Source of the DNA: Candidatus Binatus sp.
GTDB taxonomy: Bacteria > Desulfobacterota > Binatia > Binatales > Binataceae
Length of the DNA stretch: 64,000 nucleotides
Direction of reading: 5' to 3'
Assembly (NCBI RefSeq): GCF_030646925.1
Contig: NZ_JAUSKL010000122.1
Span: forward strand, 1,365 to 65,364
Both the position numbers and the translations under genes were made by a program. How positions within the stretch are numbered: the first letter of the stretch is position 1; every line of letters starts with the position of its first letter. The notes under the pieces are model-generated. The model ran no database searches, was not told the DNA's origin, and was given only the letters and a program-made list of their open reading frames with translations. Of the stretch, positions 1 to 64,000 are shown one piece after another.

Positions 1-2072
1 AACTGGCCTTTCTGGGTGATGCATACGCTGAGTTGCCAGCGCCGGGCTTCGGCGATCGGAATAGCATCGTGCGCCGCCAACGCGACATTCGAGTTCTCGA
101 TGCGCTGCTTAGCCAGATGCTGAGTCAGAATCCCGAGTTAGCGGCGGCTATCGACGACACCTTGTCGCGGATTACTAACGACCCGAGCCGACTGCATCAA
201 TTCCTCGAGGCTCAGAACTTCAGGCTTGCGTATTGGCGGATGGCCGCGAGCGATCTGGGTTATCGAAGGTTCTTCGATATCAACTCACTGGTCGGGCTGC
301 GGATGGAGGAACCGCAGGTCTTTGCGGAGACTCACGCGCGCGTACTTGAGTGGGTATCGAAGGGATGGGTAAGCGGCCTACGCGTCGATCATCCCGACGG
401 TTTGCGCGATCCGCTGGGATACTTTCATCGCCTAAGAGCCGCATGCGACAAGTGCTGGATCGTGGCGGAGAAGATACTTGCCGACGGCGAGCATCTTCGC
501 GAAACCTGGCCGATCGATGGCGCCACTGGCTACGACTTTCTGAACCTTGCCGGCGGTTTGTTCGTTGACCCGGCAGGATTGGAACCGCTGACCGCTTTCT
601 ACCGCGAGTTTACCGGCGAATCATGCGACTACCAATCGGTAGTTCGGGCCAAGAAGCAACAAGCCATGCGCGACGCCTTGGGCAGCGATATCAATCGGCT
701 CACCGCATTGCTGCTCGACGTATGCGAAAACGACCTACTACATCGCGACTACAGCCGCCACATGATGCATGAAGTGCTGCGGGCGACGCTCGCATGCTTG
801 CGCGTCTATCGTACCTACGTCGGAGAATCGGGTGCAGTCGATCTGCGCGATGAGCGTAGTATTACCGCCGCGATCGAAGACGCTAAGGCGTATCGGCCGG
901 ATCTTGATCCGCTACTGTTCGATTTCCTGCGCGACGTCTTGACGCTCCGCGCGGATGGCGAGCGGGCGCGCGAGCTTTCGTTGCGCTTTCAGCAGACGTC
1001 GGCGGCAGTCATGGGCAAGGGCGTCGAGGATACTGCCTTCTACACCTTCAATCGGATGGTGGCGCTGAACGAAGTCGGCGGTGACCCCGACAAATTCGGC
1101 ACCGGCGTCGAGGATTTCTGCGAGTGGTGCGAGCACATCCATCGCAACTGGCCCAAAACGATGCTCTCGACCACTACCCACGACACCAAGCGCAGCGAAG
1201 ACGCGCGCGCAAGGATGTACCTAATCTCCGAGATTCCCGACCTTTGGCGGCGCGCGGTCTTGCGATGGTCGAAGATCAACGATGCGCATCGTAGCGATGG
1301 TTTGCCCGATCGAAATATCGAATACCATCTTTACCAGGTGATGGTTGGAACGTGGCCAATCGATAAGTCGCGACTGCTCGAGTACGCGCAAAAGGCAAGC
1401 CGCGAAGCGAGGACTCATACCTCATGGACCGATCCTGACGAGAAGTATGAATCCGCGCTGCAGAAGTTTGTCCAGGATATCTATCAGGATGATGAGTTTC
1501 TTGAGGCTTTAGATGAGTTCGTGAACCTGCTTATTGCTCCCGGTCGCGTGAACTCGCTCGCACTTACTTTGATCAAGCTAACTGCGCCTGGCATCCCCGA
1601 TTTCTACCAGGGCACCGAAGTGTGGAATCACACCCTGGTCGATCCGGACAATCGCCGGCCGGTTGACTTTGAAACAAGATGCGACCTGCTCGCGGAGACG
1701 CGCCATTCGATCACTCCAGAACAAATCATGGCAAGGATGGACGAAGGGATGCCTAAGCTATGGCTGGTCAAGCAGGGGCTTTGGCTCCGCAAGCAGCATC
1801 CTGCATGGTTTGGTTCTCAAAGTGAGATGGCGCAGCTACCGGTACGCGGCCGGCTGGCCGGCAACGTCATCGCCTATGCTCGAGGCGGCGCTGTTATAGG
1901 AGTTGCACCAAGGTTGATGATGCGCCAATGCGGCAACTGGCGCGAAACCGAAGTCGAGTTGCCACCCGGCAGGTGGACCAATCGCTTGACCGGTGACGTT
2001 ATCGACGGCGGTCCGACGACGGTCGTGGATCTTCTGCAGCGATTTCCCGTCGGCCTGTTATCAAGATCGTGA
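1..2072 (+). CDS. treY: malto-oligosyltrehalose synthase, N-terminus lies outside the window
   Basis: ORF open to the window edge (track 33..2072). GH13/TreY-type motifs GLRVDHPDGLRDP and TTTHDTKRSEDARARM. Confidence 0.8.
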   Translation, partial: LAFLGDAYAELPAPGFGDRNSIVRRQRDIRVLDALLSQMLSQNPELAAAIDDTLSRITNDPSRLHQFLEAQNFRLAYWRMAASDLGYRRFFDINSLVGLRMEEPQVFAETHARVLEWVSKGWVSGLRVDHPDGLRDPLGYFHRLRAACDKCWIVAEKILADGEHLRETWPIDGATGYDFLNLAGGLFVDPAGLEPLTAFYREFTGESCDYQSVVRAKKQQAMRDALGSDINRLTALLLDVCENDLLHRDYSRHMMHEVLRATLACLRVYRTYVGESGAVDLRDERSITAAIEDAKAYRPDLDPLLFDFLRDVLTLRADGERARELSLRFQQTSAAVMGKGVEDTAFYTFNRMVALNEVGGDPDKFGTGVEDFCEWCEHIHRNWPKTMLSTTTHDTKRSEDARARMYLISEIPDLWRRAVLRWSKINDAHRSDGLPDRNIEYHLYQVMVGTWPIDKSRLLEYAQKASREARTHTSWTDPDEKYESALQKFVQDIYQDDEFLEALDEFVNLLIAPGRVNSLALTLIKLTAPGIPDFYQGTEVWNHTLVDPDNRRPVDFETRCDLLAETRHSITPEQIMARMDEGMPKLWLVKQGLWLRKQHPAWFGSQSEMAQLPVRGRLAGNVIAYARGGAVIGVAPRLMMRQCGNWRETEVELPPGRWTNRLTGDVIDGGPTTVVDLLQRFPVGLLSRS

Positions 2073-2307
2073 TACCGGCCCTTTTTTCGCCCTCGATCCG
2101 GGTCAAGCGGGCTCTTGCGCAAGGCTTGGGTACCAATAATTATATAGTCGGTCCGGGCGGCCGCGCGAGCACGCGCGAGCCGAGGCAATGCGGCGAACGC
2201 TGAGGTAGGTTCAGTTATTGCGCTACGCGCAGGACTTAGCTGATTTCTCGATTCTGCGCTTCGCGATGGTCTCGCGGGAGCAGGGATCGTCTATACTGGA
2301 GGTATCT

Positions 2308-3219
2308 ATGCCAGCTCGATCAATATCCACTGCCAGTATCACCTTCGGCCTTGTGTCTATTCCGGTGCGCCTGTTTCCTGCCACGAGTCCAAAGAGCGTG
2401 AGATTCAACCTGCTTCACGCCAAGGACAACAGCCGGATCCAGGAAAAGATCTTCTGCCAGGCAGAAGAGAAGATGATCGATCGAAGCGAGTTGGTCCGCG
2501 GATACGAAATCGAGAAGGGCCGCTATGTAACTTTTGCGGACGAGGAGTTGAAAAAGCTCGAGGCGCAAACCGATCATGCGATCGAAATCAACGAGTTCAT
2601 ACCGGTGACCGAAGTCGATCCGATTCGCTTCGAGAATTCCTATCTGCTCGGCTGCGAACCGACCTCAGCCAAGGCCTACCACCTGTTGATGTCGGCGATG
2701 CTGAAGGAGAAGCGGGTTGCTATCGCAAAATTTACGATGCGGGGCAAAGAGCGCCTCGTATTGGTTCGTCCGTACGAGGACGGCCTGATGCTGCATACGA
2801 TGTACTACAACGACGAGATCAGGACCTTCGGCGAAATCGATCACGGCGCCAGGGCTCAAGTCGCGGACTCGGAACTGGGGCTCGCACAGCGCCTGATCGC
2901 CGACCTCACCAAAAAGAAGTTCGATGCGGAGCAATACTTCGATGCGGAGCAATACAAGGACAACTATCGTGAACGAGTCATCGAACTTGCCGAGCAGAAG
3001 ATGGCTGGGCACGAAATTACCGAGGCCGCGCCCGAAGTCCGCCGCGCCAACGTTATCGATCTGATGAGCGCTCTCAAGGCATCGTTGAAGAAGCGCGGCG
3101 TCGAGGTCGGGTCGGAACGCGAGAGCGAAGAGGCCGCGGAGGAAGCTGAGCCCGCCAAGGCGCGCGCTCACGCCTCGAAAGGATCGCGGGCGCCGCGGGT
3201 GCGCCGCCAGGCCCGGTAA
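2308..3219 (+). CDS. ku: Ku DNA-end-binding protein (NHEJ)
   Basis: Track ORF 2218..3219. The Ku-type N-terminus SITFGLVSIPVRLFPAT starts at ATG 2308, preceded by GGAGGT (2298-2303). Basic C-terminal tail; adjacent to ligD. Confidence 0.9.
   Translation: MPARSISTASITFGLVSIPVRLFPATSPKSVRFNLLHAKDNSRIQEKIFCQAEEKMIDRSELVRGYEIEKGRYVTFADEELKKLEAQTDHAIEINEFIPVTEVDPIRFENSYLLGCEPTSAKAYHLLMSAMLKEKRVAIAKFTMRGKERLVLVRPYEDGLMLHTMYYNDEIRTFGEIDHGARAQVADSELGLAQRLIADLTKKKFDAEQYFDAEQYKDNYRERVIELAEQKMAGHEITEAAPEVRRANVIDLMSALKASLKKRGVEVGSERESEEAAEEAEPAKARAHASKGSRAPRVRRQAR
2920..2955 (+). repeat. perfect in-frame 18-bp tandem duplication inside ku (ttcgatgcggagcaatac x2, FDAEQY x2)
   Basis: Read directly: units at 2920-2937 and 2938-2955. 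Confidence 0.9.
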
Positions 3220-3280
3220 GATCGCAGCGCGCAAAAAGGATCCTTGATGCGGCCCGACTAGGCGCCCTTGGCAACGCGCG

Positions 3281-5926
3281 ATGCCGCTCGAGAAATATCG
3301 CAGCAAGAGAAACGCCGATCGCACGCCTGAACCTTTCGGCACCGCGCCGCCGGCGTCCGGTCCCGCCGGCAGCGGCGTGTTCGTCGTTCAAAAGCATGCG
3401 GCGCGCCGCCTCCACTATGATTTCCGCCTCGAGATGGAAGGCGTGTTGCGCTCGTGGGCAGTGCCGAAAGGACCGTCGCTGGATCCGGCGAATAAGCACT
3501 TAGCGGTTGCGGTCGAAGATCATCCGCTGGAATACGGCGATTTCGAAGGCGTCATCCCCGAGGGTAACTACGGCGCCGGCGCGGTGATCGTCTGGGATCG
3601 CGGCATCTATACGGTGCTCGATCCGCCGGAAGGGAGCCCGGGCGACGCCGTGCGCAAAGGCAAGCTCGATATTCGCTTGCACGGCTTCAAACTGAACGGC
3701 GCATACACCTTGGTGCGGACCGGTGGCCGGCCTGGCGCCGCGGCGAAGGACAAGGCCAGTTGGCTGCTTATCAAGAAGCGCGATGAGTTTGCGAAGTCCG
3801 AAGACGTCCTCGAGATGCATCCGCGGTCGGTGTTATCGGGCTTGACGGTCGAGGAAATGCGTGACGCGCCGGCGGCCGGTGTCCGCGTCGCGGCTAAGCT
3901 CGCACGCCGCGAACTTCCAGAACTGACCGGACGGCTTAAACGCGCCGACTTTCCGTTGATGCTTGCCCGGACCGCCGACAATCCTTTCGACGGCGATAGT
4001 TGGCTCTTCGAATTGAAGTACGACGGAGTTCGCGTCGTCGCGATTCGCGACGGCTCCGCGGTGCAGTTGTACGCGCGGAGCGGCGCCGAAGTAACCGCGC
4101 GCTATCCCGAGGTCGCGCTCGCATTCAACGCGCTGCCATACGATCGCTTCGTGATGGACGGCGAGATCGTTGCGCTGGACGAATCCGGCCGGCCGAGCTT
4201 TCAGCTTTTGCAGCGCAGGATGCACGTGCAGGACACGCGGCAGATCGCGCGCCTCAGCTTCGCCTTGCCCGCCTGCGATTTCGTGTTCGACCTGCTTGCC
4301 TTCGATCGATTCGATTTGCGCCCGCTGCCGCTTGAAGATCGAAAGAAGCTGCTGCGTGAACTGGTTCGCGGCGAAGGACCGGTTCGCTTTTGCGACTACG
4401 TGCTCACGCGCGGCGTCGATTTCTACCAGGCGGTGGCGGAGCAATCGCTCGAAGGCATCATCGCCAAGCGCCGGGATTCACCTTATCGAGCTACTCGTTC
4501 GGAGGCGTGGCTGAAAATCAAATGTCCGCTGACGCGACGCTTCGTGGTCGGCGGCTACACCGATCCCGGCGGCACTCGCACGCATTTCGGCGCGCTACTA
4601 CTTGGTCAATACGAGAGCGACGGCGCGCTCCGCTACACTGACAAGGTCGGCACCGGCTTTAATCGCGATCGGTTGAGAAAGATCTACGCGATGCTTCAAC
4701 AACGCGAGCGAGCGACCTCTCCCTTTCGCAAAGCGAAGCGCGACGAGCCTGCTATCGCGCGCGCCGGTATCCATTTTGTCGAACCTGAGCTGGTGGCCGA
4801 AGTACGATTCACCGAATGGACCGATAGTGGCGGCGTCCGACAACCGAGTTTTCTTGGACTCGCCGGCGATGCCGACCCGCGTCAATGCACCTATGACGGC
4901 CCGCAAGGATCCGACAGCCGGGCTGAGCCGGTCGTGGATGAAAATCTCGGCAAACGCGGGAGCGCTATTCAGGAAGCAGCTAGCGGCGCCGCGAAGGTCG
5001 AACCTAACACCGCGACAGTTACTCATCCTGAAAAAGTGTTCTGGCCGCGCGAGGGCTATACCAAGGGAGACCTCGTAGCGTACTATCGCGCGATTTCGAA
5101 ATGGATGCTGCCTTACTTGAAAGATCGACCGGTCATGCTGACCCGCTATCCTGATGGCATCGGCGGCAAGATGTTCTATCAGAAGGACGCGCCTGCGTTT
5201 GCTCCACCCTGGCTCCGCACTGAGAACATTTACTCCGAGGATTCGCAACGCGAGATCGCTTACTTCATAATCGATAGCGAGGAAGCGCTGGCCTACGTGG
5301 CAAATCTCGCCGCGGTGACCATACACGTCTGGTCGTCGCGTATCGTTCACCTGGAACGTCCCGACTGGCTTCTCTTCGATATCGATCCCAAAGGGTCAAC
5401 AACTCGAATTGCGGTCGAAGTTGCGCTTGAGGTTGCTAGCGTCCTGCGCGAGATCGGTCTCGAACCCTGCTTGAAGACATCAGGGCAGATGGGCCTGCAC
5501 GTGGTAGTCGGATTGAAGCCCAAATACACCTACGAACAAGCGCGGATGTTTTCCGAGTTGGTTTCAGGCGTGGTAGTAAGGCGAATCCCGAAGCTGGCCA
5601 CCATTAATCGCAATCCGCGGACGCGCGAAGGCCGCGTTTATATCGACTATCTGCAACTTGGTCACGGTAAGACGATCGCGGGACCTTATTCGGTGCGGCC
5701 GGTAGACGGCGCTCCCGTATCGGCGCCTATGAAATGGAATGAGCTAAAGCTGGACCTCGATCCGGTGAAGTTCAACATCAAGACGATGCCGGCGCGGATG
5801 GCGCAACTCGGAATAGATCCCTTTCTCGACGTGCTTGAGCGGCCAACCAGCCTGGAAGAATCGATGCCTCGTCTCGAGGAATTAATCGCGGGTGAGCACA
5901 CGCCTAGCTCAACCGCAAGCCGCTAG
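3281..5926 (+). CDS. ligD: ATP-dependent DNA ligase LigD, three domains (phosphoesterase - ligase - polymerase)
   Basis: 881 aa. PE domain (VFVVQKHAARRLHYDFRLE), ligase adenylation motif (FELKYDGVR), C-terminal LigD-Pol region (VFWPREGYTKGDLVAYY ... SGQMGLHVVV). Confidence 0.9.
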   Translation: MPLEKYRSKRNADRTPEPFGTAPPASGPAGSGVFVVQKHAARRLHYDFRLEMEGVLRSWAVPKGPSLDPANKHLAVAVEDHPLEYGDFEGVIPEGNYGAGAVIVWDRGIYTVLDPPEGSPGDAVRKGKLDIRLHGFKLNGAYTLVRTGGRPGAAAKDKASWLLIKKRDEFAKSEDVLEMHPRSVLSGLTVEEMRDAPAAGVRVAAKLARRELPELTGRLKRADFPLMLARTADNPFDGDSWLFELKYDGVRVVAIRDGSAVQLYARSGAEVTARYPEVALAFNALPYDRFVMDGEIVALDESGRPSFQLLQRRMHVQDTRQIARLSFALPACDFVFDLLAFDRFDLRPLPLEDRKKLLRELVRGEGPVRFCDYVLTRGVDFYQAVAEQSLEGIIAKRRDSPYRATRSEAWLKIKCPLTRRFVVGGYTDPGGTRTHFGALLLGQYESDGALRYTDKVGTGFNRDRLRKIYAMLQQRERATSPFRKAKRDEPAIARAGIHFVEPELVAEVRFTEWTDSGGVRQPSFLGLAGDADPRQCTYDGPQGSDSRAEPVVDENLGKRGSAIQEAASGAAKVEPNTATVTHPEKVFWPREGYTKGDLVAYYRAISKWMLPYLKDRPVMLTRYPDGIGGKMFYQKDAPAFAPPWLRTENIYSEDSQREIAYFIIDSEEALAYVANLAAVTIHVWSSRIVHLERPDWLLFDIDPKGSTTRIAVEVALEVASVLREIGLEPCLKTSGQMGLHVVVGLKPKYTYEQARMFSELVSGVVVRRIPKLATINRNPRTREGRVYIDYLQLGHGKTIAGPYSVRPVDGAPVSAPMKWNELKLDLDPVKFNIKTMPARMAQLGIDPFLDVLERPTSLEESMPRLEELIAGEHTPSSTASR

Positions 5927-5939
5927 CGCCTGATCTTGG

Positions 5940-6524
5940 TTATCGATTGCGCACGGGAAGAGGCAACGGACCGACGGCGCGCGATCCTTTCGGGAAGACA
6001 TCCTTCATCCTGATGAGTGTGCGCACGAGACTTAGCAACTCGGCGCGAGCGGCATCGGATGGCTGACCGTCCGCGAAGTCCGTGGAAGTCAGATAGACGC
6101 TGGTGGGTGCGGTAAAGGCACCGAACCATGCGAGCACGTCGCGCAGATGCCAGTCGGCGCCGAGAAAGTGGTGATTGGTCGCACCCATCGCGACAATTCC
6201 GCACGGCTTGCCCATCAGCGATTCGACGGGCAGATGATCGAGCAAATTTTTGAGAGCGCCGGTAAAGGTGCCGCGATAAACCGGCGTCGCGAGCACTAAC
6301 ACGTCCGCAGCCAGCGCCTTCTCGACTATCTGAGCCGTGTCGTCATGATAGTCCGCAGGCGGTCGCCCGTCTGCGAACGCTATCTTGCAGTCGCCCAAAT
6401 TTATCAGGCTCGCCTCGAGCGACGGATCAATAGCTCGACTCTCGTCGATCATTAGATTGAGCGCCTTAAAAAAGCGCCCGGGAGGCGTGACGCTGCCGAG
6501 AATCACCACCAGTTTCGTCGTCAT
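5940..6524 (-). CDS. NADPH-dependent FMN reductase family protein
   Basis: 194 aa. Flavodoxin-like N-terminus MTTKLVVILGSVTPPGR and overall family resemblance. Confidence 0.7.
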   Translation of the reverse strand: MTTKLVVILGSVTPPGRFFKALNLMIDESRAIDPSLEASLINLGDCKIAFADGRPPADYHDDTAQIVEKALAADVLVLATPVYRGTFTGALKNLLDHLPVESLMGKPCGIVAMGATNHHFLGADWHLRDVLAWFGAFTAPTSVYLTSTDFADGQPSDAARAELLSLVRTLIRMKDVFPKGSRAVGPLPLPVRNR

Positions 6525-6543
6525 AGCTACCGCCAGTTTCGAT

Positions 6544-6948
6544 CTAAGTGAGTTCAGCTCTCCGCTGATGAAGGATGATCGCCGCGCCTGAGGACACGCT
6601 GATCGCGATTAGCGCATAGAGGAGCATGCCGACGAGCAGCGGCGCATTCGGCAAGGTGGCATAAGTCTTTGTCAGATAGAGCACCAGGTTCACGATCACG
6701 TACGCGGCGTACAAGTACGCTATCGGCAGTGCAAATTGCCGCATCGCGAAGATACCGAATGCGTAGGTTGCGAGAATTACTCCGAACACCGGTCCCGCGA
6801 TCGCGTTGGCCATGCCTGAAAGCCGCGTGCCGAGAAAAACGAATCCCACTTCGGAACTCATTTTCAGCGGCTTCATGAAATTCGAGACGGCGAGCAGGGC
6901 AAACAGCACCGCGAAAATTGTTAGAATCGCACCGCGCTTCCTGTCCAT
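6544..6948 (-). CDS. small polytopic membrane protein, function unknown
   Basis: Track ORF 6544..7173 trimmed to the ATG at 6948, preceded on the minus strand by GGGAGG. Four hydrophobic segments. Confidence 0.5.
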   Translation of the reverse strand: MDRKRGAILTIFAVLFALLAVSNFMKPLKMSSEVGFVFLGTRLSGMANAIAGPVFGVILATYAFGIFAMRQFALPIAYLYAAYVIVNLVLYLTKTYATLPNAPLLVGMLLYALIAISVSSGAAIILHQRRAELT

Positions 6949-9013
6949 GCACGACCTCCCTCGACCGATCGACATCGTAGTCGGCGACGCCGCAAAACGC
7001 ATCATCGGTCGCGGTAGTCGCGGCGCTCGCGAGGACTTTCCTCGGCTCATCGCGAACGATACATCTCTCGGCATCGGAATCGATCGCAAAATTCTGCGCC
7101 TGCTGGCGGCGCTCGCACTGATGTTGTGTGGTTTGTCGGGTTGCGGACGGAGCGCGCCGCCTACGCAAAACAATCTGCTTTACAATGGCAACCTGGCGCG
7201 CGGCAGCGGCGACCGTCCCGCCGATTGGTACGCCATCACTTCAAAACGAGACCTGAGCGCGTTTTCGTGGACGCGATCGCCCGACGGCGCCAGCGCGCTC
7301 GAGCTTGCTCATTCCGGACCGAATTACTCGAGCTGGCATCAGCGCCTGATGCTTGCGCCGGGAACTTATCGCGTCAGCGCCGAGGCGCGCATCGAAGGCG
7401 CAACTTCCGGCGGCGGCGCGACAATCGCGGTCGAAGGCGTCGATGGATCTCAATTGACGTCGATTCCGCTGCATCGTTCGAGTGGGTGGGAACAGATTTC
7501 GATCGTGCTCAATGAAGATCGATGGGGAGCGACCACCGAGATCCTCTGCCAGCTCGGTGCGCCGACGAATCCCGACACTGGCCGCGCGTGGTTCCGCGAT
7601 CTCAAAGTTATGCCAATCGTAAATCCAGGCAGCGAAGAATTGCTCGCCGCACAAGTGCATCCGGAGATCCCGTGGCGCGACGATGGCGGCCCGGCGCGCG
7701 CAGGCGGCGCGATTTGCGGGATCGCGCTGTATGGCTTGCTGGCGTGGGCGCTCGTAGCGATTTGGCGACCGCCGCTGGCGACCGGCCGCAACGCCGCGAC
7801 GCTCGCGATCGCCGCGATGCTCGCGATCACCGCGGTCAAATTCGCCGCGCTGTTCCACTTTACCGGCTACTTCTGGGACATCTGGTCGAAGACGAATCGC
7901 GCCTTGCTCGCGGCGGAACTCGGCCCTTCGCGAATCTACGATCCCGGCCTGCCGATCGACGCTTATCCGCCGGGCTCGCTCTATGTCCTGTGGCTTTCCG
8001 GATCGATTGGCAGGATGCTCGAGCCCAGCGCCGATGGCTTTCGCATCATCGTCGAGACGCCGCCGCTGATTGCCGACTTCCTGATCGGGCTAACGCTCTA
8101 CTTCGCGACGTGGCGCGACGGACGCACGCTCGCTGCGTTTATCGCGATGCTGATGTTCGCGCTGAATCCGGCGCTGATCTACGACACCACGGTGTGGGGT
8201 CAGAGCGATTCGATCGTCGCGCTGCCGATGATCGCCGCGACTGTGCTGATCCTCGCCGGCCGCTACCGCCTTGGATGGATTGCCGCGGCGATTGCGATTC
8301 TCGCCAAGCCGCAGGCGCTCGCGACGGTGCCGATACTCGGACTCTGGACGTTGTTCAGCGCGGGCATCGCGGAAACTGCGGTATGCGTCGTTGCGTTCGG
8401 CGCAACCGTCGTGCTCGGAATCTTGCCGTTCCAGTTGGGGCATCCGTGGAACTGGACTCTCAACGTGTACCAGGACCTGAGCACGCGATACAGCGCGGCT
8501 TCGGTCGGCGCGTTTAATTTTCACGCGTTGCTCGGCGGGATCGAGGAGTCGGATACCGACTTGGTGTTCGGCGTATCGTATCGCACGCTGGGCTTTTCGC
8601 TGACGTTCGCGGTCTATGCGCTAACGGCGTGGATGATTTGGCGTGCGCGATCGGCGTCAGCGGCGATACTCGCGATCTTCGTCACACTGCTGGGGTTTTT
8701 TCTGTTCACGCCGCGGATGCACGAGCGGTATCTCTACTATCCGCTGGTGTTTATCACGTTGATTGCGCTCGAAAAGCGGTTTCTGACTTTGGTATTTGCG
8801 GCTTTGACCGGGACGCTTCTATTCAACCTCATCTACATGAAGCATCTGACCGACACCTCGACGTATTTTGCGGATGAACCGACCTGGCCGATTCTCACGG
8901 CGTCTGCGATCAATCTGGCGGTATTCGTCGCGGTCGCGGGCTACGCTTTTCTGCGGACGCGCGACGCAGCGGGGCAGGGCGGCGACTCGATCGATTTCAC
9001 TCGAAGCGTCTGA
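6947..9013 (+). CDS. membrane glycosyltransferase-like protein: lipobox, jelly-roll (CBM-like) domain and GT-C-type polytopic domain
   Basis: Track ORF 6806..9013. RKILRLLAALALMLCGLSGC looks like a lipoprotein signal. A beta-rich roughly 170-aa domain follows. The multi-TM domain has ALG6/PMT-like loops (IDAYPPGSLYVLW, WGQSDSI). The start is uncertain: candidates are ATG 6947, ATG 7121, or a non-canonical codon near 7079. Confidence 0.6.
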   Translation: MHDLPRPIDIVVGDAAKRIIGRGSRGAREDFPRLIANDTSLGIGIDRKILRLLAALALMLCGLSGCGRSAPPTQNNLLYNGNLARGSGDRPADWYAITSKRDLSAFSWTRSPDGASALELAHSGPNYSSWHQRLMLAPGTYRVSAEARIEGATSGGGATIAVEGVDGSQLTSIPLHRSSGWEQISIVLNEDRWGATTEILCQLGAPTNPDTGRAWFRDLKVMPIVNPGSEELLAAQVHPEIPWRDDGGPARAGGAICGIALYGLLAWALVAIWRPPLATGRNAATLAIAAMLAITAVKFAALFHFTGYFWDIWSKTNRALLAAELGPSRIYDPGLPIDAYPPGSLYVLWLSGSIGRMLEPSADGFRIIVETPPLIADFLIGLTLYFATWRDGRTLAAFIAMLMFALNPALIYDTTVWGQSDSIVALPMIAATVLILAGRYRLGWIAAAIAILAKPQALATVPILGLWTLFSAGIAETAVCVVAFGATVVLGILPFQLGHPWNWTLNVYQDLSTRYSAASVGAFNFHALLGGIEESDTDLVFGVSYRTLGFSLTFAVYALTAWMIWRARSASAAILAIFVTLLGFFLFTPRMHERYLYYPLVFITLIALEKRFLTLVFAALTGTLLFNLIYMKHLTDTSTYFADEPTWPILTASAINLAVFVAVAGYAFLRTRDAAGQGGDSIDFTRSV

Positions 9014-9134
9014 CATCCAGCTTGGGAAAATGCACCGTCCGCGGCATTGGCGGGGTGCTTCAAATGCCATCCTGAAGAAATTGCAGCATCAGCCGGTTCG
9101 CTCCGGCACGAACAAATGCGCCGCGGTGCGCCGG
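8945..9134. repeat. junction copy J1: 3' end of the GT-C gene, spacer, and a decayed 3' end of an alpha/beta-hydrolase gene
   Basis: Aligns by eye with 12012-12135 (J2) and 13000-13130 (J3); aligned strings are given in the findings. Confidence 0.65.
9060..9134 (-). pseudogene. C-terminal remnant of an alpha/beta-hydrolase paralogue
   Basis: Minus-strand translation PAHRGAFVRAGANRLMLQFLQDGI* parallels the intact C-terminus GAGHFVHQEKPDHVNRLMLQFLRQGI* at 13057. Stop codons lie immediately upstream in frame. Confidence 0.5.
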
Positions 9135-9181
9135 AGGCTAAGGCAAGATCGCTCAACCGAACCAGAAATAAACTGCCAAGC
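9116..9181. repeat. 66-bp direct repeat, copy 1
   Basis: atgcgccgcggtgcgccggaggctaaggcaagatcgctcaaccgaaccagaaataaactgccaagc compared with copy 2: 7 mismatches counted by eye. Confidence 0.8.
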
Positions 9182-9494
9182 CGGGGTTTAATCAGCGCGT
9201 TGTCCGCTGATGATGAAACAATACATAAACAATCAGTGTTTTTATCGCGCTTTTTCGGGCATCTAAATCCTAGACGTTTACGTTTATGATATGGAGTATT
9301 TGAGAAATAGGACAATGGTCTTCTTTCCGCTAAGGCGGCGTGGTCCGGGTCGACCTCGTTCGCTGTAAGGTTGATGAATGGCTTTTTCGAAGAACGCGCG
9401 ATGAACTCTTCGCGGTGACAGCCATCTGGATTCCAAATCTATGCTAAACGATTGATAAAACGGTTCAATGGCAGTTGCGTAGTGGCATGGACAT

Positions 9495-9560
9495 ATGCGC
9501 CGTGAGGCGCCGGAGGACAAGGCAAGATCGCTCAACCGAACCAGAAATAAATTGCCGAGC
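9495..9560. repeat. 66-bp direct repeat, copy 2
   Basis: atgcgccgtgaggcgccggaggacaaggcaagatcgctcaaccgaaccagaaataaattgccgagc. Offset of 379 bp from copy 1, with AT-rich DNA between them. Confidence 0.8.
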
Positions 9561-9743
9561 ACCATAACCGAAAGGGCTTCTTGTCCGTGATTGAAATGAC
9601 AGGGTCTAAACATAGTCAGGCCGTTGGTTATTTCATGAAGAATATCGGCTATATTCTAGACCTCCCTGTTTAGGATCCGTTGCGTAATAGTGTTTGCGTT
9701 CCCCGCCGACCCCATGTATCCTGATGAATTACGAGGTAGAACC

Positions 9744-9953
9744 GTGGAAGACAACAGCGTGAAGGACCTTACGAAATCCATGCGTGCGCTGCTTCTGGTG
9801 CAGCTCCAGGCGCAGATTGCGCCCGACGACAGGGAAAAACCCGAGGTGCTCCTATCCCGAGCCGGATTCGCGGCGCGCGAAATTGCGGAATTGCTGAGGA
9901 AGAGCCCGGCCGCAGTCGCGAAGGCGATTCAGCGGTCCGAGAGGGGGGAGTAG
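9744..9953 (+). CDS. mini-HTH protein 1 (sigma-70 region-4-like)
   Basis: Track ORF 9690..9953. Preferred start is GTG 9744, six nt after GAGGT (9733-9737). HTH AREIAELLRKSPAAVAKAIQR. Confidence 0.55.
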   Translation: MEDNSVKDLTKSMRALLLVQLQAQIAPDDREKPEVLLSRAGFAAREIAELLRKSPAAVAKAIQRSERGE

Positions 9954-9959
9954 CGAACA

Positions 9960-10196
9960 ATGGCCACAGGCGGACCCGCCACGATTGACGACCTGTTGAA
10001 ACAGGCGAAGACGACAAACCGTCTTCTTGCGGCGCAACTAAAGGCCCAAATGAGCCAGATGGACCTCATTGCCCTCTTAGACGACTCCGGCCTGACGGCT
10101 CGGGAGATCGGCGAGATTCTCGGCACATCACCCGCGACAGTGGCTGTGACCCAACAGCGCCTGAGAAAGAAGAAGATGAAAAAATCGGAGGAGTAG
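9960..10196 (+). CDS. mini-HTH protein 2 (sigma-70 region-4-like)
   Basis: 78 aa, with a GGGGGAG RBS. LTAREIGEILGTSPATVAVTQQRLRKKK resembles sigma region 4.2. Confidence 0.6.
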   Translation: MATGGPATIDDLLKQAKTTNRLLAAQLKAQMSQMDLIALLDDSGLTAREIGEILGTSPATVAVTQQRLRKKKMKKSEE

Positions 10197-10202
10197 TCGC
10201 CT

Positions 10203-10388
10203 ATGCCAAAGAACTTCGATTCCGGGGAGCGTGTCGTCGAACTGCTGCGGGCGCTGATTATCGTGCAGCTTGGGTTGGCCGGAGTTGGTCAGGCGCAGAT
10301 TCGGAAAATTGTCGGGGGCTCCATGAATGACATTAATGCGATCGTTAAGTTACTTCGCTCGGGGCGCCGCGGGCAGGTGAAAGAATGA
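10203..10388 (+). CDS. mini-HTH protein 3 (most diverged)
   Basis: 61 aa, with a GGAGGA RBS. Same helix-plus-HTH plan (LLRALIIVQL ... QAQIRKIVGGSMNDINAIVKLLR). Confidence 0.5.
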   Translation: MPKNFDSGERVVELLRALIIVQLGLAGVGQAQIRKIVGGSMNDINAIVKLLRSGRRGQVKE

Positions 10389-10468
10389 GTACTCCTACTG
10401 AAGAGCGGAGAACCGCGGAATTGCTCAATCGAAACGACTCAGGACTTATTCATCTTTCTAGGAAATGA
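10385..10468 (+). CDS. 27-codon bridging ORF (possible decayed paralogue or coupling relay)
   Basis: Not in the track. Its ATG overlaps the upstream TGA (ATGA), and its own TGA overlaps the ATG at 10465. Product MSTPTEERRTAELLNRNDSGLIHLSRK. Confidence 0.25.
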   Translation: MSTPTEERRTAELLNRNDSGLIHLSRK

Positions 10469-10683
10469 ACATCATGGAGAACAACGGCAATTCGCTCGCG
10501 GATGAACTGCGGGCCGTGAAAATGCTTCTCATTCTTCAGGCGCTGGCTTTGGGCTGTCAGCAAAAGCACATCGCGGCCGCGCTCGGCGTCAGCGAAGCAA
10601 CGTTGAGCCGGATGCTCCCGAAAGGCTTCGGCAAGGAAATCGCCAAAATTGCCGACCGTCGTCTTGGCGCGGAGGCCACATAG
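10465..10683 (+). CDS. mini-HTH protein 4
   Basis: 72 aa. MLLILQALALGCQQKHIAAALGVSEATLSRMLPKG. Confidence 0.6.
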   Translation: MNIMENNGNSLADELRAVKMLLILQALALGCQQKHIAAALGVSEATLSRMLPKGFGKEIAKIADRRLGAEAT

Positions 10684-10685
10684 TC

Positions 10686-10862
10686 ATGACCGAAGAACAG
10701 GCCGCCGCCATCCTCAAGGAGCTCGAGATGTTGCGGAAGCTGAAACTGCTTGAACTTCTCGACAACGGTTATTCGCAAGGGCAGCTCGCAAAGCTTTTAG
10801 GCGTGAGTCAGCCGACTATCAGCCGCATGGTTCCAAACGTTTCCTTGAAGAAGGCGCGATGA
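10686..10862 (+). CDS. mini-HTH protein 5 (below the ORF-track size cut-off)
   Basis: Translated by hand: MTEEQAAAILKELEMLRKLKLLELLDNGYSQGQLAKLLGVSQPTISRMVPNVSLKKAR. GGAGG RBS. Its stop overlaps the ATG at 10859 (ATGA). Confidence 0.6.
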   Translation: MTEEQAAAILKELEMLRKLKLLELLDNGYSQGQLAKLLGVSQPTISRMVPNVSLKKAR

Positions 10863-11899
10863 CGGCCAAAACTTCAGTGGTCAATTGGGCCGGCGACTAC
10901 GAAGAAACCTGCATCCAGCTAGGCAAGCATCTCGGGAAAAATAAAATCCGCCGAATGCTGTTCGGCGCCATCTATGGTCGTGGCTCCAAGCCGCGTTCCA
11001 AGAAGCAGTTGATGGCCGAGGTCGGCCTTAAGGCCAGCCACGCTCAGCAGGCGCAGAACCAACTCGACCACCTTTGGCGCTATGGGCTAATTGAGCGAAA
11101 TGAGAACGAGGGGGCGGTGGCTGACGGCAGCTGCTATGTCTACAGCAAGGAGCCAAACGTTGGCGCGCACCGCAAGAAGATCGTCCAACACGCCGACAAG
11201 CCTGCTCTCGCGAAAAAGACGCCGACCAAGCGCAACCCGATGGTGCGTGGCATGACGGTCGTCGTCAAACCCGTCGTCAGGCGAAGCACGCTGAAAAAAA
11301 ACAAGCACCTCGACGTGCTTTACCTTATGGCCAACCCAATCAGGAAGCACAGCCTGCGCGTGGACGCCGAGGTGAGAAAAGTCTGTGAGGAGATCCGCCG
11401 TTCGCAATATCGCGACAACATCACGCTTCACCAATCGCCTGCGGCCGACCTCACCACCATTATTCGCGGCCTCAACGATCATCGGCCTGGCATTGTGCAC
11501 TTCTCGGGTCACGGTAATGCCGACGGCTTGGCGACCGACGACGGCGGCGTTAAGCGCACGAAAACTCAATTCGTCACGTTTGATCTTCTCGGCAAAGCCC
11601 TTGCTGCGACTGACGACCCTCCGAAAGTCGTCGTCTTAAACGCCTGCCGAAGCGCCGGAGCGCGCGGAGCGCTCTTCGGTACGGCGAAGGCCATCATCGC
11701 CATGCAAGACTCCATCGGCGACGCTGCCGCGGTAGCTTTTGCCACGATGTTCTATGGTGGCATTGCCAGCGGCCAGTCGTTGCAGTCAGCCTTCGAACAA
11801 GGTTGCGTCGCAGTGGAATCTGTTTCTCTACGAGAAGCGGCAACGCCAAAGCTGATTACTGCAAATGGCGTCGATGCGAAGAAACTCAAGCTGGCGTAA
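10859..11899 (+). CDS. winged-helix-like N-terminus fused to a minimal CHAT (caspase-fold) protease domain
   Basis: 346 aa. Catalytic-dyad contexts IVHFSGHGNADG and VVVLNACRSAG. CHAT-typical LDVLYLMANP start of the domain. N-terminal segment KKQLMAEVGLKASHAQQAQNQLDHLWRYGLIERNE looks like a wHTH. Confidence 0.8.
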   Translation: MTAKTSVVNWAGDYEETCIQLGKHLGKNKIRRMLFGAIYGRGSKPRSKKQLMAEVGLKASHAQQAQNQLDHLWRYGLIERNENEGAVADGSCYVYSKEPNVGAHRKKIVQHADKPALAKKTPTKRNPMVRGMTVVVKPVVRRSTLKKNKHLDVLYLMANPIRKHSLRVDAEVRKVCEEIRRSQYRDNITLHQSPAADLTTIIRGLNDHRPGIVHFSGHGNADGLATDDGGVKRTKTQFVTFDLLGKALAATDDPPKVVVLNACRSAGARGALFGTAKAIIAMQDSIGDAAAVAFATMFYGGIASGQSLQSAFEQGCVAVESVSLREAATPKLITANGVDAKKLKLA

Positions 11900-12011
11900 C
11901 TCATATGAGCGGTTATCGCGCCGGACGCGGCTTCGCCAAGACGCAGCACCATCACTGTTCCCCTGACTTCCGGCTGTAACTCGATCCGCGCGCGCCCTAC
12001 TGAACGCACCA

Positions 12012-12135
12012 ATAACGCTTTATTGCGCCCGCGCGACGACGCAGGGCAGGGCACCGAGTAATCGATTTCAATCGACGCGTCTGACGTCCAACTCTTGAAG
12101 AACGGAGTCGGAAGAGGTCATTGGCAGAGCGCGCA
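12012..12135. repeat. junction copy J2 (GT-C 3'-end-like plus spacer-like sequence)
   Basis: acgctttattgcgcccgcgcgacgacgcagggcagggcaccgagtaatcgatttcaatcgacgcgtctgacgtccaactcttg parallels 8945-9025. Confidence 0.6.
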
Positions 12136-12138
12136 GAT

Positions 12139-12570
12139 TTAGACAGCCTCGCGTTTCGGCTCGATCTCCGGAAAGAATGCTCCGGCTGGCAGATGAAAGC
12201 GTCGCGATAGTGCCTGGACCTGCCGTACGTTGAGTTCGCGCTTTCCGCGCAGGATTTCAGAGACCACCCCCTGGCTGCCGATTTCGGGCAGATCTCCCTG
12301 CGACAGGCCGTGCTGCTCCATCAGGAATTTGAGCAGTTCGACGCCCGAAGCATCGGGAATCTGATGGTGTTCCTCGTCGTAGGCCTCGATCAGTACGCTC
12401 AGGGTATCGATGAAGCGGTAGCGGGGATCCTTGGGGTTGTCGCCGACCTCGTCGACCAATTCGTTGAGCTGCGCGACTGCCGCGTCGTATTCGCGCCCGT
12501 TGCGGATGGCGAGCAGGGGAGCGTACTTCTCGGGATTCCTGAGGGTCTGAGTGATCGTTCGACTCTTCAT
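12139..12570 (-). CDS. higA: HigA-type antitoxin (XRE-family HTH)
   Basis: Track ORF 12139..12831 trimmed to the ATG at 12570 (MKSRTITQ...). C-terminal HTH GLSQGDLPEIGSQGVVSEILRGKRELNVRQVQALSRRF. ATGA overlap with higB. Confidence 0.85.
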   Translation of the reverse strand: MKSRTITQTLRNPEKYAPLLAIRNGREYDAAVAQLNELVDEVGDNPKDPRYRFIDTLSVLIEAYDEEHHQIPDASGVELLKFLMEQHGLSQGDLPEIGSQGVVSEILRGKRELNVRQVQALSRRFHLPAGAFFPEIEPKREAV

Positions 12571-12866
12571 TTTTTCCAGTCGCCTTTGTCGTATTGCGCA
12601 TGAGTTAGGACGTGCCGGATGAACAGTTTTTGCGTATTGAAATGGATCGCGGCAATGAGCCGGTACTTGTTGCCGCCAATATCGAACACGTAAAAACCTT
12701 TCCTGCCGGCACTCACATAGTCGACGCTTTTGAATGTCTGTTTCAGTTCCGCGAGATTTTTGAAACTGCCTCTTCTCGCGGCCTTGAACCAGGTTTTCAG
12801 CGGGGCTTCGGCGCCAGCGTGAACCTTCCAAAACTCCGTCAACGCCTTCCGCGAGATTACGTGCAC
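12567..12866 (-). CDS. higB: HigB-type toxin (RelE/ParE superfamily mRNA interferase)
   Basis: 99 aa. MHVISRKALTEFW...FDIGGNKYRLIAAIHFNTQKLFIRHVLTHAQYDKGDW is typical of this HigB family. Toxin-first gene order. Confidence 0.85.
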   Translation of the reverse strand: MHVISRKALTEFWKVHAGAEAPLKTWFKAARRGSFKNLAELKQTFKSVDYVSAGRKGFYVFDIGGNKYRLIAAIHFNTQKLFIRHVLTHAQYDKGDWKK

Positions 12867-12999
12867 GAACGAAGACTATCTCATTTCGCGATACATATCA
12901 ACTCAATATGAGATGGCGCAGGCCAGCAAAGCACGCGGGGCCTCGCCAGGCCTCGATTCTATCCCCTACCCTAGAGAGATCGCGATCCCCGTTCGCAGC

Positions 13000-13130
13000 G
13001 CAGGATGGCAGGGCCGACGTCCAGCTTGGTAAGATAGACGCCGTCCGCAAGACACTTCAAATACCTTGCCGAAGAAATTGCAGCATCAGCCGATTGACGT
13101 GATCGGGTTTCTCCTGATGCACGAAATGGC
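13000..13130. repeat. junction copy J3 (residual GT-C 3' bit, spacer, and 3' end of the intact hydrolase gene)
   Basis: gacgtccagcttggtaagatagacgccgtccgc ... cttcaaataccttgccgaagaaattgcagcatcagccgatt parallels 9012-9100. Confidence 0.65.
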
Positions 13131-13944
13131 CGGCGCCCGGCACCACGTCGATCTTCAATCCGCGCGGAAACAACGCTTCCATCCCGCTAAGAAGTTCCGC
13201 CCCGATGCATCCATCGTCGCGCCCATGGAACATCAGCGTCGGCACCTCGATCGGCGCGGCCATCGCAGTTGCGAGCGCGCTCGGTTGCGCCGGAATCTTC
13301 AGCACCGGGCCGAGCGTCGCGCGATAGTAGCCGAGCGCCGCCTCGAGGGTGCCCTTGGCGCGGAAGCATCGCTTGAGCGCTTCCATTTCCGGCTGCGTCC
13401 AGTTCCAGCCGGGCGACCAATCGCGCCACATCTTTTCGAGGAAAGCAAAATCGTTGAGGCTGACCGCGGTCTCCGCGATCGCAGTCTGGAAAAAGAACAT
13501 GTACCAAGAGCGCCTTTGCTGCGCGTAATTAGTCACCAGCGCCTGGAAAAAACTGGTTCCGTAGGGAACAGCGGCGGTAATTAGTTTCTGCACGACATTC
13601 GGCGCCCGTGCCGCCGCGCCATAGGCTGCGACCGCACCCCAGTCGTGCCCGAACAGGACCGCCTCCTGATAGCCGAGCGCTTCGATCAGAGCGAGCGCGT
13701 CTTCCGACAACACCGGCGAATCGTAGCGGCCGTCGGGCGCAGGCTCGGTCGGCGCATAGCCGCGCATGAACGGCGCGACGGCATGATAACCCGCGTCGGC
13801 GAGCGCCGGCATCTGATTGCGAAAGGAGTGCGCCGTGTCAGGAAACCCGTGCAGGCATAGCACCAACGGCCCTTCGCCGATCTCGAGCACGGTGAAGTTC
13901 AGCTTCGACGCTCGCACCACTCGCTCGTTCATTTGTGCCGCCAT
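13057..13944 (-). CDS. alpha/beta-fold hydrolase (epoxide-hydrolase-like)
   Basis: 295 aa. HGFPDTAHSF oxyanion region, nucleophile elbow GHDWGA, C-terminal GAGHFVHQEKP. Confidence 0.85.
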   Translation of the reverse strand: MAAQMNERVVRASKLNFTVLEIGEGPLVLCLHGFPDTAHSFRNQMPALADAGYHAVAPFMRGYAPTEPAPDGRYDSPVLSEDALALIEALGYQEAVLFGHDWGAVAAYGAAARAPNVVQKLITAAVPYGTSFFQALVTNYAQQRRSWYMFFFQTAIAETAVSLNDFAFLEKMWRDWSPGWNWTQPEMEALKRCFRAKGTLEAALGYYRATLGPVLKIPAQPSALATAMAAPIEVPTLMFHGRDDGCIGAELLSGMEALFPRGLKIDVVPGAGHFVHQEKPDHVNRLMLQFLRQGI

Positions 13945-14340
13945 GCTGCCTCTCTTTTATAACACTTTTCCGCTTGGCTATTTCGCGCGAAGTGTCGGCT
14001 CGCGGAAGAATCTCGCGCCTAGATATGCCGTCTTGCCGACCTCATAGCCCGGCCCTGCGTATCTCGCGATGCTAGAATCCATTCGTCAATCAGTCGCGCT
14101 CGAACCGCTTATTCGCCTTTTGCGGCCAGGCCTCGCGATATAGCGGATCGATGCACCATCCTGTATTGTCAGTGGCCTCGACGGCAAGCACATTTGCCCT
14201 CCCGCTTTCGGTTCGAAGGCCCCAAGTGAAAATGTGCGGATGCCGGCCGCCCGGATGTTCATGGGCAATCGGGCTGCCGAAGCCTCGCTCAGCGCGCAAG
14301 CAATCAGGCGTGCGCGAGAGTTCAGGCCGAGAACGGAACA

Positions 14341-15282
14341 GTGGAGCGACGAATGGCGATTACGAACACCAACACCCGCGCGATTTTCTCACCGACCTAT
14401 CGGCCGTGGGAGCAGCGCTGGTACGCAGCATCGGGACCGGACATCGGAGTGTTCGCCTGGATAATGTTGATCCACGCGACGGCGCTGGCCGGCCTGGTGA
14501 TGTTTCCTCTGCCCGGATGGCCGCTCTTTTTCGGCGCGCTGGCGCTCGCGTTCGTCGGCGGACTCGGCACTACGGTCGCCTATCATCGTGCGATCGCGCA
14601 TCGCAGCGTCACGCTGAATCCATGGGCGCGCGGCGTGCTCACGTTCGTCGCGATGTTCAACGGTTCGGGTGCGCCAGCGTCGTGGGCGTCGCGCCATCGC
14701 CAGCATCATGCACAGGCGGATACTGCCGACGACGTCTCGAGTCCGATCTTCGGCGGCTTCTGGTGGGCGCATCTCCGATGGCTCTGGCAAACCGGGCCCT
14801 CGCCGATGGATCGCTACGGCCGCGATCTCAAGGCCCCGACGTACATCATCTGGCGTTATTTCCAGATTCCGATTCTGACGCTCTCGTATCTCGGCCCGCT
14901 GTATTTCGGCCTCGCGGCGTTTTTCTGGCTCGGCGCGATTCGGCTCTGCTTCGCGCTTCATGCGCAATGCTTCGTCAACAGCGTCTGCCACACCGAACCT
15001 GGAATCGTGCCGGGTGAGGATTCGAGCCGCAACGTGAGATGGCTCGCTGTGATGCATATGCTGCAGGGCGAGAATTGGCATCGCAACCATCATTCGCGGC
15101 CCGGATGGGCGCGGCTCGGGTGGAACTGGCGCCAGCCCGACGTTGGCTACGTTGTCATCCTTGCGCTCGAGCAACTCGGCCTCGCGTACGACGTTCGCGA
15201 TGGCCGGCCGCGTGCGAACCTGAAGGCGCGCGATCCGCGCGAGATCGCCGGCGATCAGGACGCGCTCGATCCGGCCGCGTAA
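14341..15282 (+). CDS. membrane fatty-acid (acyl-CoA/lipid delta-9-type) desaturase
   Basis: Three His boxes (HRAIAHRS, HRQHHAQAD, HRNHHSRP) with TM segments. ATG 14353 is an alternative start. Confidence 0.85.
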   Translation: MERRMAITNTNTRAIFSPTYRPWEQRWYAASGPDIGVFAWIMLIHATALAGLVMFPLPGWPLFFGALALAFVGGLGTTVAYHRAIAHRSVTLNPWARGVLTFVAMFNGSGAPASWASRHRQHHAQADTADDVSSPIFGGFWWAHLRWLWQTGPSPMDRYGRDLKAPTYIIWRYFQIPILTLSYLGPLYFGLAAFFWLGAIRLCFALHAQCFVNSVCHTEPGIVPGEDSSRNVRWLAVMHMLQGENWHRNHHSRPGWARLGWNWRQPDVGYVVILALEQLGLAYDVRDGRPRANLKARDPREIAGDQDALDPAA

Positions 15283-15426
15283 GCGCTCGCGCCGAATCGT
15301 CCGGGAGCTAAAGCTTCTTTGCGACGATCAGAACTGCCACCAGCAACGCCGGCTCGATGCCCGGGTTGGTCTACGCGTGATTGGTGCCGCGCTGCACCAC
15401 CACGTCAAACGCCTTCAGTTTCAACG
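15272..15426. repeat. direct repeat copy 1: desaturase 3' end, spacer, and decayed cupin 3' end
   Basis: Aligns with 17040-17194, e.g. gcgtgattggtgccgcgctgcac[c/t]accacgtcaaacg. Confidence 0.75.
15308..15426 (-). pseudogene. C-terminal fragment of a cupin gene, with an in-frame stop
   Basis: Paralogous to the 3' end of 17076..17609. The intact gene reads aatcacgcttggac (NHAWT); the fragment reads aatcacgcgtagac (NHA*). Confidence 0.65.
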
Positions 15427-15579
15427 CCCAATGAACGCATTGGAGTGATTGGGCCGCTTCGTCCGCACCTTGAAAACCCGCAGTCCTGGAGAGCGTAACA
15501 GTGGATGTTGCAAACGGTGGTCGCGGGGGGCGAGACTGGTTCGGTTCCGCTTGGCTGAATCATTCTCGGGGGTCATCGT

Positions 15580-16440
15580 TTGGCTCCGGCTCAAATCGAC
15601 CGCGCGCCAGCTCATTCGCTCGTTGGGCGCGAGCGAGAAGCCGCGCTATTGATCGCGGGCCTCGACGACGCGATCGCCGGGCGCGGCCGACTGTTCCTGA
15701 TCTCGGGCGAGCCGGGAATCGGCAAGACATGGCTGGCCGATGAGGTTGCGAGGCACGGCGATGCCCGCGGGATGCGGGTGGCATGGGGCCGATGTTGGGA
15801 GGGCGGCGGTGCACCCTCATACTGGCCGTGGGTGCAAGTGCTGCGCTCACTTGTCGTTCATCCGGATCGGACGCGGGCGCGGCCGCCGCTTGTCACGCCG
15901 GAGATTGGTCAGCTAATCCCCGAACTGTCATCTGAAACGAATAGACCGACTCCGTCGGATCCAGATCAGGCGCGCTTTCGGCTCTTCGATGGCGTCGCCA
16001 CGATGCTAAGGGACGCGGCACGATCGCAGCCGCTGGTTCTCATTTTTGACGATTTGCACGAAGCCGATCAGACCTCGCTCGAGATGCTCAAGTTTGTAGC
16101 GCGCGGATTGCGCGACTCTCAAATCATGGTCATCGGCACTTTCCGCGATGTCGAAGTACGGCGTTCGCAGATGCTTTCGGAGGCCATCGCCGAGATTGCC
16201 CGTGAGGGCGATCAAATTGTGCTGACGGGACTGACCGAGCGCGAAGTTGCGCAGATGGTTGAAGAACGGGCTGTGCTCACGCCGACCTCGAGTTTTACCG
16301 CGGACCTGCATCGGGCGACGGCGGGCAATCCTCTATTTATCGATGGCGTGGTGCGCGTGCTGATGGCCGAAGGCAAGCTTGGCCAGGCGACGCGGCTCGA
16401 TCTGAGCGGCTTCAAGCTGCCAGAAGGCGATTACGTAGAG
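15580..16440 (+). pseudogene. 3'-truncated AAA/STAND-type ATPase (N-terminal NTPase module of large LuxR/TPR-type regulators)
   Basis: LVGREREAALL...GRLFLISGEPGIGKTWLADE (Walker A), LVLIFDDLHEAD (Walker B). The family-like sequence ends near KLPEG at about 16430; the rest of track ORF 15580..16782 is low-complexity read-through. Confidence 0.6.
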
Positions 16441-16484
16441 ACCGCCCGCCTGTCCGCTCGGCTCAGCGGTCACGGAGTTCTCTC

Positions 16485-16937
16485 ATGCTCGGCGCGGGCA
16501 GCCCGAACGCTCGCGCCGACGAGCCGATCGTCGGTCTGTGGCAGGCGACGTGGACCGACGTGGATACCAATGCCGTCGTCGCCAACCTCTGGGACGTCTG
16601 GCACAGCGATCGCACCGAGACTCAAAATGACAGCGGACCGGTGCTCGCCGGGTTCGTGTGTCAGGGCGTCTGGATCCCTATGGGCCAGCGTACCTATGGA
16701 CTATCGCACCCCTTCTTCTCGTACACTGGGGCGGACGGGCATCTGGACACGACCAGCAGCTCCGTGGTTTACGAAAAAGTGACCGTGTCCAAGGACCGCA
16801 AAAGCTTCGCCGGGAATGGGATCATAAAGGTGGTATCGGGCATCAACCCGTTTGATCCTGGCGCCACTTTGCTCTTCTCGGAGAATATTAAAATTGCCGC
16901 AACTCGCGTGACGGTCGATCCCAGCCAGCTTCCTTGA
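16485..16937 (+). CDS. hypothetical beta-rich protein, probably 5'-truncated (no signal peptide)
   Basis: 150 aa with protein-like composition. The N-terminus ...GSPNARADEPIVGLW looks like the region just after a lost signal peptide. Confidence 0.4.
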   Translation: MLGAGSPNARADEPIVGLWQATWTDVDTNAVVANLWDVWHSDRTETQNDSGPVLAGFVCQGVWIPMGQRTYGLSHPFFSYTGADGHLDTTSSSVVYEKVTVSKDRKSFAGNGIIKVVSGINPFDPGATLLFSENIKIAATRVTVDPSQLP

Positions 16938-16961
16938 CTTTGACCGCGTCAGTGGCAGGGG

Positions 16962-16984
16962 CGGCCGGATCTAATGTCCGGCCG
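16962..16984 (+). terminator. hairpin downstream of 16485..16937
   Basis: CGGCCGGA-tctaatg-TCCGGCCG, a perfect 8-bp stem. Only a weak T tract follows. Confidence 0.3.
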
Positions 16985-17039
16985 TTCCAACCCCAGCGTG
17001 CGTCTTTAGAGTCACGGACTTGTGTCCGAGAGACCGATC

Positions 17040-17194
17040 TCGCCGCGTAATCGCTCGCGCCGATCGCGCACCCTGCTAGAGCTTTTTGGCGTCGATCAGA
17101 ACCCCCGCCAGCAGCGCCGGCTTGGTGCCCGGATTAGTCCAAGCGTGATTGGTGCCGCGCTGCACTACCACGTCAAACGGCTTTAACTTCACGT
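17040..17194. repeat. direct repeat copy 2 (desaturase-3'-like bit, spacer, 3' end of the intact cupin gene)
   Basis: ccgcgtaatcgctcgcgccga ... gctagagctttttggcgtcgatcagaac... parallels 15272-15426. Confidence 0.75.
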
Positions 17195-17609
17195 TCTCGC
17201 GGTCGAGGATCAAGGTGACTTCGCCATCGAGCACGATTATGTAGTCCACCGTCTTCGTCGTATGCATCCCCGGATGGCGCGACGTATCGACGCGAGCGTC
17301 CTTCCCGCCGATCGCTTTGAAGGTTGCCGCAAATTCCTTTTCCATTTCCGCGGCGGACACTCCTTGCTGCTCGGGAGCGATCGTAAAAAAACGAATCACG
17401 CTGCCGCGCTTCGGCGGTTCGAGCCGCAGCTTGCGCTTGGATGAATCCTTTTTTCCGGAGTTGTCCGCCGGCGATCCATCGGTAATCCAGACTTCGCCCA
17501 ACCCGGCGAGGCCGCGTTCGACGATCGTTCCGGGCGGTCCATCGATCAGAACCATCGATTTGCCACCCTTGTCGTGACCGGTCACTACGCGCCGCATTTT
17601 TTCGAGCAT
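17076..17609 (-). CDS. cupin-domain protein
   Basis: 177 aa. C-terminal beta-barrel region HPGMHTTKTVDYIIVLDGEVTLILD...VVVQRGTNHAWTN. Confidence 0.7.
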   Translation of the reverse strand: MLEKMRRVVTGHDKGGKSMVLIDGPPGTIVERGLAGLGEVWITDGSPADNSGKKDSSKRKLRLEPPKRGSVIRFFTIAPEQQGVSAAEMEKEFAATFKAIGGKDARVDTSRHPGMHTTKTVDYIIVLDGEVTLILDRENVKLKPFDVVVQRGTNHAWTNPGTKPALLAGVLIDAKKL

Positions 17610-17653
17610 CTGTTTTCCTCCGTGTTAGGCGTCACGTGCACGCGCGTTACCAG

Positions 17654-17680
17654 AAAAAAAGGCGGCCACGTCGGGCCGCC
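17654..17680 (-). terminator. Rho-independent terminator after the diiron/SCP2 operon
   Basis: On the minus strand: GGCGGCC-cgacgt-GGCCGCC followed by TTTTTTT, 27 nt after the stop at 17707. Confidence 0.7.
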
Positions 17681-17706
17681 CAATCGCAATCGAGAATTAA
17701 AAACCT

Positions 17707-18147
17707 TCAGTCCGGGACCTTCGCGGCGAGGTTCAACAACTCCTGCAACGTCTGATTGAACCGGTAGAATTTGTCTTCACGCAATTGATCGGTTGATTCG
17801 AGCCAGAGTTCCTCGCCCACCAGCGCGAGCGAACTCAGCGTATGCCGCAGATCCGGACGCCCATTCTCGATAATTTCCCCCAGCATCCGATCCCAAATCT
17901 CGCGCTTGCCGCAGATGACGAAATCAGGATCGAACTCATTGAGATCGGCTACCGGTTTCACCTCGCTAAGCTGATAGCCGTCGATCGTCAGCCCCACGAT
18001 CCGATCGCCGCCGTTCGAGACGTTGTCCGGAATGATGCGGACTGCGAAACGCGTCTCCGCGTAACCCAACCGCCGGAAATGTTCACCCTCGGCCCGCATC
18101 AACTGGCCGAGGGTCTCGAACCATCGTGCTTCCGGAAACGACGGCAT
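17707..18147 (-). CDS. SCP2 (sterol-carrier-like) domain protein
   Basis: 146 aa. The pattern resembles SCP2-fold lipid-binding proteins. Start/stop junction with the upstream diiron gene. Confidence 0.55.
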   Translation of the reverse strand: MPSFPEARWFETLGQLMRAEGEHFRRLGYAETRFAVRIIPDNVSNGGDRIVGLTIDGYQLSEVKPVADLNEFDPDFVICGKREIWDRMLGEIIENGRPDLRHTLSSLALVGEELWLESTDQLREDKFYRFNQTLQELLNLAAKVPD

Positions 18148-19274
18148 CAGGCAGCGACGGCCACGTCGACGAGTTTGCTGAAGTCAGTCGGCAGGATGCA
18201 TCGCGGACGCCGGTCGAGTCCGGCGGAATCGCATCGCTGCAGATACTCGTGCACGATTCGCCGCCACAACTGCCCCTGCATTTCCATGCCCTTGTCGAAG
18301 TTCTTGATTCCGCCGCCCATCAGGATTGCCATCGGCTCGACTGCTTCCGGCACGCTGAATGTCTCGAGCAAAATCCGCTCGGCGTCATCGAGTTGCTGGT
18401 GAACTTCCTCCGCGACCGCAGGATTCGCCTTCAATTGCGCCCGCAGATGCATCGCGCCGTAACCAACGTGGCGCGATTCGTCCTGCATGCAGCGGCGGAA
18501 GATTTCCTGATCGACCCGGCTGGGCGCGATGAATTCGCCCTGGCGGAACAATGTCAGCACGAAGCCTTCACCCAGCAGATGGAGCCGGGCGGTCTGCGCC
18601 GAAAAACTCGGCGCGTCGAAGATCTTCTTGAGCGATAGTTCGCTAAGCGCGCTGGCCTTGCCGAGTCCGCCGCCGTTGGCGAGCGCGCGCTTGCGGAACA
18701 CGTCCATGTGCCGCGCTTCGTCCATCGCCTGCGTGGCCAGAAACATCTTCACTTCGAAAAAATCGTGATTCATTTTGCTCATCCATCGCGTGGGCGCGTC
18801 CGCCGCGATGAATTCGACTTCGGTCAGGAAGGTGCATAGCTGGCACATCGCCCGTTCGAGATCGTCGGGCAGCGGCTTGAGCTCCGTCCACGGAATGTCG
18901 CGCGCCGAACTCCACTGCCGGCCTACGGCTTCTTCGTAAAGCTCGGAAACGTTGTCCGCCCAGCACTCGGCCTTATCATTGATGGTGAAACCGAGCGACG
19001 GCAGCTCCTCGACGATCCTTGCGCCACGCGGCGCCATCGAGCGATGCTCTCCGCCATGCTCCGGCACCACGCCGTAGCTGCCGATCTCAATGTCCTTCAG
19101 GCGCAGTCCGAGGTTGCCCGGCTTGGCCCGCACGCCCCATTCCCCCATCTGATTCATCCACTCCAAGTCCGGCGTGCCACTGTCGTAGAGCTTTTTCAGA
19201 TAGACCGACGGTTGAAGCTTTACCCTGGCTTCTGAACCGACTCGCTCCTCGTCTTTTATGTGCACCTGTGACAT
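18147..19274 (-). CDS. ferritin-like diiron-carboxylate oxygenase family protein
   Basis: 375 aa. Two E...DExRH motifs (TEVEF...[10 protein letters not shown] and LGEGF...[10 protein letters not shown]). Confidence 0.65.
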
Positions 19275-19519
19275 CTTCGCCTCCTCGGGCTGCGAGCTTT
19301 GTTTTGACGTTCATCGCACGGCCGATCCGCGGCCTGAATATTCCCATCCAACGGACTATCAGAAGCCTTTCCAAATTGTCAATCCGCGAGGGCGCGCGGC
19401 TCGCCCCGAGGCACGAATCATACGCGCAGATTTACATCGAACAGCGACGATGCTCTGTTGGCCGAATCAAGCACGCGCCGGTTGCTAGACTCCAGTTTAA
19501 TTGCGGAGGTCGTCGCGCG

Positions 19520-19963
19520 ATGTCGATTATTTCAGAATTCAAGGAATTCGCGATCAAGGGCAACGTCGTCAATCTGGCTGTGGGCTTCGTGGTCGGCGCC
19601 GCGTTCGGAAAAATCGTGACGTCGTTTACCAACGACATCCTGATGCCGCCGATCGGGCTCGCGCTCGGCGCCGTCGATTTCTCGAATCTGTTCGTCAATC
19701 TCTCGTCCAGGCACTACGATACCATCGCGCAGGCCAAAGCCGCAGGCGCGCCGACGCTGAACTACGGGATGTTCCTCAATTCGATCGTGGACTTCCTGAT
19801 CATCGCGTTCGCGGTATTCCTGATCGTGAAATGGACCAACATCCTGACCCGCGCGAATCGTCCCAAGCCGCCGGAAACCAAGAGCTGCCCATACTGCATG
19901 ACGATGATTCCGATCGGCGCGACGCGATGCCCTCATTGTACGTCGGACCTGAAGGCCGCGTGA
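19520..19963 (+). CDS. mscL: large-conductance mechanosensitive channel MscL with a C-terminal CxxC...CxxC zinc-ribbon tail
   Basis: Track ORF 19019..19963 trimmed to the ATG at 19520, after [52 protein letters not shown]. Tail [20 protein letters not shown]. Confidence 0.9.
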
Positions 19964-19964
19964 T

Positions 19965-21224
19965 CTAGTCGCCGGCGCTCGCGACGTCAGCGATCGCCTC
20001 AGTGGCGCGCCCGATAATCTCGTTCAGCAACTCGTCGCTGATCACCGTCGAAAGCGCGATCAGTCCGCGTGGCGCGACGAACAATCCGTGATTCAGCGCC
20101 GCCAGATGAAAGTTCGCGATCGCGCGGCCGTCCTCGCGCACGATCGTCGCGGCGGGCGGCTCCTTCAGGAAGAAAATGTTCATCAGCGAACCGACTTGGC
20201 GCACCGAGAATGGCAACTCGGCATGCCGCGCCGCCCGCGTCAGTTCATCGGCCAGGCGCTCCGCCTGCTGATTCATTGTGGCGATTCGATCCGACGTTAG
20301 TTCGCGCACCGATACCGCGCCTGCCGCGCAGCTCACCGGATTTCCGTTGAAGGTGCCCGAATGCCAAATCGAGCCGCGATTGCGCGGATCGAAACTCGAC
20401 ATCACCTCTTCGCTGCCGCCAATCGCCCCGACCGGAAATCCGCCGCCGATTATTTTCCCCATCATCGTGAGGTCGGGACGCACGTCGTAAATCTTCTGCG
20501 CGCCGCCCTCGTCCAGCCTCAGCGTGATCACTTCGTCCAGTACGAACAGCGCGCCCGCGCGATGCGCAGCTTCTGCAACCCGCCCGAGAAATCCCGCCTG
20601 CGGCTCGACCACGCCCGCCGAGCCGAGCACCGGCTCGAGGAACACCGCCGCGATCTCCGAGCCGCGTTCCGAAAGTAGCGCCTCGAACGCCGTCGCATCG
20701 CCGAAATCCGCAAGCATCGTGCGCTCGCCATCCTGCCCCGCGAGTCCGACTTCCAAGTCTTCGTACGATCCGTGATAACCGTAACGCGCCATCAGGATCA
20801 GCTTGCGCCCGGTGAGCCGCCGCGCGAGATGCGCCGCGAGCATCCCGGCCTCGGTGCCTGAATTGCAGAATCGCACGCGCTCCACCGACGCGATGCGCTC
20901 GCAGAGCAGCGTCGCCAGTTCGATCTGCGCCTCAGATCGCGCCGGCCACGCCGTGCCATTCGCGGCCGCCTTGTTCACCGCCTCAACGATCGGCGGATAC
21001 GCGTTGCCATGCACCAGGCTCGTATAGTTGCCGAGCAAATCGATGTACCGGTTGCCATCGACGTCCCACAGGAACGGACCTTCGCCGCGCGCGAGCGTGA
21101 GCGGGTAGGGCCGATAGAACGCGGTCGTGCGGGTGTCGCCGCCGGGCATCACGCGCTCGGCCTGCTTGCCCAGTTCCGCCGACCTGGCGCTGGCGGCGCG
21201 ATAACGTTCTTCAATGCTGTTCAT
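19965..21224 (-). CDS. class-III PLP aminotransferase (glutamate-1-semialdehyde aminomutase-like)
   Basis: Starts MNSIEERY (internal ATG of track ORF 19965..21251). HemL-like N-terminus and a ...DEVITLRL.. region. Specificity is unclear. Confidence 0.8.
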   Translation of the reverse strand: MNSIEERYRAASARSAELGKQAERVMPGGDTRTTAFYRPYPLTLARGEGPFLWDVDGNRYIDLLGNYTSLVHGNAYPPIVEAVNKAAANGTAWPARSEAQIELATLLCERIASVERVRFCNSGTEAGMLAAHLARRLTGRKLILMARYGYHGSYEDLEVGLAGQDGERTMLADFGDATAFEALLSERGSEIAAVFLEPVLGSAGVVEPQAGFLGRVAEAAHRAGALFVLDEVITLRLDEGGAQKIYDVRPDLTMMGKIIGGGFPVGAIGGSEEVMSSFDPRNRGSIWHSGTFNGNPVSCAAGAVSVRELTSDRIATMNQQAERLADELTRAARHAELPFSVRQVGSLMNIFFLKEPPAATIVREDGRAIANFHLAALNHGLFVAPRGLIALSTVISDELLNEIIGRATEAIADVASAGD

Positions 21225-21389
21225 CGTCTCCTCCCCGACCAACAGTAGCATTTAACGTCAAAATGACTCTAGGCATCAAAATTCACGCGCCCGCGGATAA
21301 GGATCCGGATGTCCCGGCAGAGTCGGATCGACGTCGAGCGGAAATGGATGGTCAGCTATCCGCATTTCTTCGGCGCGCTGGATGCTCGA

Positions 21390-21791
21390 CTACTTGACTG
21401 CAGCGATCGCTTCCATCTCGACCATCAGGCCGTCCACTGCGAGCGCCGATACGCCGACCAGCGTCGATGCGGGCGGGTCGCCTTCGGGAAAAAGCGCGGC
21501 GCGCGCTTCACGCATCGCGCTATAGTCAGACTGTTTGTAGTTAACGATGTAAGTATTCGTTTTGACTATATCCTGTGGCGTGGCGCCCGCTGCGGCCAGC
21601 GCCGCTTTCAGGTTGGCGCCGGCCTGCAAAATCTGCGCCTTCAGATCGCCCGGCCCAACCAGTTTGCCTGCTTTATCTACTGCAACCTGCCCCGAGACGA
21701 ATACCATCTTCGACGCGCCGCTGACGGTTACGACGTGCGTATATCCTCGCGGCGTCATCAGGGTATCGGGATTTATATACTTTTTTTCCAT
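21390..21791 (-). CDS. ridA: RidA/YjgF family reactive-intermediate deaminase
   Basis: 133 aa. GYTHVV...VFVSGQVA...DIVKTNTYI pattern. Confidence 0.85.
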   Translation of the reverse strand: MEKKYINPDTLMTPRGYTHVVTVSGASKMVFVSGQVAVDKAGKLVGPGDLKAQILQAGANLKAALAAAGATPQDIVKTNTYIVNYKQSDYSAMREARAALFPEGDPPASTLVGVSALAVDGLMVEMEAIAAVK

Positions 21792-21827
21792 GTCGATTCT
21801 CCTTTCGCGCGACTGACTATTTGCGAA

Positions 21828-22172
21828 TCAAGTGTTTTCCTTGCCGTACTTGAGCACTTGCACTTTTTCGACGGTGATCAACCCCGAACTCTTGCCCATC
21901 ATTTCGTCCAGCACCGGCAGGAACGCATCGATTTTATCCTTGCCATCCACGACCTCGATTATGATCGGCAGATCTTCCGATAGCCGCAGAAGTTTCGCCG
22001 AATGAAGCTGGCTCGATTTGCCGAAGCCGAGCGGACCGCGGAGCACGGTCGCACCCGCGACGCCGACTTCGCGCGCCTTCATCACGATCGATTGATAAAG
22101 CGGCTTGCCGTCGAAGCGTTCGTTTTCGCCGATAAACACCCGGAGCAGGATCGCATCTTTCGGAATCTGCAT
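21828..22172 (-). CDS. DUF190 (PII-like) protein commonly paired with crcB
   Basis: Starts MQIPKDAILLRVFIGENERFDGKPLYQSIV. Lies immediately downstream of crcB. Confidence 0.75.
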   Translation of the reverse strand: MQIPKDAILLRVFIGENERFDGKPLYQSIVMKAREVGVAGATVLRGPLGFGKSSQLHSAKLLRLSEDLPIIIEVVDGKDKIDAFLPVLDEMMGKSSGLITVEKVQVLKYGKENT

Positions 22173-22180
22173 CGCTTTAC

Positions 22181-22567
22181 TCACTGACTGAGAGTTGCAG
22201 CCATCACATGGCCGAGCCACACAAAAATCAGGCACAGCGCGACGGATCCGGCGGCGTTCAGCGCGGCCGGTATCAACTCGCCGTCACGCAGCAGGTTGAG
22301 CGTCTCGAGCGAGAAGGTCGAAAAGGTCGTGTAGCCGCCGCATATTCCGACCATCACGAATTGGCGCGCCGGCGTGCCGACAATGAAGCGCGAGTCGGGT
22401 CCGGAAAACGTCGCGAAAAATCCAATCACGATCGAGCCGGTGACATTCACGAACATCGTGCCGTACGGAAACGCGCCGCCCGTCATCGCCGCGATCACGC
22501 CCTGCGCAAAATATCGCGCCATCCCGCCGAGCGCGCTGCCAATGCCGATCAGCAAATACGCGAGCAC
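22181..22567 (-). CDS. crcB: fluoride ion channel CrcB/Fluc
   Basis: 128 aa, four TM segments. GGMARY...GTMFVNVTGS...GGYTTFSTF motifs. Confidence 0.9.
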   Translation of the reverse strand: MLAYLLIGIGSALGGMARYFAQGVIAAMTGGAFPYGTMFVNVTGSIVIGFFATFSGPDSRFIVGTPARQFVMVGICGGYTTFSTFSLETLNLLRDGELIPAALNAAGSVALCLIFVWLGHVMAATLSQ

Positions 22568-22583
22568 TCGAACCCTCCCGTCG

Positions 22584-23600
<1,017 letters not shown>

Positions 23601-23639
23601 CGGGATGCTCCGTTCCTCACCGCAAACTTCGCGCGATTT

Positions 23640-24746
23640 TCAGATCAGCGCGCTCAACGTCCGCATCGCGCCAGCCAGTTCCTCGGGCTTGATCTGCGTC
23701 AGACAATTGTAGTGCCCGAAGCGGCAAGTGCGCGCGAGGCACGGACTGCATTCCAGCTTGCGATAGATGACGAGCGCGCGATTTCCGATCGGCGCGGTGC
23801 GCGCGGGATTGGTCGAGCCGAAAATCGCGAGCGTTGGAATTCCAAGCGCACCCGCAAGATGCGCGCATCCGGAGTCATTGCCGATGAAACCGTCGCACAG
23901 CGATAACAGCGCGTTCAGTTCACCGACCGTCGTATGCCCCGCGGCGACGATCGCGCCAACTTTGGTCGCCGCGGCGACTTCGATGCATTTCGCGCGCTCG
24001 CCCGGCGCACCGACCAGCACCACTTCCGCGTCGTCGCGCGATGCCAGCAGATCGATCAGCGCGCCGTAACGCGCAGCCGGCCATTCCTTCGCCGGGCCAT
24101 ACGCCGCGGCGGGCGCGATCGCGATCAGTCGCGCATTTTTGCGCTTGCGATTTTCCAACAACCATCGACGCATCTTCTCGCGATGCGGTCCGTGCGCCTC
24201 GAGCGCAACTTTGTCATTCGTCTCCGACACGCCGATCGTCAGCCGCACCATCGAAAGCCAGTATTGCGATTGATGACCCGTCATCGCCTCGCGCGGCGGC
24301 AGGGTCTTGTGCGTCAGCATCGCCCCGCGCGCATCCGCGATGAATCCCGCGCGCCGCGCGATTCCCGCCATCGTGAGCCACAGCGCCGACTCAAAACTAT
24401 TCGGAAACAGCACGCCCAGATCGAATTGCCGCGAGCGAATCTCCTTGATGATCCGCCGTCGATCGATCAGGCCTGGCAATCCGCGCGCGACGGAGTAGGG
24501 GATAACCTCGTTCACCCATGCGACACCGTCGAAAAAGCCCGCGAGCTCCCTTTTCACGAGCACGGCGAGATGAGCGTCCGACCACGTGGCGCGAATGGCG
24601 CGCAGCGCCGGCAGGCTGATCACGAGATCGCCGAGCCAGTTTACTTCCTTGACGAGAATCCGCCGCGGCGCCGGCGTCAGCGCCGGCGCGATCGAATCGG
24701 CGCGCGAATCGCGAGTTTCGTGCGCGATTGTTTTTCCGGATTCCAA
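23640..24746 (-). CDS. GT9 lipopolysaccharide heptosyltransferase (WaaF/RfaF-like)
   Basis: 368 aa. ILVKEVNWLGDLVISLPALRAIR and C-terminal GNDSGCAHLAGALG. Confidence 0.8.
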   Translation of the reverse strand: MESGKTIAHETRDSRADSIAPALTPAPRRILVKEVNWLGDLVISLPALRAIRATWSDAHLAVLVKRELAGFFDGVAWVNEVIPYSVARGLPGLIDRRRIIKEIRSRQFDLGVLFPNSFESALWLTMAGIARRAGFIADARGAMLTHKTLPPREAMTGHQSQYWLSMVRLTIGVSETNDKVALEAHGPHREKMRRWLLENRKRKNARLIAIAPAAAYGPAKEWPAARYGALIDLLASRDDAEVVLVGAPGERAKCIEVAAATKVGAIVAAGHTTVGELNALLSLCDGFIGNDSGCAHLAGALGIPTLAIFGSTNPARTAPIGNRALVIYRKLECSPCLARTCRFGHYNCLTQIKPEELAGAMRTLSALI

Positions 24747-24787
24747 AGAAGATGCTCCCGCAGCGATTCCATCATGCGCGGGCGCTC

Positions 24788-24823
24788 AAATAAATACGGC
24801 GCAGCCCTCGATTGGGCTGCGCC
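24788..24823 (-). terminator. Rho-independent terminator after the selenoprotein gene
   Basis: Perfect 10-bp stem GGCGCAGCCC/GGGCTGCGCC (24798-24823), followed on the minus strand by GTATTTATTT. Confidence 0.7.
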
Positions 24824-24873
24824 GCAATGATTGCCGCGGGACCGCAGCTTGCCCGCGATCCCAAAGATCAGCG

Positions 24874-25395
24874 CTAATTTCTAAGCGCCGCGATCACGTC
24901 GTTCACTATTGCGTCGGCCTTCGCGCGCATCTCGTCATCGTTCGCATCCTGAATCGGATGCGGCACGAACACGCGCCGCACTTCCGGCAATCCGAGCGCT
25001 TCGGCCTGGCGCTGTGCGGCATCGACGAACGTGCTCGACGCGATTACTACCGAGGGCTTGCCATTGATCTCGAACCATACTGAATCGTGCACACTGCACG
25101 TTGTGCATGACCCTCAATCGGCTAGCGCTTCGATAACGAAGTCGCTTTCCTCCGCAATACGGCGGCGCAGATCGTCGGGCGCCGGCTTGGTGAAAGTTGG
25201 TTTGCGAAAACGCTTGATCTCGATTCCCGGCAGGCGGTCCTGCAGATGCTCCGCGAGCCGATCGATCAACACGTTGCCGCGCGGTTTCGCGATATCCAGC
25301 AGCGCGACGCGTCCGCGAATCGAATCGGTGCGCTTCGCGAGCGTGCGCCGAATCGGTACGCGCTCGTCAGTTGGATCGATGATCACCTGTTTCAT
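24874..25395 (-). CDS. UGSC-motif selenoprotein (in-frame UGA at 25114-25116 read as Sec)
   Basis: Track ORFs 25114..25395 and 24874..25092 share one frame and are separated by a TGA plus 7 sense codons. Read-through gives ...VIEALAD-U-GSCTTCSVHDSVWFE. A hairpin lies directly 3' of the UGA. Confidence 0.65.
25085..25110 (-). promoter_or_regulatory. candidate bacterial SECIS hairpin
   Basis: RNA UCAUGCAC-AACGUGCAGU-GUGCACGA begins 4 nt after the UGA: an 8-bp stem with one A-C mismatch. Confidence 0.45.
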
Positions 25396-26996
25396 GGAGC
25401 CTCCTCGATACGCCGGCTGACGCTCGACGATCCCATCGGACCCGAGACCCAGCCGGCGAATACTGCGGAAAATTTTCCGGCCTCGCCGCCGGCGACGATC
25501 ATATTGATATTCTCAGGCTTGCGAAACTTCGGAAGCTTCGTTGCAAGTTGCTCCGCGGTCGGATTGGTGAAGCCGAGCGCTTTCGGCGGCACGCCTTCGC
25601 CGCTCTCGGCGTCGGGCATCAGCTCGCGCAGCGGTCGCGACGTGATCTCCTGGATGCGCGCGCGCACCTGCGCCTTGCTCCATTTGTCGCGCGCGATCGT
25701 GTCCACGTGCTCCGGCGAAACGACCAACAGGATCTCGCCGCTGCCGTGCTGCTTCGGATGCCAGCATGCTTCGAGCCCGAGCCCGATACTGCCGACCAGC
25801 GCGTGCGCCGTGCGCGACATCTGGTCCGCGATCTGCCGCGAGCCCGCCTCGAGCCCGAACACCGTCACCACGTTTTCCTCTTTCTTGAAGCCGCGCTCGA
25901 CGTGCAGCGGCTCCCACGCGCTCCGCTCCTCCCATTCGGCGAAGCAGGTGGTGAATTTGCCGATCGCGCCCAGCGTCGAGCGCTCGATTTCGCCCGGCCG
26001 CGCGCCGCCAACGTTGCGCAGCACGAGTTTCAGCGCGCGCCCGATCGTCGCGTTCGCGCGATTACCGTAGCCGAGTGCCATCATGCCCATGTTCATGCCG
26101 AGGCGATGCCGAATCGGGCCGTTCACGACAATCACCGGCGTCGCGCCCCACGTCGTCGCCATCACGCCGTGGATATTGAACTCGTCGGTGCAGACCGCCT
26201 CGAGCGCGGCAATCACGACCGGCAGATGCTCGGGCTTGCAGCCCGCCATCACCGCGTTCACCGCGATTTTTTCGACCGTCACCGGCGCGAGATTCGGCGG
26301 CACCGTCGCGACGACTTCGCGCGGATCGCGCCGCGTCCCGGTCAGCATGCGCATCACGCGCTCGGGCGTCGGCGGCACCACCGGCAGGCCGTCGGTGAGT
26401 CCGCGCTCAAACATGAACTCGAAAACGTCTTCCGAATCGCCCAGCTCGATTCGCCGCGCCGTCAGGAATTCACCGCGCGCCGCGGCTTCAAGTTTTTCAG
26501 CGACTCCTGGTTCCACTGACTTCGAGCCGCATCCCGGCCGCGACTCGGGGTATTCATTCCAATTGATCGATGGCGCGTCGGTGCCAGCAATTCGACTCAA
26601 CTCGGCGAACATCTCGCGCCAATCGTCGCGGCCGAAGCCGATAAATCGCCGCTGCTCGACGCCGTTGGCATCAGCCAGAATGATCGTCGGCACCGTGTCG
26701 AGATCGTACGCGAAAGAAACCGCGAGCGCCGAGTCATCGAGCATCGGCACGCTGAGCGCGTAGCGCTCGACCAGCTTCGCGTTGCCCTCGGCATCCTGTC
26801 CGATCGAGAGCACGTCGAGCTTTGCGCCAAATGCGCGATGGGCCGCTTCGATCAGCGCCATGCTCATCCCGCAGGTGGGGCAGTCTTCCTTGACGAAACA
26901 CAGCAGCGCCGCGCGGCCCGTGGGAAACGAACGCTCCGCATTCTGAGCGTCGGCTAAGTTGAATTGCGGGAGCGGGCTTGTCGATGACTCTGGCAT
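25392..26996 (-). CDS. thioredoxin-fold (CPTC) domain fused to an uncharacterised roughly 400-aa domain
   Basis: 534 aa. N-terminal LLCFVKEDCPTCG in a Trx-like context. I recognise no family for the C-terminal region. ATGA overlap with the selenoprotein gene. Confidence 0.6.
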   Translation of the reverse strand: MPESSTSPLPQFNLADAQNAERSFPTGRAALLCFVKEDCPTCGMSMALIEAAHRAFGAKLDVLSIGQDAEGNAKLVERYALSVPMLDDSALAVSFAYDLDTVPTIILADANGVEQRRFIGFGRDDWREMFAELSRIAGTDAPSINWNEYPESRPGCGSKSVEPGVAEKLEAAARGEFLTARRIELGDSEDVFEFMFERGLTDGLPVVPPTPERVMRMLTGTRRDPREVVATVPPNLAPVTVEKIAVNAVMAGCKPEHLPVVIAALEAVCTDEFNIHGVMATTWGATPVIVVNGPIRHRLGMNMGMMALGYGNRANATIGRALKLVLRNVGGARPGEIERSTLGAIGKFTTCFAEWEERSAWEPLHVERGFKKEENVVTVFGLEAGSRQIADQMSRTAHALVGSIGLGLEACWHPKQHGSGEILLVVSPEHVDTIARDKWSKAQVRARIQEITSRPLRELMPDAESGEGVPPKALGFTNPTAEQLATKLPKFRKPENINMIVAGGEAGKFSAVFAGWVSGPMGSSSVSRRIEEAP

Positions 26997-26998
26997 TT

Positions 26999-27059
26999 TG
27001 CGATGCAGCGTTTTCTGCGATCGCTACAATGCTACATCCGCCCCGTCGCCGTCGAGCAC
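26999..27059. repeat. 61-bp direct repeat, copy 1 (immediately upstream of the Trx-fusion start; contains a hairpin)
   Basis: tgcgatgcagcgttttctgcgatcgctacaatgctacatccgccccgtcgccgtcgagcac; 2 mismatches to the copy at 29958-30018. Confidence 0.85.
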
Positions 27060-27060
27060 T

Positions 27061-28839
27061 TCACATTGCTGTGTCGTCCGAGGCTTTCACGATTTCGAGG
27101 GCGAAGGGTGCGCGAACCGATTTCTTGATCGCGGCGATCAGCACGGCCCTCTTGATCGGCTTGCTGAGGTGCACGTCGACCCCGACCTCAAGTGCCAGTC
27201 GGACATCCTCCTCCACCGCCGAGGCGGTAAGGGCGAAGATCGGCACCCGGGGCAGGCCGCGTTCCCGCTCCCAATCGCGAATCGTGCGGGTGGCCTCTAG
27301 CCCGTCCATCACCGGCATCTGTACATCCATGAGCACCAGATCGTAATTTCCAGCCTTCACCATGGTGACAGCGATCGCGCCATTTTCGGCGTCGTCCAGC
27401 CGATAACCCCGGTCCTTGAGGTAGGCGTGTATCAGCATACGATTGTCCTGCGAGTCGTCGGCCAGAAGGATATTCAGGTTAATAGCCGATGGTGTATTCG
27501 GAGCAACGGCCTGGGTCGCGGCGAATTCGGCGGTCTGCCCGGGTTCGGTGTTGAGACGGTCGGGACGAGCCGTATGATTGGCCATCGCCGTCCCGATCGC
27601 CGCGAACAGTTCGGTGCGGCGAACCGGTTTCACCAGGTATGCGTCGAGTCCCAACTCATGAGCGCGCGTAACCTGGAGCTGGAGGTCGTCCGACGACAGC
27701 ATCAGCACCGTCAAACCTCGATCCGGTCGCGCGTTGACCCGTTCAGCAACCTCAAATCCATCCATCCCGGGCATTCGGCAGTCGAGCAACATCAGCTGGT
27801 ACGGAGTCCCGCTTGCCCTGGCACGCTCGATTTGTTCGAGCGCGGTTGGCCCGTTGTCGGCTTCATCAACCTCCGCACCGCGAATCGAGAGCATCTCGCG
27901 CAGGATGAGCCGATTGGTGAAATTGTCGTCAACCACCAGTACGCGAACGCCGTTCAGCATCACGGTTGGGGTCGGGTTTCGTTCGACGGGGGCCTGCGGT
28001 TGAACCTGGAAGTGCGCGGTAAAATGAAAGATGCTCCCGCGCCCCAACTCGCTCTCGCCCCAGGCGCGACCCCCCATCAGCGCCGCCAGGCGTCGCACGA
28101 TCGTGAGCCCGAGCCCGCTCCCGCCGTACTGGCGCGTGATCGAAGAGTCCGCCTGGGTGAAAACGGAGAAGACCTCGTCGAGTTTGTCCTTTGCTATTCC
28201 GATGCCGGTGTCCGCTACCGAGAAATGAAGATGGCCGGGACCGGCCGACTCATGCTCAAGCTCGACGGTGAGCAGCACCTGACCATGCTCCGTGAATTTG
28301 ACCGAGTTGCCGATCAGATTGAGCAGGATCTGTCGGAGACGCAACGGATCGCCGATCAGTCCGATCGGGACATTGGGCATCACCTGTGCCAGCATCTCGA
28401 GTCCCTTTTGCTGCGCGCGAACGGCTAGGGTCTCGACCGCACCATCGACTACGCTTTCGAGATCGAAGCCGGCCTCTTCGAGCAACAGTCGGCCGCTCTC
28501 AATCCGTGCGAGGTCGAGGATTCCATTAATCAGGTCCAACAGCGCCGCGCCATTGTGGGTCATTATCTCGAGATATTTTTTCTGCTCGGGGTTGAGCGGG
28601 TTTTCTTCGAGCAATTCCGCCATCCCCAGAATCGCATTCATGGGAGTGCGAATCTCGTGCGACATACTCGACAGAAATTCGGATTTGGCTTTGGACGCCG
28701 CCAGCGCCGCCGCAAGCGCTCCCTCGATCCGCTCCGACTGCTCAGTCACGGTGCGTTCTTCAGCCTCGAGCAACTCCTCCAAGGCGTGAACGCGCGATTC
28801 GAGCTGACGAAGGTAGCTTTGGGCCCCATCCTCAGGCAT
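27061..28839 (-). CDS. hybrid histidine kinase (coiled coil - HisKA - HATPase - REC - REC) with no recognisable sensor domain
   Basis: H-box [19 protein letters not shown]-boxes [10 protein letters not shown], two receivers (VLVVDDN...[11 protein letters not shown] and ILLADDS...[12 protein letters not shown]). Confidence 0.85.
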
Positions 28840-28884
28840 ACGGCGGTGTTCTTCTCCGTCCTTCCATGCTTCCTCTGCCGGCCG

Positions 28885-29622
28885 TTACCCGGCGAAGATC
28901 GGTCCTTCAACGAAGGGCAGAATAGCCAGTTTCACGTTGAGCGCTACCGTTCGGAACATCTCGGCGGTCGACGCTGGGATCGGCACTTTTGCGAACATGA
29001 TCACGGCAAAAAAGTTTCCCTCGGGCAATACTCCGCCGAAACCTAGGACGGACTCGACATGATTCGGTACCACGAAATCCTTTTGGGCCGGAATGTATAG
29101 ACTGTCCTTCGCGGGTTCAACATAAAACACGTTGTATGTTTTTCGGTCCATCTCTTTGATGATTTCGGGCTTCGGCTCCAGGAGGATATTCACTTCGAGA
29201 CCGAATTGCCTGACCAACTGGGCGATCATCGGAACTTGTTCAAGCGCGTGCAGGCTCGGCAGCGGAATTGCTCGGTGGTGGCGTGACTCTTGAGGATGAT
29301 TCCACTCCGGTCGATCGCCGGCGGTGCCGAGCAGCGTTAAGCACTTGACTGCAGACCCCAACGAAACGCCGGGCATCATCGAACGGCTAAACTCCTGCAA
29401 CTGCGGCCCGAGGTCGCCGTAAGGATGCGTCTTGAAGAATCGTACCAGAACACAACAGCGTTGACCCGAGTCGGAATAACCAAGCCGTTCATAGAGATAG
29501 CGGACAATCCCGACTGCGGCCTGCTCCATGCTCTTTGATTCCGAACCAAATCGCCGCAACTCGGCGCCGCAGCGGGTCATATCAGCAAGCGTGAATCGCT
29601 TCAGATCATACATCTCAGACAT
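28885..29622 (-). CDS. uncharacterised 245-aa soluble protein, putative input partner of the kinase
   Basis: Clean ORF 46 nt upstream of the kinase. No family recognised. Confidence 0.5.
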   Translation of the reverse strand: MSEMYDLKRFTLADMTRCGAELRRFGSESKSMEQAAVGIVRYLYERLGYSDSGQRCCVLVRFFKTHPYGDLGPQLQEFSRSMMPGVSLGSAVKCLTLLGTAGDRPEWNHPQESRHHRAIPLPSLHALEQVPMIAQLVRQFGLEVNILLEPKPEIIKEMDRKTYNVFYVEPAKDSLYIPAQKDFVVPNHVESVLGFGGVLPEGNFFAVIMFAKVPIPASTAEMFRTVALNVKLAILPFVEGPIFAG

Positions 29623-29957
29623 TGCCGAATCCCTTCACGAACGTCGATCCGGATGGCGCCAAGTAGCCGGCAAACAGATCCAGCAGGCCCGGACGATACG
29701 TGCTGATACCCCAGGGCGGCGCAGCAACTTCGATGCCGCTATAAAATCTCGCTCGACTGCTGGCTAATCTGACGCGGCGGTTTCCGCATCCATGGCTGGA
29801 TCGAGCGATGGGCGTACGAGTCCGCTACAGTTTCCAGACGATTGTCCCAATTCGCATCACTGTTCGCGGGTCTGCCCGATAAGGATGAGAGAGCCGAATC
29901 GGATTCATTGATGTCCGAGGCGGCATCCGATTGCCGCACGAAGACGGATTCTTGGCG

Positions 29958-30018
29958 CTGCGATGCAGCGTTTTCTGCGATCGCTACAACGCTACATCCG
30001 CCACGTCGCCGTCGAGCA
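29958..30018. repeat. 61-bp direct repeat, copy 2
   Basis: tgcgatgcagcgttttctgcgatcgctacaacgctacatccgccacgtcgccgtcgagcac. Confidence 0.85.
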
Positions 30019-30211
30019 CCGCGGCTCTGGGCTCATCTTCAAGGACTACGAGTGAGCGTCGCTTACGGAAATCAATCCGGATCGCGTTCGAACTTCGCGA
30101 ATTCCGCATTTACCCGCATGCTTTCCTTGCGGACCTTCATCGACGCTCGTTTGAGGCGTGCCGCTCTTGCCCGGCGAATGCCCTCAGCCTTGGAGATCCT
30201 TCGCGCCATGA

Positions 30212-31489
30212 TTACGGATTTTCGGCGGGGCCGGCAGGAGCGCCCGCTTCCGGAATCAAAATGAAGCTGTGCTGGCGGGGCGAGTAGAATTCCACCGACG
30301 ACGTGATCTTCGAGTTGGCGTCGATTCCGCCCGCGACCAGCACCTCGCCGTCGGGCAGCAACGTCGCGGTATTCTCGAGCCGCCCGACATTCGTCGGACC
30401 GGGGCTCGAGAACTGGTTGGTGCGATCCATATAGACTTCCGTCGCCGTCATCCCAACGACGGTCGGACCCTGCTGCTTCCATCCGCCCACTACCAGCACC
30501 TCGCCATCGTCGAGCTTGGTCGCAGTCGGCAGGTAGTGCGCCGCTCCCATCTGCCCGGTCGGCACGAAGCGGCGCGCCTCGGGATCGTACGTCTCGGCGG
30601 TGTTCAGCGGAGTCAGTCCAGCGATATTGCCGATGAAGCCCGCCATCAACATCTGCCCGCTCTTGCCGCCCACGATCAGCGCGCGCCCGTCGCTCAGCAG
30701 CACTGACGCCGCGCCGACGCGGGCATTCACCATGTGCGCGCGCAGCATCCCGAAGCCGCCGGTGATCGGTTCGAAGATTTCCGCGGTGTCGTAAGCGATG
30801 TATCCGCCGGGACGGTCGCCGCGTCCGCCGCCTGCGATCAGCACCTTGCCGTCGAGCAGCATCGTCGCGGTGTGCGCGATTCGCGGTTGATTGAGATGTC
30901 CCGCGCCTGTGAACGCGCCACTGGCCGGCACGTAAACTTCCGCCGAATCCAGCGTATGCGTGCCGTTATCGCTGCCGCCGACCACCAGCACGCGCCCGTC
31001 GCGCAGCAGCGTCGCCGTATGCCCTTCGCGTGGTATCGACATCGAACCGGTCGCGGTAAAAGTTCCGCTCGATGGATCGAAAATCTCGGCGCTCGCAAGC
31101 TCCGAGCGGAAACCGATATTCTGCGCGCCGCCAGTTAGCAGCACGCGCCCATCCTGGAGCATCGTGATCGTCTGGCCCTCGCGCGGCGCGGTCATGTTGC
31201 CGGTGGGTGAGAAAGTCTGCGTCGATGGATCGTAAATCTCGGCGCTCGAGAGCACGCCGCCAATGGTGCCGGTCGCGTTGCCGCCGCAGATGAGCACGCG
31301 GCCGTCGCGGAGCCGAATCGCGGCCGCGTCGGCGCGCGGAGTGCTCATCGCGAGCGCCGCGACGTGCACCCCTTGCGGCGTCGTCGTGTAAACCGGCTCT
31401 TCGGAAATGTTCGATCCGCCGCAACCGCCGAGCGCGATCGCCAAGGCAGACGCGAATAAACTCGCCGCGAGCAGAATTCTGCGCATCAT
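30212..31489 (-). CDS. Kelch-repeat beta-propeller lipoprotein
   Basis: Signal plus lipobox (LAIALGGCGG). Repeated DGRVL(I/V)xGG blades. Confidence 0.75.
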   Translation of the reverse strand: MMRRILLAASLFASALAIALGGCGGSNISEEPVYTTTPQGVHVAALAMSTPRADAAAIRLRDGRVLICGGNATGTIGGVLSSAEIYDPSTQTFSPTGNMTAPREGQTITMLQDGRVLLTGGAQNIGFRSELASAEIFDPSSGTFTATGSMSIPREGHTATLLRDGRVLVVGGSDNGTHTLDSAEVYVPASGAFTGAGHLNQPRIAHTATMLLDGKVLIAGGGRGDRPGGYIAYDTAEIFEPITGGFGMLRAHMVNARVGAASVLLSDGRALIVGGKSGQMLMAGFIGNIAGLTPLNTAETYDPEARRFVPTGQMGAAHYLPTATKLDDGEVLVVGGWKQQGPTVVGMTATEVYMDRTNQFSSPGPTNVGRLENTATLLPDGEVLVAGGIDANSKITSSVEFYSPRQHSFILIPEAGAPAGPAENP

Positions 31490-31507
31490 CCCTGGGAACA
31501 GGATGAT

Positions 31508-31840
31508 CTAGTGCTGAGTGCTTTCGCTAAGAGCCGCCTTCACCATCGGCTCGAGCTCGCCGCTCTCATGCAGCTCGCGGATGATATCGCAGCCGCCGAC
31601 GAACTTGCCGTTGATATACACCTGCGGGATCGTCGGCCAGTTGCTGTAGCTCTTGATCCCGTCGCGCAGATCCGGATCGCTCAGCACGTCGGCAGTTTCG
31701 TAGTCCACGCCGAGCTCGTCGAATATCTGCACGGTCGCGGCCGAGAAGCCGCACTGCGGGAAGCTCCGCGTGCCCTTCATGAAAATCATGATCTTGTTCT
31801 GTTTAACGTCCGCTTCGATCTGCTTGAAGATGTCCGACAT
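31508..31840 (-). CDS. grxD: monothiol (CGFS) glutaredoxin Grx4/GrxD
   Basis: 110 aa, with the PQCGFS active site. Confidence 0.9.
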   Translation of the reverse strand: MSDIFKQIEADVKQNKIMIFMKGTRSFPQCGFSAATVQIFDELGVDYETADVLSDPDLRDGIKSYSNWPTIPQVYINGKFVGGCDIIRELHESGELEPMVKAALSESTQH

Positions 31841-31843
31841 TTT

Positions 31844-32089
31844 TTACCTCCGGTTCTGATGCTGCGCCGGTGTCAGAGTTTTGAGCGTCAGCGCGTGGAC
31901 CTGCACGCGCATCGCGTCGCCCAGCGCCTGATAAACCAGTTGATGCCGCTCGACGAGCCCCTTGCCCTCGAAGCTCGGACTCACGACAATCGCCTCGAAA
32001 TGATCCCCGCCGCCGGTGTAGTCGCGCACTTCGACCTGGGCATCAGGAATCCCGCGCGCGATCATTTCTTCGATTGTTTTCGGATCCAT
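31844..32089 (-). CDS. bolA: BolA family protein
   Basis: 81 aa. GGGDHFEAIVVSPSFEGKGLVERHQLVY. Conserved pairing with grxD. Confidence 0.85.
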   Translation of the reverse strand: MDPKTIEEMIARGIPDAQVEVRDYTGGGDHFEAIVVSPSFEGKGLVERHQLVYQALGDAMRVQVHALTLKTLTPAQHQNRR

Positions 32090-32137
32090 ACTTGAGGAGC
32101 GATACTATCCCGTCTGCGATAGCCGAATCCACTATCG

Positions 32138-32797
32138 CTAAAGGTCCGCGACGTGGCCGCTCTTGTCGCCGCCGTCGAGCAGCAGCATCGTGTTCTTGCT
32201 GATCTCGCCGCTTCGTCCGGCGCCCAGAATTCGCGCGACGATTTTGCCGTCCTTATCGACGAACAGCGTGGTCGGAATCGCCTCGACGCCGAGGCCATCG
32301 AGCAGCGCCTGGTCGGCCAGCGCGATCGGATAGTCGATCTGAAATTCCTCGACAAACGGCTCGACACTCTGCAAGCCGCGGCCTTCAATCATGTCGCACG
32401 AAATGCCCAGCACCACCAGTCCGCGCGACTTGTTGTACTTCTTGTACAGCGTGTTCAGCTCCGGAATTTGGCGGCGGCACGGCGAGCACCACGTCGCCCA
32501 GAAATCGACGATCACCGGATGCCCGCGGTACTGGCTGAGATTGATCTTGCCGCCGCTGAGACTCTGCGTCGTGAAGTTGAGGCCGTCATCGCGATGCTTT
32601 GCGCTCGCGGAGTCGGGTACTGCGGGCGGCGGGTTTTTTTCGTCCAGCGACGATCCCGATTGATCGCCCGGCGACGATTTCGCCAGCGGTATCTCCACCA
32701 GCGCCTGCGGTTGAGGGGCTTCATTCCTCGGAAAAAAGTACGCCGCCACGACTGCGACTATCGCCACCACCACCAGAATCCGAAACGATCGAATCAC
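32138..32797 (-). CDS. TlpA/ResA-like membrane-anchored thiol:disulfide oxidoreductase
   Basis: N-terminal TM anchor; WATWCSPC active site. Confidence 0.8.
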   Translation of the reverse strand: MIRSFRILVVVAIVAVVAAYFFPRNEAPQPQALVEIPLAKSSPGDQSGSSLDEKNPPPAVPDSASAKHRDDGLNFTTQSLSGGKINLSQYRGHPVIVDFWATWCSPCRRQIPELNTLYKKYNKSRGLVVLGISCDMIEGRGLQSVEPFVEEFQIDYPIALADQALLDGLGVEAIPTTLFVDKDGKIVARILGAGRSGEISKNTMLLLDGGDKSGHVADL

Positions 32798-32881
32798 TAT
32801 TTTATTGCCTCCCCGATTTGATCGCGTGGCGATGCATCACCAGACTGCCTGATGCGCGCGCGATCCGGCTACGTCCAAGCA

Positions 32882-34078
32882 TCATATGATACTCCGGCGG
32901 CGCAGCTCGGAAAGCCGCAAAGAGTCGTAGCCCAGAATCGATTCAAGCACTTCGTCGGTGCTCTCGCCGAGGCTCGGCGCCCGCGTCGGGGGCGTCGCAT
33001 CGCCGCCAGCAGTCTTGAGCGGAGAGCCCGGCACGATCAGTCCGCTGAAGTCGGGATGCTCCGCGTGGAGAATCATGTTGCGCGCCTCGAGATGAGGATT
33101 GCGGCTGACTTCCTGCACGTTCGCGATCGGCGCGCATGGCACCGACGCGTCGCCCAGCAGCCTCAGCCAGTGCGCCCGCGGCATCGTCGCGAAATGCTCC
33201 GCCAGAATCGCTTCGAGCGCGCCGTGATTCGCGGTCCGCTCGGCGTTGGTCTTGAATAGTGGATTGTCGCTCAGTTCCGGCTTGGAAATCGCGTCGCAGA
33301 ACCGCAGCCAGATCGACTCGTTACCCGCGCCCATCACGAAGTAGTCGTCCGCTGCGCGAAACTGCTGAAACGGCGTGATCGACGGATGCCGCGTGCCGAG
33401 CCGCTCCGGAATCCGGCCCGAGACCGAGTACCGCGCCAGCGCATCCTCGAGCATCGCGACCTGGCAATCGAGCATCGCAATATCCAGATGACAGCCCACC
33501 CCGTCGCGGTCCCGCACCCGCAATGCCGACACGATCGCGATCACGCCATATAGCGCTGCCGACAGATCGCCCACCGACACCCCGCAGCGTCCCGGCTCGC
33601 CGCCCGGGCTGCCGGTGATACTCATCGTGCCGCCGAGCGCCTGCGCCACGATATCGTAGGCCGGCGCCGCCGACATCGGCCCGGTCTGCCCGAAGCCTGA
33701 AATCGAGCACAGAATTATTTTCGGGTTCGCGGCTTTGAGCCGCTCGTAGCCGATCGCAAAACGGTCCATCGTGCCGGGCGAGAAATTCTCAACTACTACA
33801 TCAGATTTCGCTGCGAGCTCGAGAAAAATCGCGGCGCCGTCCGCCGTCCTCAAATCGATCGTCACCGACCGCTTGCCCCGATTCACGCTGTAAAAATAGC
33901 CCGAGTCGCCCGACGGCATGATCGGCGCGAAACTCCGCGCGTCGTCGCCGCGCCCCGGCACCTCGATTTTGATCACGTCGGCGCCAAGATCCGCGAGGTT
34001 CATCGTGCAGAACGGCCCCGCGAGCACGCGCGTGAGATCGAGAATCCGCACGCCGTTCAGCGGCTTTTGAGCAATCAT
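32882..34078 (-). CDS. family III CoA-transferase (CaiB/BaiF)
   Basis: LNGVRILDLTRVLAGPFCTMNLADLGADVIKIE. Confidence 0.85.
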   Translation of the reverse strand: MIAQKPLNGVRILDLTRVLAGPFCTMNLADLGADVIKIEVPGRGDDARSFAPIMPSGDSGYFYSVNRGKRSVTIDLRTADGAAIFLELAAKSDVVVENFSPGTMDRFAIGYERLKAANPKIILCSISGFGQTGPMSAAPAYDIVAQALGGTMSITGSPGGEPGRCGVSVGDLSAALYGVIAIVSALRVRDRDGVGCHLDIAMLDCQVAMLEDALARYSVSGRIPERLGTRHPSITPFQQFRAADDYFVMGAGNESIWLRFCDAISKPELSDNPLFKTNAERTANHGALEAILAEHFATMPRAHWLRLLGDASVPCAPIANVQEVSRNPHLEARNMILHAEHPDFSGLIVPGSPLKTAGGDATPPTRAPSLGESTDEVLESILGYDSLRLSELRRRSII

Positions 34079-34192
34079 GTTTGCATTCCTTCGATTGAAT
34101 CCGCGTTGGGGCTCGGCCGCAAAAGCTAATCCATTACTTTAAGTGGATAACGCTTTCACTCCGCAGGCGTTTGACGCATCGTAGCTGACCGG

Positions 34193-34678
34193 ATGAACCA
34201 ACAAAATCGATCAATGGACGCCGCTCCCGAAATCCGAATCAGAAAAGCGCGCGAATCCGACCTGCCGGAATTGATTCGGCTCTACGAGCAGCTTCACCTG
34301 GGCGATTATAGCTACCGGCCTCCGTCACTCCGCGAGATGCGCACTGCATTTCGCGCGATTGCACGCGACCGCGCGCATCACCTGCTCGTCGCGACACTCG
34401 ACAGTCACGTCGTCGGCACTTTGCACGTGCTGATTTTTCGGCACCTCGGCCACGGCCTGCATCCCGTCGCGATCGTCGAGAATGTCGTGGTGCTCGACAC
34501 GATGCGCTCGCAGCGAATCGGCGAGCAATTGATCGACGAAGCGGCGCGAATCGCCGAGCGCAATCGATGCTACAAATTATCGCTCACGACCAATCTCAAA
34601 AGGCGCCACGCCCATCGATTCTACGAGCGCCTCGGCTGGAGCAAAACTCACTTCGGCTATTCATTCAGTTTGGATTAG
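34193..34678 (+). CDS. GNAT N-acetyltransferase
   Basis: 161 aa. The RSQRIGEQLIDEA motif-A region and C-terminal FYERLGW. Confidence 0.8.
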   Translation: MNQQNRSMDAAPEIRIRKARESDLPELIRLYEQLHLGDYSYRPPSLREMRTAFRAIARDRAHHLLVATLDSHVVGTLHVLIFRHLGHGLHPVAIVENVVVLDTMRSQRIGEQLIDEAARIAERNRCYKLSLTTNLKRRHAHRFYERLGWSKTHFGYSFSLD

Positions 34679-34704
34679 AGGCGCGTCGCAACTTCATCCC
34701 GCCG

Positions 34705-35886
34705 CTAGCGGCGGTGCAGCCGCGATGCTTCCCGCGCGCGCATCGCCTCGGCCGGAGTCATGATCAGCCGCGGCTCGTCCGCGACTTTTTGCTGCTCTTC
34801 CGCCGCCAGCGCGCCGAGTTGCGCGCGCAGCAGCGCCTGAAAAAACGCAACTTGCTTCAGGTCCGCGCCGGCGCGGATTTTCGCCGCCGCCGCCGCCGCC
34901 CATCCGGCCGCGACGCGCCGACCATCCCGCGCCATGTAGTACGCGATATCCTCGAGCCGCCGCCGCAGCCGATGCGCGTTTTCACCCGCCAGCAATTCGC
35001 CCATCGCGCGCTCGAGCACGATATTGACGCGCTCCTGCTTCTGAATCGCGCTCAGCACGATCACGCTTTCGCCGAGCTGGTTGATTTCATCGACGTACGG
35101 CTTGATCAGCGACGCGGGCAGCCGCCATTCCTGGATTTCCGGCTCCTTCATCAGCTCGATCGAAGGCTCGCGTGAAATCTCCTCGGCGAACTCCGCGTAA
35201 ACCGGATGCTCGAATTCTTGCGCCGGCGGAGTACCAATCATCTCCGCCCGCAGCGTCATGAAATTGCCGACCTGCCCGCGGCGCTTCTCCGGCGTGTTGC
35301 GATACGCCTCACAGATGATGAAATCCGCCAGCCGCCAATCCGCCTCGACCAGCTTCATCCGCGCGCGCGCTTCCAGTTGCTCGCGTTCGTTCCTGAGTTC
35401 GCGCCGCGTGAGGCCGGTGTTCTGCGCGCCGACCAGTCCATCCGCTTCGGATATCAGCGCCCACATCCGCAGGATGCCGCCCTGCATCCGCGGCTTCATC
35501 AGCCACACGATTCGCGCGCCTTCCGGATCGATCGGAGACAGCAGCGCAGTGATCGACGACGCTGTCGCCTGAGTCCCGCTCACAATCGGCGCGTCGATCG
35601 TCGCCGGCGGTTCGATTCCGTGCTGCTTCAGGCGAAACAGCGCGCGCCGGATCTCGCGTCGGAGCGCTCCCGCCGCGCCCGGTTCCATTTCCGTGAGCAT
35701 CGCGGCTGCGCCGGCGTTGGTGATGCGCCCCAGCGCACGCGCGATCGCCGCGTCCGTGATATTCGGCGTGCCCCGCAGTTCGCGGAGTCGCGCGACTGCG
35801 TCGGCCGGCGCCGACGACGGATCGAAACCCGCCGTGGTCAGCGCCGCGTCGTCCCGATCGATTTCATTTTCTTTTGGATGAGCCAA
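34705..35886 (-). CDS. conserved-looking hypothetical protein
   Basis: 393-aa ORF with protein-like composition. No family recognised. Confidence 0.45.
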   Translation of the reverse strand: MAHPKENEIDRDDAALTTAGFDPSSAPADAVARLRELRGTPNITDAAIARALGRITNAGAAAMLTEMEPGAAGALRREIRRALFRLKQHGIEPPATIDAPIVSGTQATASSITALLSPIDPEGARIVWLMKPRMQGGILRMWALISEADGLVGAQNTGLTRRELRNEREQLEARARMKLVEADWRLADFIICEAYRNTPEKRRGQVGNFMTLRAEMIGTPPAQEFEHPVYAEFAEEISREPSIELMKEPEIQEWRLPASLIKPYVDEINQLGESVIVLSAIQKQERVNIVLERAMGELLAGENAHRLRRRLEDIAYYMARDGRRVAAGWAAAAAAKIRAGADLKQVAFFQALLRAQLGALAAEEQQKVADEPRLIMTPAEAMRAREASRLHRR

Positions 35887-36047
35887 TTTTATTCGATGCT
35901 ATCGGTTGAATTGCGAGACGCCGCGCGCAGAAATTCGTTCTCGATGTCGTCGCAAACTATGCGCCCGCTTCCTGACCTGTCAAGTTTCTCACGGCCGCGC
36001 CGCGCCAATCCACCGATTGAATTTAGATCGATGAGCGATTTCCAATC

Positions 36048-36554
36048 ATGAAAAATCTCGAAGCCAAGTTTCGTCTCGCCGATCTCGAAATCGCCCGCGA
36101 ATCGGCTCTCTCGCTCGGGTACACGGAGCGCGCGACGCTTACCCAGCGCGATACGTTTTTTCGCGTCAATCGCGGCAAACTCAAGCTGCGCGAGGAAAAC
36201 GGAACCGCCGTCCTCATCTACTATAATCGCGGCGAGAGCGGCCCCCTGATGCTGAGTAATTACGAAATCGTCAAGGTCATCGAACCTGCACCGATGCTCG
36301 CGATGATGACCGCGGCGCTCGGCACGATCGCCGTCGTCGAGAAAGAGCGAGCCCTTCTGATGCGCGATAACGTCCGCTTCCATCTCGATCGCGTAGCTAC
36401 GCTCGGAAACTTCGGCGAGATCGAAGCAGTGATCCCCGACGGCGATGATCCCGAGCACAGCCGCGGCGCCGCCAATGAACTGCTCGCAGCGCTCGCGATC
36501 GCTGCGGCAGATCTGATCGAGGTTTCATATTTCGAGATGCTCGCGCGGCCATAG
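36048..36554 (+). CDS. CYTH-domain protein / class IV adenylyl cyclase (CyaB-like)
   Basis: MKNLEAKFRL ... RDTFF ... GKLKLREE is typical of the CYTH N-terminus. Confidence 0.75.
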   Translation: MKNLEAKFRLADLEIARESALSLGYTERATLTQRDTFFRVNRGKLKLREENGTAVLIYYNRGESGPLMLSNYEIVKVIEPAPMLAMMTAALGTIAVVEKERALLMRDNVRFHLDRVATLGNFGEIEAVIPDGDDPEHSRGAANELLAALAIAAADLIEVSYFEMLARP

Positions 36555-36604
36555 CTGCGGAAGCGGTCGTTAGTAGCTTCTGCGATCGAGGCAGGCGATG
36601 CGCA

Positions 36605-37204
36605 CTACAGGGATTTGCCGTCGAGGATGTCGAGCAGGTTCATCGTGATGCGGAGCGTCAGCCCCCAGATAGTCTGGCCGCCGTAAAGGATCGCCGGGAA
36701 TTTCGATTTGCGGCCGTCGGCGCCCCATTCGTATTCGCCGCGAAATTGCGGCCCGCGCAGCGCGCTCAGCGGGACATCGAAAATCTCGGCCACTTCGCGA
36801 CGGTCGGCTTCGAGCTTCGCATCCCGCGGAATCACGCCGACAAACGGCGCGACCGAAATCCCGCTCGCCATCGTATTCATCAGCGGCAGCGCGCCGATTA
36901 CCTCGACCAAAGTAGGATGGAGCCCCACCTCTTCGTGCGCCTCGCGCAGCGCCGTGTCGACCAGCGCATTGTCCACCGGATCGACGCGTCCGCCCGGAAA
37001 CGCGACCTGCCCGCGATGACTCGCGACCTCATCCGAGCGCCGGATGAAAATCAGGTGCAGCTCACGCTCGCGCTCGAACAGCGGCACCAGCACCGCCGCC
37101 GCGTTGTTCCGATTGGCGAGCGCTTCGCGCGGCGCCGGCTCGATTCCCACCAGCTTCAGCCGAATCTGCTCGATGTGTCGTTCGAATTGAGTCGCGTCGC
37201 TCAT
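36605..37204 (-). CDS. NUDIX hydrolase (CoA pyrophosphatase-like)
   Basis: Nudix box GGRVDPVDNALVDTALREAHEEVGL. Start taken at MSDATQF, an internal ATG of track ORF 36605..37402. Confidence 0.8.
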   Translation of the reverse strand: MSDATQFERHIEQIRLKLVGIEPAPREALANRNNAAAVLVPLFERERELHLIFIRRSDEVASHRGQVAFPGGRVDPVDNALVDTALREAHEEVGLHPTLVEVIGALPLMNTMASGISVAPFVGVIPRDAKLEADRREVAEIFDVPLSALRGPQFRGEYEWGADGRKSKFPAILYGGQTIWGLTLRITMNLLDILDGKSL

Positions 37205-37330
37205 CGTCGCTTCGTAGTTGAACACAGATGGCCAAGCATTATCCACTGCTATCGACATCCCGAGCGAGGCTGCGTTTCTGTATCGCCGATCGATCGGATA
37301 ACCTGTGGCGAGCGCGCTCGCGCAATCCGC

Positions 37331-38536
37331 ATGCGATACCTCATCGGCCGATACCACGAAATCGCGCTCAAAGGGCGCAACCAGTGGCGCTTCGTCGATC
37401 AACTAAAACAGAACCTGCGCGATATTTTCGCTGATTACCGGCTCGGCAACGTCCGCAGTATCGGACCGCGCCTGACTGCCACGCTGCCCGACGACCTAAC
37501 CGACGATCTCGCGGCGGAGCGCGCCGCGCTGATCTTCGGCATTCAGAATTTCTCGATCAGCCGCGCCGTGCCGCGCGATATCGAGTCGATCGCGCGGGAA
37601 GCGATCGCGCGCGCCTCGGGCAATCCAGCGAAAACCTTCCGCGTGCGTACGCGGCGCGAGGACAAGCGCTACCCGATGACCTCGCCCGAGATCGATCGCG
37701 AAGTCGGCGCGCTCATGTGCGAGGCGCTTGGCCTCAAAGTCGATCTAGACGACGCCGAACTCACCATCTCGATTGAAATCATGAACGACGCGGCGCTGGT
37801 GTCGGCCGGCAAGATGCCCGGTGCGGGCGGACTGCCGGTGGGTATCTCGGGCCGCGGGATGGCGCTGCTGTCGGGCGGAATCGATTCGCCGGTCGCCGCC
37901 TACCGCATGATGAAGCGCGGACTCGCGCTCGATTTCGTGCACTTCCACGCGCATCCGCTGGTTTCGCCGGCCAGCCGCGAGAAGGCCGCCGACCTCGCGG
38001 CGCATCTCACGCGCTACCAGGCGCGCTCGACTCTGATGCAGGTGCCGTTCGGCAATCTCCAGCGCGAGATCGTCGCGAATACGCTGCGGCCGTTGCGCGT
38101 CGTGCTGTATCGCCGCTTTATGCTGCGAATCGCGAGCGCCCTTGCCGAGCGATCGGGCGCGACCGTGCTCGTCACCGGCGAGAGCCTCGGCCAGGTCGCG
38201 TCGCAGACGCTCGTGAACATGGCGGTGATCGAAAAGGCCGCTTCATTTCCAATTCTGCGGCCTCTGGTCGGGATGGATAAAAGCGAAATTATCGATCAGG
38301 CGCGCGTGCTCGGAACCTTCGAAACTTCGATTCTGCCGGATCAGGATTGCTGCACGTTGTTCGTGCCGGCGCATCCGGAGACGCGCGCGCGAATCGAGGA
38401 AGTCGAGGCCGCCGAATCGCGCTTCGATATCCCGCGCATGATCGCCGACGCGGTGAACGCCACCGAGGTGCAGCGCTTCCAGTTTCCCCCGCGCAACTCG
38501 GCCGCTCCGTCCCGCGCCGCCGAAACCTCGCGCTGA
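37331..38536 (+). CDS. thiI: tRNA 4-thiouridine(8) synthase ThiI
   Basis: MRYLIGRYHEIALKGRNQ (N-terminal/THUMP region) and PP-loop LLSGGIDSPVAA. The first 195 codons of track ORF 36746..38536 are antisense to the NUDIX gene and are rejected. Confidence 0.85.
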   Translation: MRYLIGRYHEIALKGRNQWRFVDQLKQNLRDIFADYRLGNVRSIGPRLTATLPDDLTDDLAAERAALIFGIQNFSISRAVPRDIESIAREAIARASGNPAKTFRVRTRREDKRYPMTSPEIDREVGALMCEALGLKVDLDDAELTISIEIMNDAALVSAGKMPGAGGLPVGISGRGMALLSGGIDSPVAAYRMMKRGLALDFVHFHAHPLVSPASREKAADLAAHLTRYQARSTLMQVPFGNLQREIVANTLRPLRVVLYRRFMLRIASALAERSGATVLVTGESLGQVASQTLVNMAVIEKAASFPILRPLVGMDKSEIIDQARVLGTFETSILPDQDCCTLFVPAHPETRARIEEVEAAESRFDIPRMIADAVNATEVQRFQFPPRNSAAPSRAAETSR

Positions 38537-38652
38537 TCGCGAGCGCAGATGTCGCCCACGCGCCTCGACGTGGAAACAGACCGACAAGTCGATTCCGATA
38601 TTTCCAAGATTCGAGGTGCTGGCGAAAGGAACAAATCGATCCCGCGATGTTC

Positions 38653-38922
38653 TCAGCCGCGCGCGACGCGTTTGATGCCGGCATCCTTTAGCTCTTCTCG
38701 CACCGCTCGGCGCACGACCGCCTCGATTCCGCCGCGTCGCATGTGCTCGCGCAGCGCTTCGTTGATCAGGGATTGGTAGTTGCCGCCGCCCATCGCATGG
38801 ACCTGCTCGCGGAAATAATCGAGAACCTTGTTGTCCAGCCGAATGGTGATCCTGGTCTTGCCCGGCTCAGGCGGTACGACCGCGCCACGCTTGCCCTTGC
38901 TGAAATCGTATTCGCGCTTCAT
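38653..38922 (-). CDS. BrnA-like (CopG/RHH-type) antitoxin, apparently orphan
   Basis: MKREYDFSKGKRGAVV...RITIRLDNKVLDYFRE...GGGNYQSLINEALREH is typical of the BrnA family. No toxin ORF is adjacent. Confidence 0.65.
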   Translation of the reverse strand: MKREYDFSKGKRGAVVPPEPGKTRITIRLDNKVLDYFREQVHAMGGGNYQSLINEALREHMRRGGIEAVVRRAVREELKDAGIKRVARG

Positions 38923-39080
38923 GTCTTTTGCTTTTCGTACTCCTCGCGTATGCACAAGCGTACATAACCAGCGGCGGTCCGTCCACGGAGCCGTCCCTCG
39001 CGGATTGTTGCCCGAGTGCCTAACCGGAATCGTGTGATTGGATTTGTTCACTTATCGCGCATCCGGCGCTATAGTCCGCC

Positions 39081-40133
39081 GTGCAGAGGACGCCGATCGT
39101 GTTCCGCGAAATTAATTTCCAGAAGTGCAAGACCTATCTCGGATGGTCTGACACCAGTGATCAGGCGGCGCTGATCGATCCGGTTCGCGACAAGATCGAG
39201 CGCTACCTCGCGCTCCTTGCTTATCGCGGCCTGAAGCTCGGCTTGATCGTCGATACTCATACGCACGCCGATCATCGCAGCGGCGCATTCGAACTGGGCG
39301 AACTCACCGGCGCGCCCGTCGCGATGCATCGCCGGGCCCCCGCGCCGCACGTCAAAATTCACGTCGAAGACGGCCAGATGCTCACCGTGGGCGACCTTGC
39401 GATGCGCGTGCTGTACACGCCCGGCCACACCCCCGACTCGATTAGTCTCCACGCCGGCGATCGCGTCTTCACCGGCGACGTGCTGCTGATTCATGGGACG
39501 GGCCGCTGCGATTTTGCCGGCGGCGATCCGGCTGCCTCGTTCGATTCGATCATGTCGAAGCTGTTCACCTTGCCCGACAGCACGATCGTGCTGCCGGCGC
39601 ACGACTATCGCGGCCATACCCAGTCCACCATCGGCGAGGAGAAGCGATCGAATCCGCGCCTGGCGGGTAAAAGTCGCGAAGCATACGTCGATTTGATGAA
39701 CAAGCTTGGGTTGCCGCTGCCCGACGGAATCCAGGAGGCCCTGCAGCCTAATCAGTCTGACGTCGACTCAGCCGCGCTCGCATTTCCGAATCTCTCGCAA
39801 CTCAATAGCGTGCGGCAGATGAATCCGCAGGAGCTCTACGAGCGCATCAAAGCCGGCGACTCGCCGATTCTGATCGACGTGCGCGAGCCCGGTGAATACC
39901 GGGGCGAACTCGGCCATCTGGCCGGAAGCCAGCTCATACCGCTGCGCGAGTTGACCGAGCGCGCCAGCGAACTGACTGCGATGAAGGATCGCGAGATCGT
40001 GACGGTTTGCCGCGTCGGCTTGCGCAGCGCGACTGCGGCCGCAATTCTCACCAGCCTCGGCTGCGAGCACGTCCTGAATCTTAAGGGCGGGATGCTCGAG
40101 TGGAACGACGCGGGACTGCCGGTCGAAAAATAA
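39081..40133 (+). CDS. MBL-fold persulfide-dioxygenase-like domain fused to rhodanese
   Basis: HTHADH metal motif; C-terminal rhodanese with active-site loop CRVGLRS. Confidence 0.85.
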   Translation: MQRTPIVFREINFQKCKTYLGWSDTSDQAALIDPVRDKIERYLALLAYRGLKLGLIVDTHTHADHRSGAFELGELTGAPVAMHRRAPAPHVKIHVEDGQMLTVGDLAMRVLYTPGHTPDSISLHAGDRVFTGDVLLIHGTGRCDFAGGDPAASFDSIMSKLFTLPDSTIVLPAHDYRGHTQSTIGEEKRSNPRLAGKSREAYVDLMNKLGLPLPDGIQEALQPNQSDVDSAALAFPNLSQLNSVRQMNPQELYERIKAGDSPILIDVREPGEYRGELGHLAGSQLIPLRELTERASELTAMKDREIVTVCRVGLRSATAAAILTSLGCEHVLNLKGGMLEWNDAGLPVEK

Positions 40134-40135
40134 GC

Positions 40136-40534
40136 ATGGAATTGCCGTTTAAGGTTGCCGAACTCGATCACGTGGTGCTCCGATGCCGCGATCAGACGCG
40201 GGCACTGGATTTCTACACGCGCGTGCTCGGCCTCGCCGAGGAGCGGCGGATCGAGCAGATCGGTCTGATCCAGCTTCGCGCTGGCGCCAGCATGATCGAT
40301 CTGGTGCCCGCGAGTGGCGCGCGCGACGAGCGCGGTCTCAACGTCGATCACTTCTGCCTCGGCATCGAGGCTCGCGACCTGAACGAAATCGCAGGCTACC
40401 TGCGCGACCTGGGCGTCGAAGTAATCGGCGAACCTGCGACTCGCTACGGCGCGCGCGGGATGGGTCTCTCGATCTACATCCGCGATTCCGAGGGCAACGT
40501 CGTCGAACTCAAGCAACTTGCCGCGCAGTCTTAA
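40136..40534 (+). CDS. VOC/glyoxalase-family protein
   Basis: ELDHVVLRCRD...FYTRVLGL...SIYIRDSEGNVVEL. Confidence 0.8.
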   Translation: MELPFKVAELDHVVLRCRDQTRALDFYTRVLGLAEERRIEQIGLIQLRAGASMIDLVPASGARDERGLNVDHFCLGIEARDLNEIAGYLRDLGVEVIGEPATRYGARGMGLSIYIRDSEGNVVELKQLAAQS

Positions 40535-40702
40535 GCCGGATACGCGGCGGGTCGCACGGCGCGCTTCTTTTCTGCTAAGCAGAACTGTCTCATCTACTTT
40601 TGATCGGCCTGAAAAATCGCGCCGGTTAGCAGAACTTGTTTTCGATGAGGGCAACATTAGAATCGAACCGTTTTTACGCCTGCGGGGAGGAGAGTTCCGC
40701 CG

Positions 40703-41878
40703 ATGACCAAATCCAGGATTCAAGCCAGGGGCATCTTGCTCGCGACCGCCCTGTTCTGCGCGATGTTTCTCGCCGCTTGCGGAGGCAAAACGCCGGGCAG
40801 CGCCGCTGAAACCTATTTGCAGAATCTGAAAATCTACAACTATCCGAAGCTGTACCAGGCGATGTCGCATCAGGACCAGGTCGATCGCACCTTGGATCAG
40901 TTCCTGCTCGCGGTGCCGATGGCGCCTGACGTCAATAAGGACTGGTTCAAAGCGATGGTGCGCGCCTACGATTACAAGGTCGGCGAAGCCAAAATCGACG
41001 GCAACAACGCTAACGTTACTGTCAGCGTCACGCGCCCCGATTTGAAGCTATGGGAGCGGACCGTGGACGCGTCAATTTCCGGCGACCAGACCCCGGACGC
41101 CGCGGCGCAGAAAAATCTCGAGGAAAAAACCTATCCTAAGGTCACTTACGACGACAACATGGCGATGGTTAAGCAGGGCGACGAATGGAAAGTGCTGGTC
41201 AATTTTCCATTCCGGGAGAAAATCCTTAAGGAGCACAAGGAGGCGGTCGATCTTTATCACAAGCACGACTACGACAAGGCCGTCGCCGCCTACCAGACGA
41301 TTATCGACGAACTCGACAAGGAACCGGCCACTGGCAACGCCGGATTGAAATTTCAGTACGGCAAGGAGCTGGCCGATATTCAGAATATCCAGAAGCAGAT
41401 TTCCGAGGCGCAAGCCTACATCCCGAAGATCGCGCTGAGCGACGTGGACATGAAGATGGCGGCCTCGCGGGTCCCTGGAATCTTCGGCAAGATGACCAAT
41501 ACCGGCGACAAGGCGATCGACGAGCTGCAAATGACCGTCACTTATTCCGAGGGCAAGGGCAAGAAAAAGAAGGACGTGTTCAGCGAGGTGCACACGCCGG
41601 TCGCGACGCCGATGGAATTCACCAACTTCATGCGGCCGGTGCTGCCGTTCGTCCCGGGCGAGACGCGCAGCTTCGGCTTCAGGCTGACCGCACCCGCCGA
41701 CGTGCAGCAGAAGGCGACGCCGGACCTGAACGTCACGGCGGTCGTATTCACCCAATCGTCGGCGCCGCTGCCGAAGCCGAAGGAGGCGCCGTCCGCGACC
41801 CCGTCGGCGGGCGCGTCGCCGGCTGCCGCGGCCTCCGCTGCCGCGCCGGCCGCGGCGCCATCGGCGGCTGCTCACTGA
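40703..41878 (+). CDS. lipoprotein of unknown function with an Ala/Pro-rich tail
   Basis: Signal plus lipobox (FLAACGG); 391 aa. Confidence 0.55.
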   Translation: MTKSRIQARGILLATALFCAMFLAACGGKTPGSAAETYLQNLKIYNYPKLYQAMSHQDQVDRTLDQFLLAVPMAPDVNKDWFKAMVRAYDYKVGEAKIDGNNANVTVSVTRPDLKLWERTVDASISGDQTPDAAAQKNLEEKTYPKVTYDDNMAMVKQGDEWKVLVNFPFREKILKEHKEAVDLYHKHDYDKAVAAYQTIIDELDKEPATGNAGLKFQYGKELADIQNIQKQISEAQAYIPKIALSDVDMKMAASRVPGIFGKMTNTGDKAIDELQMTVTYSEGKGKKKKDVFSEVHTPVATPMEFTNFMRPVLPFVPGETRSFGFRLTAPADVQQKATPDLNVTAVVFTQSSAPLPKPKEAPSATPSAGASPAAAASAAAPAAAPSAAAH

Positions 41879-41954
41879 TCGAGATAGCGCTCGAAGAATC
41901 GAACCGCGCCTGCGAATCGGATTATCCGATTCGGGGCGCGGTTCGCTATTATCG

Positions 41955-42902
41955 ATGCGTCGAAGTTTTCATCTCGCGCGAACCACGCTTCAACGAAACT
42001 TGCCTACCAAGCTGACTATCGCGATCCCGACGCATAATCGCGCCGCCACGGTGCGCGAGACGCTCGCCAGTATCGATGCCCTCGCGCTACCCGCCGAAAT
42101 CGACGCCGACTGCCTCGTCATCGACAACGCCTCGATCGACGCCACCGCGGCGGCCGTCGATAACTTCGCGCGCGATGCGCGCCTTCCCGTGCGCCGCGTA
42201 TTCGAGCCTCGCCTCGGTTCGAGCTTCGCGCGCAATCGCGCCGTCGATGAGACCCAATCCGAATTGATCTTTTTTATCGACGACGACGCGATCGCCGAAC
42301 GCGATTGGGCCGCGAAGCTGTTCGCCGCGATGCGGTCCCGCAACCTCGACGCCGCCTGCGGGATGGTGCTGCCGCGATGGACGTCGGAACCGCCGCCCTG
42401 GCTCGGCCCGAGTCTGTGGGTCAAGCTCGCGGTTCACGATCGGCAGGCGATCGCGAGCGCGCCGGTGTCATCGGCCGAGACGCTCGACAATTATTTCAGC
42501 GCGAACGTCGGCTTCAAACGTTCCGCATTCGAGCGCTTCGGCAAATTTCGCGAGGATCTTGGCGTCGTCGGCGGCAATCCGATCTCCGGCGAGGATACGG
42601 AACTGTTCGCGCGCATCATCGCACGCGGCGGGGCGATGGGCTTTGCGCCCGACGCGATCGTCCATCACATGATTCCGCGCGAGCGGATGACGCGCGCTTA
42701 CCTGCGGCGCAAGAGCTTCGCTTACGGCGTCGGCAGCGCGTTCGCCGGCGGCCGCAATCACAACCGCCTCGACAAACTGGTGAAAAATTCAATCAGGATG
42801 CTCGCCGCGATGTCGCGCGGCGATTCCGAGCGCGCGATTTATCACGAACTGGAATGCGCGAACTTTTTCGGCTACTGGCGCGGCCGCCTGATGAAAAGCT
42901 AG
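41955..42902 (+). CDS. family 2 glycosyltransferase
   Basis: LTIAIPTHNRA ... VIDNASIDAT ... FIDDDA. Confidence 0.8.
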   Translation: MRRSFHLARTTLQRNLPTKLTIAIPTHNRAATVRETLASIDALALPAEIDADCLVIDNASIDATAAAVDNFARDARLPVRRVFEPRLGSSFARNRAVDETQSELIFFIDDDAIAERDWAAKLFAAMRSRNLDAACGMVLPRWTSEPPPWLGPSLWVKLAVHDRQAIASAPVSSAETLDNYFSANVGFKRSAFERFGKFREDLGVVGGNPISGEDTELFARIIARGGAMGFAPDAIVHHMIPRERMTRAYLRRKSFAYGVGSAFAGGRNHNRLDKLVKNSIRMLAAMSRGDSERAIYHELECANFFGYWRGRLMKS

Positions 42903-42954
42903 CCGCTTCTTCACGACATATGAATTTTTTGTTCGATGACGGACCTGCACTCTC

Positions 42955-43090
42955 CGTGTCATTTCGAGCGCAGCGAGAAATCCCGGATCCGGGTTTCACG
43001 CCTCGTCGCAAGGCTCACTCGGGATGACACGGAAACGCTCCGCTCCACTTCGTCATCTTGAGCGGAGGCCGCCGGAGTCAAAAGACCTCG
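42955..43090. repeat. REP/MITE-like palindromic element, copy 1 (inverted relative to copies 2 and 3)
   Basis: gtgtcatttcgagcgcagcgagaaatcccggatccggg...ctcactcgggatgacac hairpin, plus a gcggaggccgccggagtcaaaag unit. Confidence 0.7.
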
Positions 43091-43181
43091 GGTCTTATCG
43101 AGTTCAGCGAGCTTTGCATAAATCAGCGATCTGTGAGCAGAAAGTACAAGCAAAATCGAAATTGTCGTTTTGGAGGGCATC

Positions 43182-44024
43182 ATGCGCACCCTTAAAGTAT
43201 TAGTTGAAGGATTGGCGTTCCCCGAAGGGCCGCGATGGCGCGACGGCAAGCTCTTCTTCTCCGACATGCACGCCAACCAGGTCTGCACCGTCGATCTGGC
43301 CGGCAAAAAATCCGTCGTCTGCGAAGTACCGCAACGACCTTCAGGACTAGGATGGCTCCCAGACGGACGGATGCTCGTCGTATCGATGACTGATCGGAAG
43401 CTGCTCCGGCTCGAGCCCGGCGGCCTGAAGCCGCACGCCGACATGAGCCAGCTCGCGCCCTTCGATTGCAATGACATGGTGGTGGACGCGAAGGGCCGCG
43501 CGTACGTCGGGAATTTCGGCTTCGATTTGCACAAGAATGAAAAACCGCGCACGACCACGATGGTCATGGTGACGCCCGACGGGCAGGCGCGCATCGCGGC
43601 CGACGATTTGAGCTTTCCGAACGGCACCGTGATCACGCCTGATGGCAAGACGCTAGTCGTCGGCGAGTCGATGGGGCGGCGGCTGACTGCATTCGATATC
43701 GCGGCCGATGGCACGCTCTCGAATCGGCGCGTGTGGGCGCAGTTGGGCACTTACATCCCGGATGGAATCGGGCTCGATGCGGAAGGTGCTATCTGGGTGG
43801 CGTGTCCGAGCGCGTCGGAGGTGGTGCGGGTGAAAGAGGGCGGCGAGATCGCGGAGCGGATCAAAGTCGGCGCCGACGCTTTTGCATGCATCCTCGGCGG
43901 CGCCGACGGTAAGACGCTGTTCGTCGCGACCGCGGCGAATTCCGATCCCGAAAAGTGCAAGCGCGATCGGACCGGGAAAATCGAAATCACGCAGGTCGAG
44001 GTCGGCCACGCCGGCTTGCCGTGA
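43182..44024 (+). CDS. SMP-30/gluconolactonase/LRE-family beta-propeller
   Basis: LAFPEGPRWRDGKLFFSD ... PNGTVITPDGKTL. Confidence 0.8.
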   Translation: MRTLKVLVEGLAFPEGPRWRDGKLFFSDMHANQVCTVDLAGKKSVVCEVPQRPSGLGWLPDGRMLVVSMTDRKLLRLEPGGLKPHADMSQLAPFDCNDMVVDAKGRAYVGNFGFDLHKNEKPRTTTMVMVTPDGQARIAADDLSFPNGTVITPDGKTLVVGESMGRRLTAFDIAADGTLSNRRVWAQLGTYIPDGIGLDAEGAIWVACPSASEVVRVKEGGEIAERIKVGADAFACILGGADGKTLFVATAANSDPEKCKRDRTGKIEITQVEVGHAGLP

Positions 44025-44116
44025 CGGTTCGCGCGACGACTCGCGCCGCGCGTTTTTCGCACCCCGATACGCGTGTACTGGCGTGGAGCATCGCGCCGTG
44101 GCGTAATCATTAGACC

Positions 44117-45436
44117 ATGAGCCTCGACGCGAAAGCTGATTCCTTCAAAACGCGGCGCAAGCATTTCATGGAGCGCATCGCAGCCGGCGCAACCGCGATC
44201 CTGCCGAGCGCGCCGGTCGCGATCCGTTCCGGCGACGTCGAATTCATCTATCGGCAGGACAGCGATTTTTACTACCTGACGGGTTTTGCCGAGCCCGAGT
44301 CGGTCGCGGTTTTTTCACCGGGGCATCCCGACGGCGAATTCGTGCTGTTCGTGCGGCCGCGCGATCGCGAGCGCGAAACGTGGACCGGCCGGCGCGCGGG
44401 AATCGAAGGCGCGATGATCGATCACGGCGCCGACAAGGCGTATACGATCGATGAACTCGAAAAAATCCTGCCGCGCTATCTGGAAAAGAGCGAGCGTGTG
44501 CACTATCCGCTCGGGCTGAACGAAAAGTTCGACGAGCGCGTGCTCAAGATGGTCCGCTGGGCGCAGGCGATGCGCCCGCGGCTCGGCGTCGGGCCGACGG
44601 TGCTGATCGATCCGCGCGACATCATCCACGAAGCGCGGCTGATGAAGGAAGAGGCCGAGATCGCGGCGATGCGCCGTGCGATGGAGATTTCCCGCGAGGC
44701 GCATCGGCAGGCGATGCTGAAAGCGCGCGGCGGGATGAAGGAGTGGCAGATCGAGGCTGAGGTCAACTACGCGTTTCGTTCGCAGGGCGCCGCCGGACCG
44801 AGTTATCCAACGATTATCGCGTCGGGGCCAAACGCGGCGACGCTGCACTATATCCAGAACGATCGCGAGATGCGGACAGGAGAGCTGCTGCTGATCGACG
44901 CGGGCGCCGAATACGATTATTACGCGGCCGATATCACCCGCACTTCACCGATCGGCGCGAAATTCACCCAGTTGCAGCGCGACTTGTATCAAGTGGTGCT
45001 CGATGCGCAGCTTAAAGCGATCGACGTGATCAAACCGGGCGCGCGCTTTGACGACCCACATAATGTTGCGCTGCGCGTGCTGGTCGATGGGATGCGCGGA
45101 CTCGGGATGTTGCAGGGTTCCGCCGACGAGATCCTCGAAAGCGCCAGCTACCGGCGCTTTTATATGCATCGCACGAGTCACTGGCTCGGCATGGACGTGC
45201 ACGACGTGGGACTTTACCGCGTCGGCGGCGCGTCGCGAGTGCTCGAGCCGGGGATGGTTCTCACAGTAGAGCCGGGGCTGTATATCGATCGCGACGACGA
45301 CACGGTGCCGGAGAGTTTTCGCGGCATCGGCATCCGAATCGAGGACGACATCCTGGTGACGGCGAACGGGCACGAAGTGATGACTGCCGCGACGCCCAAG
45401 ACGATCGCGGACGTCGAGGCGCTCACCGCCGGGTGA
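44117..45436 (+). CDS. pepP: Xaa-Pro aminopeptidase (M24B)
   Basis: YRQDSDFYYLTGF N-domain; M24 metal ligands in the context LIDAGAEYDYYAADITRT ... HWLGMDVHD. Confidence 0.85.
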   Translation: MSLDAKADSFKTRRKHFMERIAAGATAILPSAPVAIRSGDVEFIYRQDSDFYYLTGFAEPESVAVFSPGHPDGEFVLFVRPRDRERETWTGRRAGIEGAMIDHGADKAYTIDELEKILPRYLEKSERVHYPLGLNEKFDERVLKMVRWAQAMRPRLGVGPTVLIDPRDIIHEARLMKEEAEIAAMRRAMEISREAHRQAMLKARGGMKEWQIEAEVNYAFRSQGAAGPSYPTIIASGPNAATLHYIQNDREMRTGELLLIDAGAEYDYYAADITRTSPIGAKFTQLQRDLYQVVLDAQLKAIDVIKPGARFDDPHNVALRVLVDGMRGLGMLQGSADEILESASYRRFYMHRTSHWLGMDVHDVGLYRVGGASRVLEPGMVLTVEPGLYIDRDDDTVPESFRGIGIRIEDDILVTANGHEVMTAATPKTIADVEALTAG

Positions 45437-45467
45437 GTAATTTGCCTTAGGTATAACAGGCGTCAGG

Positions 45468-45556
45468 AGCCGTTCCGTGTCATCCCGAGCGAGCCCGGCG
45501 ACGAGGGAACCCAGATTCGAGATCCTTCGACTCCGGCAGCCTCCGCTCGGCAGTCG
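45468..45556. repeat. REP/MITE-like element, copy 2
   Basis: ccgtgtcatcccgagcgagcccggcgacgagggaaccc ... gatccttcgactccggcagcc. Confidence 0.65.
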
Positions 45557-45794
45557 AGGGCAATCACTGCGGGCTGAACGAAGCTTTTCGCGCGCGGAAA
45601 TGAGAGCGCGCTTGCCGTCAGCGGGCGACCTAGGCGCCGTCGATCACCAGCGGATGCCCCGTCACGAACGACGCCGCATCGGACAGCAGCCAGAGCACGC
45701 CCTCCGCGATTTCCTCCGGCTTGCCCATTCGGCCTACCGGCTCGCCCAGGGTGAGATCCTGTTCGCTGAATCCCTGCGTGTCGAGCAGCCGCTC
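45557..45794. repeat. 238-bp direct repeat, left copy (61 bp of spacer plus the last 177 bp of the SDR gene)
   Basis: Identical to 48026-48263 except at 45631, 45664 and 45777 (3 mismatches counted). Confidence 0.95.
45618..45794 (-). pseudogene. duplicated 3' fragment of the SDR gene carrying a TGG-to-TAG change
   Basis: The left repeat copy reads GA*VAR* where the intact gene reads GAWVAR*. The mismatch is at 45631. Confidence 0.85.
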
Positions 45795-45918
45795 AGATCG
45801 GTCAACTGTCCTAAGTATCTTGCCAATCCTTTGTTCAGGGCGTGATTAGGCGGCAGACGCGATCAATGATGGGATACCGCCCCCGCCTTTCACGGGCCCT
45901 GTCAGACTGCGTTTTGGG

Positions 45919-46890
45919 CTATACCCGAGGGCGTAGCGCTAACCTGCGCCGAACAATCAAGCCACGAAGCAGCGACTCTCGCGTTGGCTCCGTGGATAGT
46001 GATCTGAGTTTGGGGTCGTTGAGACCCTCGTACAGGTTCGAGTTTCTGTACTCAGAGTACACGGCCTCTTTTAGGCTTTCATTCCGAGTCAGCCAGAGCT
46101 CGCCGTCTTTCAGCCCTCGTGGCAGGGCGCAGCAGTAGAGTAAGTGGTGTTCGGCAAACCTTTCGACCACACCGAGAACCAATGGGGCGTTCTCGGTCAA
46201 ATTGGTGATCTCAATCATCGCCGCTTCCGCACCTGCCGCCTTCATCTGCTTGGCGGTATCTTCGAGGAAGCCCTCGACGCCTCTGACGCCATTGCTGACG
46301 TCGACCGGTATCTCGTTTCTGCTCGCGCGCTCGCTTCTCAAGGCGTGGATAAGACCAACGACCGAGGCTGCTCCAGCGATTCTGAAGGCACTATCACTGA
46401 TTCCCCCGACTAAACCTGCAGCCACCAGGACGACAGCGAAAGAGGATACTACTTCGAACAACACGCGAGCGACGGAAGCCATGACGGTCTTTGAGCCCTT
46501 GATGTCCGCGAAGAGCGCAGTGACCGCCTTACGCTCGCCTTCGATAAGAGGTGAAGCGTCTAGCTCTGCTCGCATTTCCTGTGCGTCCTTTGGACCAAAA
46601 ATAATTTCCTTTGCGCGGGCCTGTTTCATGAGTTCGGTAGCAGTCTGTTCCGGTGCAATGCGAACGCCGGAGGCTGATTCTGGCGGCGACGACGTGGCGT
46701 TTACGGCACCCGCACCATTAGTGAGTGGAGCGCCGCACTTGCCACAGAAGTCGGATGTCGGCGGGTTTTTCGCCTTACATTTTGCGCAGAGTTTGGTGAG
46801 CGCTTTCCCGCACCGCGCGCAGAAACTATTGGTGGAGGGATTATTCGTCCCGCATTTTGGGCAGCGCATCGATGTACCCCCGACAACCAA
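45919..46890 (-). CDS. chimeric protein: double zinc ribbon, first strand of a class III cyclase domain, two hydrophobic segments, unknown C-terminal domain
   Basis: CPKCG..CARCG..CAKCK..CGKCG, then EGERKAVTALFADIKGS (start of a cyclase homology domain). After that the sequence is unrelated to cyclases. Confidence 0.55.
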   Translation of the reverse strand: MVVGGTSMRCPKCGTNNPSTNSFCARCGKALTKLCAKCKAKNPPTSDFCGKCGAPLTNGAGAVNATSSPPESASGVRIAPEQTATELMKQARAKEIIFGPKDAQEMRAELDASPLIEGERKAVTALFADIKGSKTVMASVARVLFEVVSSFAVVLVAAGLVGGISDSAFRIAGAASVVGLIHALRSERASRNEIPVDVSNGVRGVEGFLEDTAKQMKAAGAEAAMIEITNLTENAPLVLGVVERFAEHHLLYCCALPRGLKDGELWLTRNESLKEAVYSEYRNSNLYEGLNDPKLRSLSTEPTRESLLRGLIVRRRLALRPRV

Positions 46891-46929
46891 CCGACCAGTC
46901 CCTCTTGTATCGCCCAGTGTCAGAAATGG

Positions 46930-47523
46930 TTAGCACGTCGAGTATCTTTGGTGAAGAGCGATCAAAGGAGCGTAGTCTTGCTCGTCCGCCGCTCTAATCG
47001 CGGACAAGTATTGCGTCCGAGCCGCAGTTTGATTCGAGATATCGTTCTCCAACCAATCGATCGGAGCCGAACCGGATCGCTTGATTAAAATGTTGGCTAG
47101 AAGGCGTGACCATCGCCCATTGCCATTGTTAAAGGGGTGAATAAGCACGGCACGATGATGGAGTCGGGCTGCCTGCTCGATTAGGGGATAGCTCTTGTGT
47201 TTGTGCCATTCGGTCAAATCATCGAAGAGATCTTTTAGACGCGAGTCAATCTCATGGGGCGGAGCACCGATATTCGTCTGGGTTATGCGTCGTTTACCTG
47301 CCCATGCCCATACATCCCCGAACATTTCGTGGTGGAGCCGGTAAGCCCACTCGCGCGTAAAGGGCGCCATCCTCTTCGATGGAGCAGTTGCCAGGTACTT
47401 CAGTGTGGCTTTGCTAATGTTCCGCGCTTCTGCGATGAAAAGCTGCTCGCGGGTTTGTATGTGCTCCGGAATCAGCCCGTCTGAGTCGAACGGCGTGGCG
47501 CCCGCGGGTTCGTCACGCATCAA
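46930..47523 (-). CDS. Fic/DOC family protein ('mobile mystery protein B' type)
   Basis: Fic motif HPFNNGNGRWSR. ATGA-type overlap with the upstream HTH gene. Confidence 0.85.
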   Translation of the reverse strand: MMRDEPAGATPFDSDGLIPEHIQTREQLFIAEARNISKATLKYLATAPSKRMAPFTREWAYRLHHEMFGDVWAWAGKRRITQTNIGAPPHEIDSRLKDLFDDLTEWHKHKSYPLIEQAARLHHRAVLIHPFNNGNGRWSRLLANILIKRSGSAPIDWLENDISNQTAARTQYLSAIRAADEQDYAPLIALHQRYSTC

Positions 47524-47921
47524 TTTGACCAGAGGCGTCTCCTCGACCCTGCTGCCAATTTGTCGGCGATCTCTTCCCTAATCTCTAGAAGAGCTTCTTT
47601 AGGAACCGCCTGTGCTTCCAGGGCAGACGTTCCCTGAACCATCGAAGCCAATCTTGTCGCTTTCTGCTCCGCTTGTTCTCTGCGAACCAGACGAGCCGAT
47701 ACGATCTCCCTCGGCATCGGAAACTCAACCCTGAGCGCATGGGCGATGGACAACACGGTGTTGAGAGTCGCATTCGGCTCATTGCCGGAGAGCACGCGTT
47801 GGACAGTTCGCATTCCCAAGCCGGAGCGCTGAGCGAGAATTTTCATGCTCATTCCGATTTCCTTGCGGCGACCGTCGAGATGTCTAAACAGAGCTAAAGA
47901 AAACTTGTTTTGATTTGCCAT
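47520..47921 (-). CDS. XRE-family HTH protein ('mobile mystery protein A' type)
   Basis: MSMKILAQRSGLGMRTVQRVLSG HTH. The start could be 47921, 47927 or 47936. Confidence 0.75.
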   Translation of the reverse strand: MANQNKFSLALFRHLDGRRKEIGMSMKILAQRSGLGMRTVQRVLSGNEPNATLNTVLSIAHALRVEFPMPREIVSARLVRREQAEQKATRLASMVQGTSALEAQAVPKEALLEIREEIADKLAAGSRRRLWSN

Positions 47922-47950
47922 GTTCATAATTACCACTCAACTCAATGGTT

Positions 47951-47980
47951 ATTTTATGCCAGATATAGCTAATATATCAA
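47951..47980 (-). promoter_or_regulatory. sigma-70-like promoter of the cassette operon
   Basis: On the minus strand: TTGATA (47980-47975), an 18-nt spacer, then TAAAAT (47956-47951), upstream of the HTH gene start. Confidence 0.4.
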
Positions 47981-47988
47981 GTGATAAT

Positions 47989-48004
47989 ACGCCAAATTTG
48001 GCGT
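47989..48004. promoter_or_regulatory. perfect 16-bp palindrome ACGCCAAATTTGGCGT at the cassette edge (operator or recombination-site candidate)
   Basis: Read directly. Lies 8 nt upstream of the -35 hexamer and 21 nt from the right repeat. Confidence 0.4.
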
Positions 48005-48025
48005 AGAAGCCGAGCCCGCGGCAAC

Positions 48026-48263
48026 AGGGCAATCACTGCGGGCTGAACGAAGCTTTTCGCGCGCGGAAATGAGAGCGCGCTTGCCGTCAGCGGGCGACCC
48101 AGGCGCCGTCGATCACCAGCGGATGCCCCGTCGCGAACGACGCCGCATCGGACAGCAGCCAGAGCACGCCCTCCGCGATTTCCTCCGGCTTGCCCATTCG
48201 GCCTACCGGCTCGCCCAGGGTGAGATCCTGTTCGCTGAATCCCTGTGTGTCGAGCAGCCGCTC
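48026..48263. repeat. 238-bp direct repeat, right copy (part of the intact SDR gene)
   Basis: See the left copy; constant offset of 2469 bp. Confidence 0.95.
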
Positions 48264-48848
48264 GACCATCGGCGTCCTGATTACGCCGGGGCATACGCAG
48301 TTAACGCGGATTTTTTTGGTGGCGAATTCCAGCGCCGCGGTGCGCGTGAGTTGAATGACGCCGCCCTTCGAGGCGTTGTAGGCGGGCAATCCTTCGAAGC
48401 CGACCAGCCCGGCGATCGACGCGGTATTGACGATACTACCGCCGCCCTGCTTGAGCATCTGCGGGATCTCGTACTTCATGCACAGCCAGACGCCTTTCAG
48501 GTTGATCGCGATAACTCGATCGAACACTTCCTCCGTGCAATCGACGGTGTTGGCGACTTTGCCTTCGATGCCGGCGTTGTTGAAGGCACAGTCGATACGG
48601 CCATAGCGCTTGATCGTCTCGGCGACCATCGCCTCGGCCTCTCGCGCGATCGAAACGTCAGCGCCGACGAAGCTGGCGTCACCGCCGGCCTCTTTGATCA
48701 TCCTGACGGTGCGCTCGCCGCCTTCGGGAATGTAGTCGGCGATCATGACCTTGGCTCCCTCACGCGCGAGCTTGAGCGCGGTAGCGCGGCCGATTCCCGA
48801 GCCGCCGCCGGTCACCAACGCGATTTTTCCCTGTAAGAGTCCAGCCAT
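48087..48848 (-). CDS. short-chain dehydrogenase/reductase
   Basis: TGGGSGIG Rossmann motif; YNASK catalytic motif. Confidence 0.85.
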
Positions 48849-48912
48849 GATCCGCACCTCCCGCGAAGTTTCGGCGCGCAGTTGGACGGGCGCGCGATTT
48901 ATTTCTGATTCG

Positions 48913-49794
48913 TCAAAGCGCTAACGCCGAGGCGGAGCCGACGATAGTTTTGGCGCCGTCGGACTTGTCGCACCATACTTCGACTTCGGCGCGCGTGCGC
49001 TTGCCTTCGGGATGCGTCTCGACGATGAGCCCCTTCGGGCCGGTCACGTCGTTGCCCCACACCACGTTGACGAGCCTAAGATCCATCTTTCCGCCGTAGA
49101 GAAAGCCCAGGCCGAAGCGCTGCGTCATCATCTCGGCGACCATGCATACCGAGAGCATCCCCTGCACGACGATTTCCGGAAAGCCGAGTTCGACCGCTTT
49201 CTGCTTGTCGTTGTGATAGTTGCGCGCCGGTCCGGAGAACGCCATGCACATCGCTTCGGTGATGCGGCGCATCGGCGATTCGATCGGTTGGCCGCCGCGC
49301 TCGCCGATCTTGAACGATCGCTTCGAATCTTTTTCGCGCGAGCGATCGACTACGAAGCCCTGCGTCGTCTGCTCGGGCAGGAGGAAACTCTGATGCGTGC
49401 GGCTCATCGAGACGATCTGGCCCGCGGCGTTGCTGACGATCACTTCGTTGACGACGTATTCGCGATCGCGCTTCAGGTAGCGATCGACGATCACCGCGCG
49501 AGTCGTGAGGCGCTCGCCGACGTTCGCCGGCGCGAAGAGTTGCCATTCCTGGCGCGTGTGCAGATTGCCGAAAATGTTTGGCAGGTACCAATCGAGATTG
49601 CGGTACACGGCGCTGTGCAGAATCAGCGCGGGCGCCAGCGCGCCGCCGACCGGTGATTCGCCGCGATACCATGAATTGTCGTCACCGGTGCCGGCGGTGT
49701 AAGCCGCGACTAGCTCAGGCGTGATGTCGTACGCGATACCGCCGTAGTCGCGGCCGACGAAAACTTCCTTGCGATCGAATATTTCAGCACTCAT
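48913..49794 (-). CDS. double hot-dog / MaoC-like (R)-hydratase family protein
   Basis: 293 aa. The C-terminal half resembles a MaoC dehydratase. Confidence 0.65.
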
Positions 49795-49816
49795 TGGCGT
49801 TTTGCTCAGAGCAGGT

Positions 49817-50212
49817 TCAGTTCTTCTGTTTGGCTTTGATGCGATCGGTGAATTTGGCGGCGTCGATCACGGCTCTGCGATGAGTGCCCGCGCCGATTTG
49901 CTCGGTCTCGTCGAATGCGGTGACCTTGAATTCGAGGCGGTGGCCTTCGGCCTTGGTCAGTTCGGCTTCGGCGCGCACGCGATGACCGGGCGGCGTCGCC
50001 GCCGTGTGGCTCACCTCGATCGACATGCCGACCGAGCTTTCGCCGGCGTCGTAGTACGCGTTGATTGCGTCCATCGCGGCGAGTTCCATCATGCCGATCA
50101 TCGTCGGCGTGGACATCACGGATGCGAGCGATGAATCGAGTTCGCTCGCGAGGTCGGCCTTCGCGATCGTCTTCGAGAACGTGCCCTTGCTACCGATTGG
50201 AATTGGTTTCAT
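49817..50212 (-). CDS. hot-dog-fold thioesterase (FlK-like)
   Basis: Starts MKPIPIGSKG, an internal ATG of track ORF 49817..50326. TPTMIGMMELAA...VGMSIEVSHTAATP. Confidence 0.65.
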   Translation of the reverse strand: MKPIPIGSKGTFSKTIAKADLASELDSSLASVMSTPTMIGMMELAAMDAINAYYDAGESSVGMSIEVSHTAATPPGHRVRAEAELTKAEGHRLEFKVTAFDETEQIGAGTHRRAVIDAAKFTDRIKAKQKN

Positions 50213-50243
50213 TGCATCACTGTGAGCGCGGCATCGAATCGAT

Positions 50244-50858
50244 TCATCGATTGCGCCGCAGTCCCATCGCGTCGAGCTTCTTGACCACCCATTCGACCCT
50301 ATCGTTGCCCCAGAACGGCTCGCCATCGACGATGAAAGTCGGCACTCCGAACACGCCGTCGCGCTCGCCCTCGGCGAATGCGTCCTTCAAGTCGCGCTGA
50401 CCGTCCTGCCCCGCATAGCGATGGAACGCGGCAGCATCGAGGCCGACTTCGGTCATCACCGCGGCCAGCGCGGATTCATCTTCGATATTAAGTTCGCGTT
50501 TGAAAAAGCGCTCGAAGACCCGGTCCGAGTAAGCGCGGAAGAGGCCGTGCCGGTCGGCGAAGATGCCGGACATCAGCGAGAGCCGCGAATCGAAGATCTT
50601 CTGCGGACCGCGGATTATGATGCCGCGCTCATTGGCGAAACGGCGCGCGTCCAGATAGAGGTAGCGGACTTTGCGCCACGCGCGCTCCGGCCGCTCCTCG
50701 AGTTCCCCGCCGAACGCGCCGCGCACGTCCAGTTCGTGCGGGATGTATCGCAACTTCACGCGATGCGATTCTATCAGCGCATACGCGGGCGCCATCGCGA
50801 GATACGCGAACGGGCTTTTGTAGTCGTAATAGAGCTTGATCAGCAATTCGTCTGACAT
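50244..50858 (-). CDS. 2-hydroxychromene-2-carboxylate isomerase / DsbA-like
   Basis: YYDYKSPFAYLA ... GVFGVPTFIVDGEPFWGNDR. Confidence 0.85.
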   Translation of the reverse strand: MSDELLIKLYYDYKSPFAYLAMAPAYALIESHRVKLRYIPHELDVRGAFGGELEERPERAWRKVRYLYLDARRFANERGIIIRGPQKIFDSRLSLMSGIFADRHGLFRAYSDRVFERFFKRELNIEDESALAAVMTEVGLDAAAFHRYAGQDGQRDLKDAFAEGERDGVFGVPTFIVDGEPFWGNDRVEWVVKKLDAMGLRRNR

Positions 50859-50940
50859 GAGGACGGTTTACCATCATGCGAGGCGTCAGACCAAGCGCAT
50901 CGGGGTGCGAACGCCTCGAGCGTCGCGACGCGGCGCATCG

Positions 50941-51255
50941 TCACTGGGTGCCCGCGTTGCTCTTCAGATATTCGAGGATGGCCTCGCGATCGTCGGTGGA
51001 AAGCGGAGGCATCCCGGCGTTTTGAATCTTTGCTTCCATCATCAGTACTTGCGTGTCCCACATCGAGGCCGTGAGTTCATGCGGATTATACGGCACATGA
51101 CATTGGCCGCATCGCGCGACGTAAGTCTTCGCACTGGGGCTGTCCGCGTCGGGCAGCGGCGCGGGATGGCATGCGGTGCAGATCGCCATGATGAAAAACG
51201 CAGTGCGGCGCGAAAATCGCCGGAGAAAGTTTACGCAGCGGTCGAAGCTAACCAA
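50941..51255 (-). CDS. small c-type cytochrome, probably a lipoprotein
   Basis: CGQCH heme-binding motif with a hydrophobic N-terminus. The start is uncertain. Confidence 0.5.
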   Translation of the reverse strand: MVSFDRCVNFLRRFSRRTAFFIMAICTACHPAPLPDADSPSAKTYVARCGQCHVPYNPHELTASMWDTQVLMMEAKIQNAGMPPLSTDDREAILEYLKSNAGTQ

Positions 51256-51710
51256 TCTTTATTCCGGGGCATTCTATTCCGTCTGAAAAAAACTCGATCG
51301 TCGAGCTATCCGCGTCGATAGGCGCGGCGGTCCGCTCCTAAGACTACGGATGCCTCGCGATTGTCGCAATTCGGTTCGCGATAGTGGCCGGAGGATAGCA
51401 GGGCGACCGGAATTGGGCGCGGTGCGGCATTTGGGTGTCGTTTCGGAAATCACTGGTTCGACCGGAGTGTCTCATTGTTAGCAAGCGATCCGCGAATGCT
51501 GCTGCATGGCGTGTCAGATTGGAACAATCGCATCGATGCAGTGTCCGATGATCGACCTATCCAGCCATCGATTTGGAATCCAGTGCCTCGATCTGCACTC
51601 GATCGCGCAATAGAGTTCGGCATCGAAGTTGCTGCTGACCCTTCCAGTCGCAGATGCAACTTCTCCGTCAAAGGTGGGCGAGCAATCATGACGCAGCCCG
51701 GTCTGCGGTC

Positions 51711-52622
51711 ATGGGGATCGGGCTCGTCGTGATGCTTGCGTCGAATCAGCGCTCGTTCGCGTCCGAGTACGGCGTCAGCACCTATCGGACGGGGATCATG
51801 GACATGTTCGCGGGCTACCTGGCGCCGCCGGGCGCGACGATCCTGAAGAACTTCACGCTCTTCCAGGACGCGAGGGCCGACGCCACCACCGCCAACGGGC
51901 GCATCCAGGTCCACGCGCATACGGTGACCTACACCGACGCCCTGTTCGGCGCGCACGTCACGGGCTGGCGGATTCTCGGCTCGTATTGGGCATTTGGCGC
52001 GATCGTGCAGACCCGGCTGGCCGATCAAACGCTGCGCGCGGGACCGGCCGGCCATCAGCAGCGCCAGACCGACACCGTGTTCGGCTTGGGCGACCTGATC
52101 GTGTCGCCGTGGCTGCTAGGCTGGAGTTTTGGACGTTTCCACCTGATGCACTCCCTGATGCTGTATGCGCCGACCGGCAGTTACGAGCGCCATCGAATCA
52201 TCGACCTGGGTCTCAACCGATGGTCGGTTGAACCGGATGTCGGCATGACGTGGATGGACGAAGAGACGGGCCGGCAGGCGTCGGCGTTCATTGGCTACAC
52301 GATCAACAGCCCTAACACCTCGACGCACTATTGGAGCGGCGACGAGTTTCACGCCGACTTCCTGCTGGCGCAGCATCTGCCGCGCGGCATAACGCTAGGC
52401 ATGGCCGGTTATGCGCTGCAGCAGACCACGGCCGATACGGGGAGCGGCGCCGAATTCGGGCCGTTCAAGGGTCGCGTGATCGCGCTGGGGCCGCTCGGCG
52501 GCGTCACGGTCAAAATCTGGAACGTCGCGGTCCACATTTCTGTGAAGTACGACTTCGAGTTCGCCGCGCAAAATAGATTGAGCGGTAACGAGCTGTGGCT
52601 GACCGCGGCGTGTCCATTGTGA
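51711..52622 (+). CDS. outer-membrane beta-barrel channel ('MetA-pathway/phenol degradation-like' transporter family)
   Basis: Signal-like MGIGLVVMLASNQRSFA, alternating beta-strand pattern, terminal aromatic-rich strand. Confidence 0.65.
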   Translation: MGIGLVVMLASNQRSFASEYGVSTYRTGIMDMFAGYLAPPGATILKNFTLFQDARADATTANGRIQVHAHTVTYTDALFGAHVTGWRILGSYWAFGAIVQTRLADQTLRAGPAGHQQRQTDTVFGLGDLIVSPWLLGWSFGRFHLMHSLMLYAPTGSYERHRIIDLGLNRWSVEPDVGMTWMDEETGRQASAFIGYTINSPNTSTHYWSGDEFHADFLLAQHLPRGITLGMAGYALQQTTADTGSGAEFGPFKGRVIALGPLGGVTVKIWNVAVHISVKYDFEFAAQNRLSGNELWLTAACPL

Positions 52623-52672
52623 GCCGGTCTGGCGCGGGGATCGCGCTCGACCCGCAGCCGCCAGGGCCAGTT

Positions 52673-55474
52673 ATGACAACTGAGCAAGAGCATGAACTGT
52701 CGGTCCGAGTGCTGCCCGATCGGCCGGCCCAGCCGCGCGAAGCCGAAGGGTTCGAAGTCAGCCTCAATCTGGTGCCCGAGGCGGCGCTGCTCTACGGACC
52801 CGACGGTACGATCCTGAAGGTCAATCCAACCGCGCTAAAGCTTCTGGAAGCCGACGAAGACGAGTTGATCGGGACGAACATCTACTCGTTGGGATCGATG
52901 GAACCGGAAAAGATTCGGGATGTCGCGGCACATCTCGCGCGCGGCGCAACGATTCGCTTTGAATTGGACTTGCTTACGCTCAAAGGCAATTACCGGCGCC
53001 TCGATATTATCGACATGCCGGTGGTCACGGCCGAAGGCAGGGTCGAGAGCATAATCAGTTTCGCGCGGGACATCAGTGACCTGAAACAGATCGAGAGCGA
53101 GCGGGCGCTGATGGCCGCGATGTTTGAATCGAGCGGCGACGCGATCATGATCGTGTCGCTCGACGGGATGATCACCGCCTGGAACCACTACTCTGAGAAG
53201 CTGTTCGGCTATACGCAGGCCGAAGCAATCGGCCAACGTTTCCTGCTGATCGTCCCTCCCGACAAGCGCGAGCTTGCGGTAGCCATGGTTGGGGAGATCG
53301 AGGCCAATCGAGGCCGCGTCATCAACTTCGAGGGTCCGGCGCTGAAAAAGGATGGCGCCGTCATCGAGATCTCGATGACTCTGTTTGGTATTTACGATCG
53401 CGGCGGCAAGCTGCTGGGCGTTTCCTCAATCCTGCGCGACGTCACCGAACACAAACGCGCCGAGCGCGAGCAGGCGCTGCTCGCAGCGATCGTCGAATCC
53501 TCCGACGCCGCGATAATAAACCTTTCGTCGGAGGCGAAGATCATCACATGGAACCCGGCGGCGGAAAAAGCGTACGGCTACACGGCTGAGGAGGCGATCG
53601 GAAAGGGCGTCGATCTGATCGTGGCCCCCGACCAACTTGCTGAAGCGATGGCCACCACGCGGCGCGTGGCCGAGACCGGCGAGCCGTCCTGGTGGGAGCA
53701 GCACGCGCGCAAACGCGACGGCACTCCGTTCGTTTCGGCGGTAAATATTTTTCCGATCCGCGATTCGCAGGGCAAGGTTACCGGCGTCGCGGGCATCGCT
53801 CGCGATATCACGGCTATGAAGGAGACCGAGCGCCAACTGGTCGCGGCGCGGGAGGCGGCACTGGCTGCGTCGCGCGCCAAATCGGAATTCCTGTCCAGCA
53901 TGTCGCACGAGATTCGCACTCCGATGACCGCGATCCTGGGGATGGCCGAGCTGCTGGCCGAAGGAGAACTCAACGACGAGCAGCGCCGCTATATCGAGAT
54001 CCTGTGCAACAACGGGAATGCGCTGCTCGACCTGATCAACAGCATCCTCGATCTCGCCAAGATCGAGAGCGGGCGCCTGACGCTGGAGCACGTTGATTTC
54101 GACTTGCGCGACGTCATCGAAAAGTCGGCGCAGACGCTGGCGATCCGCGCACACGCGAAGCGGCTGGAGCTGATCGTGAGCATCGCGCCCGACGTCCCGA
54201 CTGCGCTGGTAGGCGATCCGCTGCGGCTACGACAGGTGTTGATCAATCTGATCGGCAACGCAATCAAGTTTACCGAGCGCGGCGAGGTGATGGTCTCAGT
54301 CGAGCGCGATTCCACGCCGTGGGATCTTTTGCGCTTGAAATTCAGCGTTCGCGACACCGGAATCGGAATCGCCAAAGACAAGCTTGCTTCCTTATTCGCC
54401 GCCTTCTCGCAGGCTGATTCCTCGACCGCGCGGAAGTACGGCGGCAGCGGCCTTGGACTGGCGATCGTCAAGCGCCTGGTCAGCCTGATGCAAGGCGAAG
54501 TTGCGTTACAGAGTGAAGTCGGCAAGGGCAGTATCTTGAGCTTCACGTCGCTCTTCGAGCACCAGTTCAACCCGCCGGCTGAGATTGAGTGGCCCGCCCT
54601 GGCGCAGATGCCGGTGCTGGTCGTCGATGACAATCAAACCGCGCGCGCGGTGCTGCGTGAGATGCTGAGCGGGTGGGGCGCAAGCGTCATCGAGGCCGCA
54701 TCGTATGCGGCTTGCCTGATCGAAATCAGGGAAGCCTGCGCCGCGAAACGGTCACCGCGCATCATCCTGCTTGACGACCGGATTCCTTCGCCGGACCCTC
54801 GCGAGCCGTCGCAGTTGATCGCGGCGGCATCGCAGTGCGGCGCGTCGATCATCGCGATGATTCGCTGCGACAATCTAGCCGCCGATATTTCGCGGCTGCG
54901 ATCGATGAAGCTCGAAAACTACCTGGTGAAGCCGGTCGAGCTGAGCGAACTTGCCAAAGCGATCGGCCGCGTGATGGCGAGCGGGAGCGAGCAAGCGCCG
55001 TGCAACACTTTGCAACTGCCGCATAAGCCTGCGGACGCCGGAAACGGCGCCGGTCCGCCACCGATCGTTGAGCGACCGCTCAAAATTCTGTTTGCCGACG
55101 ATTCGAGCGACAACCGGCTGCTGGTCCGCGCCTTCCTGAAGAAGACTTCCTATCGTCTCGACGAAGTCGAAAACGGCCGGCAAGCCATCAATGCGTTCAT
55201 CGGCGGCGGGTACGACTTGGTGCTGATGGACATCCAGATGCCGGAAGTCGATGGCTACGCGGCAACGCGAGCGATTCGCGACTGGGAGCGCGCGCACAAT
55301 CGCGCACCCACGCCAATAATCGCTCTGACCGCGTCAGTGTTCAGCGAAGCAGTCCGCCTGACGCGGATGGCGGGATGCGACGCGCACGTGAGCAAGCCGG
55401 TCAACAAGGCGACGCTGCTGCGGGCGATCTACGACGTGGTCAAACCCGACGCTCGGGGGGCGAGCGCGCAGTAG
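52673..55474 (+). CDS. PAS-PAS-PAS hybrid histidine kinase with two receiver domains
   Basis: H-box [28 protein letters not shown], and two REC domains. The C-terminal half is paralogous to 27061..28839. Confidence 0.85.
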   Translation: MTTEQEHELSVRVLPDRPAQPREAEGFEVSLNLVPEAALLYGPDGTILKVNPTALKLLEADEDELIGTNIYSLGSMEPEKIRDVAAHLARGATIRFELDLLTLKGNYRRLDIIDMPVVTAEGRVESIISFARDISDLKQIESERALMAAMFESSGDAIMIVSLDGMITAWNHYSEKLFGYTQAEAIGQRFLLIVPPDKRELAVAMVGEIEANRGRVINFEGPALKKDGAVIEISMTLFGIYDRGGKLLGVSSILRDVTEHKRAEREQALLAAIVESSDAAIINLSSEAKIITWNPAAEKAYGYTAEEAIGKGVDLIVAPDQLAEAMATTRRVAETGEPSWWEQHARKRDGTPFVSAVNIFPIRDSQGKVTGVAGIARDITAMKETERQLVAAREAALAASRAKSEFLSSMSHEIRTPMTAILGMAELLAEGELNDEQRRYIEILCNNGNALLDLINSILDLAKIESGRLTLEHVDFDLRDVIEKSAQTLAIRAHAKRLELIVSIAPDVPTALVGDPLRLRQVLINLIGNAIKFTERGEVMVSVERDSTPWDLLRLKFSVRDTGIGIAKDKLASLFAAFSQADSSTARKYGGSGLGLAIVKRLVSLMQGEVALQSEVGKGSILSFTSLFEHQFNPPAEIEWPALAQMPVLVVDDNQTARAVLREMLSGWGASVIEAASYAACLIEIREACAAKRSPRIILLDDRIPSPDPREPSQLIAAASQCGASIIAMIRCDNLAADISRLRSMKLENYLVKPVELSELAKAIGRVMASGSEQAPCNTLQLPHKPADAGNGAGPPPIVERPLKILFADDSSDNRLLVRAFLKKTSYRLDEVENGRQAINAFIGGGYDLVLMDIQMPEVDGYAATRAIRDWERAHNRAPTPIIALTASVFSEAVRLTRMAGCDAHVSKPVNKATLLRAIYDVVKPDARGASAQ

Positions 55475-55490
55475 CGACGTGCGGAACTTG

Positions 55491-55973
55491 CTAGCGCGCG
55501 AGAATCGCGCCGGGGAAGCGGGCGGCGATTTCATTGCGCAGCGATGCGATCAGCGCGCCTCGATCGTTTTCTTGCAGCTCGACCTTCTGTTCCGATTCGG
55601 CGCGCGTCCAGATCGGGCCGCGGCGCTGTTCATCGCTTTCGTCGCGGGGGAAAAGATGCCAATGGACGTGCGGCTCCGAATTGCCCAGGCATTCGTAGTT
55701 CATCTTCCACGGCTTGACGACCGCCGCGATCGCCTCGGCGACGAGACGAAGTTCATCGAAGAGGACGCGCGCATCCTCGACGGTCATCAAGTACAACTCG
55801 GTCGCGTGTATTTTCGATAGCAGCACGCAGTAGCCGCGATAGTACTGGCGATCGCCCAGAGTGACGTAGCATCCGGGCAGCTCTGCGACGAAATCGCGGA
55901 ACGCGCCGGCCTTGACGCGATCAATGATCGCGCAGATTCCGCACTGCTGAGCGGCAGCGTCGGTCGGCGTCAT
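55491..55973 (-). CDS. HIT-family hydrolase
   Basis: Histidine triad HVHWHLFPR. Start taken at the internal ATG (MTPTDAAAQQCGIC). ATGA overlap with the deaminase gene. Confidence 0.8.
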   Translation of the reverse strand: MTPTDAAAQQCGICAIIDRVKAGAFRDFVAELPGCYVTLGDRQYYRGYCVLLSKIHATELYLMTVEDARVLFDELRLVAEAIAAVVKPWKMNYECLGNSEPHVHWHLFPRDESDEQRRGPIWTRAESEQKVELQENDRGALIASLRNEIAARFPGAILAR

Positions 55974-56476
55974 TGATTTGCTCCTGCGGCCAGCTCCGGC
56001 ACCTGCACCAGCTCGATGTGCGATGGCTTCAACAATTCTGCGACGGTGTGCAGCTTGTATTCGCGGCCATAATAGACCCGCCGCACGCCAGTATTGATCA
56101 GCACCTTCAGGCAATGGATACAGGGCGTGTGCGTGACGTAGATATCGGCGTCGCGGATGGCGACGCCGTTGCGCGCGGCCTGCGAGATCGCGTTTATCTC
56201 GGCGTGGATGGTGCGATAGCAGTTCTGCTCGAGCTCGCCGTCGGGCGTGCGCGATTCGTAAATCAGGCATCCCACTTCGGTGCAATGCGGCAGGCCGGCG
56301 GGCGAGCCGTTGTAGCCGGTCGCGAGGATACTTCGATCGCGCACGATCACGGCGCCGACTTTCGCGCGCAGGCAGGTCGAACGCTCCGCGACCTCGCGCG
56401 TGATTGTCATGAAGTACTGATCCCAGCTTGGCCGCGGCGCGGCGCCGGCGGATGGTTTGATCGGGGAATCAGACAA
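55970..56476 (-). CDS. dCMP deaminase (ComEB-type)
   Basis: HAEINAI and PCIHCLKVL zinc motifs. Confidence 0.85.
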   Translation of the reverse strand: MSDSPIKPSAGAAPRPSWDQYFMTITREVAERSTCLRAKVGAVIVRDRSILATGYNGSPAGLPHCTEVGCLIYESRTPDGELEQNCYRTIHAEINAISQAARNGVAIRDADIYVTHTPCIHCLKVLINTGVRRVYYGREYKLHTVAELLKPSHIELVQVPELAAGANQ

Positions 56477-56591
56477 TTATGAAGTTCCTCGTCATCGCGT
56501 GGCTGAACTCAATTGACGCGATACGACTTTAGCATGAAAGCCGAGGCGTTCGAGGCTCGGCAATCGAGATGCGCCGCCGGCCTTTCCGATC

Positions 56592-57089
56592 TCACCAATA
56601 GTAATCGGGGCCGATGTAGCCGAAGCCGCCGTATGGATTGAACATCTCTTCCTGCTGGTCCATTTCCTCGATTTGGCCCGCTTCTGCTTCCTGCTGCGCG
56701 ACCCGATCTTCCTTCGCCTGGAATTGCTCGTTGAGCTTGATCTTCTCGTAGCGCTGATAGGCCTGCTCGCCGCCGACGTACATGCATTTGCAGTCGTACG
56801 GATCGGCCATCCAGTAGTGCATCTTGCCGTGGCGGCCGACGGTGTATTGGACTTGCAGGGGCAGCTCGCTGGCGAGTTTTTCCTGCTTTTCCTGGGTGTC
56901 GGCGGGTACCATCTGGAAGCCCGCGGCGGAGAGCATCTCGCCCATCGTCTGCGACTTCTGCTGCGGCGATGGCGGCGGAGGCTGCATCGAGCCACAAGCA
57001 GGGAGCAGTGAAAGCAGGGCGAGAAGTGCGAGCGTCGGGGGAATCGAGGTGCGGCGTTGGAGCATTTGATCCTTTCGATCAGGCGGCAT
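56592..57089 (-). CDS. lipoprotein of unknown function
   Basis: Lipobox LSLLPACGS; 165 aa. Confidence 0.5.
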   Translation of the reverse strand: MPPDRKDQMLQRRTSIPPTLALLALLSLLPACGSMQPPPPSPQQKSQTMGEMLSAAGFQMVPADTQEKQEKLASELPLQVQYTVGRHGKMHYWMADPYDCKCMYVGGEQAYQRYEKIKLNEQFQAKEDRVAQQEAEAGQIEEMDQQEEMFNPYGGFGYIGPDYYW

Positions 57090-57203
57090 CAGGCGGTGGC
57101 TATTGTGAATGCGTCGTGGCCGTTAGGCAAGGCGGGCGGAGTGGTTGGGAGGTGAAGTCTGAGCGTGCTAAGTAACGAGAAATCGAGAAGGAAAAAAGCT
57201 GTA

Positions 57204-57476
57204 ATGCTGTTCGCGATTATCGGATATGACGGACCGGAAGGCGCGGCGCTGAGGCCAAAGGTACGGCCGGTGCATCTGGAGCATCTGAGGCCGTACGTCG
57301 CGGCGGGCAAGGTGCGGCTCGCGGGGCCATTCACGGATGGCAGCGGGAGCCTGATCGTGATCGACGTGGAGACGGAGGCGGCGGCGATCGAATTTTCGCA
57401 GCGCGATCCATACTTCACGGAGGGCGTGTTCGAGCGAGTCGAGGTGAAGCCGTTCCGGCAGGTGTTCCCGGAGTGA
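57204..57476 (+). CDS. YciI-family protein
   Basis: MLFAIIGYDGP...RPVHLEHL...GPFTDGSGSLIVIDVE...DPYF. Confidence 0.8.
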   Translation: MLFAIIGYDGPEGAALRPKVRPVHLEHLRPYVAAGKVRLAGPFTDGSGSLIVIDVETEAAAIEFSQRDPYFTEGVFERVEVKPFRQVFPE

Positions 57477-57477
57477 G

Positions 57478-57700
57478 AGGAAGGGATCCTTCGACTCCGG
57501 CAGCGGACAAGAGAGTGTGCGGAGCGGTTTCCGTGTCATCCCGAGCGAGCGTAGCGACGAGGGATCCCGGATCCGGGATTTCTCGCTGCGCTCAGAACAA
57601 CAGAGGCGAGGATGATCGAGGGGGGACGGCGCGGGTGATAGAAGAAGGAACAGGAGCCGGGATTCCTCGCGCGGCGGCCACGCGCGGGAATGACAGAAGT
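57478..57700. repeat. cluster of REP/MITE-like palindromic elements (copy 3 plus a second hairpin)
   Basis: ggatccttcgactccggcagc ... ccgtgtcatcccgagcgagcgtagcgacgagggatcccggatccgggatttctcgctgcgctcag, then gggattcctcgcgcggcggccacgcgcgggaatgac. Confidence 0.7.
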
Positions 57701-57763
57701 TCGCACGGACAAAAAAATCACAGGCTCTCAGAATGACAAGAAAAGAAGTGACATGGAGCTTCG

Positions 57764-58966
57764 ATGGCAGGCGCATTATCAAGTCTGAAAATTGTTGAAG
57801 TGGGCGAGATGGTGTCGGCGCCGTATTGCAGCAAGTTGCTGGCGGACATGGGCGCCGACGTTATTAAGGTCGAGCGGCCAAGAATCGGCGATCGGACGCG
57901 TACGCGAGGGCCGTTCCCCGGCGACCAGTCGCATCCGGAGAAGAGCGGGCTTTTTCTCTATCTCAACACCAACAAACGCGGCGTCACGCTCGATATCGCG
58001 CAGCCGGAAGGATTCGAGTTGCTCGAGAAGCTCGCCGCCGACGCTGACATCCTGATTCACAACGTCGCGCCGCCTGACATGGATCGAATCGGGTTCACCT
58101 ACGAGCGGATGCGCGGCGTGAGTCCGAAATTGATCATGACGTCGATCACGCCGTTCGGGCTCAGCGGGCCGTATCGGAATTATCGCGCTGAGGATTTAAC
58201 GGTGTGGGCGGCGGGCGGAGTTTGCGTGCTGAATGGCAGCCCGGGGCATCCGGAATTGCCGCCGCTCAAAACCGCGGGGCATCAGGCGGGATACCAAGGG
58301 GGCGTGGCGGGCGCGACGGCGACAGTCGCGGCGGCGTTCGCGCAAATTCAGAGCGGCGAGGGTCAGCATATCGAGGTGTCGTGCCAGGAATCGATCACGT
58401 CGATGCTCGAGATGACGTTCGAGTATTGGCCCTACATGAAGATGATCGCGACGCGGCTGGGGCAGAAGCCGCTGCAGCCGGTCGAGACGATGGAGTGCAA
58501 GGACGGCTACATCTACTTGTGCTGTATCGAGGAGCATCAGTGGCGCGGCTTCGTCGAGATCATGGGCAATCCGGAGTGGGCGGACGAGGAGATTTTCGGC
58601 GATCGATTGAAGCGGGCGCTCAACTGGGACGTGCTGAAGGTGCTGCTGCAGGAATGGGTGGGCCAGCAGACGGTGCTCGATTTGTATCGCAAGGCGCAGG
58701 CGAAGCGGGTGCCGTTCGCGCCGGTCTCGACGATGGGCGACCTGCTCAGTTCGGAGCATCTGAAGGCGCGCGGATTTTTCGTCGAGATCGCGCAGCCGGT
58801 GGCGGGGACGCACAAGTATCCGGGCGCGCCGCTCAAGTACAGTCGCACGCCGTGGGAGATCAAGCGGCCGGCGCCGACGCTAGGCCAGCATAATGGCGAA
58901 ATTTTCGGCAAGCTCGGAATATCGGAATCGAAGCAGAGTGAACTCAAGCGCAAAGGTGTGATCTAG
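57764..58966 (+). CDS. family III CoA-transferase
   Basis: LSSLKIVEVGEMVSAPYCSKLLADMGADVIKVE. Confidence 0.85.
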   Translation: MAGALSSLKIVEVGEMVSAPYCSKLLADMGADVIKVERPRIGDRTRTRGPFPGDQSHPEKSGLFLYLNTNKRGVTLDIAQPEGFELLEKLAADADILIHNVAPPDMDRIGFTYERMRGVSPKLIMTSITPFGLSGPYRNYRAEDLTVWAAGGVCVLNGSPGHPELPPLKTAGHQAGYQGGVAGATATVAAAFAQIQSGEGQHIEVSCQESITSMLEMTFEYWPYMKMIATRLGQKPLQPVETMECKDGYIYLCCIEEHQWRGFVEIMGNPEWADEEIFGDRLKRALNWDVLKVLLQEWVGQQTVLDLYRKAQAKRVPFAPVSTMGDLLSSEHLKARGFFVEIAQPVAGTHKYPGAPLKYSRTPWEIKRPAPTLGQHNGEIFGKLGISESKQSELKRKGVI

Positions 58967-58968
58967 TC

Positions 58969-60213
58969 ATGGCCAAGCCGCCGCTATCGGGAATCAAGGT
59001 TTGCGATTTTACATGGGTGTGGGCCGGGCCGTATTGCACGCTGCAACTGGCGCATCTGGGGGCCGAGGTAATCAGGATCGAGACCAAGAATCGGCCATGC
59101 GTGACGCGGATGCTGCCGCCGTGGCCGGATGGGAAATTCGACAGCCTCAACAAGTCGGGCTACTTCAATCAATACAACCAGGGCAAGAAATCGCTGTCGC
59201 TGAATTTCAAGCATCCCGAGGCGCACGAGGCGGCGTGGCGATTGATCAAGCGCGCCGACGTCGTGATCAACAATTTCGCGGCGGGCGTGATCGAGAAGAT
59301 GGGCTTCGGCTACGAAGCGATCAGGAAAGTGAATCCCAACGTGGTGATGGCGTCGCTATCCGGCTACGGCGACACCGGGCCGTATAGTAAGTATGTTGCA
59401 TACGGGCCGGCGCAGGTCCCGCTCTCGGGACTATCGGCGCTGACTGGCTATAAGGGGTTCCCGCCGATGCATGCGGGATTTAGCTATGCGGATCCTAGTG
59501 CGGGAATACACGGCGCGTTCGCGATTATCGCGGCGCTGTTTCATCGCGCGAAGACCAGCGAAGGGCAATATATCGACATGAGCCAGTGGGAATGCGCGAT
59601 GGACCTGCTGGCAGAAGGGATTCTGGAATACACGATGAACGGGCGGGAGCCGGAACGAAACGGCAATCGCGATCCGATGATGGCGCCGCACGGAATATTC
59701 AAGTGTCTCGATTTGCCGGAAAAGGTATTGGATGTGACTATCGACGAATGGGTATCGATAGTATGTGCCGATGACGCTGAATGGGCGCGACTGGCTAGTG
59801 CATTAGGTAAACCGGGATTGGCTAGTGACGCGCGGTTCAAGACGCTCGCGGCGCGCAAGCAGAACGAAGATGCGCTCGAGGCGGTGATTACGGAGTGGAC
59901 CTCGACGCGCAGAGTCGCAGACGTGGTCGAGACGTTGCAGGCAGCGGGTGTCGCGGCGGGCGCTTGCGCCGACAACAAGTACATCTCGGAGGACCCGCAT
60001 CTGAACGCGCGCGGTTACTTCGTCTATCGGGAGCATCCGGAGGTCGGGGTGCAACAGCACTGCGGGATTCCGTGGCGGATGAGCGGCACGCCGTGCGAGG
60101 TGCGATCGGCGGCGCCGACGCTGGGGCAGCATACCGACGAGGTGCTGACGACTCTGCTCGGTTACAGCAAGGCGGAAGTGGATGCGATGCGCGCGAAGGG
60201 CGCTTTGGATTAG
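58969..60213 (+). CDS. family III CoA-transferase (tandem paralogue)
   Basis: LSGIKVCDFTWVWAGPYCTLQLAHLGAEVIRIE. Confidence 0.85.
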   Translation: MAKPPLSGIKVCDFTWVWAGPYCTLQLAHLGAEVIRIETKNRPCVTRMLPPWPDGKFDSLNKSGYFNQYNQGKKSLSLNFKHPEAHEAAWRLIKRADVVINNFAAGVIEKMGFGYEAIRKVNPNVVMASLSGYGDTGPYSKYVAYGPAQVPLSGLSALTGYKGFPPMHAGFSYADPSAGIHGAFAIIAALFHRAKTSEGQYIDMSQWECAMDLLAEGILEYTMNGREPERNGNRDPMMAPHGIFKCLDLPEKVLDVTIDEWVSIVCADDAEWARLASALGKPGLASDARFKTLAARKQNEDALEAVITEWTSTRRVADVVETLQAAGVAAGACADNKYISEDPHLNARGYFVYREHPEVGVQQHCGIPWRMSGTPCEVRSAAPTLGQHTDEVLTTLLGYSKAEVDAMRAKGALD

Positions 60214-60229
60214 ACGGTAGGGGACGTCG

Positions 60230-61180
60230 ATGCCGACTCATCCAATCAGATTTGGAATTCAGACCGGACAGCAGCATGTCGAGTGGAGCGAACTGAGCGA
60301 TCTGTGGCGCAAGGCCGACGAATGGGGTTACGACTCGCTGTGGACGTTCGATCACTTCTATCCAATCTTCGTTCCTGACCCGAGCGGTCCCTGCCTGGAA
60401 GCGTGGACTGCGCTGAGCGCGCTAAGCCAGCAAACCAAACGCGCACGAATCGGCGCGCTCGTCACCGGCAACACCTATCGCAATCCTTGCGTGCTGGCGA
60501 AGATGGCTGCGACGCTCGACCAGGTGAGCGGCGGGCGCCTGAATCTGGGCGTCGGTTCGGGATGGTTCGAGCTGGAGCATCGAAGTTTCGGAATCGACTT
60601 CAAGACGATTCCCGGCCGTCTGCAGGCGCTGGATGAATCGATCCAAATCATCAAGGGGATGTTCACGCAGGACAAAACCACGCTGCACGGGCGCCACTAC
60701 GATGTGACCGACGCGTTCTGCAATCCCAAGCCGCTGCAGAAGCCGCATCCGCCGATCATGATCGGCGGCCAGGGCGAGAAGGTGTTGCTCAAGTTGGTCG
60801 CGAAACATGCCGATATGTGGAATCTCCCCAACGCGAGCGCGGAGAAGATGGCGCAACTGATCGGAGTGATCGATCGGCATGGGGATATCGTGGGGCGCGA
60901 CACCGATGAAATCGAAAAGACGGTGATGATCGCGCTCTGCTACGGCGCACCCAAGGAGCGCCAGGACGCGATGAGCGGGCTTATCGCCGCGATGAGCCAG
61001 TCGTCACCGGAGCAGGTGCGCCGCCAGATGATGATCGGCTCGCGCGACGAATGTCTCGAGACGATCGATCGCTACACGAAAGCCGGCGTCACGCACTTTA
61101 TCTTCATGATGATGGCGCCGTATTTCATCGACGATGTGCAGCGCTTCGCCGAGGAAGTTATCCCGGCGTTCAAGTCGTAA
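60230..61180 (+). CDS. luciferase-like (LLM) F420-dependent oxidoreductase family
   Basis: IRFGIQTGQQHVEWSELSDLWRKADEWGYDSLWTFDHF is typical of this LLM subclass. Confidence 0.8.
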   Translation: MPTHPIRFGIQTGQQHVEWSELSDLWRKADEWGYDSLWTFDHFYPIFVPDPSGPCLEAWTALSALSQQTKRARIGALVTGNTYRNPCVLAKMAATLDQVSGGRLNLGVGSGWFELEHRSFGIDFKTIPGRLQALDESIQIIKGMFTQDKTTLHGRHYDVTDAFCNPKPLQKPHPPIMIGGQGEKVLLKLVAKHADMWNLPNASAEKMAQLIGVIDRHGDIVGRDTDEIEKTVMIALCYGAPKERQDAMSGLIAAMSQSSPEQVRRQMMIGSRDECLETIDRYTKAGVTHFIFMMMAPYFIDDVQRFAEEVIPAFKS

Positions 61181-61237
61181 CCAGTACGGCGCCGCAGCGG
61201 GTTTGATGCGTTCGGCCCGCCGGAATAGCCTGTTTGG

Positions 61238-62695
61238 GTGCCCACCCGCGAGAACAAATCCAGTCGGATTGGCCGGAGCAGATCGGCGAGCCGCGACGAT
61301 GGATCACGAAAGCACGCCGCGATCGTGCATCAGGCGATCGCGACGGCGCTGAAGCGCATTCCGATTAAGCATGGCGCGAAGATCGTAATCGGAGTCTCCG
61401 GCGGAGCGGATTCGACCGCGCTGCTGCATGCGATGATCGAGTTGCGCGGGCAGTTCGGCGGGCAGATCGCGGCAGCCCATCTGAATCATCGATTGCGCGG
61501 CGCCGAATCCGATCGCGATGAAAATTTCGTGCGCGAGATGTGCGCTGGAATCGGAGTCGAGTTGATCGTTGAGCGCGCCGCCGGACTCGATGCGGGATCT
61601 TCGAATCTCGAGGAGCGTGCGCGCGAGGCTCGCCACAACTTTTTGAATCGTGCGGCGGACGCGCTCGGGGCGGAGCATATCGCACTCGCGCATCACAGCG
61701 GCGATCAGGCGGAAACGGTGCTGATGCGATTGATTCGCGGAGCGGGCGCATCCGGACTCGGCGCAATGTCGGAGCGCGGCCCCGGCCGTCTGATTCGCCC
61801 GATGCTGGCGCTGAGCCGCGCCGACATTATCGGCTATCTCCGCGAGCTTGATTTGGCCTACATCGAAGACGCGACTAACTCGTCGCCGATTTTTTTGCGC
61901 AATCGAATCAGAAACGAACTGATCCCGCTGCTGGAAGGCGAGTACGCGATCGGGGTTGGCAAACGGCTGGTCGAACTGGCCGCCGAGATGCGCTCGCTCG
62001 ACGAATTGGTTACGGCGATCGCGTCGCGCGAGATCGACTCGATGCGAGCGGGACGCGACGCGCTCGACATCGCGCACTTCGGCGGGCTCCATCGCGCGGT
62101 GCAGGCGGCGGTGATTCGCAACTTCATCGGCGAGCAGGTAGGCGATCTCCGCCGGTTCGGCCGCGTGCATATCGATGCGATCATGCGGCTTGCGATCGAA
62201 GGCGGGCCGAGCGATTCGATTGACCTGCCGAACCGATGGCGAGCCTGCCGCGAATATAATCTGTTGCGGCTGACCGACACGAAGCCAAAATCGTCGTTAG
62301 ATTATTCAGTAGCGTTGTGTTTTGAGGGCGCGACGATCGTCGATGCGGCGGGTTTCGTTTTTCAGGCCTCGACGATGTCCGTAACGGATGCGCGGCTGCC
62401 GGCGAGTCCGTCAATCGCGATGTTCGATGCGGGCGCGATCGGAGAATCAGGCTTGATGGTGCGAAATTTCAGCCCGGGCGATCGGATTCGGCCGCTCGGC
62501 ATGACAGGCGTCAAAAAGGTGAAAAACGTATTTATCGATCGGAAAATGCCGCGGACTCGGCGGAGCAGTTATCCGATCATCACGATGCGCGGCGAACCCG
62601 TGTGGATTCCGGGGTTGATGCGGGGAACCCAGGCGCCAATCGACATCACGACGGAAACGGTTTTGCGAATCGAATCGCATGAAACAAAGGCGTAG
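61238..62695 (+). CDS. tilS: tRNA(Ile)-lysidine synthase
   Basis: PP-loop IGVSGGADSTALL. The track start is a GTG; a later GTG near 61324 is possible. Confidence 0.85.
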   Translation: MPTRENKSSRIGRSRSASRDDGSRKHAAIVHQAIATALKRIPIKHGAKIVIGVSGGADSTALLHAMIELRGQFGGQIAAAHLNHRLRGAESDRDENFVREMCAGIGVELIVERAAGLDAGSSNLEERAREARHNFLNRAADALGAEHIALAHHSGDQAETVLMRLIRGAGASGLGAMSERGPGRLIRPMLALSRADIIGYLRELDLAYIEDATNSSPIFLRNRIRNELIPLLEGEYAIGVGKRLVELAAEMRSLDELVTAIASREIDSMRAGRDALDIAHFGGLHRAVQAAVIRNFIGEQVGDLRRFGRVHIDAIMRLAIEGGPSDSIDLPNRWRACREYNLLRLTDTKPKSSLDYSVALCFEGATIVDAAGFVFQASTMSVTDARLPASPSIAMFDAGAIGESGLMVRNFSPGDRIRPLGMTGVKKVKNVFIDRKMPRTRRSSYPIITMRGEPVWIPGLMRGTQAPIDITTETVLRIESHETKA

Positions 62696-62744
62696 CGGAG
62701 CAACATTGCGTGCTTATTAACGAGCGTGATAGCGTCAAAATAGC

Positions 62745-64000
62745 ATGAACCAGTTTTCTCGCAGTATTGCGCTATGGCTAGTGCTGGGACTGATGTTCCT
62801 GCTGCTGTTCAACATCTTCAGCAGGCAGCAGCCCCGTGAGCCTGAAATAATTTTCTCGGACTTCCTCAACCAGGTTGAGAAAGGGCAGGTCGCCAAAGCG
62901 ACGATCCAGGGCAACCTTATCAAGGGCGAGGGTTCGGCCGGGGAGCATTTCAAGACCTACGCGCCGGAGGATCCCGACCTCGTGAAGACGCTCCGCGCCA
63001 AGGGCGTGAAGATCGAGGCGAAACCGGCGGAAGGCGACCCGTGGTGGATGGTCGCGCTGGTGCAATGGTTCCCGGTGCTGGTGCTGGCGGCGCTGTGGAT
63101 ATTCTTCATGCGCCAGATGCAGATTGGGGGCGGCAAGGCGATGTCGTTTGGCAAGAGCCGCGCCAAGCTACTGACTGAAAATACGCACAAAATTACTTTT
63201 GCCGACGTGGCCGGAATCGACGAGGCCAAGGACGAGCTCGAGGAGATAATCCAGTTCCTGCGCGACCCCAAGCGGTTCACCCGCCTCGGCGGACGAATCC
63301 CGAAGGGCGTGCTGCTGGTCGGCGCTCCCGGAACGGGCAAGACGCTGTTGGCGCGCGCAATCGCAGGCGAGGCAGGCGTGCCGTTCTTCTCGATTTCAGG
63401 TTCGGATTTCGTCGAGATGTTCGTTGGCGTCGGCGCGTCGCGAGTGCGCGACTTATTCGTGCAGGGCAAGAAGCACGCGCCATGCATCATCTTTATAGAT
63501 GAGATCGACGCGGTCGGGCGTCATCGTGGCGCGGGTCTCGGCGGCGGGCACGACGAGCGCGAGCAGACGCTCAATCAGTTGCTGGTCGAGATGGACGGCT
63601 TCGAAGCGAACGAGGGCGTAATCCTGGTCGCGGCGACCAATCGTCCAGACGTGCTCGATCCTGCGCTATTGCGGCCGGGCCGATTCGACCGGCGCGTGGT
63701 GGTGCCGCGTCCCGACGTGAAAGGGCGCGAGGGCATCCTCAAGGTACACACTCGCAAAGTTCCGCTCGGTGACGACGTCGATATTACCAAGCTAGCGCGT
63801 TCTTCGCCGGGCTTCGCGGGCGCCGATCTCGAAAACCTTGTGAACGAGGCTGCGCTGCTGGCGGCGCGCCGCAACAAGGACAAGGTCGATATGGGCGATT
63901 TCGAACTCGCCAAAGACAAGGTGATGATGGGCGCGGAGCGGCGCTCGCTGGTGCTTTCGGTGGCGGAGCGCAAGAATACCGCTTATCACGAGGGCGGCCA
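62745..64000 (+). CDS. ftsH: ATP-dependent zinc metalloprotease FtsH, C-terminus lies outside the window
   Basis: Not in the ORF track because it has no stop in the window. Hand translation from ATG 62745: [15 protein letters not shown]..., Walker [14 protein letters not shown], Walker [33 protein letters not shown]. Conserved tilS-ftsH synteny. Confidence 0.9.

Follow-up and report, generated by a model that had tools for sequence, protein, structure and literature searches.

Campbell-type integration, familiar from suicide plasmids and from lambda-type attP x attB recombination, leaves the insert between two direct copies of a segment that forms one uninterrupted piece when the site is empty. 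The locus analyzed here, part of a 64-kb stretch of DNA (in the following: the window), resembles such an integrant in that its first module is flanked by two direct copies of the junction between a GT-C-type glycosyltransferase gene and an alpha/beta-hydrolase gene. It departs from it in that the copies are only 83% identical and the insert holds no recombinase gene; moreover, the locus is known from contigs, and a circular form was not seen. A second class of closely related systems is the tandem accretion of elements such as genomic islands at one att site, as described for Asn tDNA hotspots in Klebsiella (PMC4891358) and for IMEs and ICEs (PMC5704250). The resemblance lies in successive elements at one site with a short core repeated at each boundary, in the defence or toxin-antitoxin cargo, and in remnants devoid of integrases. 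The locus differs in two respects: The window contains an 18-nt anticodon-arm match at the end of a protein-coding gene instead of a tRNA gene, and around module 1 both gene ends are duplicated over 156 nt with 83% identity, far past the extent of any core.

In the islands of Prochlorococcus, tRNA-targeting tyrosine-recombinase elements termed tycheposons reintegrate at one site and push older elements inward, whereby partial tRNAs and degenerate elements are left scattered through the island (bioRxiv 10.1101/2020.12.28.424599). Repeated integration at the same site and degenerate leftovers are common to both, whereas the window stems from a different phylum. Finally, the orphan immunity gene arrays of the Vibrio cholerae T6SS and Rhs C-terminal displacement have been attributed to sequential homology-facilitated illegitimate recombination (PMC5361080). 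Here the common ground consists of modules that come from relatives, sit at a conserved anchor and have displaced homologous gene-end remnants as boundaries; the anchor genes in the window, however, encode housekeeping enzymes rather than toxins, only very short remnants are left, and an att-like core is present.

Two diverged junction copies bracket module 1

The initial annotation had described three copies of the junction. The underlying repeats are real and exceed background in formal alignments: J1 and J2 match at 8943-9022 versus 12015-12093 with 80% identity over 80 nt (E 1e-14 in a whole-window search; alignment score 78 against a shuffle maximum of 27), J1 and J3 at 9012-9042 versus 13016-13048 and at 9058-9098 versus 13055-13095 (88%, E 3e-9 within the window). 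J2 and J3, however, score at background level in pairwise alignment (21) and have no match beyond an 11-mer: Their sole shared sequence is the direct repeat GACGTCCA(A/G)CT, which J1 contains as well. No similarity to the J1 spacer is seen on the right of the J2 core (p = 0.35), and none to the GT-C tail on the left of the J3 core (p = 0.30). J2 and J3 are thus halves of one copy, which, when higBA is left out (12015-12093 joined to 13027-13095, 148 nt), aligns end to end with J1 (156 nt) at 83.3% identity with 17% differences and 16 gap columns (z = 18.6). The copies are accordingly as clearly diverged as had been noted; further copies of the junction sequences were not found in the whole-window search of the 64 kb. 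The junction exists in two diverged copies bracketing module 1, the distal of which is split by higBA at the 11-18-nt core, and because this split lies exactly at the core, the core is present three times. A third junction copy made by higBA was considered and rejected, since the second copy is split and the 11-nt repeat alone flanks higBA.

Table 1. Features of the locus (positions in the window)
Feature	Position	Strand	Remarks
GT-C-type membrane glycosyltransferase gene	7100-9013	+	longest ORF from 6806; weak GT87 Pfam match
J1, complete junction copy	8943-9098		delimited by pairwise alignments; A 8943-9011, core 9012-9029, spacer 9030-9057, B* 9058-9098
Core copy 1	9012-9029	+	GACATCCAGCTTGGGAAA; 16/18 nt match to tRNA-Gly(CCC)
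Module 1, discrete cassette	9099-11995	+	five paralogous mini-HTH genes and a CHAT (caspase-like) protease gene
D1a, 77-nt repeat	9105-9181	+	cassette left end; 87% identity to D1b
D1b, 77-nt repeat	9484-9560	+	upstream of first HTH gene
Five tandem small HTH genes	9690-9953, 9960-10196, 10203-10388, 10465-10683, 10686-10862	+	ORFs
CHAT-domain protease gene	10859-11899	+	346 aa; Pfam CHAT 2e-11
Filler, 19 nt	11996-12014		between cassette end and J2
J2, GT-C half of second junction copy	12015-12093		A' 12015-12082, then 11-nt core repeat
Core copy 2	12083-12093		11-nt repeat GACGTCCAACT; same orientation as the other core copies
Module 2, higBA toxin-antitoxin pair	12094-13015	-	inside core of second junction copy; 11-nt flanking repeat
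higA	12139-12573	-	HTH_3 9.5e-5, just below Pfam's cut-off
higB	12567-12866	-	Pfam HigB_toxin 1.7e-29
J3, hydrolase half of second junction copy	13016-13095		core 13016-13033, spacer 13034-13054, B' 13055-13095
Core copy 3	13016-13033		GACGTCCAGCTTGGTAAG; 17/18 nt match to tRNA-Gly(CCC)
Intact alpha/beta-hydrolase gene	13057-13944	-	295 aa; Pfam Abhydrolase_1 1e-28

With these boundaries, positions 9099-9134, initially counted with J1, belong to the cassette, and J2 no longer extends to 12135 (Table 1). The decayed hydrolase C-terminus at J1 and the intact gene at J3 had been recognized correctly: B* represents the last 13 hydrolase codons and reads NRLMLQFLQDGI versus NRLMLQFLRQGI in the intact gene, each followed by the stop codon. 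A' reads ALLRPRDDAGQGTE/IDFNRRV before its stop codon, with a 1-nt frameshift. The segments A and A' are 81% identical to each other and 75-76% identical to the nearest relative (L001), at equal distance, so that this comparison does not pinpoint a donor; B* and B' are too short to be placed. The differences fall on the three codon positions as 5, 4, and 9, a bias that is no more than suggestive: Judged with a chi-square estimate, it is not significant in the window and, pooled with other loci, fits foreign origin and in-situ divergence alike.

The junction in relatives and in an independent assembly

The host is a soil or groundwater bacterium with a Binatia-like genome, and the window also encodes the NHEJ ligase LigD (3281-5926). 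Orthologues of the GT-C gene occur in Binatia-like MAGs with 55-75% amino acid identity, and the hydrolase is its conserved neighbor in this family (orthologues 58-90% identical, many with an adjoining desaturase). The last ~23 GT-C codons form a clade-specific tail that enters the core and differs in L002, L003, L005, and L031. Both genes were mapped in 26 relatives, and the gap between them ranges from 20-40 bp (empty) to 5 kb of unrelated cargo, in agreement with the insertion hotspot that had been postulated. The empty junction that the initial annotation called for is found in relatives (L031, L050, L074), where the segment that brackets the insert in two direct copies is contiguous. Scars at the hydrolase end occur in two further relatives: a 108-nt repeat over the last 12 codons in L062 (91%) and a 28-nt repeat in L034. 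The GT-C/hydrolase junction is a recombination hotspot that holds two integrase-less remnants of integrative islands.

Chance similarity, or a misassembly joining two strains' versions of the locus, is barely credible as an explanation. The source is a metagenome assembly, and in an independent Logan assembly of the source run the unitigs are interrupted at the D1 repeat as well as at 12758-12781. Its contigs (8000-9169, 9522-12781, and 12758 onward) nevertheless contain each junction within a single contig at an even depth of 13-15x, so that no assembly problem is visible in contigs or depth, and the chimeric assembly initially named as a potential objection is contradicted. Moreover, a strain chimera would not put hydrolase and GT-C fragments outside a cassette, and the end-to-end z value and the E values within the window speak against chance.

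Origin of the modules and the tRNA-like core

ORFs and Pfam matches place the HTH/CHAT operon between J1 and J2 and higBA between J2 and J3, and the insert consists of two modules, both as initially annotated; the ORFs within 9099-13015 are HTH, CHAT, and HigBA only. GC content drops to 0.47-0.60 in the cassette, compared with 0.62-0.65 in the flanks, and the dip spans 9000-13000. All five HTH genes align as paralogues, four of them with weak HTH Pfam matches, and four to five such genes are present in the operon of all relatives. For the CHAT protease, at least 120 relatives stand among the matches listed (55-93% identity; Bradyrhizobium, Xanthobacteraceae, Rudaea, and others). Contigs of ~95% identity from other soil metagenomes match from 9099 to 11995 and then diverge. 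The right cassette end is common to L012 and L027, while the left end coincides with the start of D1 in L121 and L027; alignments of the wider D1 region reach 95% with L121 and 90-91% with L027, a 31-nt D1 core is kept in L013 with one mismatch, and the repeat has no match in Rfam. In higBA, the gene for a RelE-like HigB toxin lies upstream of the HTH antitoxin gene with a 7-nt overlap, the order of a type II HigBA system. The PADLOC models PD-Lambda-2_A/B also match higBA, but the B match is confined to positions 1-116 of the 402 in the profile, and there is no third gene.

Close relatives of module 1 are cargo of tyrosine-integrase islands in tRNA-Gly(CCC): In L012-L014, HTH_17 excisionase-like and Arm-DNA-bind_2/Phage_integrase genes come after the 95%-identical cassette, and the contig breaks off within the 3' portion of tRNA-Gly; in L027 it lies ~190 bp from tRNA-Gly(CCC), and the integrase relatives L028 and L029 overlap tRNA-Gly(CCC). 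In the window, core copy 1 matches the variable loop, anticodon stem, and anticodon loop of tRNA-Gly(CCC) on the complementary strand, and the GT-C stop codon (9011-9013) overlaps its first two nucleotides. Synteny with L001 stops right at this copy: Position 9028 pairs with L001 3566, and the break follows TTGGGAA. At up to three mismatches, 0.05 core matches are expected per window and two were found, both at junction copies, which makes a chance match to tRNA-Gly(CCC) appear unlikely. The att-core direct repeats share one orientation, with one per repeat junction. Both this match to the anticodon arm and the module 1 copies in tRNA-Gly islands were missed in the initial annotation. Because of these two findings, site-specific recombination at the att-like core is at least part of the story.

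Other hallmarks of an island are lacking: ARAGORN found no tRNA gene in the 64-kb window, nor is one rebuilt at an end of the insert, which offers only the 18-nt anticodon-arm match; outside this core no tRNA likeness was found in the junction, and the core occurs in none of 80 hydrolase loci of relatives. The window likewise contains no integrase or excisionase gene (tblastn with the L012 integrase for the former). The landing site is a secondary or mimic site and not a tRNA gene. A transposon or IS was also considered and rejected: There is no transposase ORF, the two ends of the cassette are not similar in inverted orientation (p = 0.70), neither module ends in inverted repeats, and the 11-nt repeat around higBA is the tRNA-like core rather than an arbitrary target.

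The age of the cassette bears on an in-situ duplication of the target, by which the cassette would have been caught between staggered breaks or sister-chromatid ends, giving identical ~156-bp tandem copies that diverged later, with higBA arriving afterwards. A and A' are closer to each other than to L001, LigD is present, and an old insertion is possible because the left non-coding part of the cassette is ~18% diverged from the L012 and L121 types. Most of the cassette, however, is 95-99% identical to copies in tRNA-Gly islands, yet between the junction copies 17% of the positions are different, in addition to 16 gap columns. A link to tRNA-Gly islands exists for L121 (87%) and L027 (81%) as well, so that this context is probably ancestral and the cassette in the window a recent arrival. 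In addition, the differences lean toward third codon positions (not significantly in the window), and we know of no bacterial element with target duplications as long as ~156 bp. We consider such a duplication distinctly improbable.

Routes to the present arrangement

The best overall explanation, to which we assign about even chances, is entry of module 1 by Campbell-type recombination with a junction copy of a sister lineage, followed by higBA at the distal tRNA-like core. Module 1 would have left a tRNA-Gly island and become linked to a ~160-180-bp junction copy (A'-core-spacer-B*) of that lineage. It would then have entered as a circle that recombined once with the resident junction. RecA, using the homologous stretch, or a tRNA-Gly-type integrase supplied in trans, using the core, would have made this crossover and thus yielded J1 and the copy now divided into J2 and J3. 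Later, a small higBA element may have integrated site-specifically in the anticodon-loop-like part of the distal core, thereby duplicating only the identity block GACGTCCARCT. Integrase genes may never have been on these pieces or may have been deleted, and between the cassette end and A' there are now only 19 nt. The Campbell-type topology initially proposed for both events therefore fits module 1 but not higBA, which is flanked by the 11-nt repeat only. Apart from the lacking island hallmarks, several points weigh against this explanation: A tyrosine integrase alone does not explain the duplication of both arms (80 nt on the GT-C side and, on the other, 87 nt made up of core, spacer, and hydrolase end), there is no account of how the circle gained its junction copy, and a RecA crossover between 83%-identical sequences of 156 nt would be inefficient. 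Several routes fit, and homologous Campbell integration is just one among them.

Another is homology-facilitated illegitimate recombination with linear DNA of a relative in which the cassette already lay beside one of the genes. A homology anchor in hydrolase/desaturase or GT-C would have served on one side and an illegitimate joint on the other, leaving the resident end as a short fragment, and higBA would have come with the donor or later. The resulting end structure is identical to that of a Campbell event, the duplicated pieces resemble orthologous gene ends with matching stop codons, LigD is encoded in the window, and both the hydrolase-end scars in L034 and L062 and the proposal of this process for displaced gene-end arrays in Vibrio T6SS clusters (PMC5361080) lend it plausibility. 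It also accommodates in a simple manner a second independent case, which counts in favor of the preferred explanation as well: In L018-L020, the cassette adjoins a diverged piece of the GST gene that is its target there, namely the 5' end. In L018, this resident 5' fragment is found to the left of the cassette, and a full GST gene with a different upstream region follows on the right. We nevertheless regard this route as unlikely: In the donor, the cassette would already have to lie right next to the terminal 80 nt of GT-C or the terminal 41 nt of the hydrolase, which shifts the problem one step back; the hydrolase fragments kept in the three lineages are all short (8-13 of 295 codons), which random joints do not predict; and the tRNA-like core at every breakpoint is left unaccounted for.

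As a whole, the locus is a fairly ordinary kind of genomic island, the scar of repeated integration at a hotspot, with some unusual details. Beyond the preferred Campbell-type history, the cassette could be an element without a recombinase that brings along a short copy of the site at which it lands and relies on the homologous recombination of the host for insertion, a reading we rate as quite improbable. If true, such an element would explain why the cassette in two unrelated genomes adjoins a diverged piece (~155 nt) of the local target, which is the GT-C/hydrolase junction in the window and the 5' end of the GST gene in L018-L020.

Copy number of the GT-C/hydrolase junction

The junction between the 3' ends of the genes for a GT-C-type glycosyltransferase and an alpha/beta-hydrolase had been described in the initial annotation as present three times. 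Repeat finding and local alignment upheld the similarity of the complete junction J1 to both J2 and J3, but not that of J2 to J3: Positions 8943–9022 are 80% identical to 12015–12093 over 80 nt (score 78 versus a shuffle maximum of 27; E 1e-14 for the whole window), and 9012–9098 corresponds to 13016–13095 in two matching blocks, with 88% identity in the 41-nt block (score 60 versus a shuffle maximum of 26; E 3e-9 for the whole window), whereas direct comparison of J2 with J3 yielded similarity at background level. All three share a short tRNA-like block, the core. The right flank of the core in J2 is not similar to the J1 spacer (p=0.35), nor is the left flank in J3 similar to the GT-C tail (p=0.30); the spacers of J1 and J3 match (p=0.005). 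On these comparisons, a third junction copy is rejected. Upon in silico removal of higBA (12094–13026), the remaining 148 nt of J2 and J3 align end to end with the 156 nt of J1 at 83.3% identity (z=18.6). Consequently, there are two junction copies, the distal one of which is split by higBA, and GACRTCCARCT is the sole sequence present three times. The parts are arranged as A-core-spacer-B* / cassette / 19 nt / A'-core-[higBA]-core-spacer-B', in which A and A' denote GT-C 3' ends, B* a hydrolase end fragment and B' the intact hydrolase 3' end.

Features of the locus in window coordinates
Feature	Position	Strand
LigD gene	3281–5926	
J1, complete junction copy	8943–9098	
GT-C-type glycosyltransferase gene	ends 9013	+
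GACRTCCARCT copies	9012–9022, 12083–12093, 13016–13026	
D1 copies (77-nt direct repeat)	9105–9181, 9484–9560	
Five small HTH genes and CHAT protease gene	9690–11899	+
78 nt between third and fourth HTH genes	10395–10472	
Weak D1-like stretch	11909–11945	
higA and higB	12139–12866	−
alpha/beta-hydrolase gene	13057–13944	−

The repeat pieces are, as read from their translations, gene ends of the GT-C and hydrolase genes: A' translates with one frameshift to ALLRPRDDAGQGTE / IDFNRRV* (GT-C counterpart: AFLRTRDAAGQGGD(S)IDFTRSV*), and B* to NRLMLQFLQDGI* (hydrolase counterpart: NRLMLQFLRQGI*). No match was obtained in an Rfam scan of 8000–14500 at E≤1, and the repeats are therefore not a known RNA element. 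J1 has no further copy in the 64-kb window, which rules out a dispersed repeat. The GC content is 0.47–0.60 over 9000–13000 versus 0.62–0.65 outside. The Logan assembly of the source run, a groundwater metagenome, reproduces the window at a depth of 11–15x with contigs covering 8000–9169, 9143–9548, 9522–12781 and 12758 onward, the first three of which equal the window exactly and the last of which (L010) differs at 4 of 6,092 positions. These contigs break at a 31-nt exact repeat within D1 and at 12758–12781; J1, J2 and J3 are unbroken.

Two neighboring features were observed in addition. Among the PADLOC models, PD-Lambda-2_A fits HigB and PD-Lambda-2_B fits HigA; a third gene is absent, and the antitoxin match is confined to the first 116 of the 402 positions of its profile. 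The gene for a full-length LigD of 881 aa, a predicted NHEJ enzyme of ligase, polymerase and phosphoesterase type, lies some 3 kb upstream of the hotspot.

The HTH/CHAT cassette and the tRNA-like core

The operon between the junction copies encodes five paralogous HTH proteins of 58–87 aa and a 346-aa CHAT-domain protein with the motifs HFSGHG and LNACRS. It occurs widely in soil Alpha- and Gammaproteobacteria and Binatia: The matches listed include at least 120 CHAT relatives with 55–93% identity, among them proteins from Bradyrhizobium, Xanthobacteraceae, Pseudolabrys, Methyloceanibacter, Steroidobacteraceae and Rudaea. In all contexts examined, CHAT is preceded by four or five mini-HTH genes (one is called in the fragmented contig L023), and unrelated housekeeping genes flank the operons of relatives. 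PADLOC does not represent the operon, save for a weak SAVED_CHAT match. Contigs of about 95% identity from unrelated soil metagenomes begin to match exactly at 9099, cease exactly at 11995 and then diverge; the right end (11993–11995) is common to the comparison contigs L027 (81%) and L012, and in L027 and L121 the left end falls where D1 starts. Terminal inverted repeats were looked for on the cassette and none were found. In another contig, L024, a 105-nt inverted repeat (2575–2679 and 6154–6242; 78%) encloses an IS630-family transposase together with an HTH/CHAT cassette. A phage or plasmid origin was rejected: CHAT matches on plasmids are at most 38% identical, a single phage match is weak, and IMG/VR holds no close CHAT or integrase relative.

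The two D1 copies at the left end are 87% identical. Their 31-nt exact core, GGCAAGATCGCTCAACCGAACCAGAAATAAA, recurs with one mismatch in L013, the wider region aligns to L121 (95%) and L027 (90–91%), and a weaker resemblance to D1 is seen just downstream of CHAT, after its stop codon (p=0.006). D1 has no match in Rfam; an operator, a recombination site and a small RNA are possible roles. Compared with the L012/L013 type, the cassette is a mosaic (98.8% identity in 9894–10394, 95.5% in CHAT, 81.5% in the left non-coding part), so that the age of the insertion is not readable from cassette divergence. The 78 nt that lie between HTH genes three and four in the window correspond to no more than TCGC in cassettes of the L012 type; in L012, gene four is called with a start further upstream and overlaps gene three.

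In the closest copies, L012–L014 (CHAT 93% identical in amino acids), the genes next after the cassette are one for an HTH_17 excisionase-like protein and then one for a tyrosine integrase of about 447 aa with an arm-binding domain, and L012 terminates within the 3' part of a tRNA-Gly (its first 27 nt). Relatives of this integrase with 78–81% identity, in L028 and L029, overlap tRNA-Gly(CCC) and are accompanied by TIR, AbiEii, SSB and ArdC genes; in L027, tRNA-Gly(CCC) lies about 190 bp from the cassette end. Within the portions of L027, L028 and L029 that were searched, no second core copy (attL) was found. Read on the plus strand, this tRNA contains ...GGTGACGTCCAGCTTGGGAAGCTGG..., a segment that spans the anticodon loop, the 3' strand of its stem and the variable loop. 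The core agrees with it at 17 of 18 nt in J3, 16 of 18 in J1, about 13 of 18 in J2 and 18 of 19 in L001, the nearest relative; matches with at most three mismatches are expected 0.05 times per 64 kb and were observed twice, both at junction copies. The GT-C stop codon stands at the beginning of the core, and homology between the window and L001 ends exactly after TTGGGAA (9028, L001 3566), beyond which their cargo differs. The 11-nt repeat on either side of higBA has its end at the first loop-like base. Tyrosine recombinases that target an anticodon loop exchange strands there.

Outside the 18-nt core, neither the 3' half nor the 5' half of tRNA-Gly gives a significant alignment, and neither core nor tRNA occurs at any of 80 related hydrolase loci; a decayed tRNA gene is thereby ruled out. 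Because, in addition, the window is free of tRNA genes, the site is best read as a putative secondary or mimic attachment site specific to the window/L001 clade.

Related loci and the origin of the 156-nt duplication

We searched with the GT-C protein, which retrieved nine Binatia-like or "delta-proteobacterial" MAG loci, and with the hydrolase, which retrieved 80 metagenome loci, and measured the gap between the two 3' ends where one contig carries both genes. The proposed hotspot is borne out, as the gaps in relatives differ greatly, from empty junctions upward: The smallest gaps are about 20–40 bp (L031, with overlapping ORF ends, L050 and L074), the largest about 5 kb (L034, L041 and L052). 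L002, L003 and L005 carry a YafY-like regulator, a cupin and an amylase, joined in L002 by a nucleotidyltransferase-like pair; L062 carries DUF3147 and a luciferase-like oxygenase, L001 a 453-aa protein of unknown kind and a VirB8 fragment, and L030 the same fragment before its contig stops. Since gap size and content differ, the order of genes seen in the window is not ancestral. In the two closest relatives (L001 5454–5705 and the end of L030), the N-terminal VirB8 (type IV secretion) fragment adjoins the hydrolase stop codon, which suggests a decayed conjugative element at this site. Inside the hotspot of L046, a REP-like palindrome in intergenic sequence (AATGTGAAACCCGCC...GGGCAGGGGTGACCCCTGCACCC) occurs repeatedly (1692–1744 and 3091–3142), and the sequence after GT-C in L005 (11925–11990) resembles it.

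The two successive Campbell-type insertions proposed initially, each duplicating the junction, suit module 1 (the cassette), which two junction copies bracket, but not higBA, around which only the core identity block is duplicated. Because both of those copies are complete, the core was not the insertion site of module 1. Action of a tyrosine integrase at the core would yield a second copy of the identity block only, which is the pattern around higBA. For module 1, a circle carrying the cassette and A'-core-spacer-B* would integrate by one crossover with the resident junction. We favor this crossover combined with an integrase-type event for higBA, a reading to which we give an even chance; the original observation and its interpretation thus each stand in part.

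Alternatively, one end of linear DNA from a relative might have been anchored by homology and the opposite end joined illegitimately. Hydrolase-end fragments are short in three lineages, with 13 codons present in the window, 12 codons in L062 and 8 in L034. A short copy carried by the element accounts for this better than illegitimate joints at random would, and we regard one-sided recombination as unlikely. Both other lineages have diverged copies beyond unrelated cargo, comprising the last hydrolase codons and spacer in L062 (4014–4112 versus 6604–6702) and the last codons in L034 (7250–7277 versus 10904–10931). A second case of target-gene fragment duplication beside an HTH/CHAT cassette is found in an unrelated genome (L018–L020): A diverged 155-nt N-terminal fragment of the downstream GST gene lies to the left of the same cassette, with the intact gene at the right (L018 8744–8898 versus 11429–11639, likewise L019 and L020; two blocks, 87% and 76% identical), and the fragment bears a premature stop and a 56-nt deletion.

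Still less probable, in our estimate, is a long target duplication in situ during break repair with divergence afterwards. A and A' are 81% identical and either is 75–76% identical to L001, a closeness compatible with a sister-lineage donor as well as with in-situ duplication. Differences by codon position show a strong third-position bias in the GST fragment (6, 3, 16) and are not significant in the window repeat (5, 4, 9); the pooled data fall between the two models.

Relation to integrative islands

In accretion and decay at one site, the locus resembles tycheposon islands and the tandem integrative islands of two reports (PMC4891358, PMC5704250), and its flanking-gene scars, an added layer, are reminiscent of sequential displacement arrays (PMC5361080). 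An integrase gene and a tRNA gene, two defining features of integrase islands, are both absent from the window, and the locus is better described as what is left of such islands at a secondary site. Current ideas on island integration are unchanged by it. The HTH x5-CHAT operon is widespread, uncharacterised and mobile between phyla, and occurs in islands with defence genes too; here, cargo of tRNA-Gly-type islands landed at a protein-gene junction that matches only the anticodon arm of the tRNA. A single locus displays the build-up and subdivision of a hotspot between two core genes, and its boundary scars, an att-like core and short flanking-gene fragments, make the order of events readable.

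Follow-up and report, generated by a model that had tools for sequence, protein, structure and literature searches.

Integrase-mediated insertion is classically recognised by direct repeats that contain the 3′ end of a gene and restore that gene. In the microcin H47 island of E. coli, and likewise in CIMEs, a small cargo lies between long imperfect direct repeats without an internal recombinase; the island moves by host-supplied functions, its att sites being widespread, specific and served by a trans-acting function (PMC3191183). In Campbell-type insertion-duplication from a suicide vector or circular donor, and in the transformation-induced merodiploidy of S. pneumoniae, heterologous DNA also comes to lie between direct copies of one contiguous chromosomal segment, although the pneumococcal duplications span 100–900 kb and depend on pre-existing repeats (PMC3784515). 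[quoted passage not shown] In the orphan arrays of Rhs, CDI and T6SS effector-immunity systems, modules are added beside a conserved gene end, and the displaced remnants keep the conserved piece, so that direct repeats arise and modules accrete in tandem with no integrase involved (PMC5361080).

The window analysed here is a 64-kb stretch of a 129.6-kb metagenome-assembled (MAG) contig from the uncultured soil bacterium Candidatus Binatus. Within ~40 kb of it there are five insertion-with-duplication structures whose cargo consists of foreign genes. Every cargo, 0.9–2.9 kb in size, is bracketed by two complete, co-linear copies of one contiguous junction, the landing site, with duplicated lengths of ~20, 61, 156, 157 and 238 nt. 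We interpret these structures, with a probability of roughly 0.4, as scars of recombinase-independent, duplicative insertion at gene junctions by host break repair or replication, a molecular route that we infer. As in S. meliloti, linear DNA would be inserted by host repair independently of homology, and both Ku and LigD are encoded here; in contrast to the S. meliloti events, the duplications of 60–240 nt would call for additional copying or filling-in, a step not yet demonstrated. Campbell-type insertions share with the present structures that no element-encoded recombinase is needed and that the repeats can later recombine and excise the insert, whereas the present events are natural, small and multiple, have no known junction-carrying donor and include one with only ~20 nt duplicated. 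The Rhs/CDI/T6SS arrays occupy one dedicated polymorphic-toxin locus with a conserved core, while the sites found here are ordinary housekeeping junctions, all different. Unlike the H47 att sites, each repeat is the local junction itself.

A preliminary description had counted four repeat-flanked cargo blocks. The repeat pairs are real, each at its described place and far beyond chance, but there are five events, as case 1 consists of two nested ones. The gene content given there (CHAT, HigB/HigA, an AAA_16 ATPase fragment, a hybrid histidine kinase and HTH/Fic) is as described, and in cases 1, 2 and 4 the right-hand gene is indeed intact while the displaced copy decays. The stop codons reported in the decaying orphan copies are present in cases 2 and 4, both by TGG>TAG, and in the junction copy J2, but not in the hydrolase fragment of J1. 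It was also right that the repeats of cases 1 and 2 include the 3′ end of the upstream gene.

In case 1, the CHAT operon was inserted first, and higBA subsequently entered the right-hand copy of the junction. The left flank is a plus-strand gene for a GT87-like membrane glycosyltransferase (6806–9013), the last 71 nt of which are duplicated in J2. The full ancestral junction copy, J1 (8943–9098), consists of this GT87 3′ end (8943–9013), the spacer and a stop-free orphan fragment of 39–41 nt from the hydrolase 3′ end (9058–9098). Cargo A (9099–12014, plus strand; duplication of 156 nt) carries an internal 77-nt repeat (9105–9181 and 9484–9560), five tandem small HTH genes (9690–10862) and the CHAT protease gene (10859–11899). 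It is followed by J2 (12015–12100), in which an orphan GT87 3′ end, decayed by a frameshift and a stop, precedes the first ~20 nt of the spacer. Cargo B (about 12101–13015, minus strand) contains higA (12139–12501) and higB (12567–12866), and its insertion duplicated only about 20 nt. J3 (13016–13095), made of the spacer and the functional hydrolase 3′ end, is continuous with the intact α/β hydrolase gene (13057–13944, minus strand). J1 aligns with J2 at 80% (8943–9022 versus 12015–12093, E = 2e-12), and with J3 at a local score of 60 (9012–9098 versus 13016–13095), the shuffle maximum being 29.

Case 2 lies downstream of a plus-strand fatty-acid desaturase gene (14341–15282), whose last 16 nt are found again at 17035–17050. 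The two repeats (15267–15423 and 17035–17191) are 157 nt long and about 80% identical (E = 2e-34). In the left one, the end of the desaturase gene is followed by a spacer of 24 nt and by an orphan cupin 3′ end of 116 nt with its TGG>TAG stop, and the right one runs into the intact cupin gene (17076–17609, minus strand). Between them, the plus-strand cargo (15424–17034) holds a truncated AAA_16 ATPase gene (starting from 15580) and a 150-aa ORF (16485–16937). The orphan cupin fragment has E, V and A at three positions as in the nearest homologue, and the functional copy differs at these three. This hints at an allelic divergence of the two case 2 copies that may predate their joining, and the three homologue-like residues count against a break-repair origin. 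The cupin gene, which is missing from three relatives (L086–L088), is itself an insertion in the window without a flanking repeat.

Case 3 is located inside a Kelch–AhpC operon, between a downstream AhpC/TSA-like gene (25392–26996) and an upstream Kelch-repeat gene (30212–31489), both on the minus strand; these two genes directly adjoin each other in about 40 related contigs. The repeat is 61 nt long with 2 mismatches (26999–27059 versus 29959–30019, E = 7e-22) and contains no gene 3′ end. It corresponds to a conserved promoter-like leader (CTCGAC-N17-TAGCAT, minus strand) directly 5′ of the AhpC-like gene, with the left copy in the native position before that gene and the right copy upstream of the cargo. 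One of the two differences falls inside the −10 hexamer. The cargo (27060–29958, minus strand) encodes a hybrid histidine kinase/response regulator (27061–28839) and an unknown 245-aa protein (28885–29622), both genes being co-oriented with the operon.

In case 4, the left flank is a plus-strand M24 aminopeptidase gene (44117–45436); in one relative (L085), 14 nt separate its stop codon from that of the SDR gene. A REP/MITE-like palindromic element (45466–45545, plus strand) ends about 10–30 nt before the left repeat. The repeats (45557–45794 and 48026–48263) are 238 nt long with only 3 mismatches (E = 2e-116). The left copy consists of a 61-nt spacer with a hairpin and an orphan 177-nt SDR 3′ end bearing an Ala>Val change besides its TGG>TAG stop; the right copy continues into the intact minus-strand SDR oxidoreductase gene, which ends with its stop at 48087 (repeat and gene together, 48026–48857). 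The cargo (45795–48025, minus strand, GC content 0.547) encodes a zinc-ribbon protein (45919–46890), a Fic protein of the "mobile mystery protein B" family (46930–47520) and an HTH protein of the "mobile mystery protein A" family (47520–47936). Three Binataceae genomes carry the Fic/HTH module, each at another convergent junction, and only in the present one is it flanked by a repeat; in the relatives L169 and L170 it is repeat-free.

For cases 2, 3 and 4, empty sites are present in relatives, and therefore the structures are insertions, as had been proposed. The nearest relatives, about 87% identical, either have the empty site or differ in the neighbouring genes. Compared with 2.3 Mb of related loci, the window is more than 30 times richer in unique repeat pairs of this kind, and this higher density counts against the break-repair reading. 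In one relative (L023), the repeat lies at a divergent 5′ junction, and one junction is present in three copies with two cargos in tandem. A PemK insertion in L085 has no repeat. No conspecific donor or circle with these cargos was found in the related and viral contigs searched.

None of the about 70 ORFs in the window gave a Pfam match to an integrase or transposase (Phage_integrase, resolvase, rve), in agreement with the preliminary description, and the window has no tRNA. Terminal inverted repeats are absent from the cargos, where scores stay at shuffle level, as are common end motifs, and no core or motif is common to the four long repeats. The analysis shows that these structures exist, are insertions, and lack an element-encoded recombinase, terminal repeats and a shared site. 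A transposon or insertion sequence is rejected given the missing transposase and terminal inverted repeats and the variable duplication length (~20 to 238 nt), so the earlier exclusion of conventional transposition stands. An integron cassette array does not fit cargo ends without a common motif or inverted repeat and the lack of an integrase. Classical homology-facilitated illegitimate recombination (HFIR), to which the addition of modules beside a gene end is also comparable, works through one homologous anchor and one microhomology joint and deletes recipient DNA, which here is duplicated.

Could the structures nevertheless derive from integrative elements, or from the assembly itself? As CIME-like remnants or satellites, the repeats would be attL and attR, with integrases acting in trans from elsewhere or deleted from the cargos. 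We consider this improbable. It would agree with repeats that include and restore a gene 3′ end beside an intact right-hand gene and a decaying displaced copy, with the precedent of the H47 island, and with the "mobile mystery" families of the Fic/HTH pair. However, four unrelated repeats without a core would demand four specificities, the cargos are fully filled by their own genes and leave no space for integrase remnants, there is neither a recombinase gene nor a tRNA target, viral contigs contain no relatives of the cargo proteins, and the Fic module is repeat-free at other loci. The proposal of an integrase in trans with an attP mimicking gene 3′ ends is further weakened by the extent of the repeats: they reach across the complete spacer and into the convergent gene on either side (cases 1 and 2), or are the promoter (case 3), neither of which attP mimicry needs, or lie at a divergent 5′ junction (L023). 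The fit is poor. Less probable still is an artefact in which strain variants of the MAG were joined in tandem, or, for cases 3 and 4, an unintegrated circle and an empty site were threaded together by the assembler. In favour of an artefact, the contig comes from a MAG, cases 3 and 4 have almost identical repeats, and the Logan contig L172 (100% identical), which connects cargo 4 with the repeat end on either side, stops inside both repeats and so cannot phase them. Yet the repeats of cases 1 and 2 are 20–28% diverged, which is impossible from strain collapse, and an independent Logan contig (L001, 99.93% identical) crosses case 2 end to end and also covers J3. The copies differ at 3 positions in case 4 and at 2 in case 3, L172 ties the cargo to a SNP specific to the left copy, and a bubble of cargo presence and absence gives no duplication unless the repeat is real. 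The caveat raised earlier about the assembly is thus unlikely to apply, with three duplications diverged and independent contigs in agreement.

The close rival is Campbell-type homologous integration, which we hold to be possible though doubtful: DNA with the cargo and one junction copy, either circular or terminally redundant, would undergo one RecA crossover with the chromosomal junction, or else a linear fragment homologous on one side only would be integrated across sister chromatids. The repeats would then be the homology segment and their divergence partly a donor–recipient difference. Heterologous DNA between two full direct copies of one chromosomal segment is exactly the single-crossover topology; four repeats of 61–238 nt suffice for RecA, none falling between about 20 and 61 nt, and the orphan cupin copy has functional-looking states. 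The triple junction of L023 looks as if a site had been reused, although comparison with orthologous junctions was not decisive. There are also precedents, namely transformation-driven interchromatid integration in the pneumococcus, which makes duplications (PMC3784515), and cfr(C) cassettes, whose circular intermediates re-insert by homology (PMC10770853). The difficulty lies in the origin of the circle. A molecule joining the cargo to an uninterrupted junction could come only from an earlier repeat–cargo–repeat locus or from a donor with a truncated flanking core gene, the latter because the repeats begin 16 and 71 nt before the ends of the left genes. Since a circle with an uninterrupted junction has to descend from a parent already organised as repeat–cargo–repeat, each cargo logically calls for one or more duplications in situ, which speaks for the break-repair reading. 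In addition, the roughly 20-nt duplication at higBA cannot be accounted for, and neither a conspecific donor nor a circle was found. The earlier suggestion of a RecA single crossover with a circle therefore keeps its support from topology and from the four longer repeats, but not from the circle's origin or from higBA.

Insertion by host break repair or replication, our preferred interpretation, agrees with the small insertions nearby that have no repeat (PemK in L085 and the cupin gene) and with the repeat-free Fic module of L169 and L170. Taken together, these suggest that illegitimate insertions mediated by the host form a continuum, and speak less for an element guided by homology. Also in its favour are the two full junction copies at each cargo, their variable length, the lack of recombinase genes, tRNA, terminal inverted repeats and a common core, the empty sites in relatives, the presence of Ku and LigD, and the capture events of S. 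meliloti. Outside every insertion, the plus strand of the window encodes Ku (2218–3219; Pfam E = 9e-46) and LigD (3281–5926; primase-polymerase, phosphoesterase and ligase domains), the NHEJ machinery. No microhomology is evident at the boundaries in the sequence of the window. Four of the five duplications are at least 61 nt, above the usual RecA threshold, an observation which also fits a homology-dependent process and counts against break repair. In the literature, we found no bacterial experiment in which DNA captured by NHEJ was flanked by duplications tens to hundreds of nt long, a further point against this reading.

On the break-repair reading, the first step would be a chromosome break in or close to a junction, or the stalling of a replication fork there. 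How could both ends gain the same 20–240 nt? Long overhangs might be filled in; a short tract might be copied from the sister chromosome before an aborted repair; or a replication template switch might re-enter upstream of the exit point. Unrelated linear DNA would then be joined between the ends without homology, perhaps by Ku and LigD. The duplicated junction would keep the ends of both neighbouring genes and, in case 3, the promoter of the downstream gene, so that the insertion would be harmless and survive, and the surplus junction copies would subsequently decay. Once formed, the repeats could permit RecA-mediated excision and re-integration among conspecifics. The placement of the repeats at gene ends, at a promoter and at divergent 5′ ends is what selection would leave of randomly placed duplicative insertions.

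Self-comparison of the window, part of a Candidatus Binatus (Binataceae, Binatota) metagenome-assembled genome, confirmed every pair of long direct repeats that the preliminary description had placed around its cargo blocks. Its four cases are all present but represent five events, since case 1 is two nested insertions, with duplications of ~20, 61, 156, 157 and 238 nt. At the M24‒SDR junction (case 4), 45557–45794 recurs at 48026–48263 (238 nt, 3 differences), and the repeat is made of the last 177 nt of the SDR gene (48087–48857, minus strand) and 61 nt downstream of it. In case 2, the pair 15267–15423 and 17035–17191 (157 nt, ~80% identity) is composed of 16 nt from the end of a desaturase gene (14341–15282, plus strand) and 116 nt from the end of a cupin gene (17076–17609, minus strand), with a 24-nt spacer between them. 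Case 3, in the Kelch‒AhpC operon, shows a 61-nt repeat with 2 differences (26999–27059 and 29959–30019). Further exact direct repeats of at least 17 nt with a partner within 9 kb were absent from the window.

The repeats of case 1 were found only with a more sensitive search. Three junction copies are present there: J1 (8943–9098) runs from the last 71 nt of a GT87-like gene through the spacer into 41 nt of a hydrolase 3′ end; J2 (12015 to ~12100) contains a decayed GT87 end with ~20 nt of spacer; and J3 (13016–13095) contains the spacer and the functional hydrolase end. An overlap of ~20 nt connects J2 with J3, and at two sites J2 is identical to J3 while J1 differs. This indicates that the CHAT operon was inserted first, with a 156-nt duplication, and that higBA later entered the right-hand copy, with ~20 nt duplicated. 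The two oldest long duplications, those of cases 1 and 2, are nearly equal in length (156 and 157 nt), which is probably a coincidence because the other lengths differ (61 and 238 nt here; 104–221 nt and 149 nt in the related loci L023 and L118). Separately, the CHAT block has an internal 77-nt direct repeat (9105–9181 and 9484–9560, 87% identical) beginning 6 nt past J1, which may be an operator/promoter duplication or another nested event.

The claim that the blocks are insertions is borne out for cases 2, 3 and 4 by empty sites in relatives; no relative with synteny at the site was found for case 1. In the related contig L085 (GCA_038217945.1, ~87% nucleotide identity), the stop codons of the SDR and M24 genes lie 14 nt apart. 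The Kelch gene is directly upstream of the AhpC-like gene in about 40 related metagenome contigs, mostly with a gap of 8–40 nt, and the longer of these spacers carry a promoter-like motif, CTCGAC-N17-TAGCAT, which falls within the 61-nt repeat of case 3. Binataceae contigs keep this motif a short distance upstream of their AhpC/TSA-like gene (26999–27059 in the window; L110, L112, L118, L124 and L128), so the cargo of case 3 lies within an operon whose promoter-like leader has been duplicated; the leader copy ahead of the cargo is altered in the −10 hexamer. For case 2, three relatives (L086, L087 and L088) run from the desaturase through a terminator to a 146-aa gene with neither the cupin gene nor the ATPase block. 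The cupin gene itself, which is only 56–58% identical to its closest homologues in a set of 1.8 billion representatives, entered between the desaturase stop codon and this terminator with no detectable repeat. It was inserted earlier and the ATPase block afterwards, with the 157-nt duplication.

It had been cautioned that a metagenome assembly might create such structures by itself. An assembly artefact is unlikely, given the 20–28% divergence between the repeats in cases 1 and 2 and the same arrangements in independent Logan contigs. One of them (L001, SRR13727527) matches 12758–18849 at 99.93% and covers case 2 completely, and another (L172) matches 45747–48055 at 100%, connects cargo 4 with both repeat ends and has the variant that marks the left copy. 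Since L172 ends inside the repeats, it is possible that cases 3 and 4 exist as an episome alongside an empty site.

The repeats extend beyond gene 3′ ends: in cases 1 and 2 they span the entire spacer into both convergent genes, and in case 3 they correspond to a promoter-like leader. The orphan copies in cases 2 and 4, that is, the displaced gene ends to the left of the cargo, have each suffered a TGG (Trp) to TAG change (15356–15358 and 45630–45632), and J2 has decayed by one frameshift and one stop. Neither a core common to the repeats nor terminal inverted repeats or common ends of the cargos could be found.

In cargo A of case 1, a CHAT protease gene is preceded by five small HTH genes in tandem; cargo B encodes HigB and HigA. 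Cargo 2 is a truncated AAA_16 ATPase gene with a 150-aa ORF of unknown function; cargo 3 encodes a hybrid histidine kinase/response regulator and an unknown 245-aa protein; and cargo 4 encodes a zinc-ribbon protein together with a Fic protein that scores above the cut-off for “mobile mystery protein B” (TIGR02613) and is paired with an HTH protein. The HTH genes of cargo A (58–87 aa) are paralogue-like, follow one another just upstream of the CHAT protease gene and partly overlap it, an unusual operon (9690–11899). The sole PADLOC match in the window is a weak SAVED_CHAT, so the CHAT operon is not a member of a known defence system. None of the cargo proteins was found on viral contigs.

Cargo of the toxin-antitoxin (TA) and Fic types also occurs elsewhere without repeats. 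A Fic/HTH module is located at a different junction in L169 (83% nucleotide identity) and at yet another in L170 (62% protein identity), in both without flanking repeats and without the zinc-ribbon gene. L085 possesses a PemK-type toxin module (2084–2883) between MaoC and SDR genes, again with no flanking repeat, where the window has ~52 nt for these 800 nt. A BrnA-antitoxin-like gene (38653–39051) lies between the ThiI gene and an MBL-rhodanese gene, where L085 has a short spacer only, and is another small TA-type insertion; window-wide repeat searches revealed no repeat flanking it, and the L085 alignment was uninformative. The adjacent ThiI ORF carries an N-terminal extension of ~190 aa (36746–37330) that is kept in many Binataceae and missing from L023, L032, L060 and L085. 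ThiI matches Binatus/Binataceae MAGs with up to 86% identity along its whole length and 91% in one partial match; the GC content of the window is ~61%.

In 2.3 Mb of related loci, the only comparable structures were two events in L023 and one in L118, so the window is enriched more than 30-fold. L023 has three copies of a divergent Nudix‒ThiI junction (4639–4742, 6885–7105 and 9850–10070) with two cargo blocks between them, and its cargo ORF 5877–6959 opens with the duplicated first ~20 Nudix codons. In L118, a 1.7-kb block of small genes is enclosed by a 149-nt direct repeat (3087–3235 and 4926–5074, 89% identical), and the 5′ part of a PIN-like toxin gene lies within this repeat. Direct repeats in the ThiI loci of relatives were considered as many more examples and rejected, since multiplicity counts assigned most of them to REP/MITE families with several copies per locus. 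The window itself contains three copies of an ~80-nt palindromic REP/MITE-like element (TTCCGTGTCATCCCGAGCGAGC...CGACGAGGGA...), at 42966–43043 (minus), 45466–45545 (plus) and 57519–57593 (plus). The outer two enclose a 14.5-kb block from SGL to YCII, which is missing between the GT2 and CoA-transferase genes in most relatives and which in L085 has the opposite orientation and lies on the far side of ThiI; the left repeat of case 4 begins ~10–30 nt beyond the middle copy.

The set is thus a real and unusually dense group of insertion-duplication scars, and the question is how they arose. Transposition is unsupported, as there is no transposase domain and there are no inverted ends; indeed, no integrase, resolvase or transposase domain was present among ~70 ORFs scanned across the window, and tRNA genes were absent from the window and from 13 related loci. 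A single integrase acting in trans is likewise unsupported by repeats that have no common core. Four different integrases are possible but strained: none is encoded in the compact cargos, and each would need an att site that happens to span two gene ends or a promoter. A small tandem duplication followed later by insertion was rejected, since the cargo sits exactly between complete copies in every case, and so was aberrant excision of an integrated circle, which predicts permuted junction pieces and not the two contiguous copies seen. The main rival for the first step is a Campbell-type single crossover with a circle carrying the cargo and one junction copy. Its topology fits, and four of the repeats are at least 61 nt long. 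The orphan cupin fragment also agrees with the nearest homologue at three residues where the functional copy differs, although this is only a hint given homologues of 56–58% identity; comparing the repeat copies of L023 with the orthologous junctions in other genomes did not settle the insertion route. On the other hand, a junction-bearing circle needs either a prior repeat-cargo-repeat locus or a donor in which the cut in the flanking gene lay 16 or 71 nt before the end of that gene, and the ~20-nt event does not fit a crossover. Because of this event and the problem of the circle's origin, each cargo needs at least one duplicative insertion in situ.

The most fitting reading of the scars is a variant of additive integration mediated by the host, not a new mobile element family, although sequence alone cannot decide the mechanism. 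Most likely, host break repair or replication would provide both ends with the same stretch, whether by fill-in, by template switching or by copying from the sister chromosome that is then aborted, and a foreign fragment would then be joined between them without homology. Selection would retain only those events whose duplication keeps both neighbours, which would explain the repeat positions. Homologous recombination between the repeats could afterwards excise and spread the cassettes, so that a Campbell-type crossover is plausible as a second step. The window encodes what end joining would need: Ku (2218–3219) is directly followed by a three-domain LigD (3281–5926; phosphoesterase, ligase and primase-polymerase), so that the NHEJ system of the organism is complete. 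Experiments have documented that NHEJ can capture foreign DNA, though without such duplications (PMC6379672). We tentatively propose, with a probability of roughly one in five, an undescribed duplicative capture in Binatus-type soil bacteria, perhaps in NHEJ-proficient bacteria generally, by which 1–3 kb of foreign DNA enters gene junctions with 20–240 bp of target copied on both sides, neighbours and promoters stay intact, and the cassettes then move among conspecifics by homologous recombination between the repeats.

Enzyme independence is shared with Campbell-type insertion-duplication or transformation-induced merodiploidy (PMC3784515), which has the same outcome as well, with NHEJ capture, with HFIR-type orphan-module accretion at Rhs/CDI/T6SS loci (PMC5361080) and with islands such as H47 (PMC3191183), which lack an integrase and bear long imperfect repeats. 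Different from all four, the present events recur at junctions of ordinary housekeeping genes, their duplications vary in length, and no donor is known for them. Gain of genes without recipient homology or mobile machinery is poorly documented beyond a few laboratory systems, and a natural cluster of insertions whose long junction duplications record the geometry of joining offers a concrete, searchable signature. Should this signature prove common in genomes with Ku and LigD, gene gain would be linked to end joining in bacteria or to recombination repair that was aborted, and there would be an explanation of how toxin-antitoxin, signalling and defence-type modules come to lie between genes without damage. 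If the process is instead driven by homology, the cassettes would be spreading in the population by RecA alone. Duplicative capture, if true, would be a transposase-free way to make and spread mobile cassettes.

Follow-up and report, generated by a model that had tools for sequence, protein, structure and literature searches.

The minus-strand stretch 24874..25395 of the window, by which we mean the whole 64,000-nucleotide piece of DNA analysed here, carries two short open reading frames (ORFs) separated by a UGA. The question raised by this arrangement is whether the first ORF simply ends there, or whether the UGA is read as selenocysteine (Sec) and both ORFs belong to one gene whose product has a role of its own. 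Taken as a whole, the locus is very probably explained by a single gene of the UGSC selenoprotein family, with a flavodoxin-like product that would serve as the selenium-bearing subunit of a two-part enzyme; this reading draws on sequence comparison and structure prediction. The features discussed below are collected in Table 1.

Table 1. Positions of the features at the UGSC locus and the basis on which each was assigned.
Feature	Position	Strand	Basis or detail
UGSC-family selenoprotein gene	24874..25395	-	173 codons + TAG; NF041046, PF24696, AF2 pLDDT 95
Sec codon UGA, residue U94 of U-G-S-C	25114..25116	-	TGA/TGC alignment column
Conserved SECIS hairpin	25084..25102	-	covariation, bSECIS consensus
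Alternative hairpin of the earlier note, UCAUGCAC / GUGCACGA, 10-nt loop	25085..25110	-	excludes the conserved hairpin
Shine-Dalgarno-like GAGGAGG, 4 nt upstream of the UGSC ATG, within the end of the partner gene	25400..25406	-	sequence
Intrinsic-terminator-like hairpin, then TTTATTT	24795..24826	-	13 pairs, 10 G-C; closes the two-gene unit
Partner gene, 534 aa, thioredoxin-like + ~340-residue UGSC-partner domain	25392..26996	-	tblastn, HMM
Thioredoxin-like (AhpC/TSA, Redoxin) domain of the partner	26634..26975	-	PF00578 28 bits, PF08534 24.4 bits
UGSC-partner domain, residues 180-534	25395..26459	-	alignments A4 and A6

Gene structure, family and the in-frame UGA

Translation of the locus gives a single reading frame that opens with an ATG at 25395..25393, closes with a TAG at 24876..24874 and contains one in-frame TGA. 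The two ORFs of the track (25114..25395 and 24874..25092) lie in this common frame with their starts 303 nt apart, and only the TGA and seven sense codons (GSCTTCS) stand between them; the "M" with which the second ORF begins is an internal GTG seven codons past the TGA. The read-through product has 173 residues (...DFVIEALAD-U-GSCTTCSVHDSVWFEINGKP...), and the stretch at the Sec reads ...DFVIEALAD-U-GSCTTCSVHD.... The earlier note had proposed just such a split gene, with its shared frame, internal GTG and 173-residue product, and all of this holds in the sequence. So do its coupling to the upstream gene, where an ATGA at 25395..25392 makes the UGSC ATG overlap the TGA stop of the partner gene, and its terminator, a hairpin with a T-rich tail that follows the gene. 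Neither the locus nor the whole 64-kb window yielded an Rfam family at threshold, and the sub-threshold matches, which overlap the terminator, were judged to be due to chance. Elsewhere in the window, the genes for a CrcB fluoride channel and a DUF190 protein overlap (21828..22567, minus strand); Rfam scanning gave no fluoride riboswitch at threshold anywhere in the window.

The read-through protein scored 162.1 bits against NF041046, "UGSC family (seleno)protein" (cut-off 125; residues 29-172), and 163.8 bits against PF24696 (cut-off 25; residues 5-171), the latter match running across the TGA and both ORFs. In a genome-level search, the locus scored 156 bits with "1 TGA" inside. The motif D-U94-G-S-C97 falls at the conserved column of the UGSC family. 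The family name given in the earlier note therefore exists as NF041046, and the read-through protein is a member above both curated cut-offs. As judged from sequence, 24874..25395 is confirmed as a known, named UGSC-family selenoprotein gene, a reading that is correct but ordinary as a discovery.

The "UGSC-containing protein" of Zhang and Gladyshev, which entered the literature in 2007 (PMC1976440), is a bioinformatically defined selenoprotein family of unknown function. In the Global Ocean Sampling data it was among the selenoprotein families of greatest abundance, at 255 Sec versus 21 Cys forms (PMC2398784), and it was still classed as uncharacterised in a 2026 review (PMC13188914). Hyphomonas neptunium is on record as a carrier that can be cultured. 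The locus resembles the family in its size of about 175 residues, in the U-G-S-C column and in its full-length scores, and shows no defining difference from it; Sec forms far outnumber Cys forms here, as they did in the ocean survey.

If the UGA were instead a true stop, the locus would consist of a gene of 93 residues and, after it, a 72-codon ORF that is unrelated or in decay, as in a pseudogene or a split gene. This is how the public gene calls have it: they end at the UGA, and the 93-residue piece falls in a "hypothetical protein" cluster of 451 members, in a collection in which the read-through form was not found. Nor did any long protein with a UGSC domain turn up in a protein database search at E<=0.001, probably because gene calls split the Sec forms at the UGA.

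The homologues argue strongly against a true stop. Our sample comprised 61 genomes, namely the window's own (4.58 Mb, 126 contigs) and 60 relatives, and PF24696 was present in 42 of them. Full-length matches in the relatives contained exactly one TGA in all but two copies, the exceptions being a copy in relative G036 with two TGA and a Cys form in G044 with none. When 69 copies were realigned, the same column held TGA in 68 (42 genomes) and TGC, encoding Cys, in the remaining one (G044), and such a TGA/Cys pair in one column is a classical signature of Sec. The homologues thus continue past the UGA, the family HMMs cross it, and the 72-codon segment downstream is kept in frame. Among 22 genus-level orthologues, codon changes after the UGA numbered 579 at third positions versus 175 at first and 150 at second positions, to be set beside 673 versus 276 and 141 before it, and the other two frames downstream are full of stops. 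This third-position excess, together with the stop-rich alternative frames, indicates that the downstream segment is translated in the read-through frame, and the codons past the UGA are under in-frame purifying selection. In addition, a SECIS hairpin just past the UGA covaries, as described in the following section.

The machinery for Sec incorporation is also present in the window's genome, which encodes selA (580 bits, TIGR00474), selB (334 bits, TIGR00475, or 365 with its C-terminal piece), selD (383 bits, TIGR00476) and, on contig C76, a tRNA-Sec that both ARAGORN and RF01852 (74 bits) detect. The selD gene (G000:C114:64690-65616, plus strand) has one in-frame TGA of its own, and its product is probably itself a selenoprotein. 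These comparisons show, or at the least strongly support, that the UGA of the UGSC gene encodes Sec, and they leave termination at this codon a very improbable reading. In annotation, a single selenoprotein gene should take the place of the two "hypothetical" ORFs.

The SECIS hairpin

The earlier note had placed a SECIS-like hairpin directly after the UGA, and this proved to be the right stretch; the pairing that it drew, however, shows no covariation, and a different core covaries instead. In this core, CGUGCA (25100..25095) pairs with UGCACG (25091..25086) around a GUG loop (25094..25092), giving a stem of 6 bp here and of 8 bp in most homologues. Covariation was assessed in a gap-free alignment of 50 distinct sequences that ran from the UGA to +47 nt and in which the hairpin occupies columns 15-33. 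The conserved hairpin reached a covariation score of 0.274 versus 0.113 in shuffles, with none of 500 shuffles scoring as high, and controls in which the pairing was slid fell well below it. Pairing was retained in 87% of cells, compensatory changes were seen in six of the eight pairs, and cells with double changes numbered 34 where 10 were expected. In one such compensation, a change of Cys UGC to Trp UGG is matched by a synonymous change of Val GUG to GUC. Synonymous compensating switches of this kind point to the RNA, rather than the protein, as the target of selection. The lone Cys-form homologue, in G044, is without the hairpin.

The published consensus for bacterial SECIS elements specifies a loop of 3-9 nt with a G in its first two positions, a stem of 4-16 bp, a distance of 16-37 nt from the UGA to the loop, and a minimum free energy of -7.5 kcal/mol or lower (PMC13188914, Fig. 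2A). The element at this locus, which like those of the consensus lies inside the coding region directly past the UGA, agrees with it in having a 3-nt loop that starts with GU, a stem of 6-8 bp and a UGA-to-loop spacing of 19 nt. With respect to energy, the core alone comes to -7.4 kcal/mol here and passes only with its lower stem; the minimum-free-energy fold of 50 nt contains the conserved hairpin and has -13.9 kcal/mol.

The hairpin originally drawn, in which UCAUGCAC pairs with GUGCACGA, can form at this locus at about -9.3 kcal/mol and would compete with the conserved one. As a candidate for the conserved SECIS it was rejected: 458 of 500 shuffles reached its covariation score among the 50 homologues, and under the bacterial SECIS rules its loop lies too near the UGA and is without a leading G.

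The partner gene and its pairing with UGSC

The gene immediately upstream had been described as a thioredoxin-fold gene. It does have a thioredoxin-like N-terminus, but the description is incomplete, as this part is fused to a conserved UGSC-partner domain. The thioredoxin-like domain carries the motif C39-P-T-C42 (26882..26871, minus strand), which is kept across the genus and three other families, and its matches in a PDB sequence search were to thioredoxin and ResA; the same search with the partner gave nothing beyond these N-terminal matches. Partner residues 143-534 matched no Pfam or NCBIfam family even at E<=10. Several motifs are nevertheless near-invariant among partner sequences, namely DGLP..PPT, NAVMAGC, NGP, ANATIGRA, E.E..PWEP and VAGG, with the near-invariant Cys253 (26240..26238, minus strand) lying in NAVMAGC. 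Among named sequences, those nearest to the partner protein belong to genomes that bear the label Candidatus Binatus or Binataceae.

Fusion of some UGSC proteins to a conserved domain, "Unknown_1", has been in print since 2008 (PMC2398784), and a partner with a thioredoxin-like CPTC domain of its own, as found in this lineage, goes beyond that printed description. A natural fusion from relative G038 gave an AF2 model with a pLDDT of 91.7 and a pTM of 0.90; in a Foldseek search of this model against the PDB, the flavodoxin-like half was matched and the partner half found no match. Aligning UGSC-only, partner-only and fused sequences together (A3) put about 26 residues of each UGSC sequence and about 12 of each partner sequence in the wrong place; this alignment was dropped, and A4, made from the fusions and trimmed partner sequences, was used instead.

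The pairing of the two genes extends well beyond this locus. In the fetched loci, as judged by tblastn and HMM, the partner domain adjoined 66 of 68 UGSC genes on the same strand, lying upstream in 46, downstream in 14 and fused in frame behind UGSC in 6. Across the 61 genomes, the domain profiles found both in 42, neither in 17, and partner fragments at contig ends in 2. Where a genome holds several copies, the copy numbers of UGSC and partner are equal (12/12, 6/6 and 7/7). Pairwise distances of UGSC and partner were correlated over 42 diverse pairs (r=0.86; 0 of 999 permutations as high), which argues that the cassettes duplicate and diverge as units. UGSC and its partner therefore co-occur strictly one to one, a rule that may hold only for this class. 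The association and the fusion were already known, so that the locus adds support and detail to them rather than a discovery.

Within the genus and beyond it, the pair is the sole recurring unit. None of the flanking genes at the locus, which encode a hybrid histidine kinase, a 245-residue ORF, a GT9 heptosyltransferase and LpxD, is a conserved member of this unit; the GT9 gene recurs outside the window's genome only once, downstream of the pair in one genome of the same genus. Pfam gave no match to the 245-residue ORF (28885..29622, minus strand), whose position is upstream of the hybrid histidine kinase, and this ORF does not recur beside the pair. No substrate-related genes were found to be kept near the pair in the relatives.

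Some relatives carry many cassettes. Four from the same class (G038, G043, G051 and G059) hold 6-12 diverged UGSC-partner cassettes each (loci L044-L079), several of which cluster within about 26 kb, for example L050 and L051 at G038:C35:9355-39556. Such numbers suggest that the family has expanded over many substrates. A few copies are irregular. At L069 (G036:C21:123965-131931) there are two tandem cassettes, with one partner broken into several frame pieces and a UGSC copy that has two TGA, and at L017 (G051:C197) a frameshift divides the partner. Such copies are probably either in decay or the product of misassembly.

Predicted fold, proposed function and comparison with known systems

An AF2 model of the UGSC protein, built from 50 homologues, has a mean pLDDT of 95 and a pTM of 0.88 and shows a five-stranded parallel alpha/beta sandwich, (beta-alpha)5. 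In this model Sec94 lies at the end of strand 3, between the strand of residues 86-92 and the helix of residues 95-110, which it caps at the N-terminus, and Cys97 lies one turn beyond it, a predicted geometry that suits a selenenylsulfide redox couple. A Foldseek search against the PDB returned flavodoxin-like folds with TM-scores of 0.45-0.5 and a probability of about 1.0 among the 50 matches listed, and a PDB sequence search with the UGSC protein gave nothing meaningful. The five-stranded parallel alpha/beta/alpha topology of the model is common to flavodoxin, the FMN reductase MsuE and WrbA; the identity of UGSC to flavodoxin-like proteins is 10-16%, no flavin-binding motif was identified, and the likeness is at the level of the fold only. 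A likely Trx-like fold had been suggested for UGSC in 2008 (PMC2398784), whereas the fold predicted here is flavodoxin-like, and no thioredoxin was among the 50 Foldseek matches listed.

This difference in fold bears on what the protein does. UGSC could be a free-standing thiol or selenol oxidoreductase in a thioredoxin-like role, with the partner as its client or maturation factor and only regulation shared between them. A UxxC motif at the N-terminus of a helix would be in keeping with such a role, as would the fold guessed in the literature, but the predicted fold is not the one that it calls for. The equality of copy numbers even at 12 paralogues per genome, the co-divergence of the two proteins and the six natural in-frame fusions are also difficult to reconcile with it, since a general reductant would need no private partner for each paralogue. 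We consider a free-standing oxidoreductase unlikely.

The more likely role of UGSC, as we infer it, is that of a redox subunit that brings the selenium to a two-part reductase. UGSC would be the small, selenium-carrying part, and the partner domain of about 340 residues, encoded upstream and translationally coupled to it, would be the other part. The partner would bind the substrate, possibly by means of the near-invariant Cys253, and Sec94 would attack or reduce it. A Se-S bond between Sec94 and Cys97 would form as a result and then be re-reduced; in this lineage that step would fall to the partner's own fused thioredoxin-like CPTC domain.

Alternatively, the pair might serve as a carrier, transferase or lyase for selenium or sulfur and reduce no organic substrate. 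The conserved Cys of the partner and the Sec-x-x-Cys of UGSC would both fit this, and so would the lack of substrate-pathway genes kept nearby. Up to 12 diverged paralogous cassettes in one genome, however, point to many substrates rather than to one housekeeping role in trafficking, and the local similarity of UGSC is to GrdB and PrdB, which are selenoproteins of reductases. Selenium or sulfur handling is in our estimation even less probable than a free-standing oxidoreductase.

Beyond the two-part reductase itself, it is conceivable, and we advance this only tentatively, that UGSC and its partner represent an unrecognised class of two-component selenoenzymes, in which a GrdB/PrdB-like Sec subunit is combined with a catalytic subunit whose fold has no solved relative, in substrate-specific cassettes of which a genome may hold up to 12. 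If so, the version found in Candidatus Binatus would be self-contained, with CPTC, catalytic and Sec modules in one coupled two-gene unit, and would be a convenient form for reconstitution. UGSC is abundant in aquatic metagenomes and has been without a known function since 2007, and this lineage offers a three-module system in which to assay it.

The proposed logic resembles that of the selenoprotein B subunits of glycine reductase and D-proline reductase, and the comparison can be followed at the level of sequence. An hhalign comparison of UGSC with PF07355, the family of GrdB (glycine/sarcosine/betaine reductase) and PrdB (D-proline reductase), aligned the Sec columns over 49 positions with a probability of 62% and an E-value of 7.6e-5; the read-through protein by itself had no match to PF07355 at E<=0.01. 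The likeness is local and of moderate probability, and we regard it as suggestive.

Genes that may be of this kind occur in the window's own genome outside the window. Three of them (G000:C7:24731-25117, C95:3364-3765 and C93:16614-17012, all on the minus strand) match the C-terminal part of GRDB (PF07355), and each runs into an in-frame TGA that is followed by about 100-125 in-frame codons. They read ...FYLVPA-U-PVCHQSVG..., ...VMVPG-U-PLDHQTVG... and ...VLVPA-U-PLDHQTVG..., and the TGA was kept in 20 of 20 copies examined in relatives (19 PrdB-like and one full-length GrdB). From their sequences they look like PrdB/GrdB-like selenoproteins, which would likewise be split in an ORF track.

There are differences between the two systems. 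The UGSC partner, which has no Pfam match at all, is not a relative of GrdE and PrdA, which are pyruvoyl proproteins, and, unlike in the glycine reductase system, no GrdA, GrdC or GrdD genes are present. The surroundings of the Sec are nonetheless alike. In GrdB and PrdB, as in UGSC, the Sec comes right after a hydrophobic beta-strand and is followed by x-x-C/T, a helix and then a "G-I/V-P-T" strand, which in UGSC reads "G-I/V-P-T-V". The GrdB of relative G046 has ...DAVILTST-U-GTST...AGIPVV and PrdB-like proteins have ...FFLVPA-U-PVCH...AGIPTL. Finally, GrdB and PrdB are small Sec subunits that work beside a larger substrate-binding subunit, and this is the arrangement that we propose for UGSC and its partner.

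Follow-up and report, generated by a model that had tools for sequence, protein, structure and literature searches.

What brings a small cassette of genes into a chromosome when the cassette carries no recombinase? The question arises in the 64-kb stretch of DNA analysed here (the window), where three genes, all on the minus strand, lie between two near-identical copies of the 3' end of a host gene. L089 denotes the closest relative (86% nucleotide identity). The main features are these:

44117-45436, plus strand: pepP (Xaa-Pro aminopeptidase; PF00557, PF05195), the conserved left flank, syntenic in all Binatia relatives
45466-45523, unstranded: REP-like dispersed intergenic repeat, with further copies at 43001-43041 (inverted) and 57527-57579
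45557-45794, minus strand: left repeat copy, a detached SDR 3' fragment (45618-45794) plus 61 nt of spacer, from sequence comparison
45795-48025, minus strand: unique inserted DNA, 2231 nt between the repeats, absent from L089 and of lower GC
48026-48263, minus strand: right repeat copy, made up of the last part of the intact SDR gene and the spacer that follows it, from sequence comparison
48087-48857, minus strand: intact SDR-family oxidoreductase gene with an ATG start at 48848 (NF004818, 347 bits; PF13561/PF00106; 100% identical to P0121)
48913-49794, minus strand: MaoC-like dehydratase, the conserved right flank, from domain match and synteny

A duplicated gene end

The direct repeats (45557-45794 and 48026-48263, each 238 nt, at an offset of 2469) are the longest repeat of the window, and their identity of 98.7% breaks off sharply at either end. 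Each copy consists of 61 nt of spacer and the final 177 nt of the SDR gene; the left copy continues into the pepP flank and the right copy into the intact SDR gene. They differ solely at 45631 (T on the left, C on the right), 45664 (A and G) and 45777 (C and T), and the longest exact run common to both is 112 nt. In the left copy the first difference turns TGG into TAG, which places a stop at 45630-45632, four codons ahead of the normal SDR stop; the second gives Val on the left and Ala on the right, and the third is synonymous. Sequence comparison thus bears out what the original prediction said of the repeats, namely three mismatched positions in 238 bp, a right copy within an intact gene and a left copy that is a detached fragment with a TGG to TAG change.

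Outgroup comparison indicates that Val at 45664 (left copy) and TGG (right copy) are ancestral, while the third site is uninformative. Polarising the three differences in this way put derived changes in both copies and did not identify the donor-derived one. An alignment with L089 that extended past the end of the repeat was spurious: by BLAST, the L089 segment concerned belongs to pepP.

Foreign DNA, and the empty site in a relative

The 2231-nt insert is horizontally acquired foreign DNA. Its GC content is 0.49-0.58 in windows that lie wholly inside it, compared with 0.60-0.65 in the flanks, and GC3 is 0.57-0.65 in the cassette genes and 0.79-0.80 in the host genes. In L089 the SDR gene adjoins pepP with no cassette (the order is MaoC, mazE/pemK, SDR, pepP, and the SDR stop is 14 nt from pepP), so L089 preserves the empty site. 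This is the unoccupied counterpart that had been sought, and together with the composition it establishes the insertion as real. The REP-like repeat is also missing at this position in L089, and the stretch 45432-45606 has no L089 counterpart. In other relatives pepP directly faces MaoC, or a 3.1-kb transporter insert lies between them (L009). Because relatives vary here, the gap between pepP and MaoC is a small hotspot, holding HTH-Fic genes in the window, mazEF in L089 and a transporter in L009. Both flanks are syntenic with the relatives right up to the insert, with no island in either.

The absence of a recombinase, noted before from the sequence, held up. Profile searches of the three cassette ORFs returned HTH, Fic and zinc-ribbon domains only, with no integrase or transposase, and no recombinase was found in or beside the insert, where the flanks are syntenic core genes. 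We found no tRNA at the locus, the region gave no match to an Rfam family, and the insert has no terminal inverted repeats (end-to-end alignment score of 8 against a shuffle mean of 8.3). With a duplication of 238 nt rather than a short one, and no terminal inverted repeats, the insert does not have the form of an IS, MITE or transposon.

A two-gene operon and a fused gene fragment

Judged by its sequence, the conserved and functional-looking part of the insert appears to be solely a two-gene Fic toxin-antitoxin-like (or candidate defence) operon. The remaining sequence would be debris carried in from the donor, a 5' zinc-ribbon/cyclase stump joined to orphan sequence. The features inside the insert are as follows:

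46930-47520, minus strand: mobile mystery protein B, a Fic-domain protein whose active-site motif is HPFNNGNGRWSR (TIGR02613, PF02661)
47520-47936, minus strand: protein of XRE-HTH type, a divergent form of mobile mystery protein A that may act as antitoxin/repressor (PF01381, TIGR02612)
47951-47980, minus strand: promoter-like TTGATA-18-TAAAAT upstream of the HTH gene, kept as TTGACA...TAAAGC in L001, the nearest HTH-Fic relative
47988-48005, unstranded: perfect 18-nt palindrome TACGCCAAATTTGGCGTA, a probable operator, at which the unit shared with L001 ends upstream
45919-46890, minus strand: chimeric zinc-ribbon ORF (PF12773/PF13240 at residues 7-59)
46471-46890, minus strand: 5' fragment of a gene for a double-zinc-ribbon / class III adenylate cyclase / AAA_16 protein, from homology to P0242-P0300
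45919-46482, minus strand: orphan C-terminal part of the chimeric ORF, matching only itself among 1.84 billion representatives

The three minus-strand genes and the overlap of the HTH stop with the Fic start are as originally described, the overlap being TGATG at 47518-47522. The HTH and Fic proteins had been matched to the families called mobile mystery protein A and B, and on HMM search this held for one of the two. The Fic protein scores 168.4 bits against TIGR02613 (curated cutoff 124.4), its residues 9-190 aligning to profile positions 1-184 of 186. The HTH protein reaches 37.6 bits against TIGR02612, under the cutoff of 122.6, although this is its best family match and it aligns over 24-137 of 138 residues. 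Low scores are common to the HTH partners of its clade (the window, L001, L002, L004, L092, L093, L099 and L119), which score 30-58 bits against that same cutoff, whereas the HTH proteins of more distant pairs (L120, L127, L151) pass it. HTH lies immediately upstream of Fic in 72 of 83 related loci.

The Fic protein also matches PF02661 (2.7e-14) and the PADLOC model PDLC04839 of PDC-S04, a candidate defence system (5.4e-28), and its nearest solved structures are FICD and VbhT. Its HPF-NGNGRW-R loop is invariant across 40 relatives. In class I Fic toxin-antitoxin systems the canonical motif is HxFx(D/E)GNGRxxR, and a separate upstream partner bears (S/T)xxxE(G/N) (PMC3667792). The protein of the window departs from the class I form (HPFNNGNGRWSR), having HPFxNGNGRWSR with Asn at the canonical Asp/Glu position, and this Asn is invariant in the family. 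The C-terminal part of the HTH protein bears a TSALEAQ motif (Glu107) that resembles a Fic inhibitory helix. Of 73 HTH partners, 72 have the Glu, 54 have [ST] at -4 and only 3 have G or N after the Glu; the window has TSALEA.

The pair resembles the mobile mystery proteins A and B (TIGR02612/TIGR02613) in having an XRE-HTH gene followed by a small Fic gene with stop/start overlap, in belonging to a type that is common on plasmids and in a Fic protein above the curated cutoff; it departs from them in the HTH partner of this clade, which falls below the TIGR02612 cutoff. With the class I Fic toxin-antitoxin systems (VbhT/VbhA, FicT/FicA) it shares a partner gene directly upstream, a conserved [ST]xxxE motif and a Fic fold akin to VbhT and FICD. 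Unlike in those systems, the partner is fused to a DNA-binding HTH and has no G or N after the Glu, and the Fic motif is HPFxNGNGRWSR, with Asn instead of the canonical Asp/Glu.

We infer that the Fic protein is toxic and that the HTH protein neutralises it. The HTH protein is probably the repressor of the operon, acting at the 18-nt palindrome beside the promoter, and its conserved [ST]xxLExQ helix probably blocks the Fic active site in the manner of class I Fic antitoxins. To speak of class I-type inhibition or AMPylation is to extrapolate, since the Fic protein has no acidic residue at the canonical position and the partner motif has no G or N after the Glu. The promoter-like element was found where it had been predicted, reading from 47980 to 47951; the palindrome is perfect, as claimed, but is 18 nt long rather than 16, and is the probable operator. 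We found no experiments on the mobile mystery protein family in the literature, where the papers that mention it merely list it. The near-universal Glu motif in the A protein refines the picture of this pair and makes class I-like inhibition directly testable.

The third "gene", already suspected to be a zinc-ribbon chimera, begins, by its homologies, with the 5' part of a zinc-ribbon/adenylate-cyclase gene and runs on into orphan sequence, so the trio does not form a conserved unit. The NCBI annotation of this ORF has nothing but a hypothetical protein of 236 aa (P0241). The 5' fragment is 45-61% identical to P0242-P0300, which have PF00211 and PF13191, and the homology is truncated just past FADIKGS (tblastn end points 46492-46369), with no continuation of the cyclase domain downstream in any frame. 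The orphan part has coding-like GC periodicity and no homologue but itself among 1.84 billion representatives. The left 1.1 kb of the insert, which includes the orphan part, has no match in 249 retrieved loci or in the rest of the window, and no other locus was found with a zinc-ribbon chimera beside HTH-Fic.

Related HTH-Fic loci

The original prediction suggested looking for the three-gene unit at other loci and asking whether a duplicated host 3' end always surrounds it. Neither expectation held in the related loci. The window has in common with L001 only 48005-46935, that is, the operator, HTH and Fic (81% nucleotide identity); in L001 these lie behind a different gene, with no repeat. A region upstream in L001 that resembled the SDR end proved spurious, because the gene there encodes an unrelated protein whose translated C-terminus is unlike that of SDR. 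Bracketing repeats are absent from 31 of the 34 family loci that could be tested.

The closest parallel is L119, an independent assembly with the same anatomy around rpoC: an intact rpoC, HTH-Fic, a truncated AAA_21 ATPase and rpoC 3' fragments of 96-97% and 83% identity. Part of the L119 repeats are REP-like hairpins with compensatory changes. The bracketing repeats of L101 are terminator hairpins rather than duplicated gene ends, and the 118-nt repeats of L173/L174 look like paralogous small genes. L151 has tight repeats. Control DNA contained one such long repeat pair in 0.96 Mb, and none of 5800 random segments was bracketed.

How the cassette was integrated

With moderate confidence, we favour a homologous exchange in the SDR 3' end combined with one illegitimate joint, by Campbell-type single crossover or homology-facilitated illegitimate recombination, which brought in a two-gene Fic toxin-antitoxin-like operon. 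The cassette itself would lack mobility machinery, and host recombination would have carried it into the gap between pepP and MaoC/SDR, where the genes are convergent. The donor may have been a conspecific strain in which the same SDR gene was followed, after 61 nt, by the cassette, and because of this arrangement the incoming DNA would have included an SDR 3' segment. One exchange would then be homologous, inside the SDR 3' end, and the other joint, between 45794 and 45795 (GAGCAGCCGCTC to its left and GACCATCGG to its right), illegitimate. The incoming fragment could have been circularised and integrated by a single crossover, or it could have been linear and entered by homology-facilitated illegitimate recombination; both routes would yield the identical product, an intact SDR gene, the cassette and a displaced 238-nt 3' fragment. 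The donor arrangement, with the cassette behind SDR and no left copy, was not found in exact-protein look-ups, the 249 loci or the 1.84 billion representatives.

The mobilisation mechanism had been called not established, but in kind it is no mystery. The product type is documented in experiments where a single crossover of circular DNA produced 109-950 bp duplications of a homologous lacZ end (PMC3240628), and for similar toxin/immunity arrays an earlier study proposed homology-facilitated illegitimate recombination (PMC5361080). The locus likewise has foreign DNA between direct duplications of a homologous segment and no dedicated recombinase, its 238 nt fall within the experimental range of 109-950 bp (PMC3240628), one copy is continuous with the intact locus and the second with the flank, and L089 supplies the unoccupied site. 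It differs in being a natural event in an uncultured lineage. The duplication is most simply read as the known scar of ordinary homologous recombination and not as the mark of a new kind of mobile element. The orphan 3' ends and immunity arrays of T6SS, Rhs and CDI loci are also alike, in that a new toxin module follows a conserved gene, whose former 3' end survives downstream as a displaced remnant (PMC5361080); there, however, the anchor is a toxin gene, and here it is an unrelated housekeeping-type gene (SDR, or rpoC in L119).

If we are right, the locus is a clean natural example, from the uncultured phylum Binatota, of a small toxin-antitoxin/defence operon planted in a chromosome without a mobility gene, with host recombination using a neighbouring gene end as homology anchor and leaving a diagnostic duplicated 3' fragment.

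Other explanations

The duplication might instead be an assembly artefact or a population mixture, in which an empty chromosome (flank-X-SDR) coexists with separate X-cassette DNA, either a 2469-nt circle or another strain, and the assembler threaded the loop once. The window comes from a MAG (Candidatus Binatus sp., 129.6-kb contig) available in assembled form only, the exact runs between the copies (up to 112 nt) are beyond many assembly k-mers, and no second assembly of the locus was found, the 100% matches P0001 and P0121 being on one contig each. However, the copies differ at three sites, and the A allele at 45664 is at most 131 nt from the cassette junction and at most 109 nt from the flank junction, so single 150-nt reads must have backed the assembled phase. 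All four junctions must physically exist in any case, and L119, assembled independently, has the same architecture with another gene. We consider an artefact unlikely. Exact-protein look-ups of the Fic and SDR proteins with TTG or GTG starts gave no match, and the ATG-start forms are the MAG's own P0001 and P0121.

A purely local history would begin with a simple insertion, in the spacer or inside SDR, after which unequal exchange, tandem duplication or repair from a wild-type allele made the second copy. The end product is identical, and derived changes in both copies are compatible with slow divergence after duplication. Such a history calls for two or more rare events when a single one is enough, though, and no intermediate arrangement was seen, which makes it quite unlikely in our view.

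Genomic islands frequently target gene 3' ends and bring a replacement 3' end, and the 238-nt repeats could hold the attL and attR of an integrase encoded elsewhere; the cassette would then be a CIME-like leftover of an island with the SDR 3' end as its target, or a satellite of one. An insert at a 3' end, a restored SDR gene, flanking direct repeats and the lack of a recombinase between them all agree with this. The repeat nevertheless greatly exceeds an att core in length and uniformity, and site-specific exchange does not yield 238 sharp-ended nucleotides at 98.7% identity. No integrase lies in or near the insert and there is no tRNA, neither flank holds an island, the synteny reaches the insert, the nearest HTH-Fic relative is behind a different gene with no repeat, and the 31 family loci mentioned above lack bracketing repeats. 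We therefore judge an element mobilised in cis very improbable.

That the HTH, Fic and zinc-ribbon proteins form a new self-mobilising element that catalyses insertion with a long target duplication is largely refuted and barely credible, despite the historical name "mobile mystery proteins", the occurrence on plasmids and the minority of loci with bracketing repeats, since the three genes are not conserved as a set, the Fic fold is one that modifies proteins, repeats are missing from most loci and those that occur are heterogeneous (terminator/REP hairpins at L101 and at L119, small paralogous genes at L173).

Possible spread of such cassettes

Integration through a homologous SDR end, as favoured above, allows a speculative extension, to which we give a small chance: HTH-Fic cassettes, and perhaps other toxin-antitoxin/defence cassettes, may spread as integrase-free "homology hitch-hikers". 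A cassette directly behind a conserved gene would take the 3' end of this gene along as a portable anchor, exchange between the direct repeats through RecA would release a circle (2469 nt here), the circle could re-enter any genome with the same gene by a single crossover, and cells losing the cassette would be penalised by the toxin. The idea draws support from rpoC in L119, which has the same polarity and anatomy, from the tight repeats in L151 and from the rarity of such repeats in control DNA. If the L119 parallel is general, duplicated gene ends could flag, in metagenomes, cassettes acquired by recombination. Phages look like a minor route, with only about 8 of 2.9 million viral contigs carrying a close relative, and the mobile mystery family is present on 441 plasmid records.

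Duplicated gene end and foreign insert

A repeat search and a base-by-base comparison reproduced the near-identical 238-nt direct repeats of the original prediction (45557-45794 and 48026-48263, offset 2469), which differ at exactly three positions (45631, 45664 and 45777) and directly beyond both ends of which sequence identity collapses. This is the longest repeat of the whole 64-kb window. It lies among the following features:

44117-45436, plus strand: pepP
45557-45794: left copy of the repeat
45919-46890, minus strand: third ORF, zinc-ribbon chimera
46930-47520, minus strand: Fic gene
47520-47936, minus strand: HTH gene
47988-48005: perfect palindrome, 18 nt
adjoining the palindrome, upstream of the HTH gene: promoter-like TTGATA-18-TAAAAT
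48026-48263: right copy of the repeat
48087-48848/48857, minus strand: intact SDR gene (NF004818, 347 bits)
48913-49794, minus strand: MaoC-like dehydratase

The right copy consists of the final 177 nt of the intact SDR gene and 61 nt of downstream spacer, while the left copy is a detached SDR fragment with TGG changed to TAG four codons ahead of the stop, both as predicted. The other two differences are one Ala/Val change and one synonymous change. By outgroup comparison there is one derived change per copy, so the differences are silent on which copy came with the cassette.

The 2231 nt between the copies have a GC content of 0.49-0.58 versus 0.60-0.65 in the flanks, and third-position GC is 0.57-0.65 in the insert ORFs versus 0.79-0.80 in pepP, SDR and MaoC; the insert is thus compositionally foreign. 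Core genes are conserved in both flanks up to its edge. Domain and family profile searches of the three insert ORFs found no recombinase or transposase, in agreement with the prediction of a cassette without one. There is no tRNA in the 64-kb window, an Rfam search of the region returned no RNA family, and the insert ends carry no inverted repeats (score 8 versus a shuffle mean of 8.3).

The HTH-Fic operon

The Fic protein matches the Pfam Fic family and TIGR02613 (mobile mystery protein B; 168.4 bits, above the curated cutoff of 124.4), as well as the PADLOC candidate defence family PDC-S04, and its nearest solved structures are FICD and VbhT. Its motif, HPFNNGNGRWSR, has Asn at the Asp/Glu position of the canonical HxFx(D/E)GNGRxxR (PMC3667792), and this Asn is invariant among 40 relatives. 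The HTH protein is XRE-type (PF01381), and its best NCBIfam match, TIGR02612 (mobile mystery protein A), aligns end to end but scores 37.6 bits, below the cutoff of 122.6. Of the two families originally named, B therefore stands and A falls short of its threshold. HTH partners of the closest Fic relatives score likewise low (30-58 bits), whereas those of more distant relatives (loci L120, L127 and L151) pass the cutoff. On these scores the HTH protein of the window is a diverged offshoot of the A family and does not qualify as a member under the curated cutoff. The predicted promoter and palindrome are present, the palindrome being 18 nt long and not 16.

In an alignment of 73 HTH partners, the most conserved segment is the C-terminal VQGTSALEAQ (HTH residues 100-111), with Glu in 72, Ser/Thr at -4 in 54 and Gln at +2 in 68. 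The motif is similar to the (S/T)xxxE(G/N) inhibitory helix of class I Fic antitoxins, but the G/N that follows Glu there occurs in only 3 of the 73 partners. The segment appears to be a family-specific variant of the inhibitory-helix motif. Plasmid records of the mobile mystery family are numerous (441), and viral contigs seldom carry a member (about 8).

Mosaic nature of the insert

The nearest cassette relative found, a wood metagenome locus (L001; Fic 82% aa identity), matches the window at 81% nt identity only over the stretch that begins at the palindrome and ends at the stop codon of Fic (48005-46935). The gene ahead of its operon differs, with a C-terminal translation unrelated to SDR, and a search for a flanking repeat there found none. 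The start of the third ORF resembles double-zinc-ribbon/class III adenylate cyclase/AAA_16 proteins (45-61% identity), and the match stops just past FADIKGS, the motif that opens the cyclase domain; no continuation of that domain was found in any frame. The last 187 residues have coding-like GC periodicity and no homologue in 1.84 billion representative proteins, save the MAG's own annotation. The predicted chimera is thus borne out. The HTH/Fic/zinc-ribbon trio as a unit is not, as the common part ends at the Fic stop and the third ORF is a cyclase-gene 5' end with an orphan tail. These comparisons show the insert to be a patchwork in which a conserved HTH-Fic operon is joined to donor debris.

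The pepP/MaoC gap in relatives

With pepP as query, we searched species-representative genomes and mapped the proteins encoded around the matches. Binatia relatives keep the gene order SMP30 - pepP -> <- MaoC - thioesterase - DsbA, and most lack an SDR gene between pepP and MaoC. One of them (L009) has a 3.1-kb insert in this gap (L009 9438-12001) that holds two ORFs, one transporter-like (535 aa) and one of 276 aa. The closest relative found (L089, GCA_038217945.1; ~86% nt identity over the locus) has the order MaoC - mazE/pemK - SDR (91% aa) - pepP with 14 nt from SDR stop to pepP stop, and represents the site in its cassette-free state. Its gap holds a mazE(AbrB-like)/pemK toxin-antitoxin pair (L089 2232-2809). 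This pair and the HTH-Fic operon of the window mark the pepP/MaoC gap as a small, variable integration hotspot of Binatia, where toxin-antitoxin genes have settled on more than one occasion.

Compared with L089, the window carries ~175 nt of extra lineage-specific spacer (45432-45606). A REP-like dispersed repeat (45466-45523) lies in this spacer, as do the 50 outermost nt of the duplicated segment. Because these 50 nt are present in both copies, the DNA of the second copy came from the same lineage. The REP-like intergenic family (GTGTCATCCCGAGCGAGC...GACGAGGGA) occurs in both orientations at 42957-43041, 45466-45523 and 57527-57602, and the copy in the pepP-SDR spacer is missing from L089. 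At three further loci (L086-L088), SDR genes with 86% nt and 91% aa identity to that of the window (48091-48881) have entirely different surroundings (FMO, esterase, peptidase S15), so the position of the SDR gene is not fixed among related organisms.

Duplications at other loci of the family

We fetched 80 metagenomic loci with the Fic profile, 34 of them testable for direct repeats bracketing the operon. A scripted criterion (repeat of at least 30 nt within 600 nt of the operon) picked out 2/34, or 3/34 counting a 36-nt pair at L101 narrowly beyond the approximated search window. The remaining 31 have no bracketing repeat, so duplication is no hallmark of the family; the question raised with the original prediction, whether the unit is always flanked by a duplicated host 3' end, is answered in the negative. 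The exceptions differ in kind. The L101 repeats are similar terminator hairpins on both sides, and L119 also has REP-like hairpins. At L151, a canonical mobile mystery A/B pair adjoining leuD is tightly bracketed by 42-nt (93%) and 29-nt (97%) direct repeats (5098-5206 and 6582-6649), with 38 nt missing from the downstream copy.

At L119, intact rpoC is followed directly, in the same orientation, by HTH-Fic, then by a truncated AAA_21 ATPase and rpoC 3' fragments (2894-3968 versus 7305-7733; 130 nt at 96%, 38 nt at 97% and 282 nt at 83%, with a 608-nt internal gap). Its duplication has the polarity seen in the window. Control DNA held one long-repeat pair with 1-6 kb spacing in 0.96 Mb, and 0/5800 random 1.2-kb segments were bracketed; given this rarity, the parallel is unlikely to be chance, although it is a single independent case.

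In two IMG/VR contigs, L173 (3051-5261, 702-2912) and L174 (4491-6701), the mobile mystery pair lies inside an array of 118-nt repeats (spacings 775 and 1318 nt), apparently small opposite-strand genes that are paralogous to one another.

Arrival of the cassette

The locus has an intact gene, foreign DNA, and a displaced 3'-end copy that runs on into the native flank. One homologous exchange and one illegitimate joint would produce this anatomy, provided that the SDR 3' end adjoined the cassette on the incoming DNA. A circularised fragment could have entered by a single crossover, or a linear fragment anchored in SDR could have had its far end joined inside the recipient SDR; both routes would give the same product, with the illegitimate joint at 45794|45795 and the 48025|48026 boundary native to the donor. 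In E. coli experiments, duplications of 109-950 bp of the homologous end were the dominant class recovered (PMC3240628). The donor sequence was not found among the loci fetched and databases searched.

The assembly could instead merge an empty chromosome with a separate molecule carrying the repeat segment and the cassette. The same four junctions would be present, and the source is a MAG (Candidatus Binatus sp., 129.6-kb contig) in which the two copies are identical over stretches as long as 112 nt. In the assembled phase, A45664 lies 109 nt from the pepP flank and 131 nt from the cassette junction and is linked to both. We consider such a mixture improbable.

We infer that host recombination planted the cassette in the hotspot and that the 238-nt duplicated gene end is its scar. 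The insert is a recently acquired toxin-antitoxin-like HTH-Fic operon (candidate defence) with donor debris. Foreign insertion, absence of a recombinase and the chimera thus survive from the original prediction; the trio as a unit and family A membership at the cutoff do not. Both the gene family and this kind of scar are already known. Two points keep some interest: the locus may exemplify a recurring, integrase-free 'anchor-carrying' mode of spread, and the putative inhibitory motif of the A protein is testable.

Other repeats in the window

A second near-identical direct pair (26999-27059 and 29959-30019; 61 nt, 97%, spacing 2960) flanks two minus-strand ORFs, a hybrid histidine kinase (27061-28839) and one of 245 aa (28885-29622), and its first copy begins directly after the kinase stop. 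The region 26999-30019 may be another duplication-flanked insertion. The window also contains direct repeats of 117 nt (84%; 15307-15423 and 17075-17191) and 77 nt (87%; 9105-9181 and 9484-9560), and a 257-nt inverted repeat (72%; 28463-28719 and 53846-54102).
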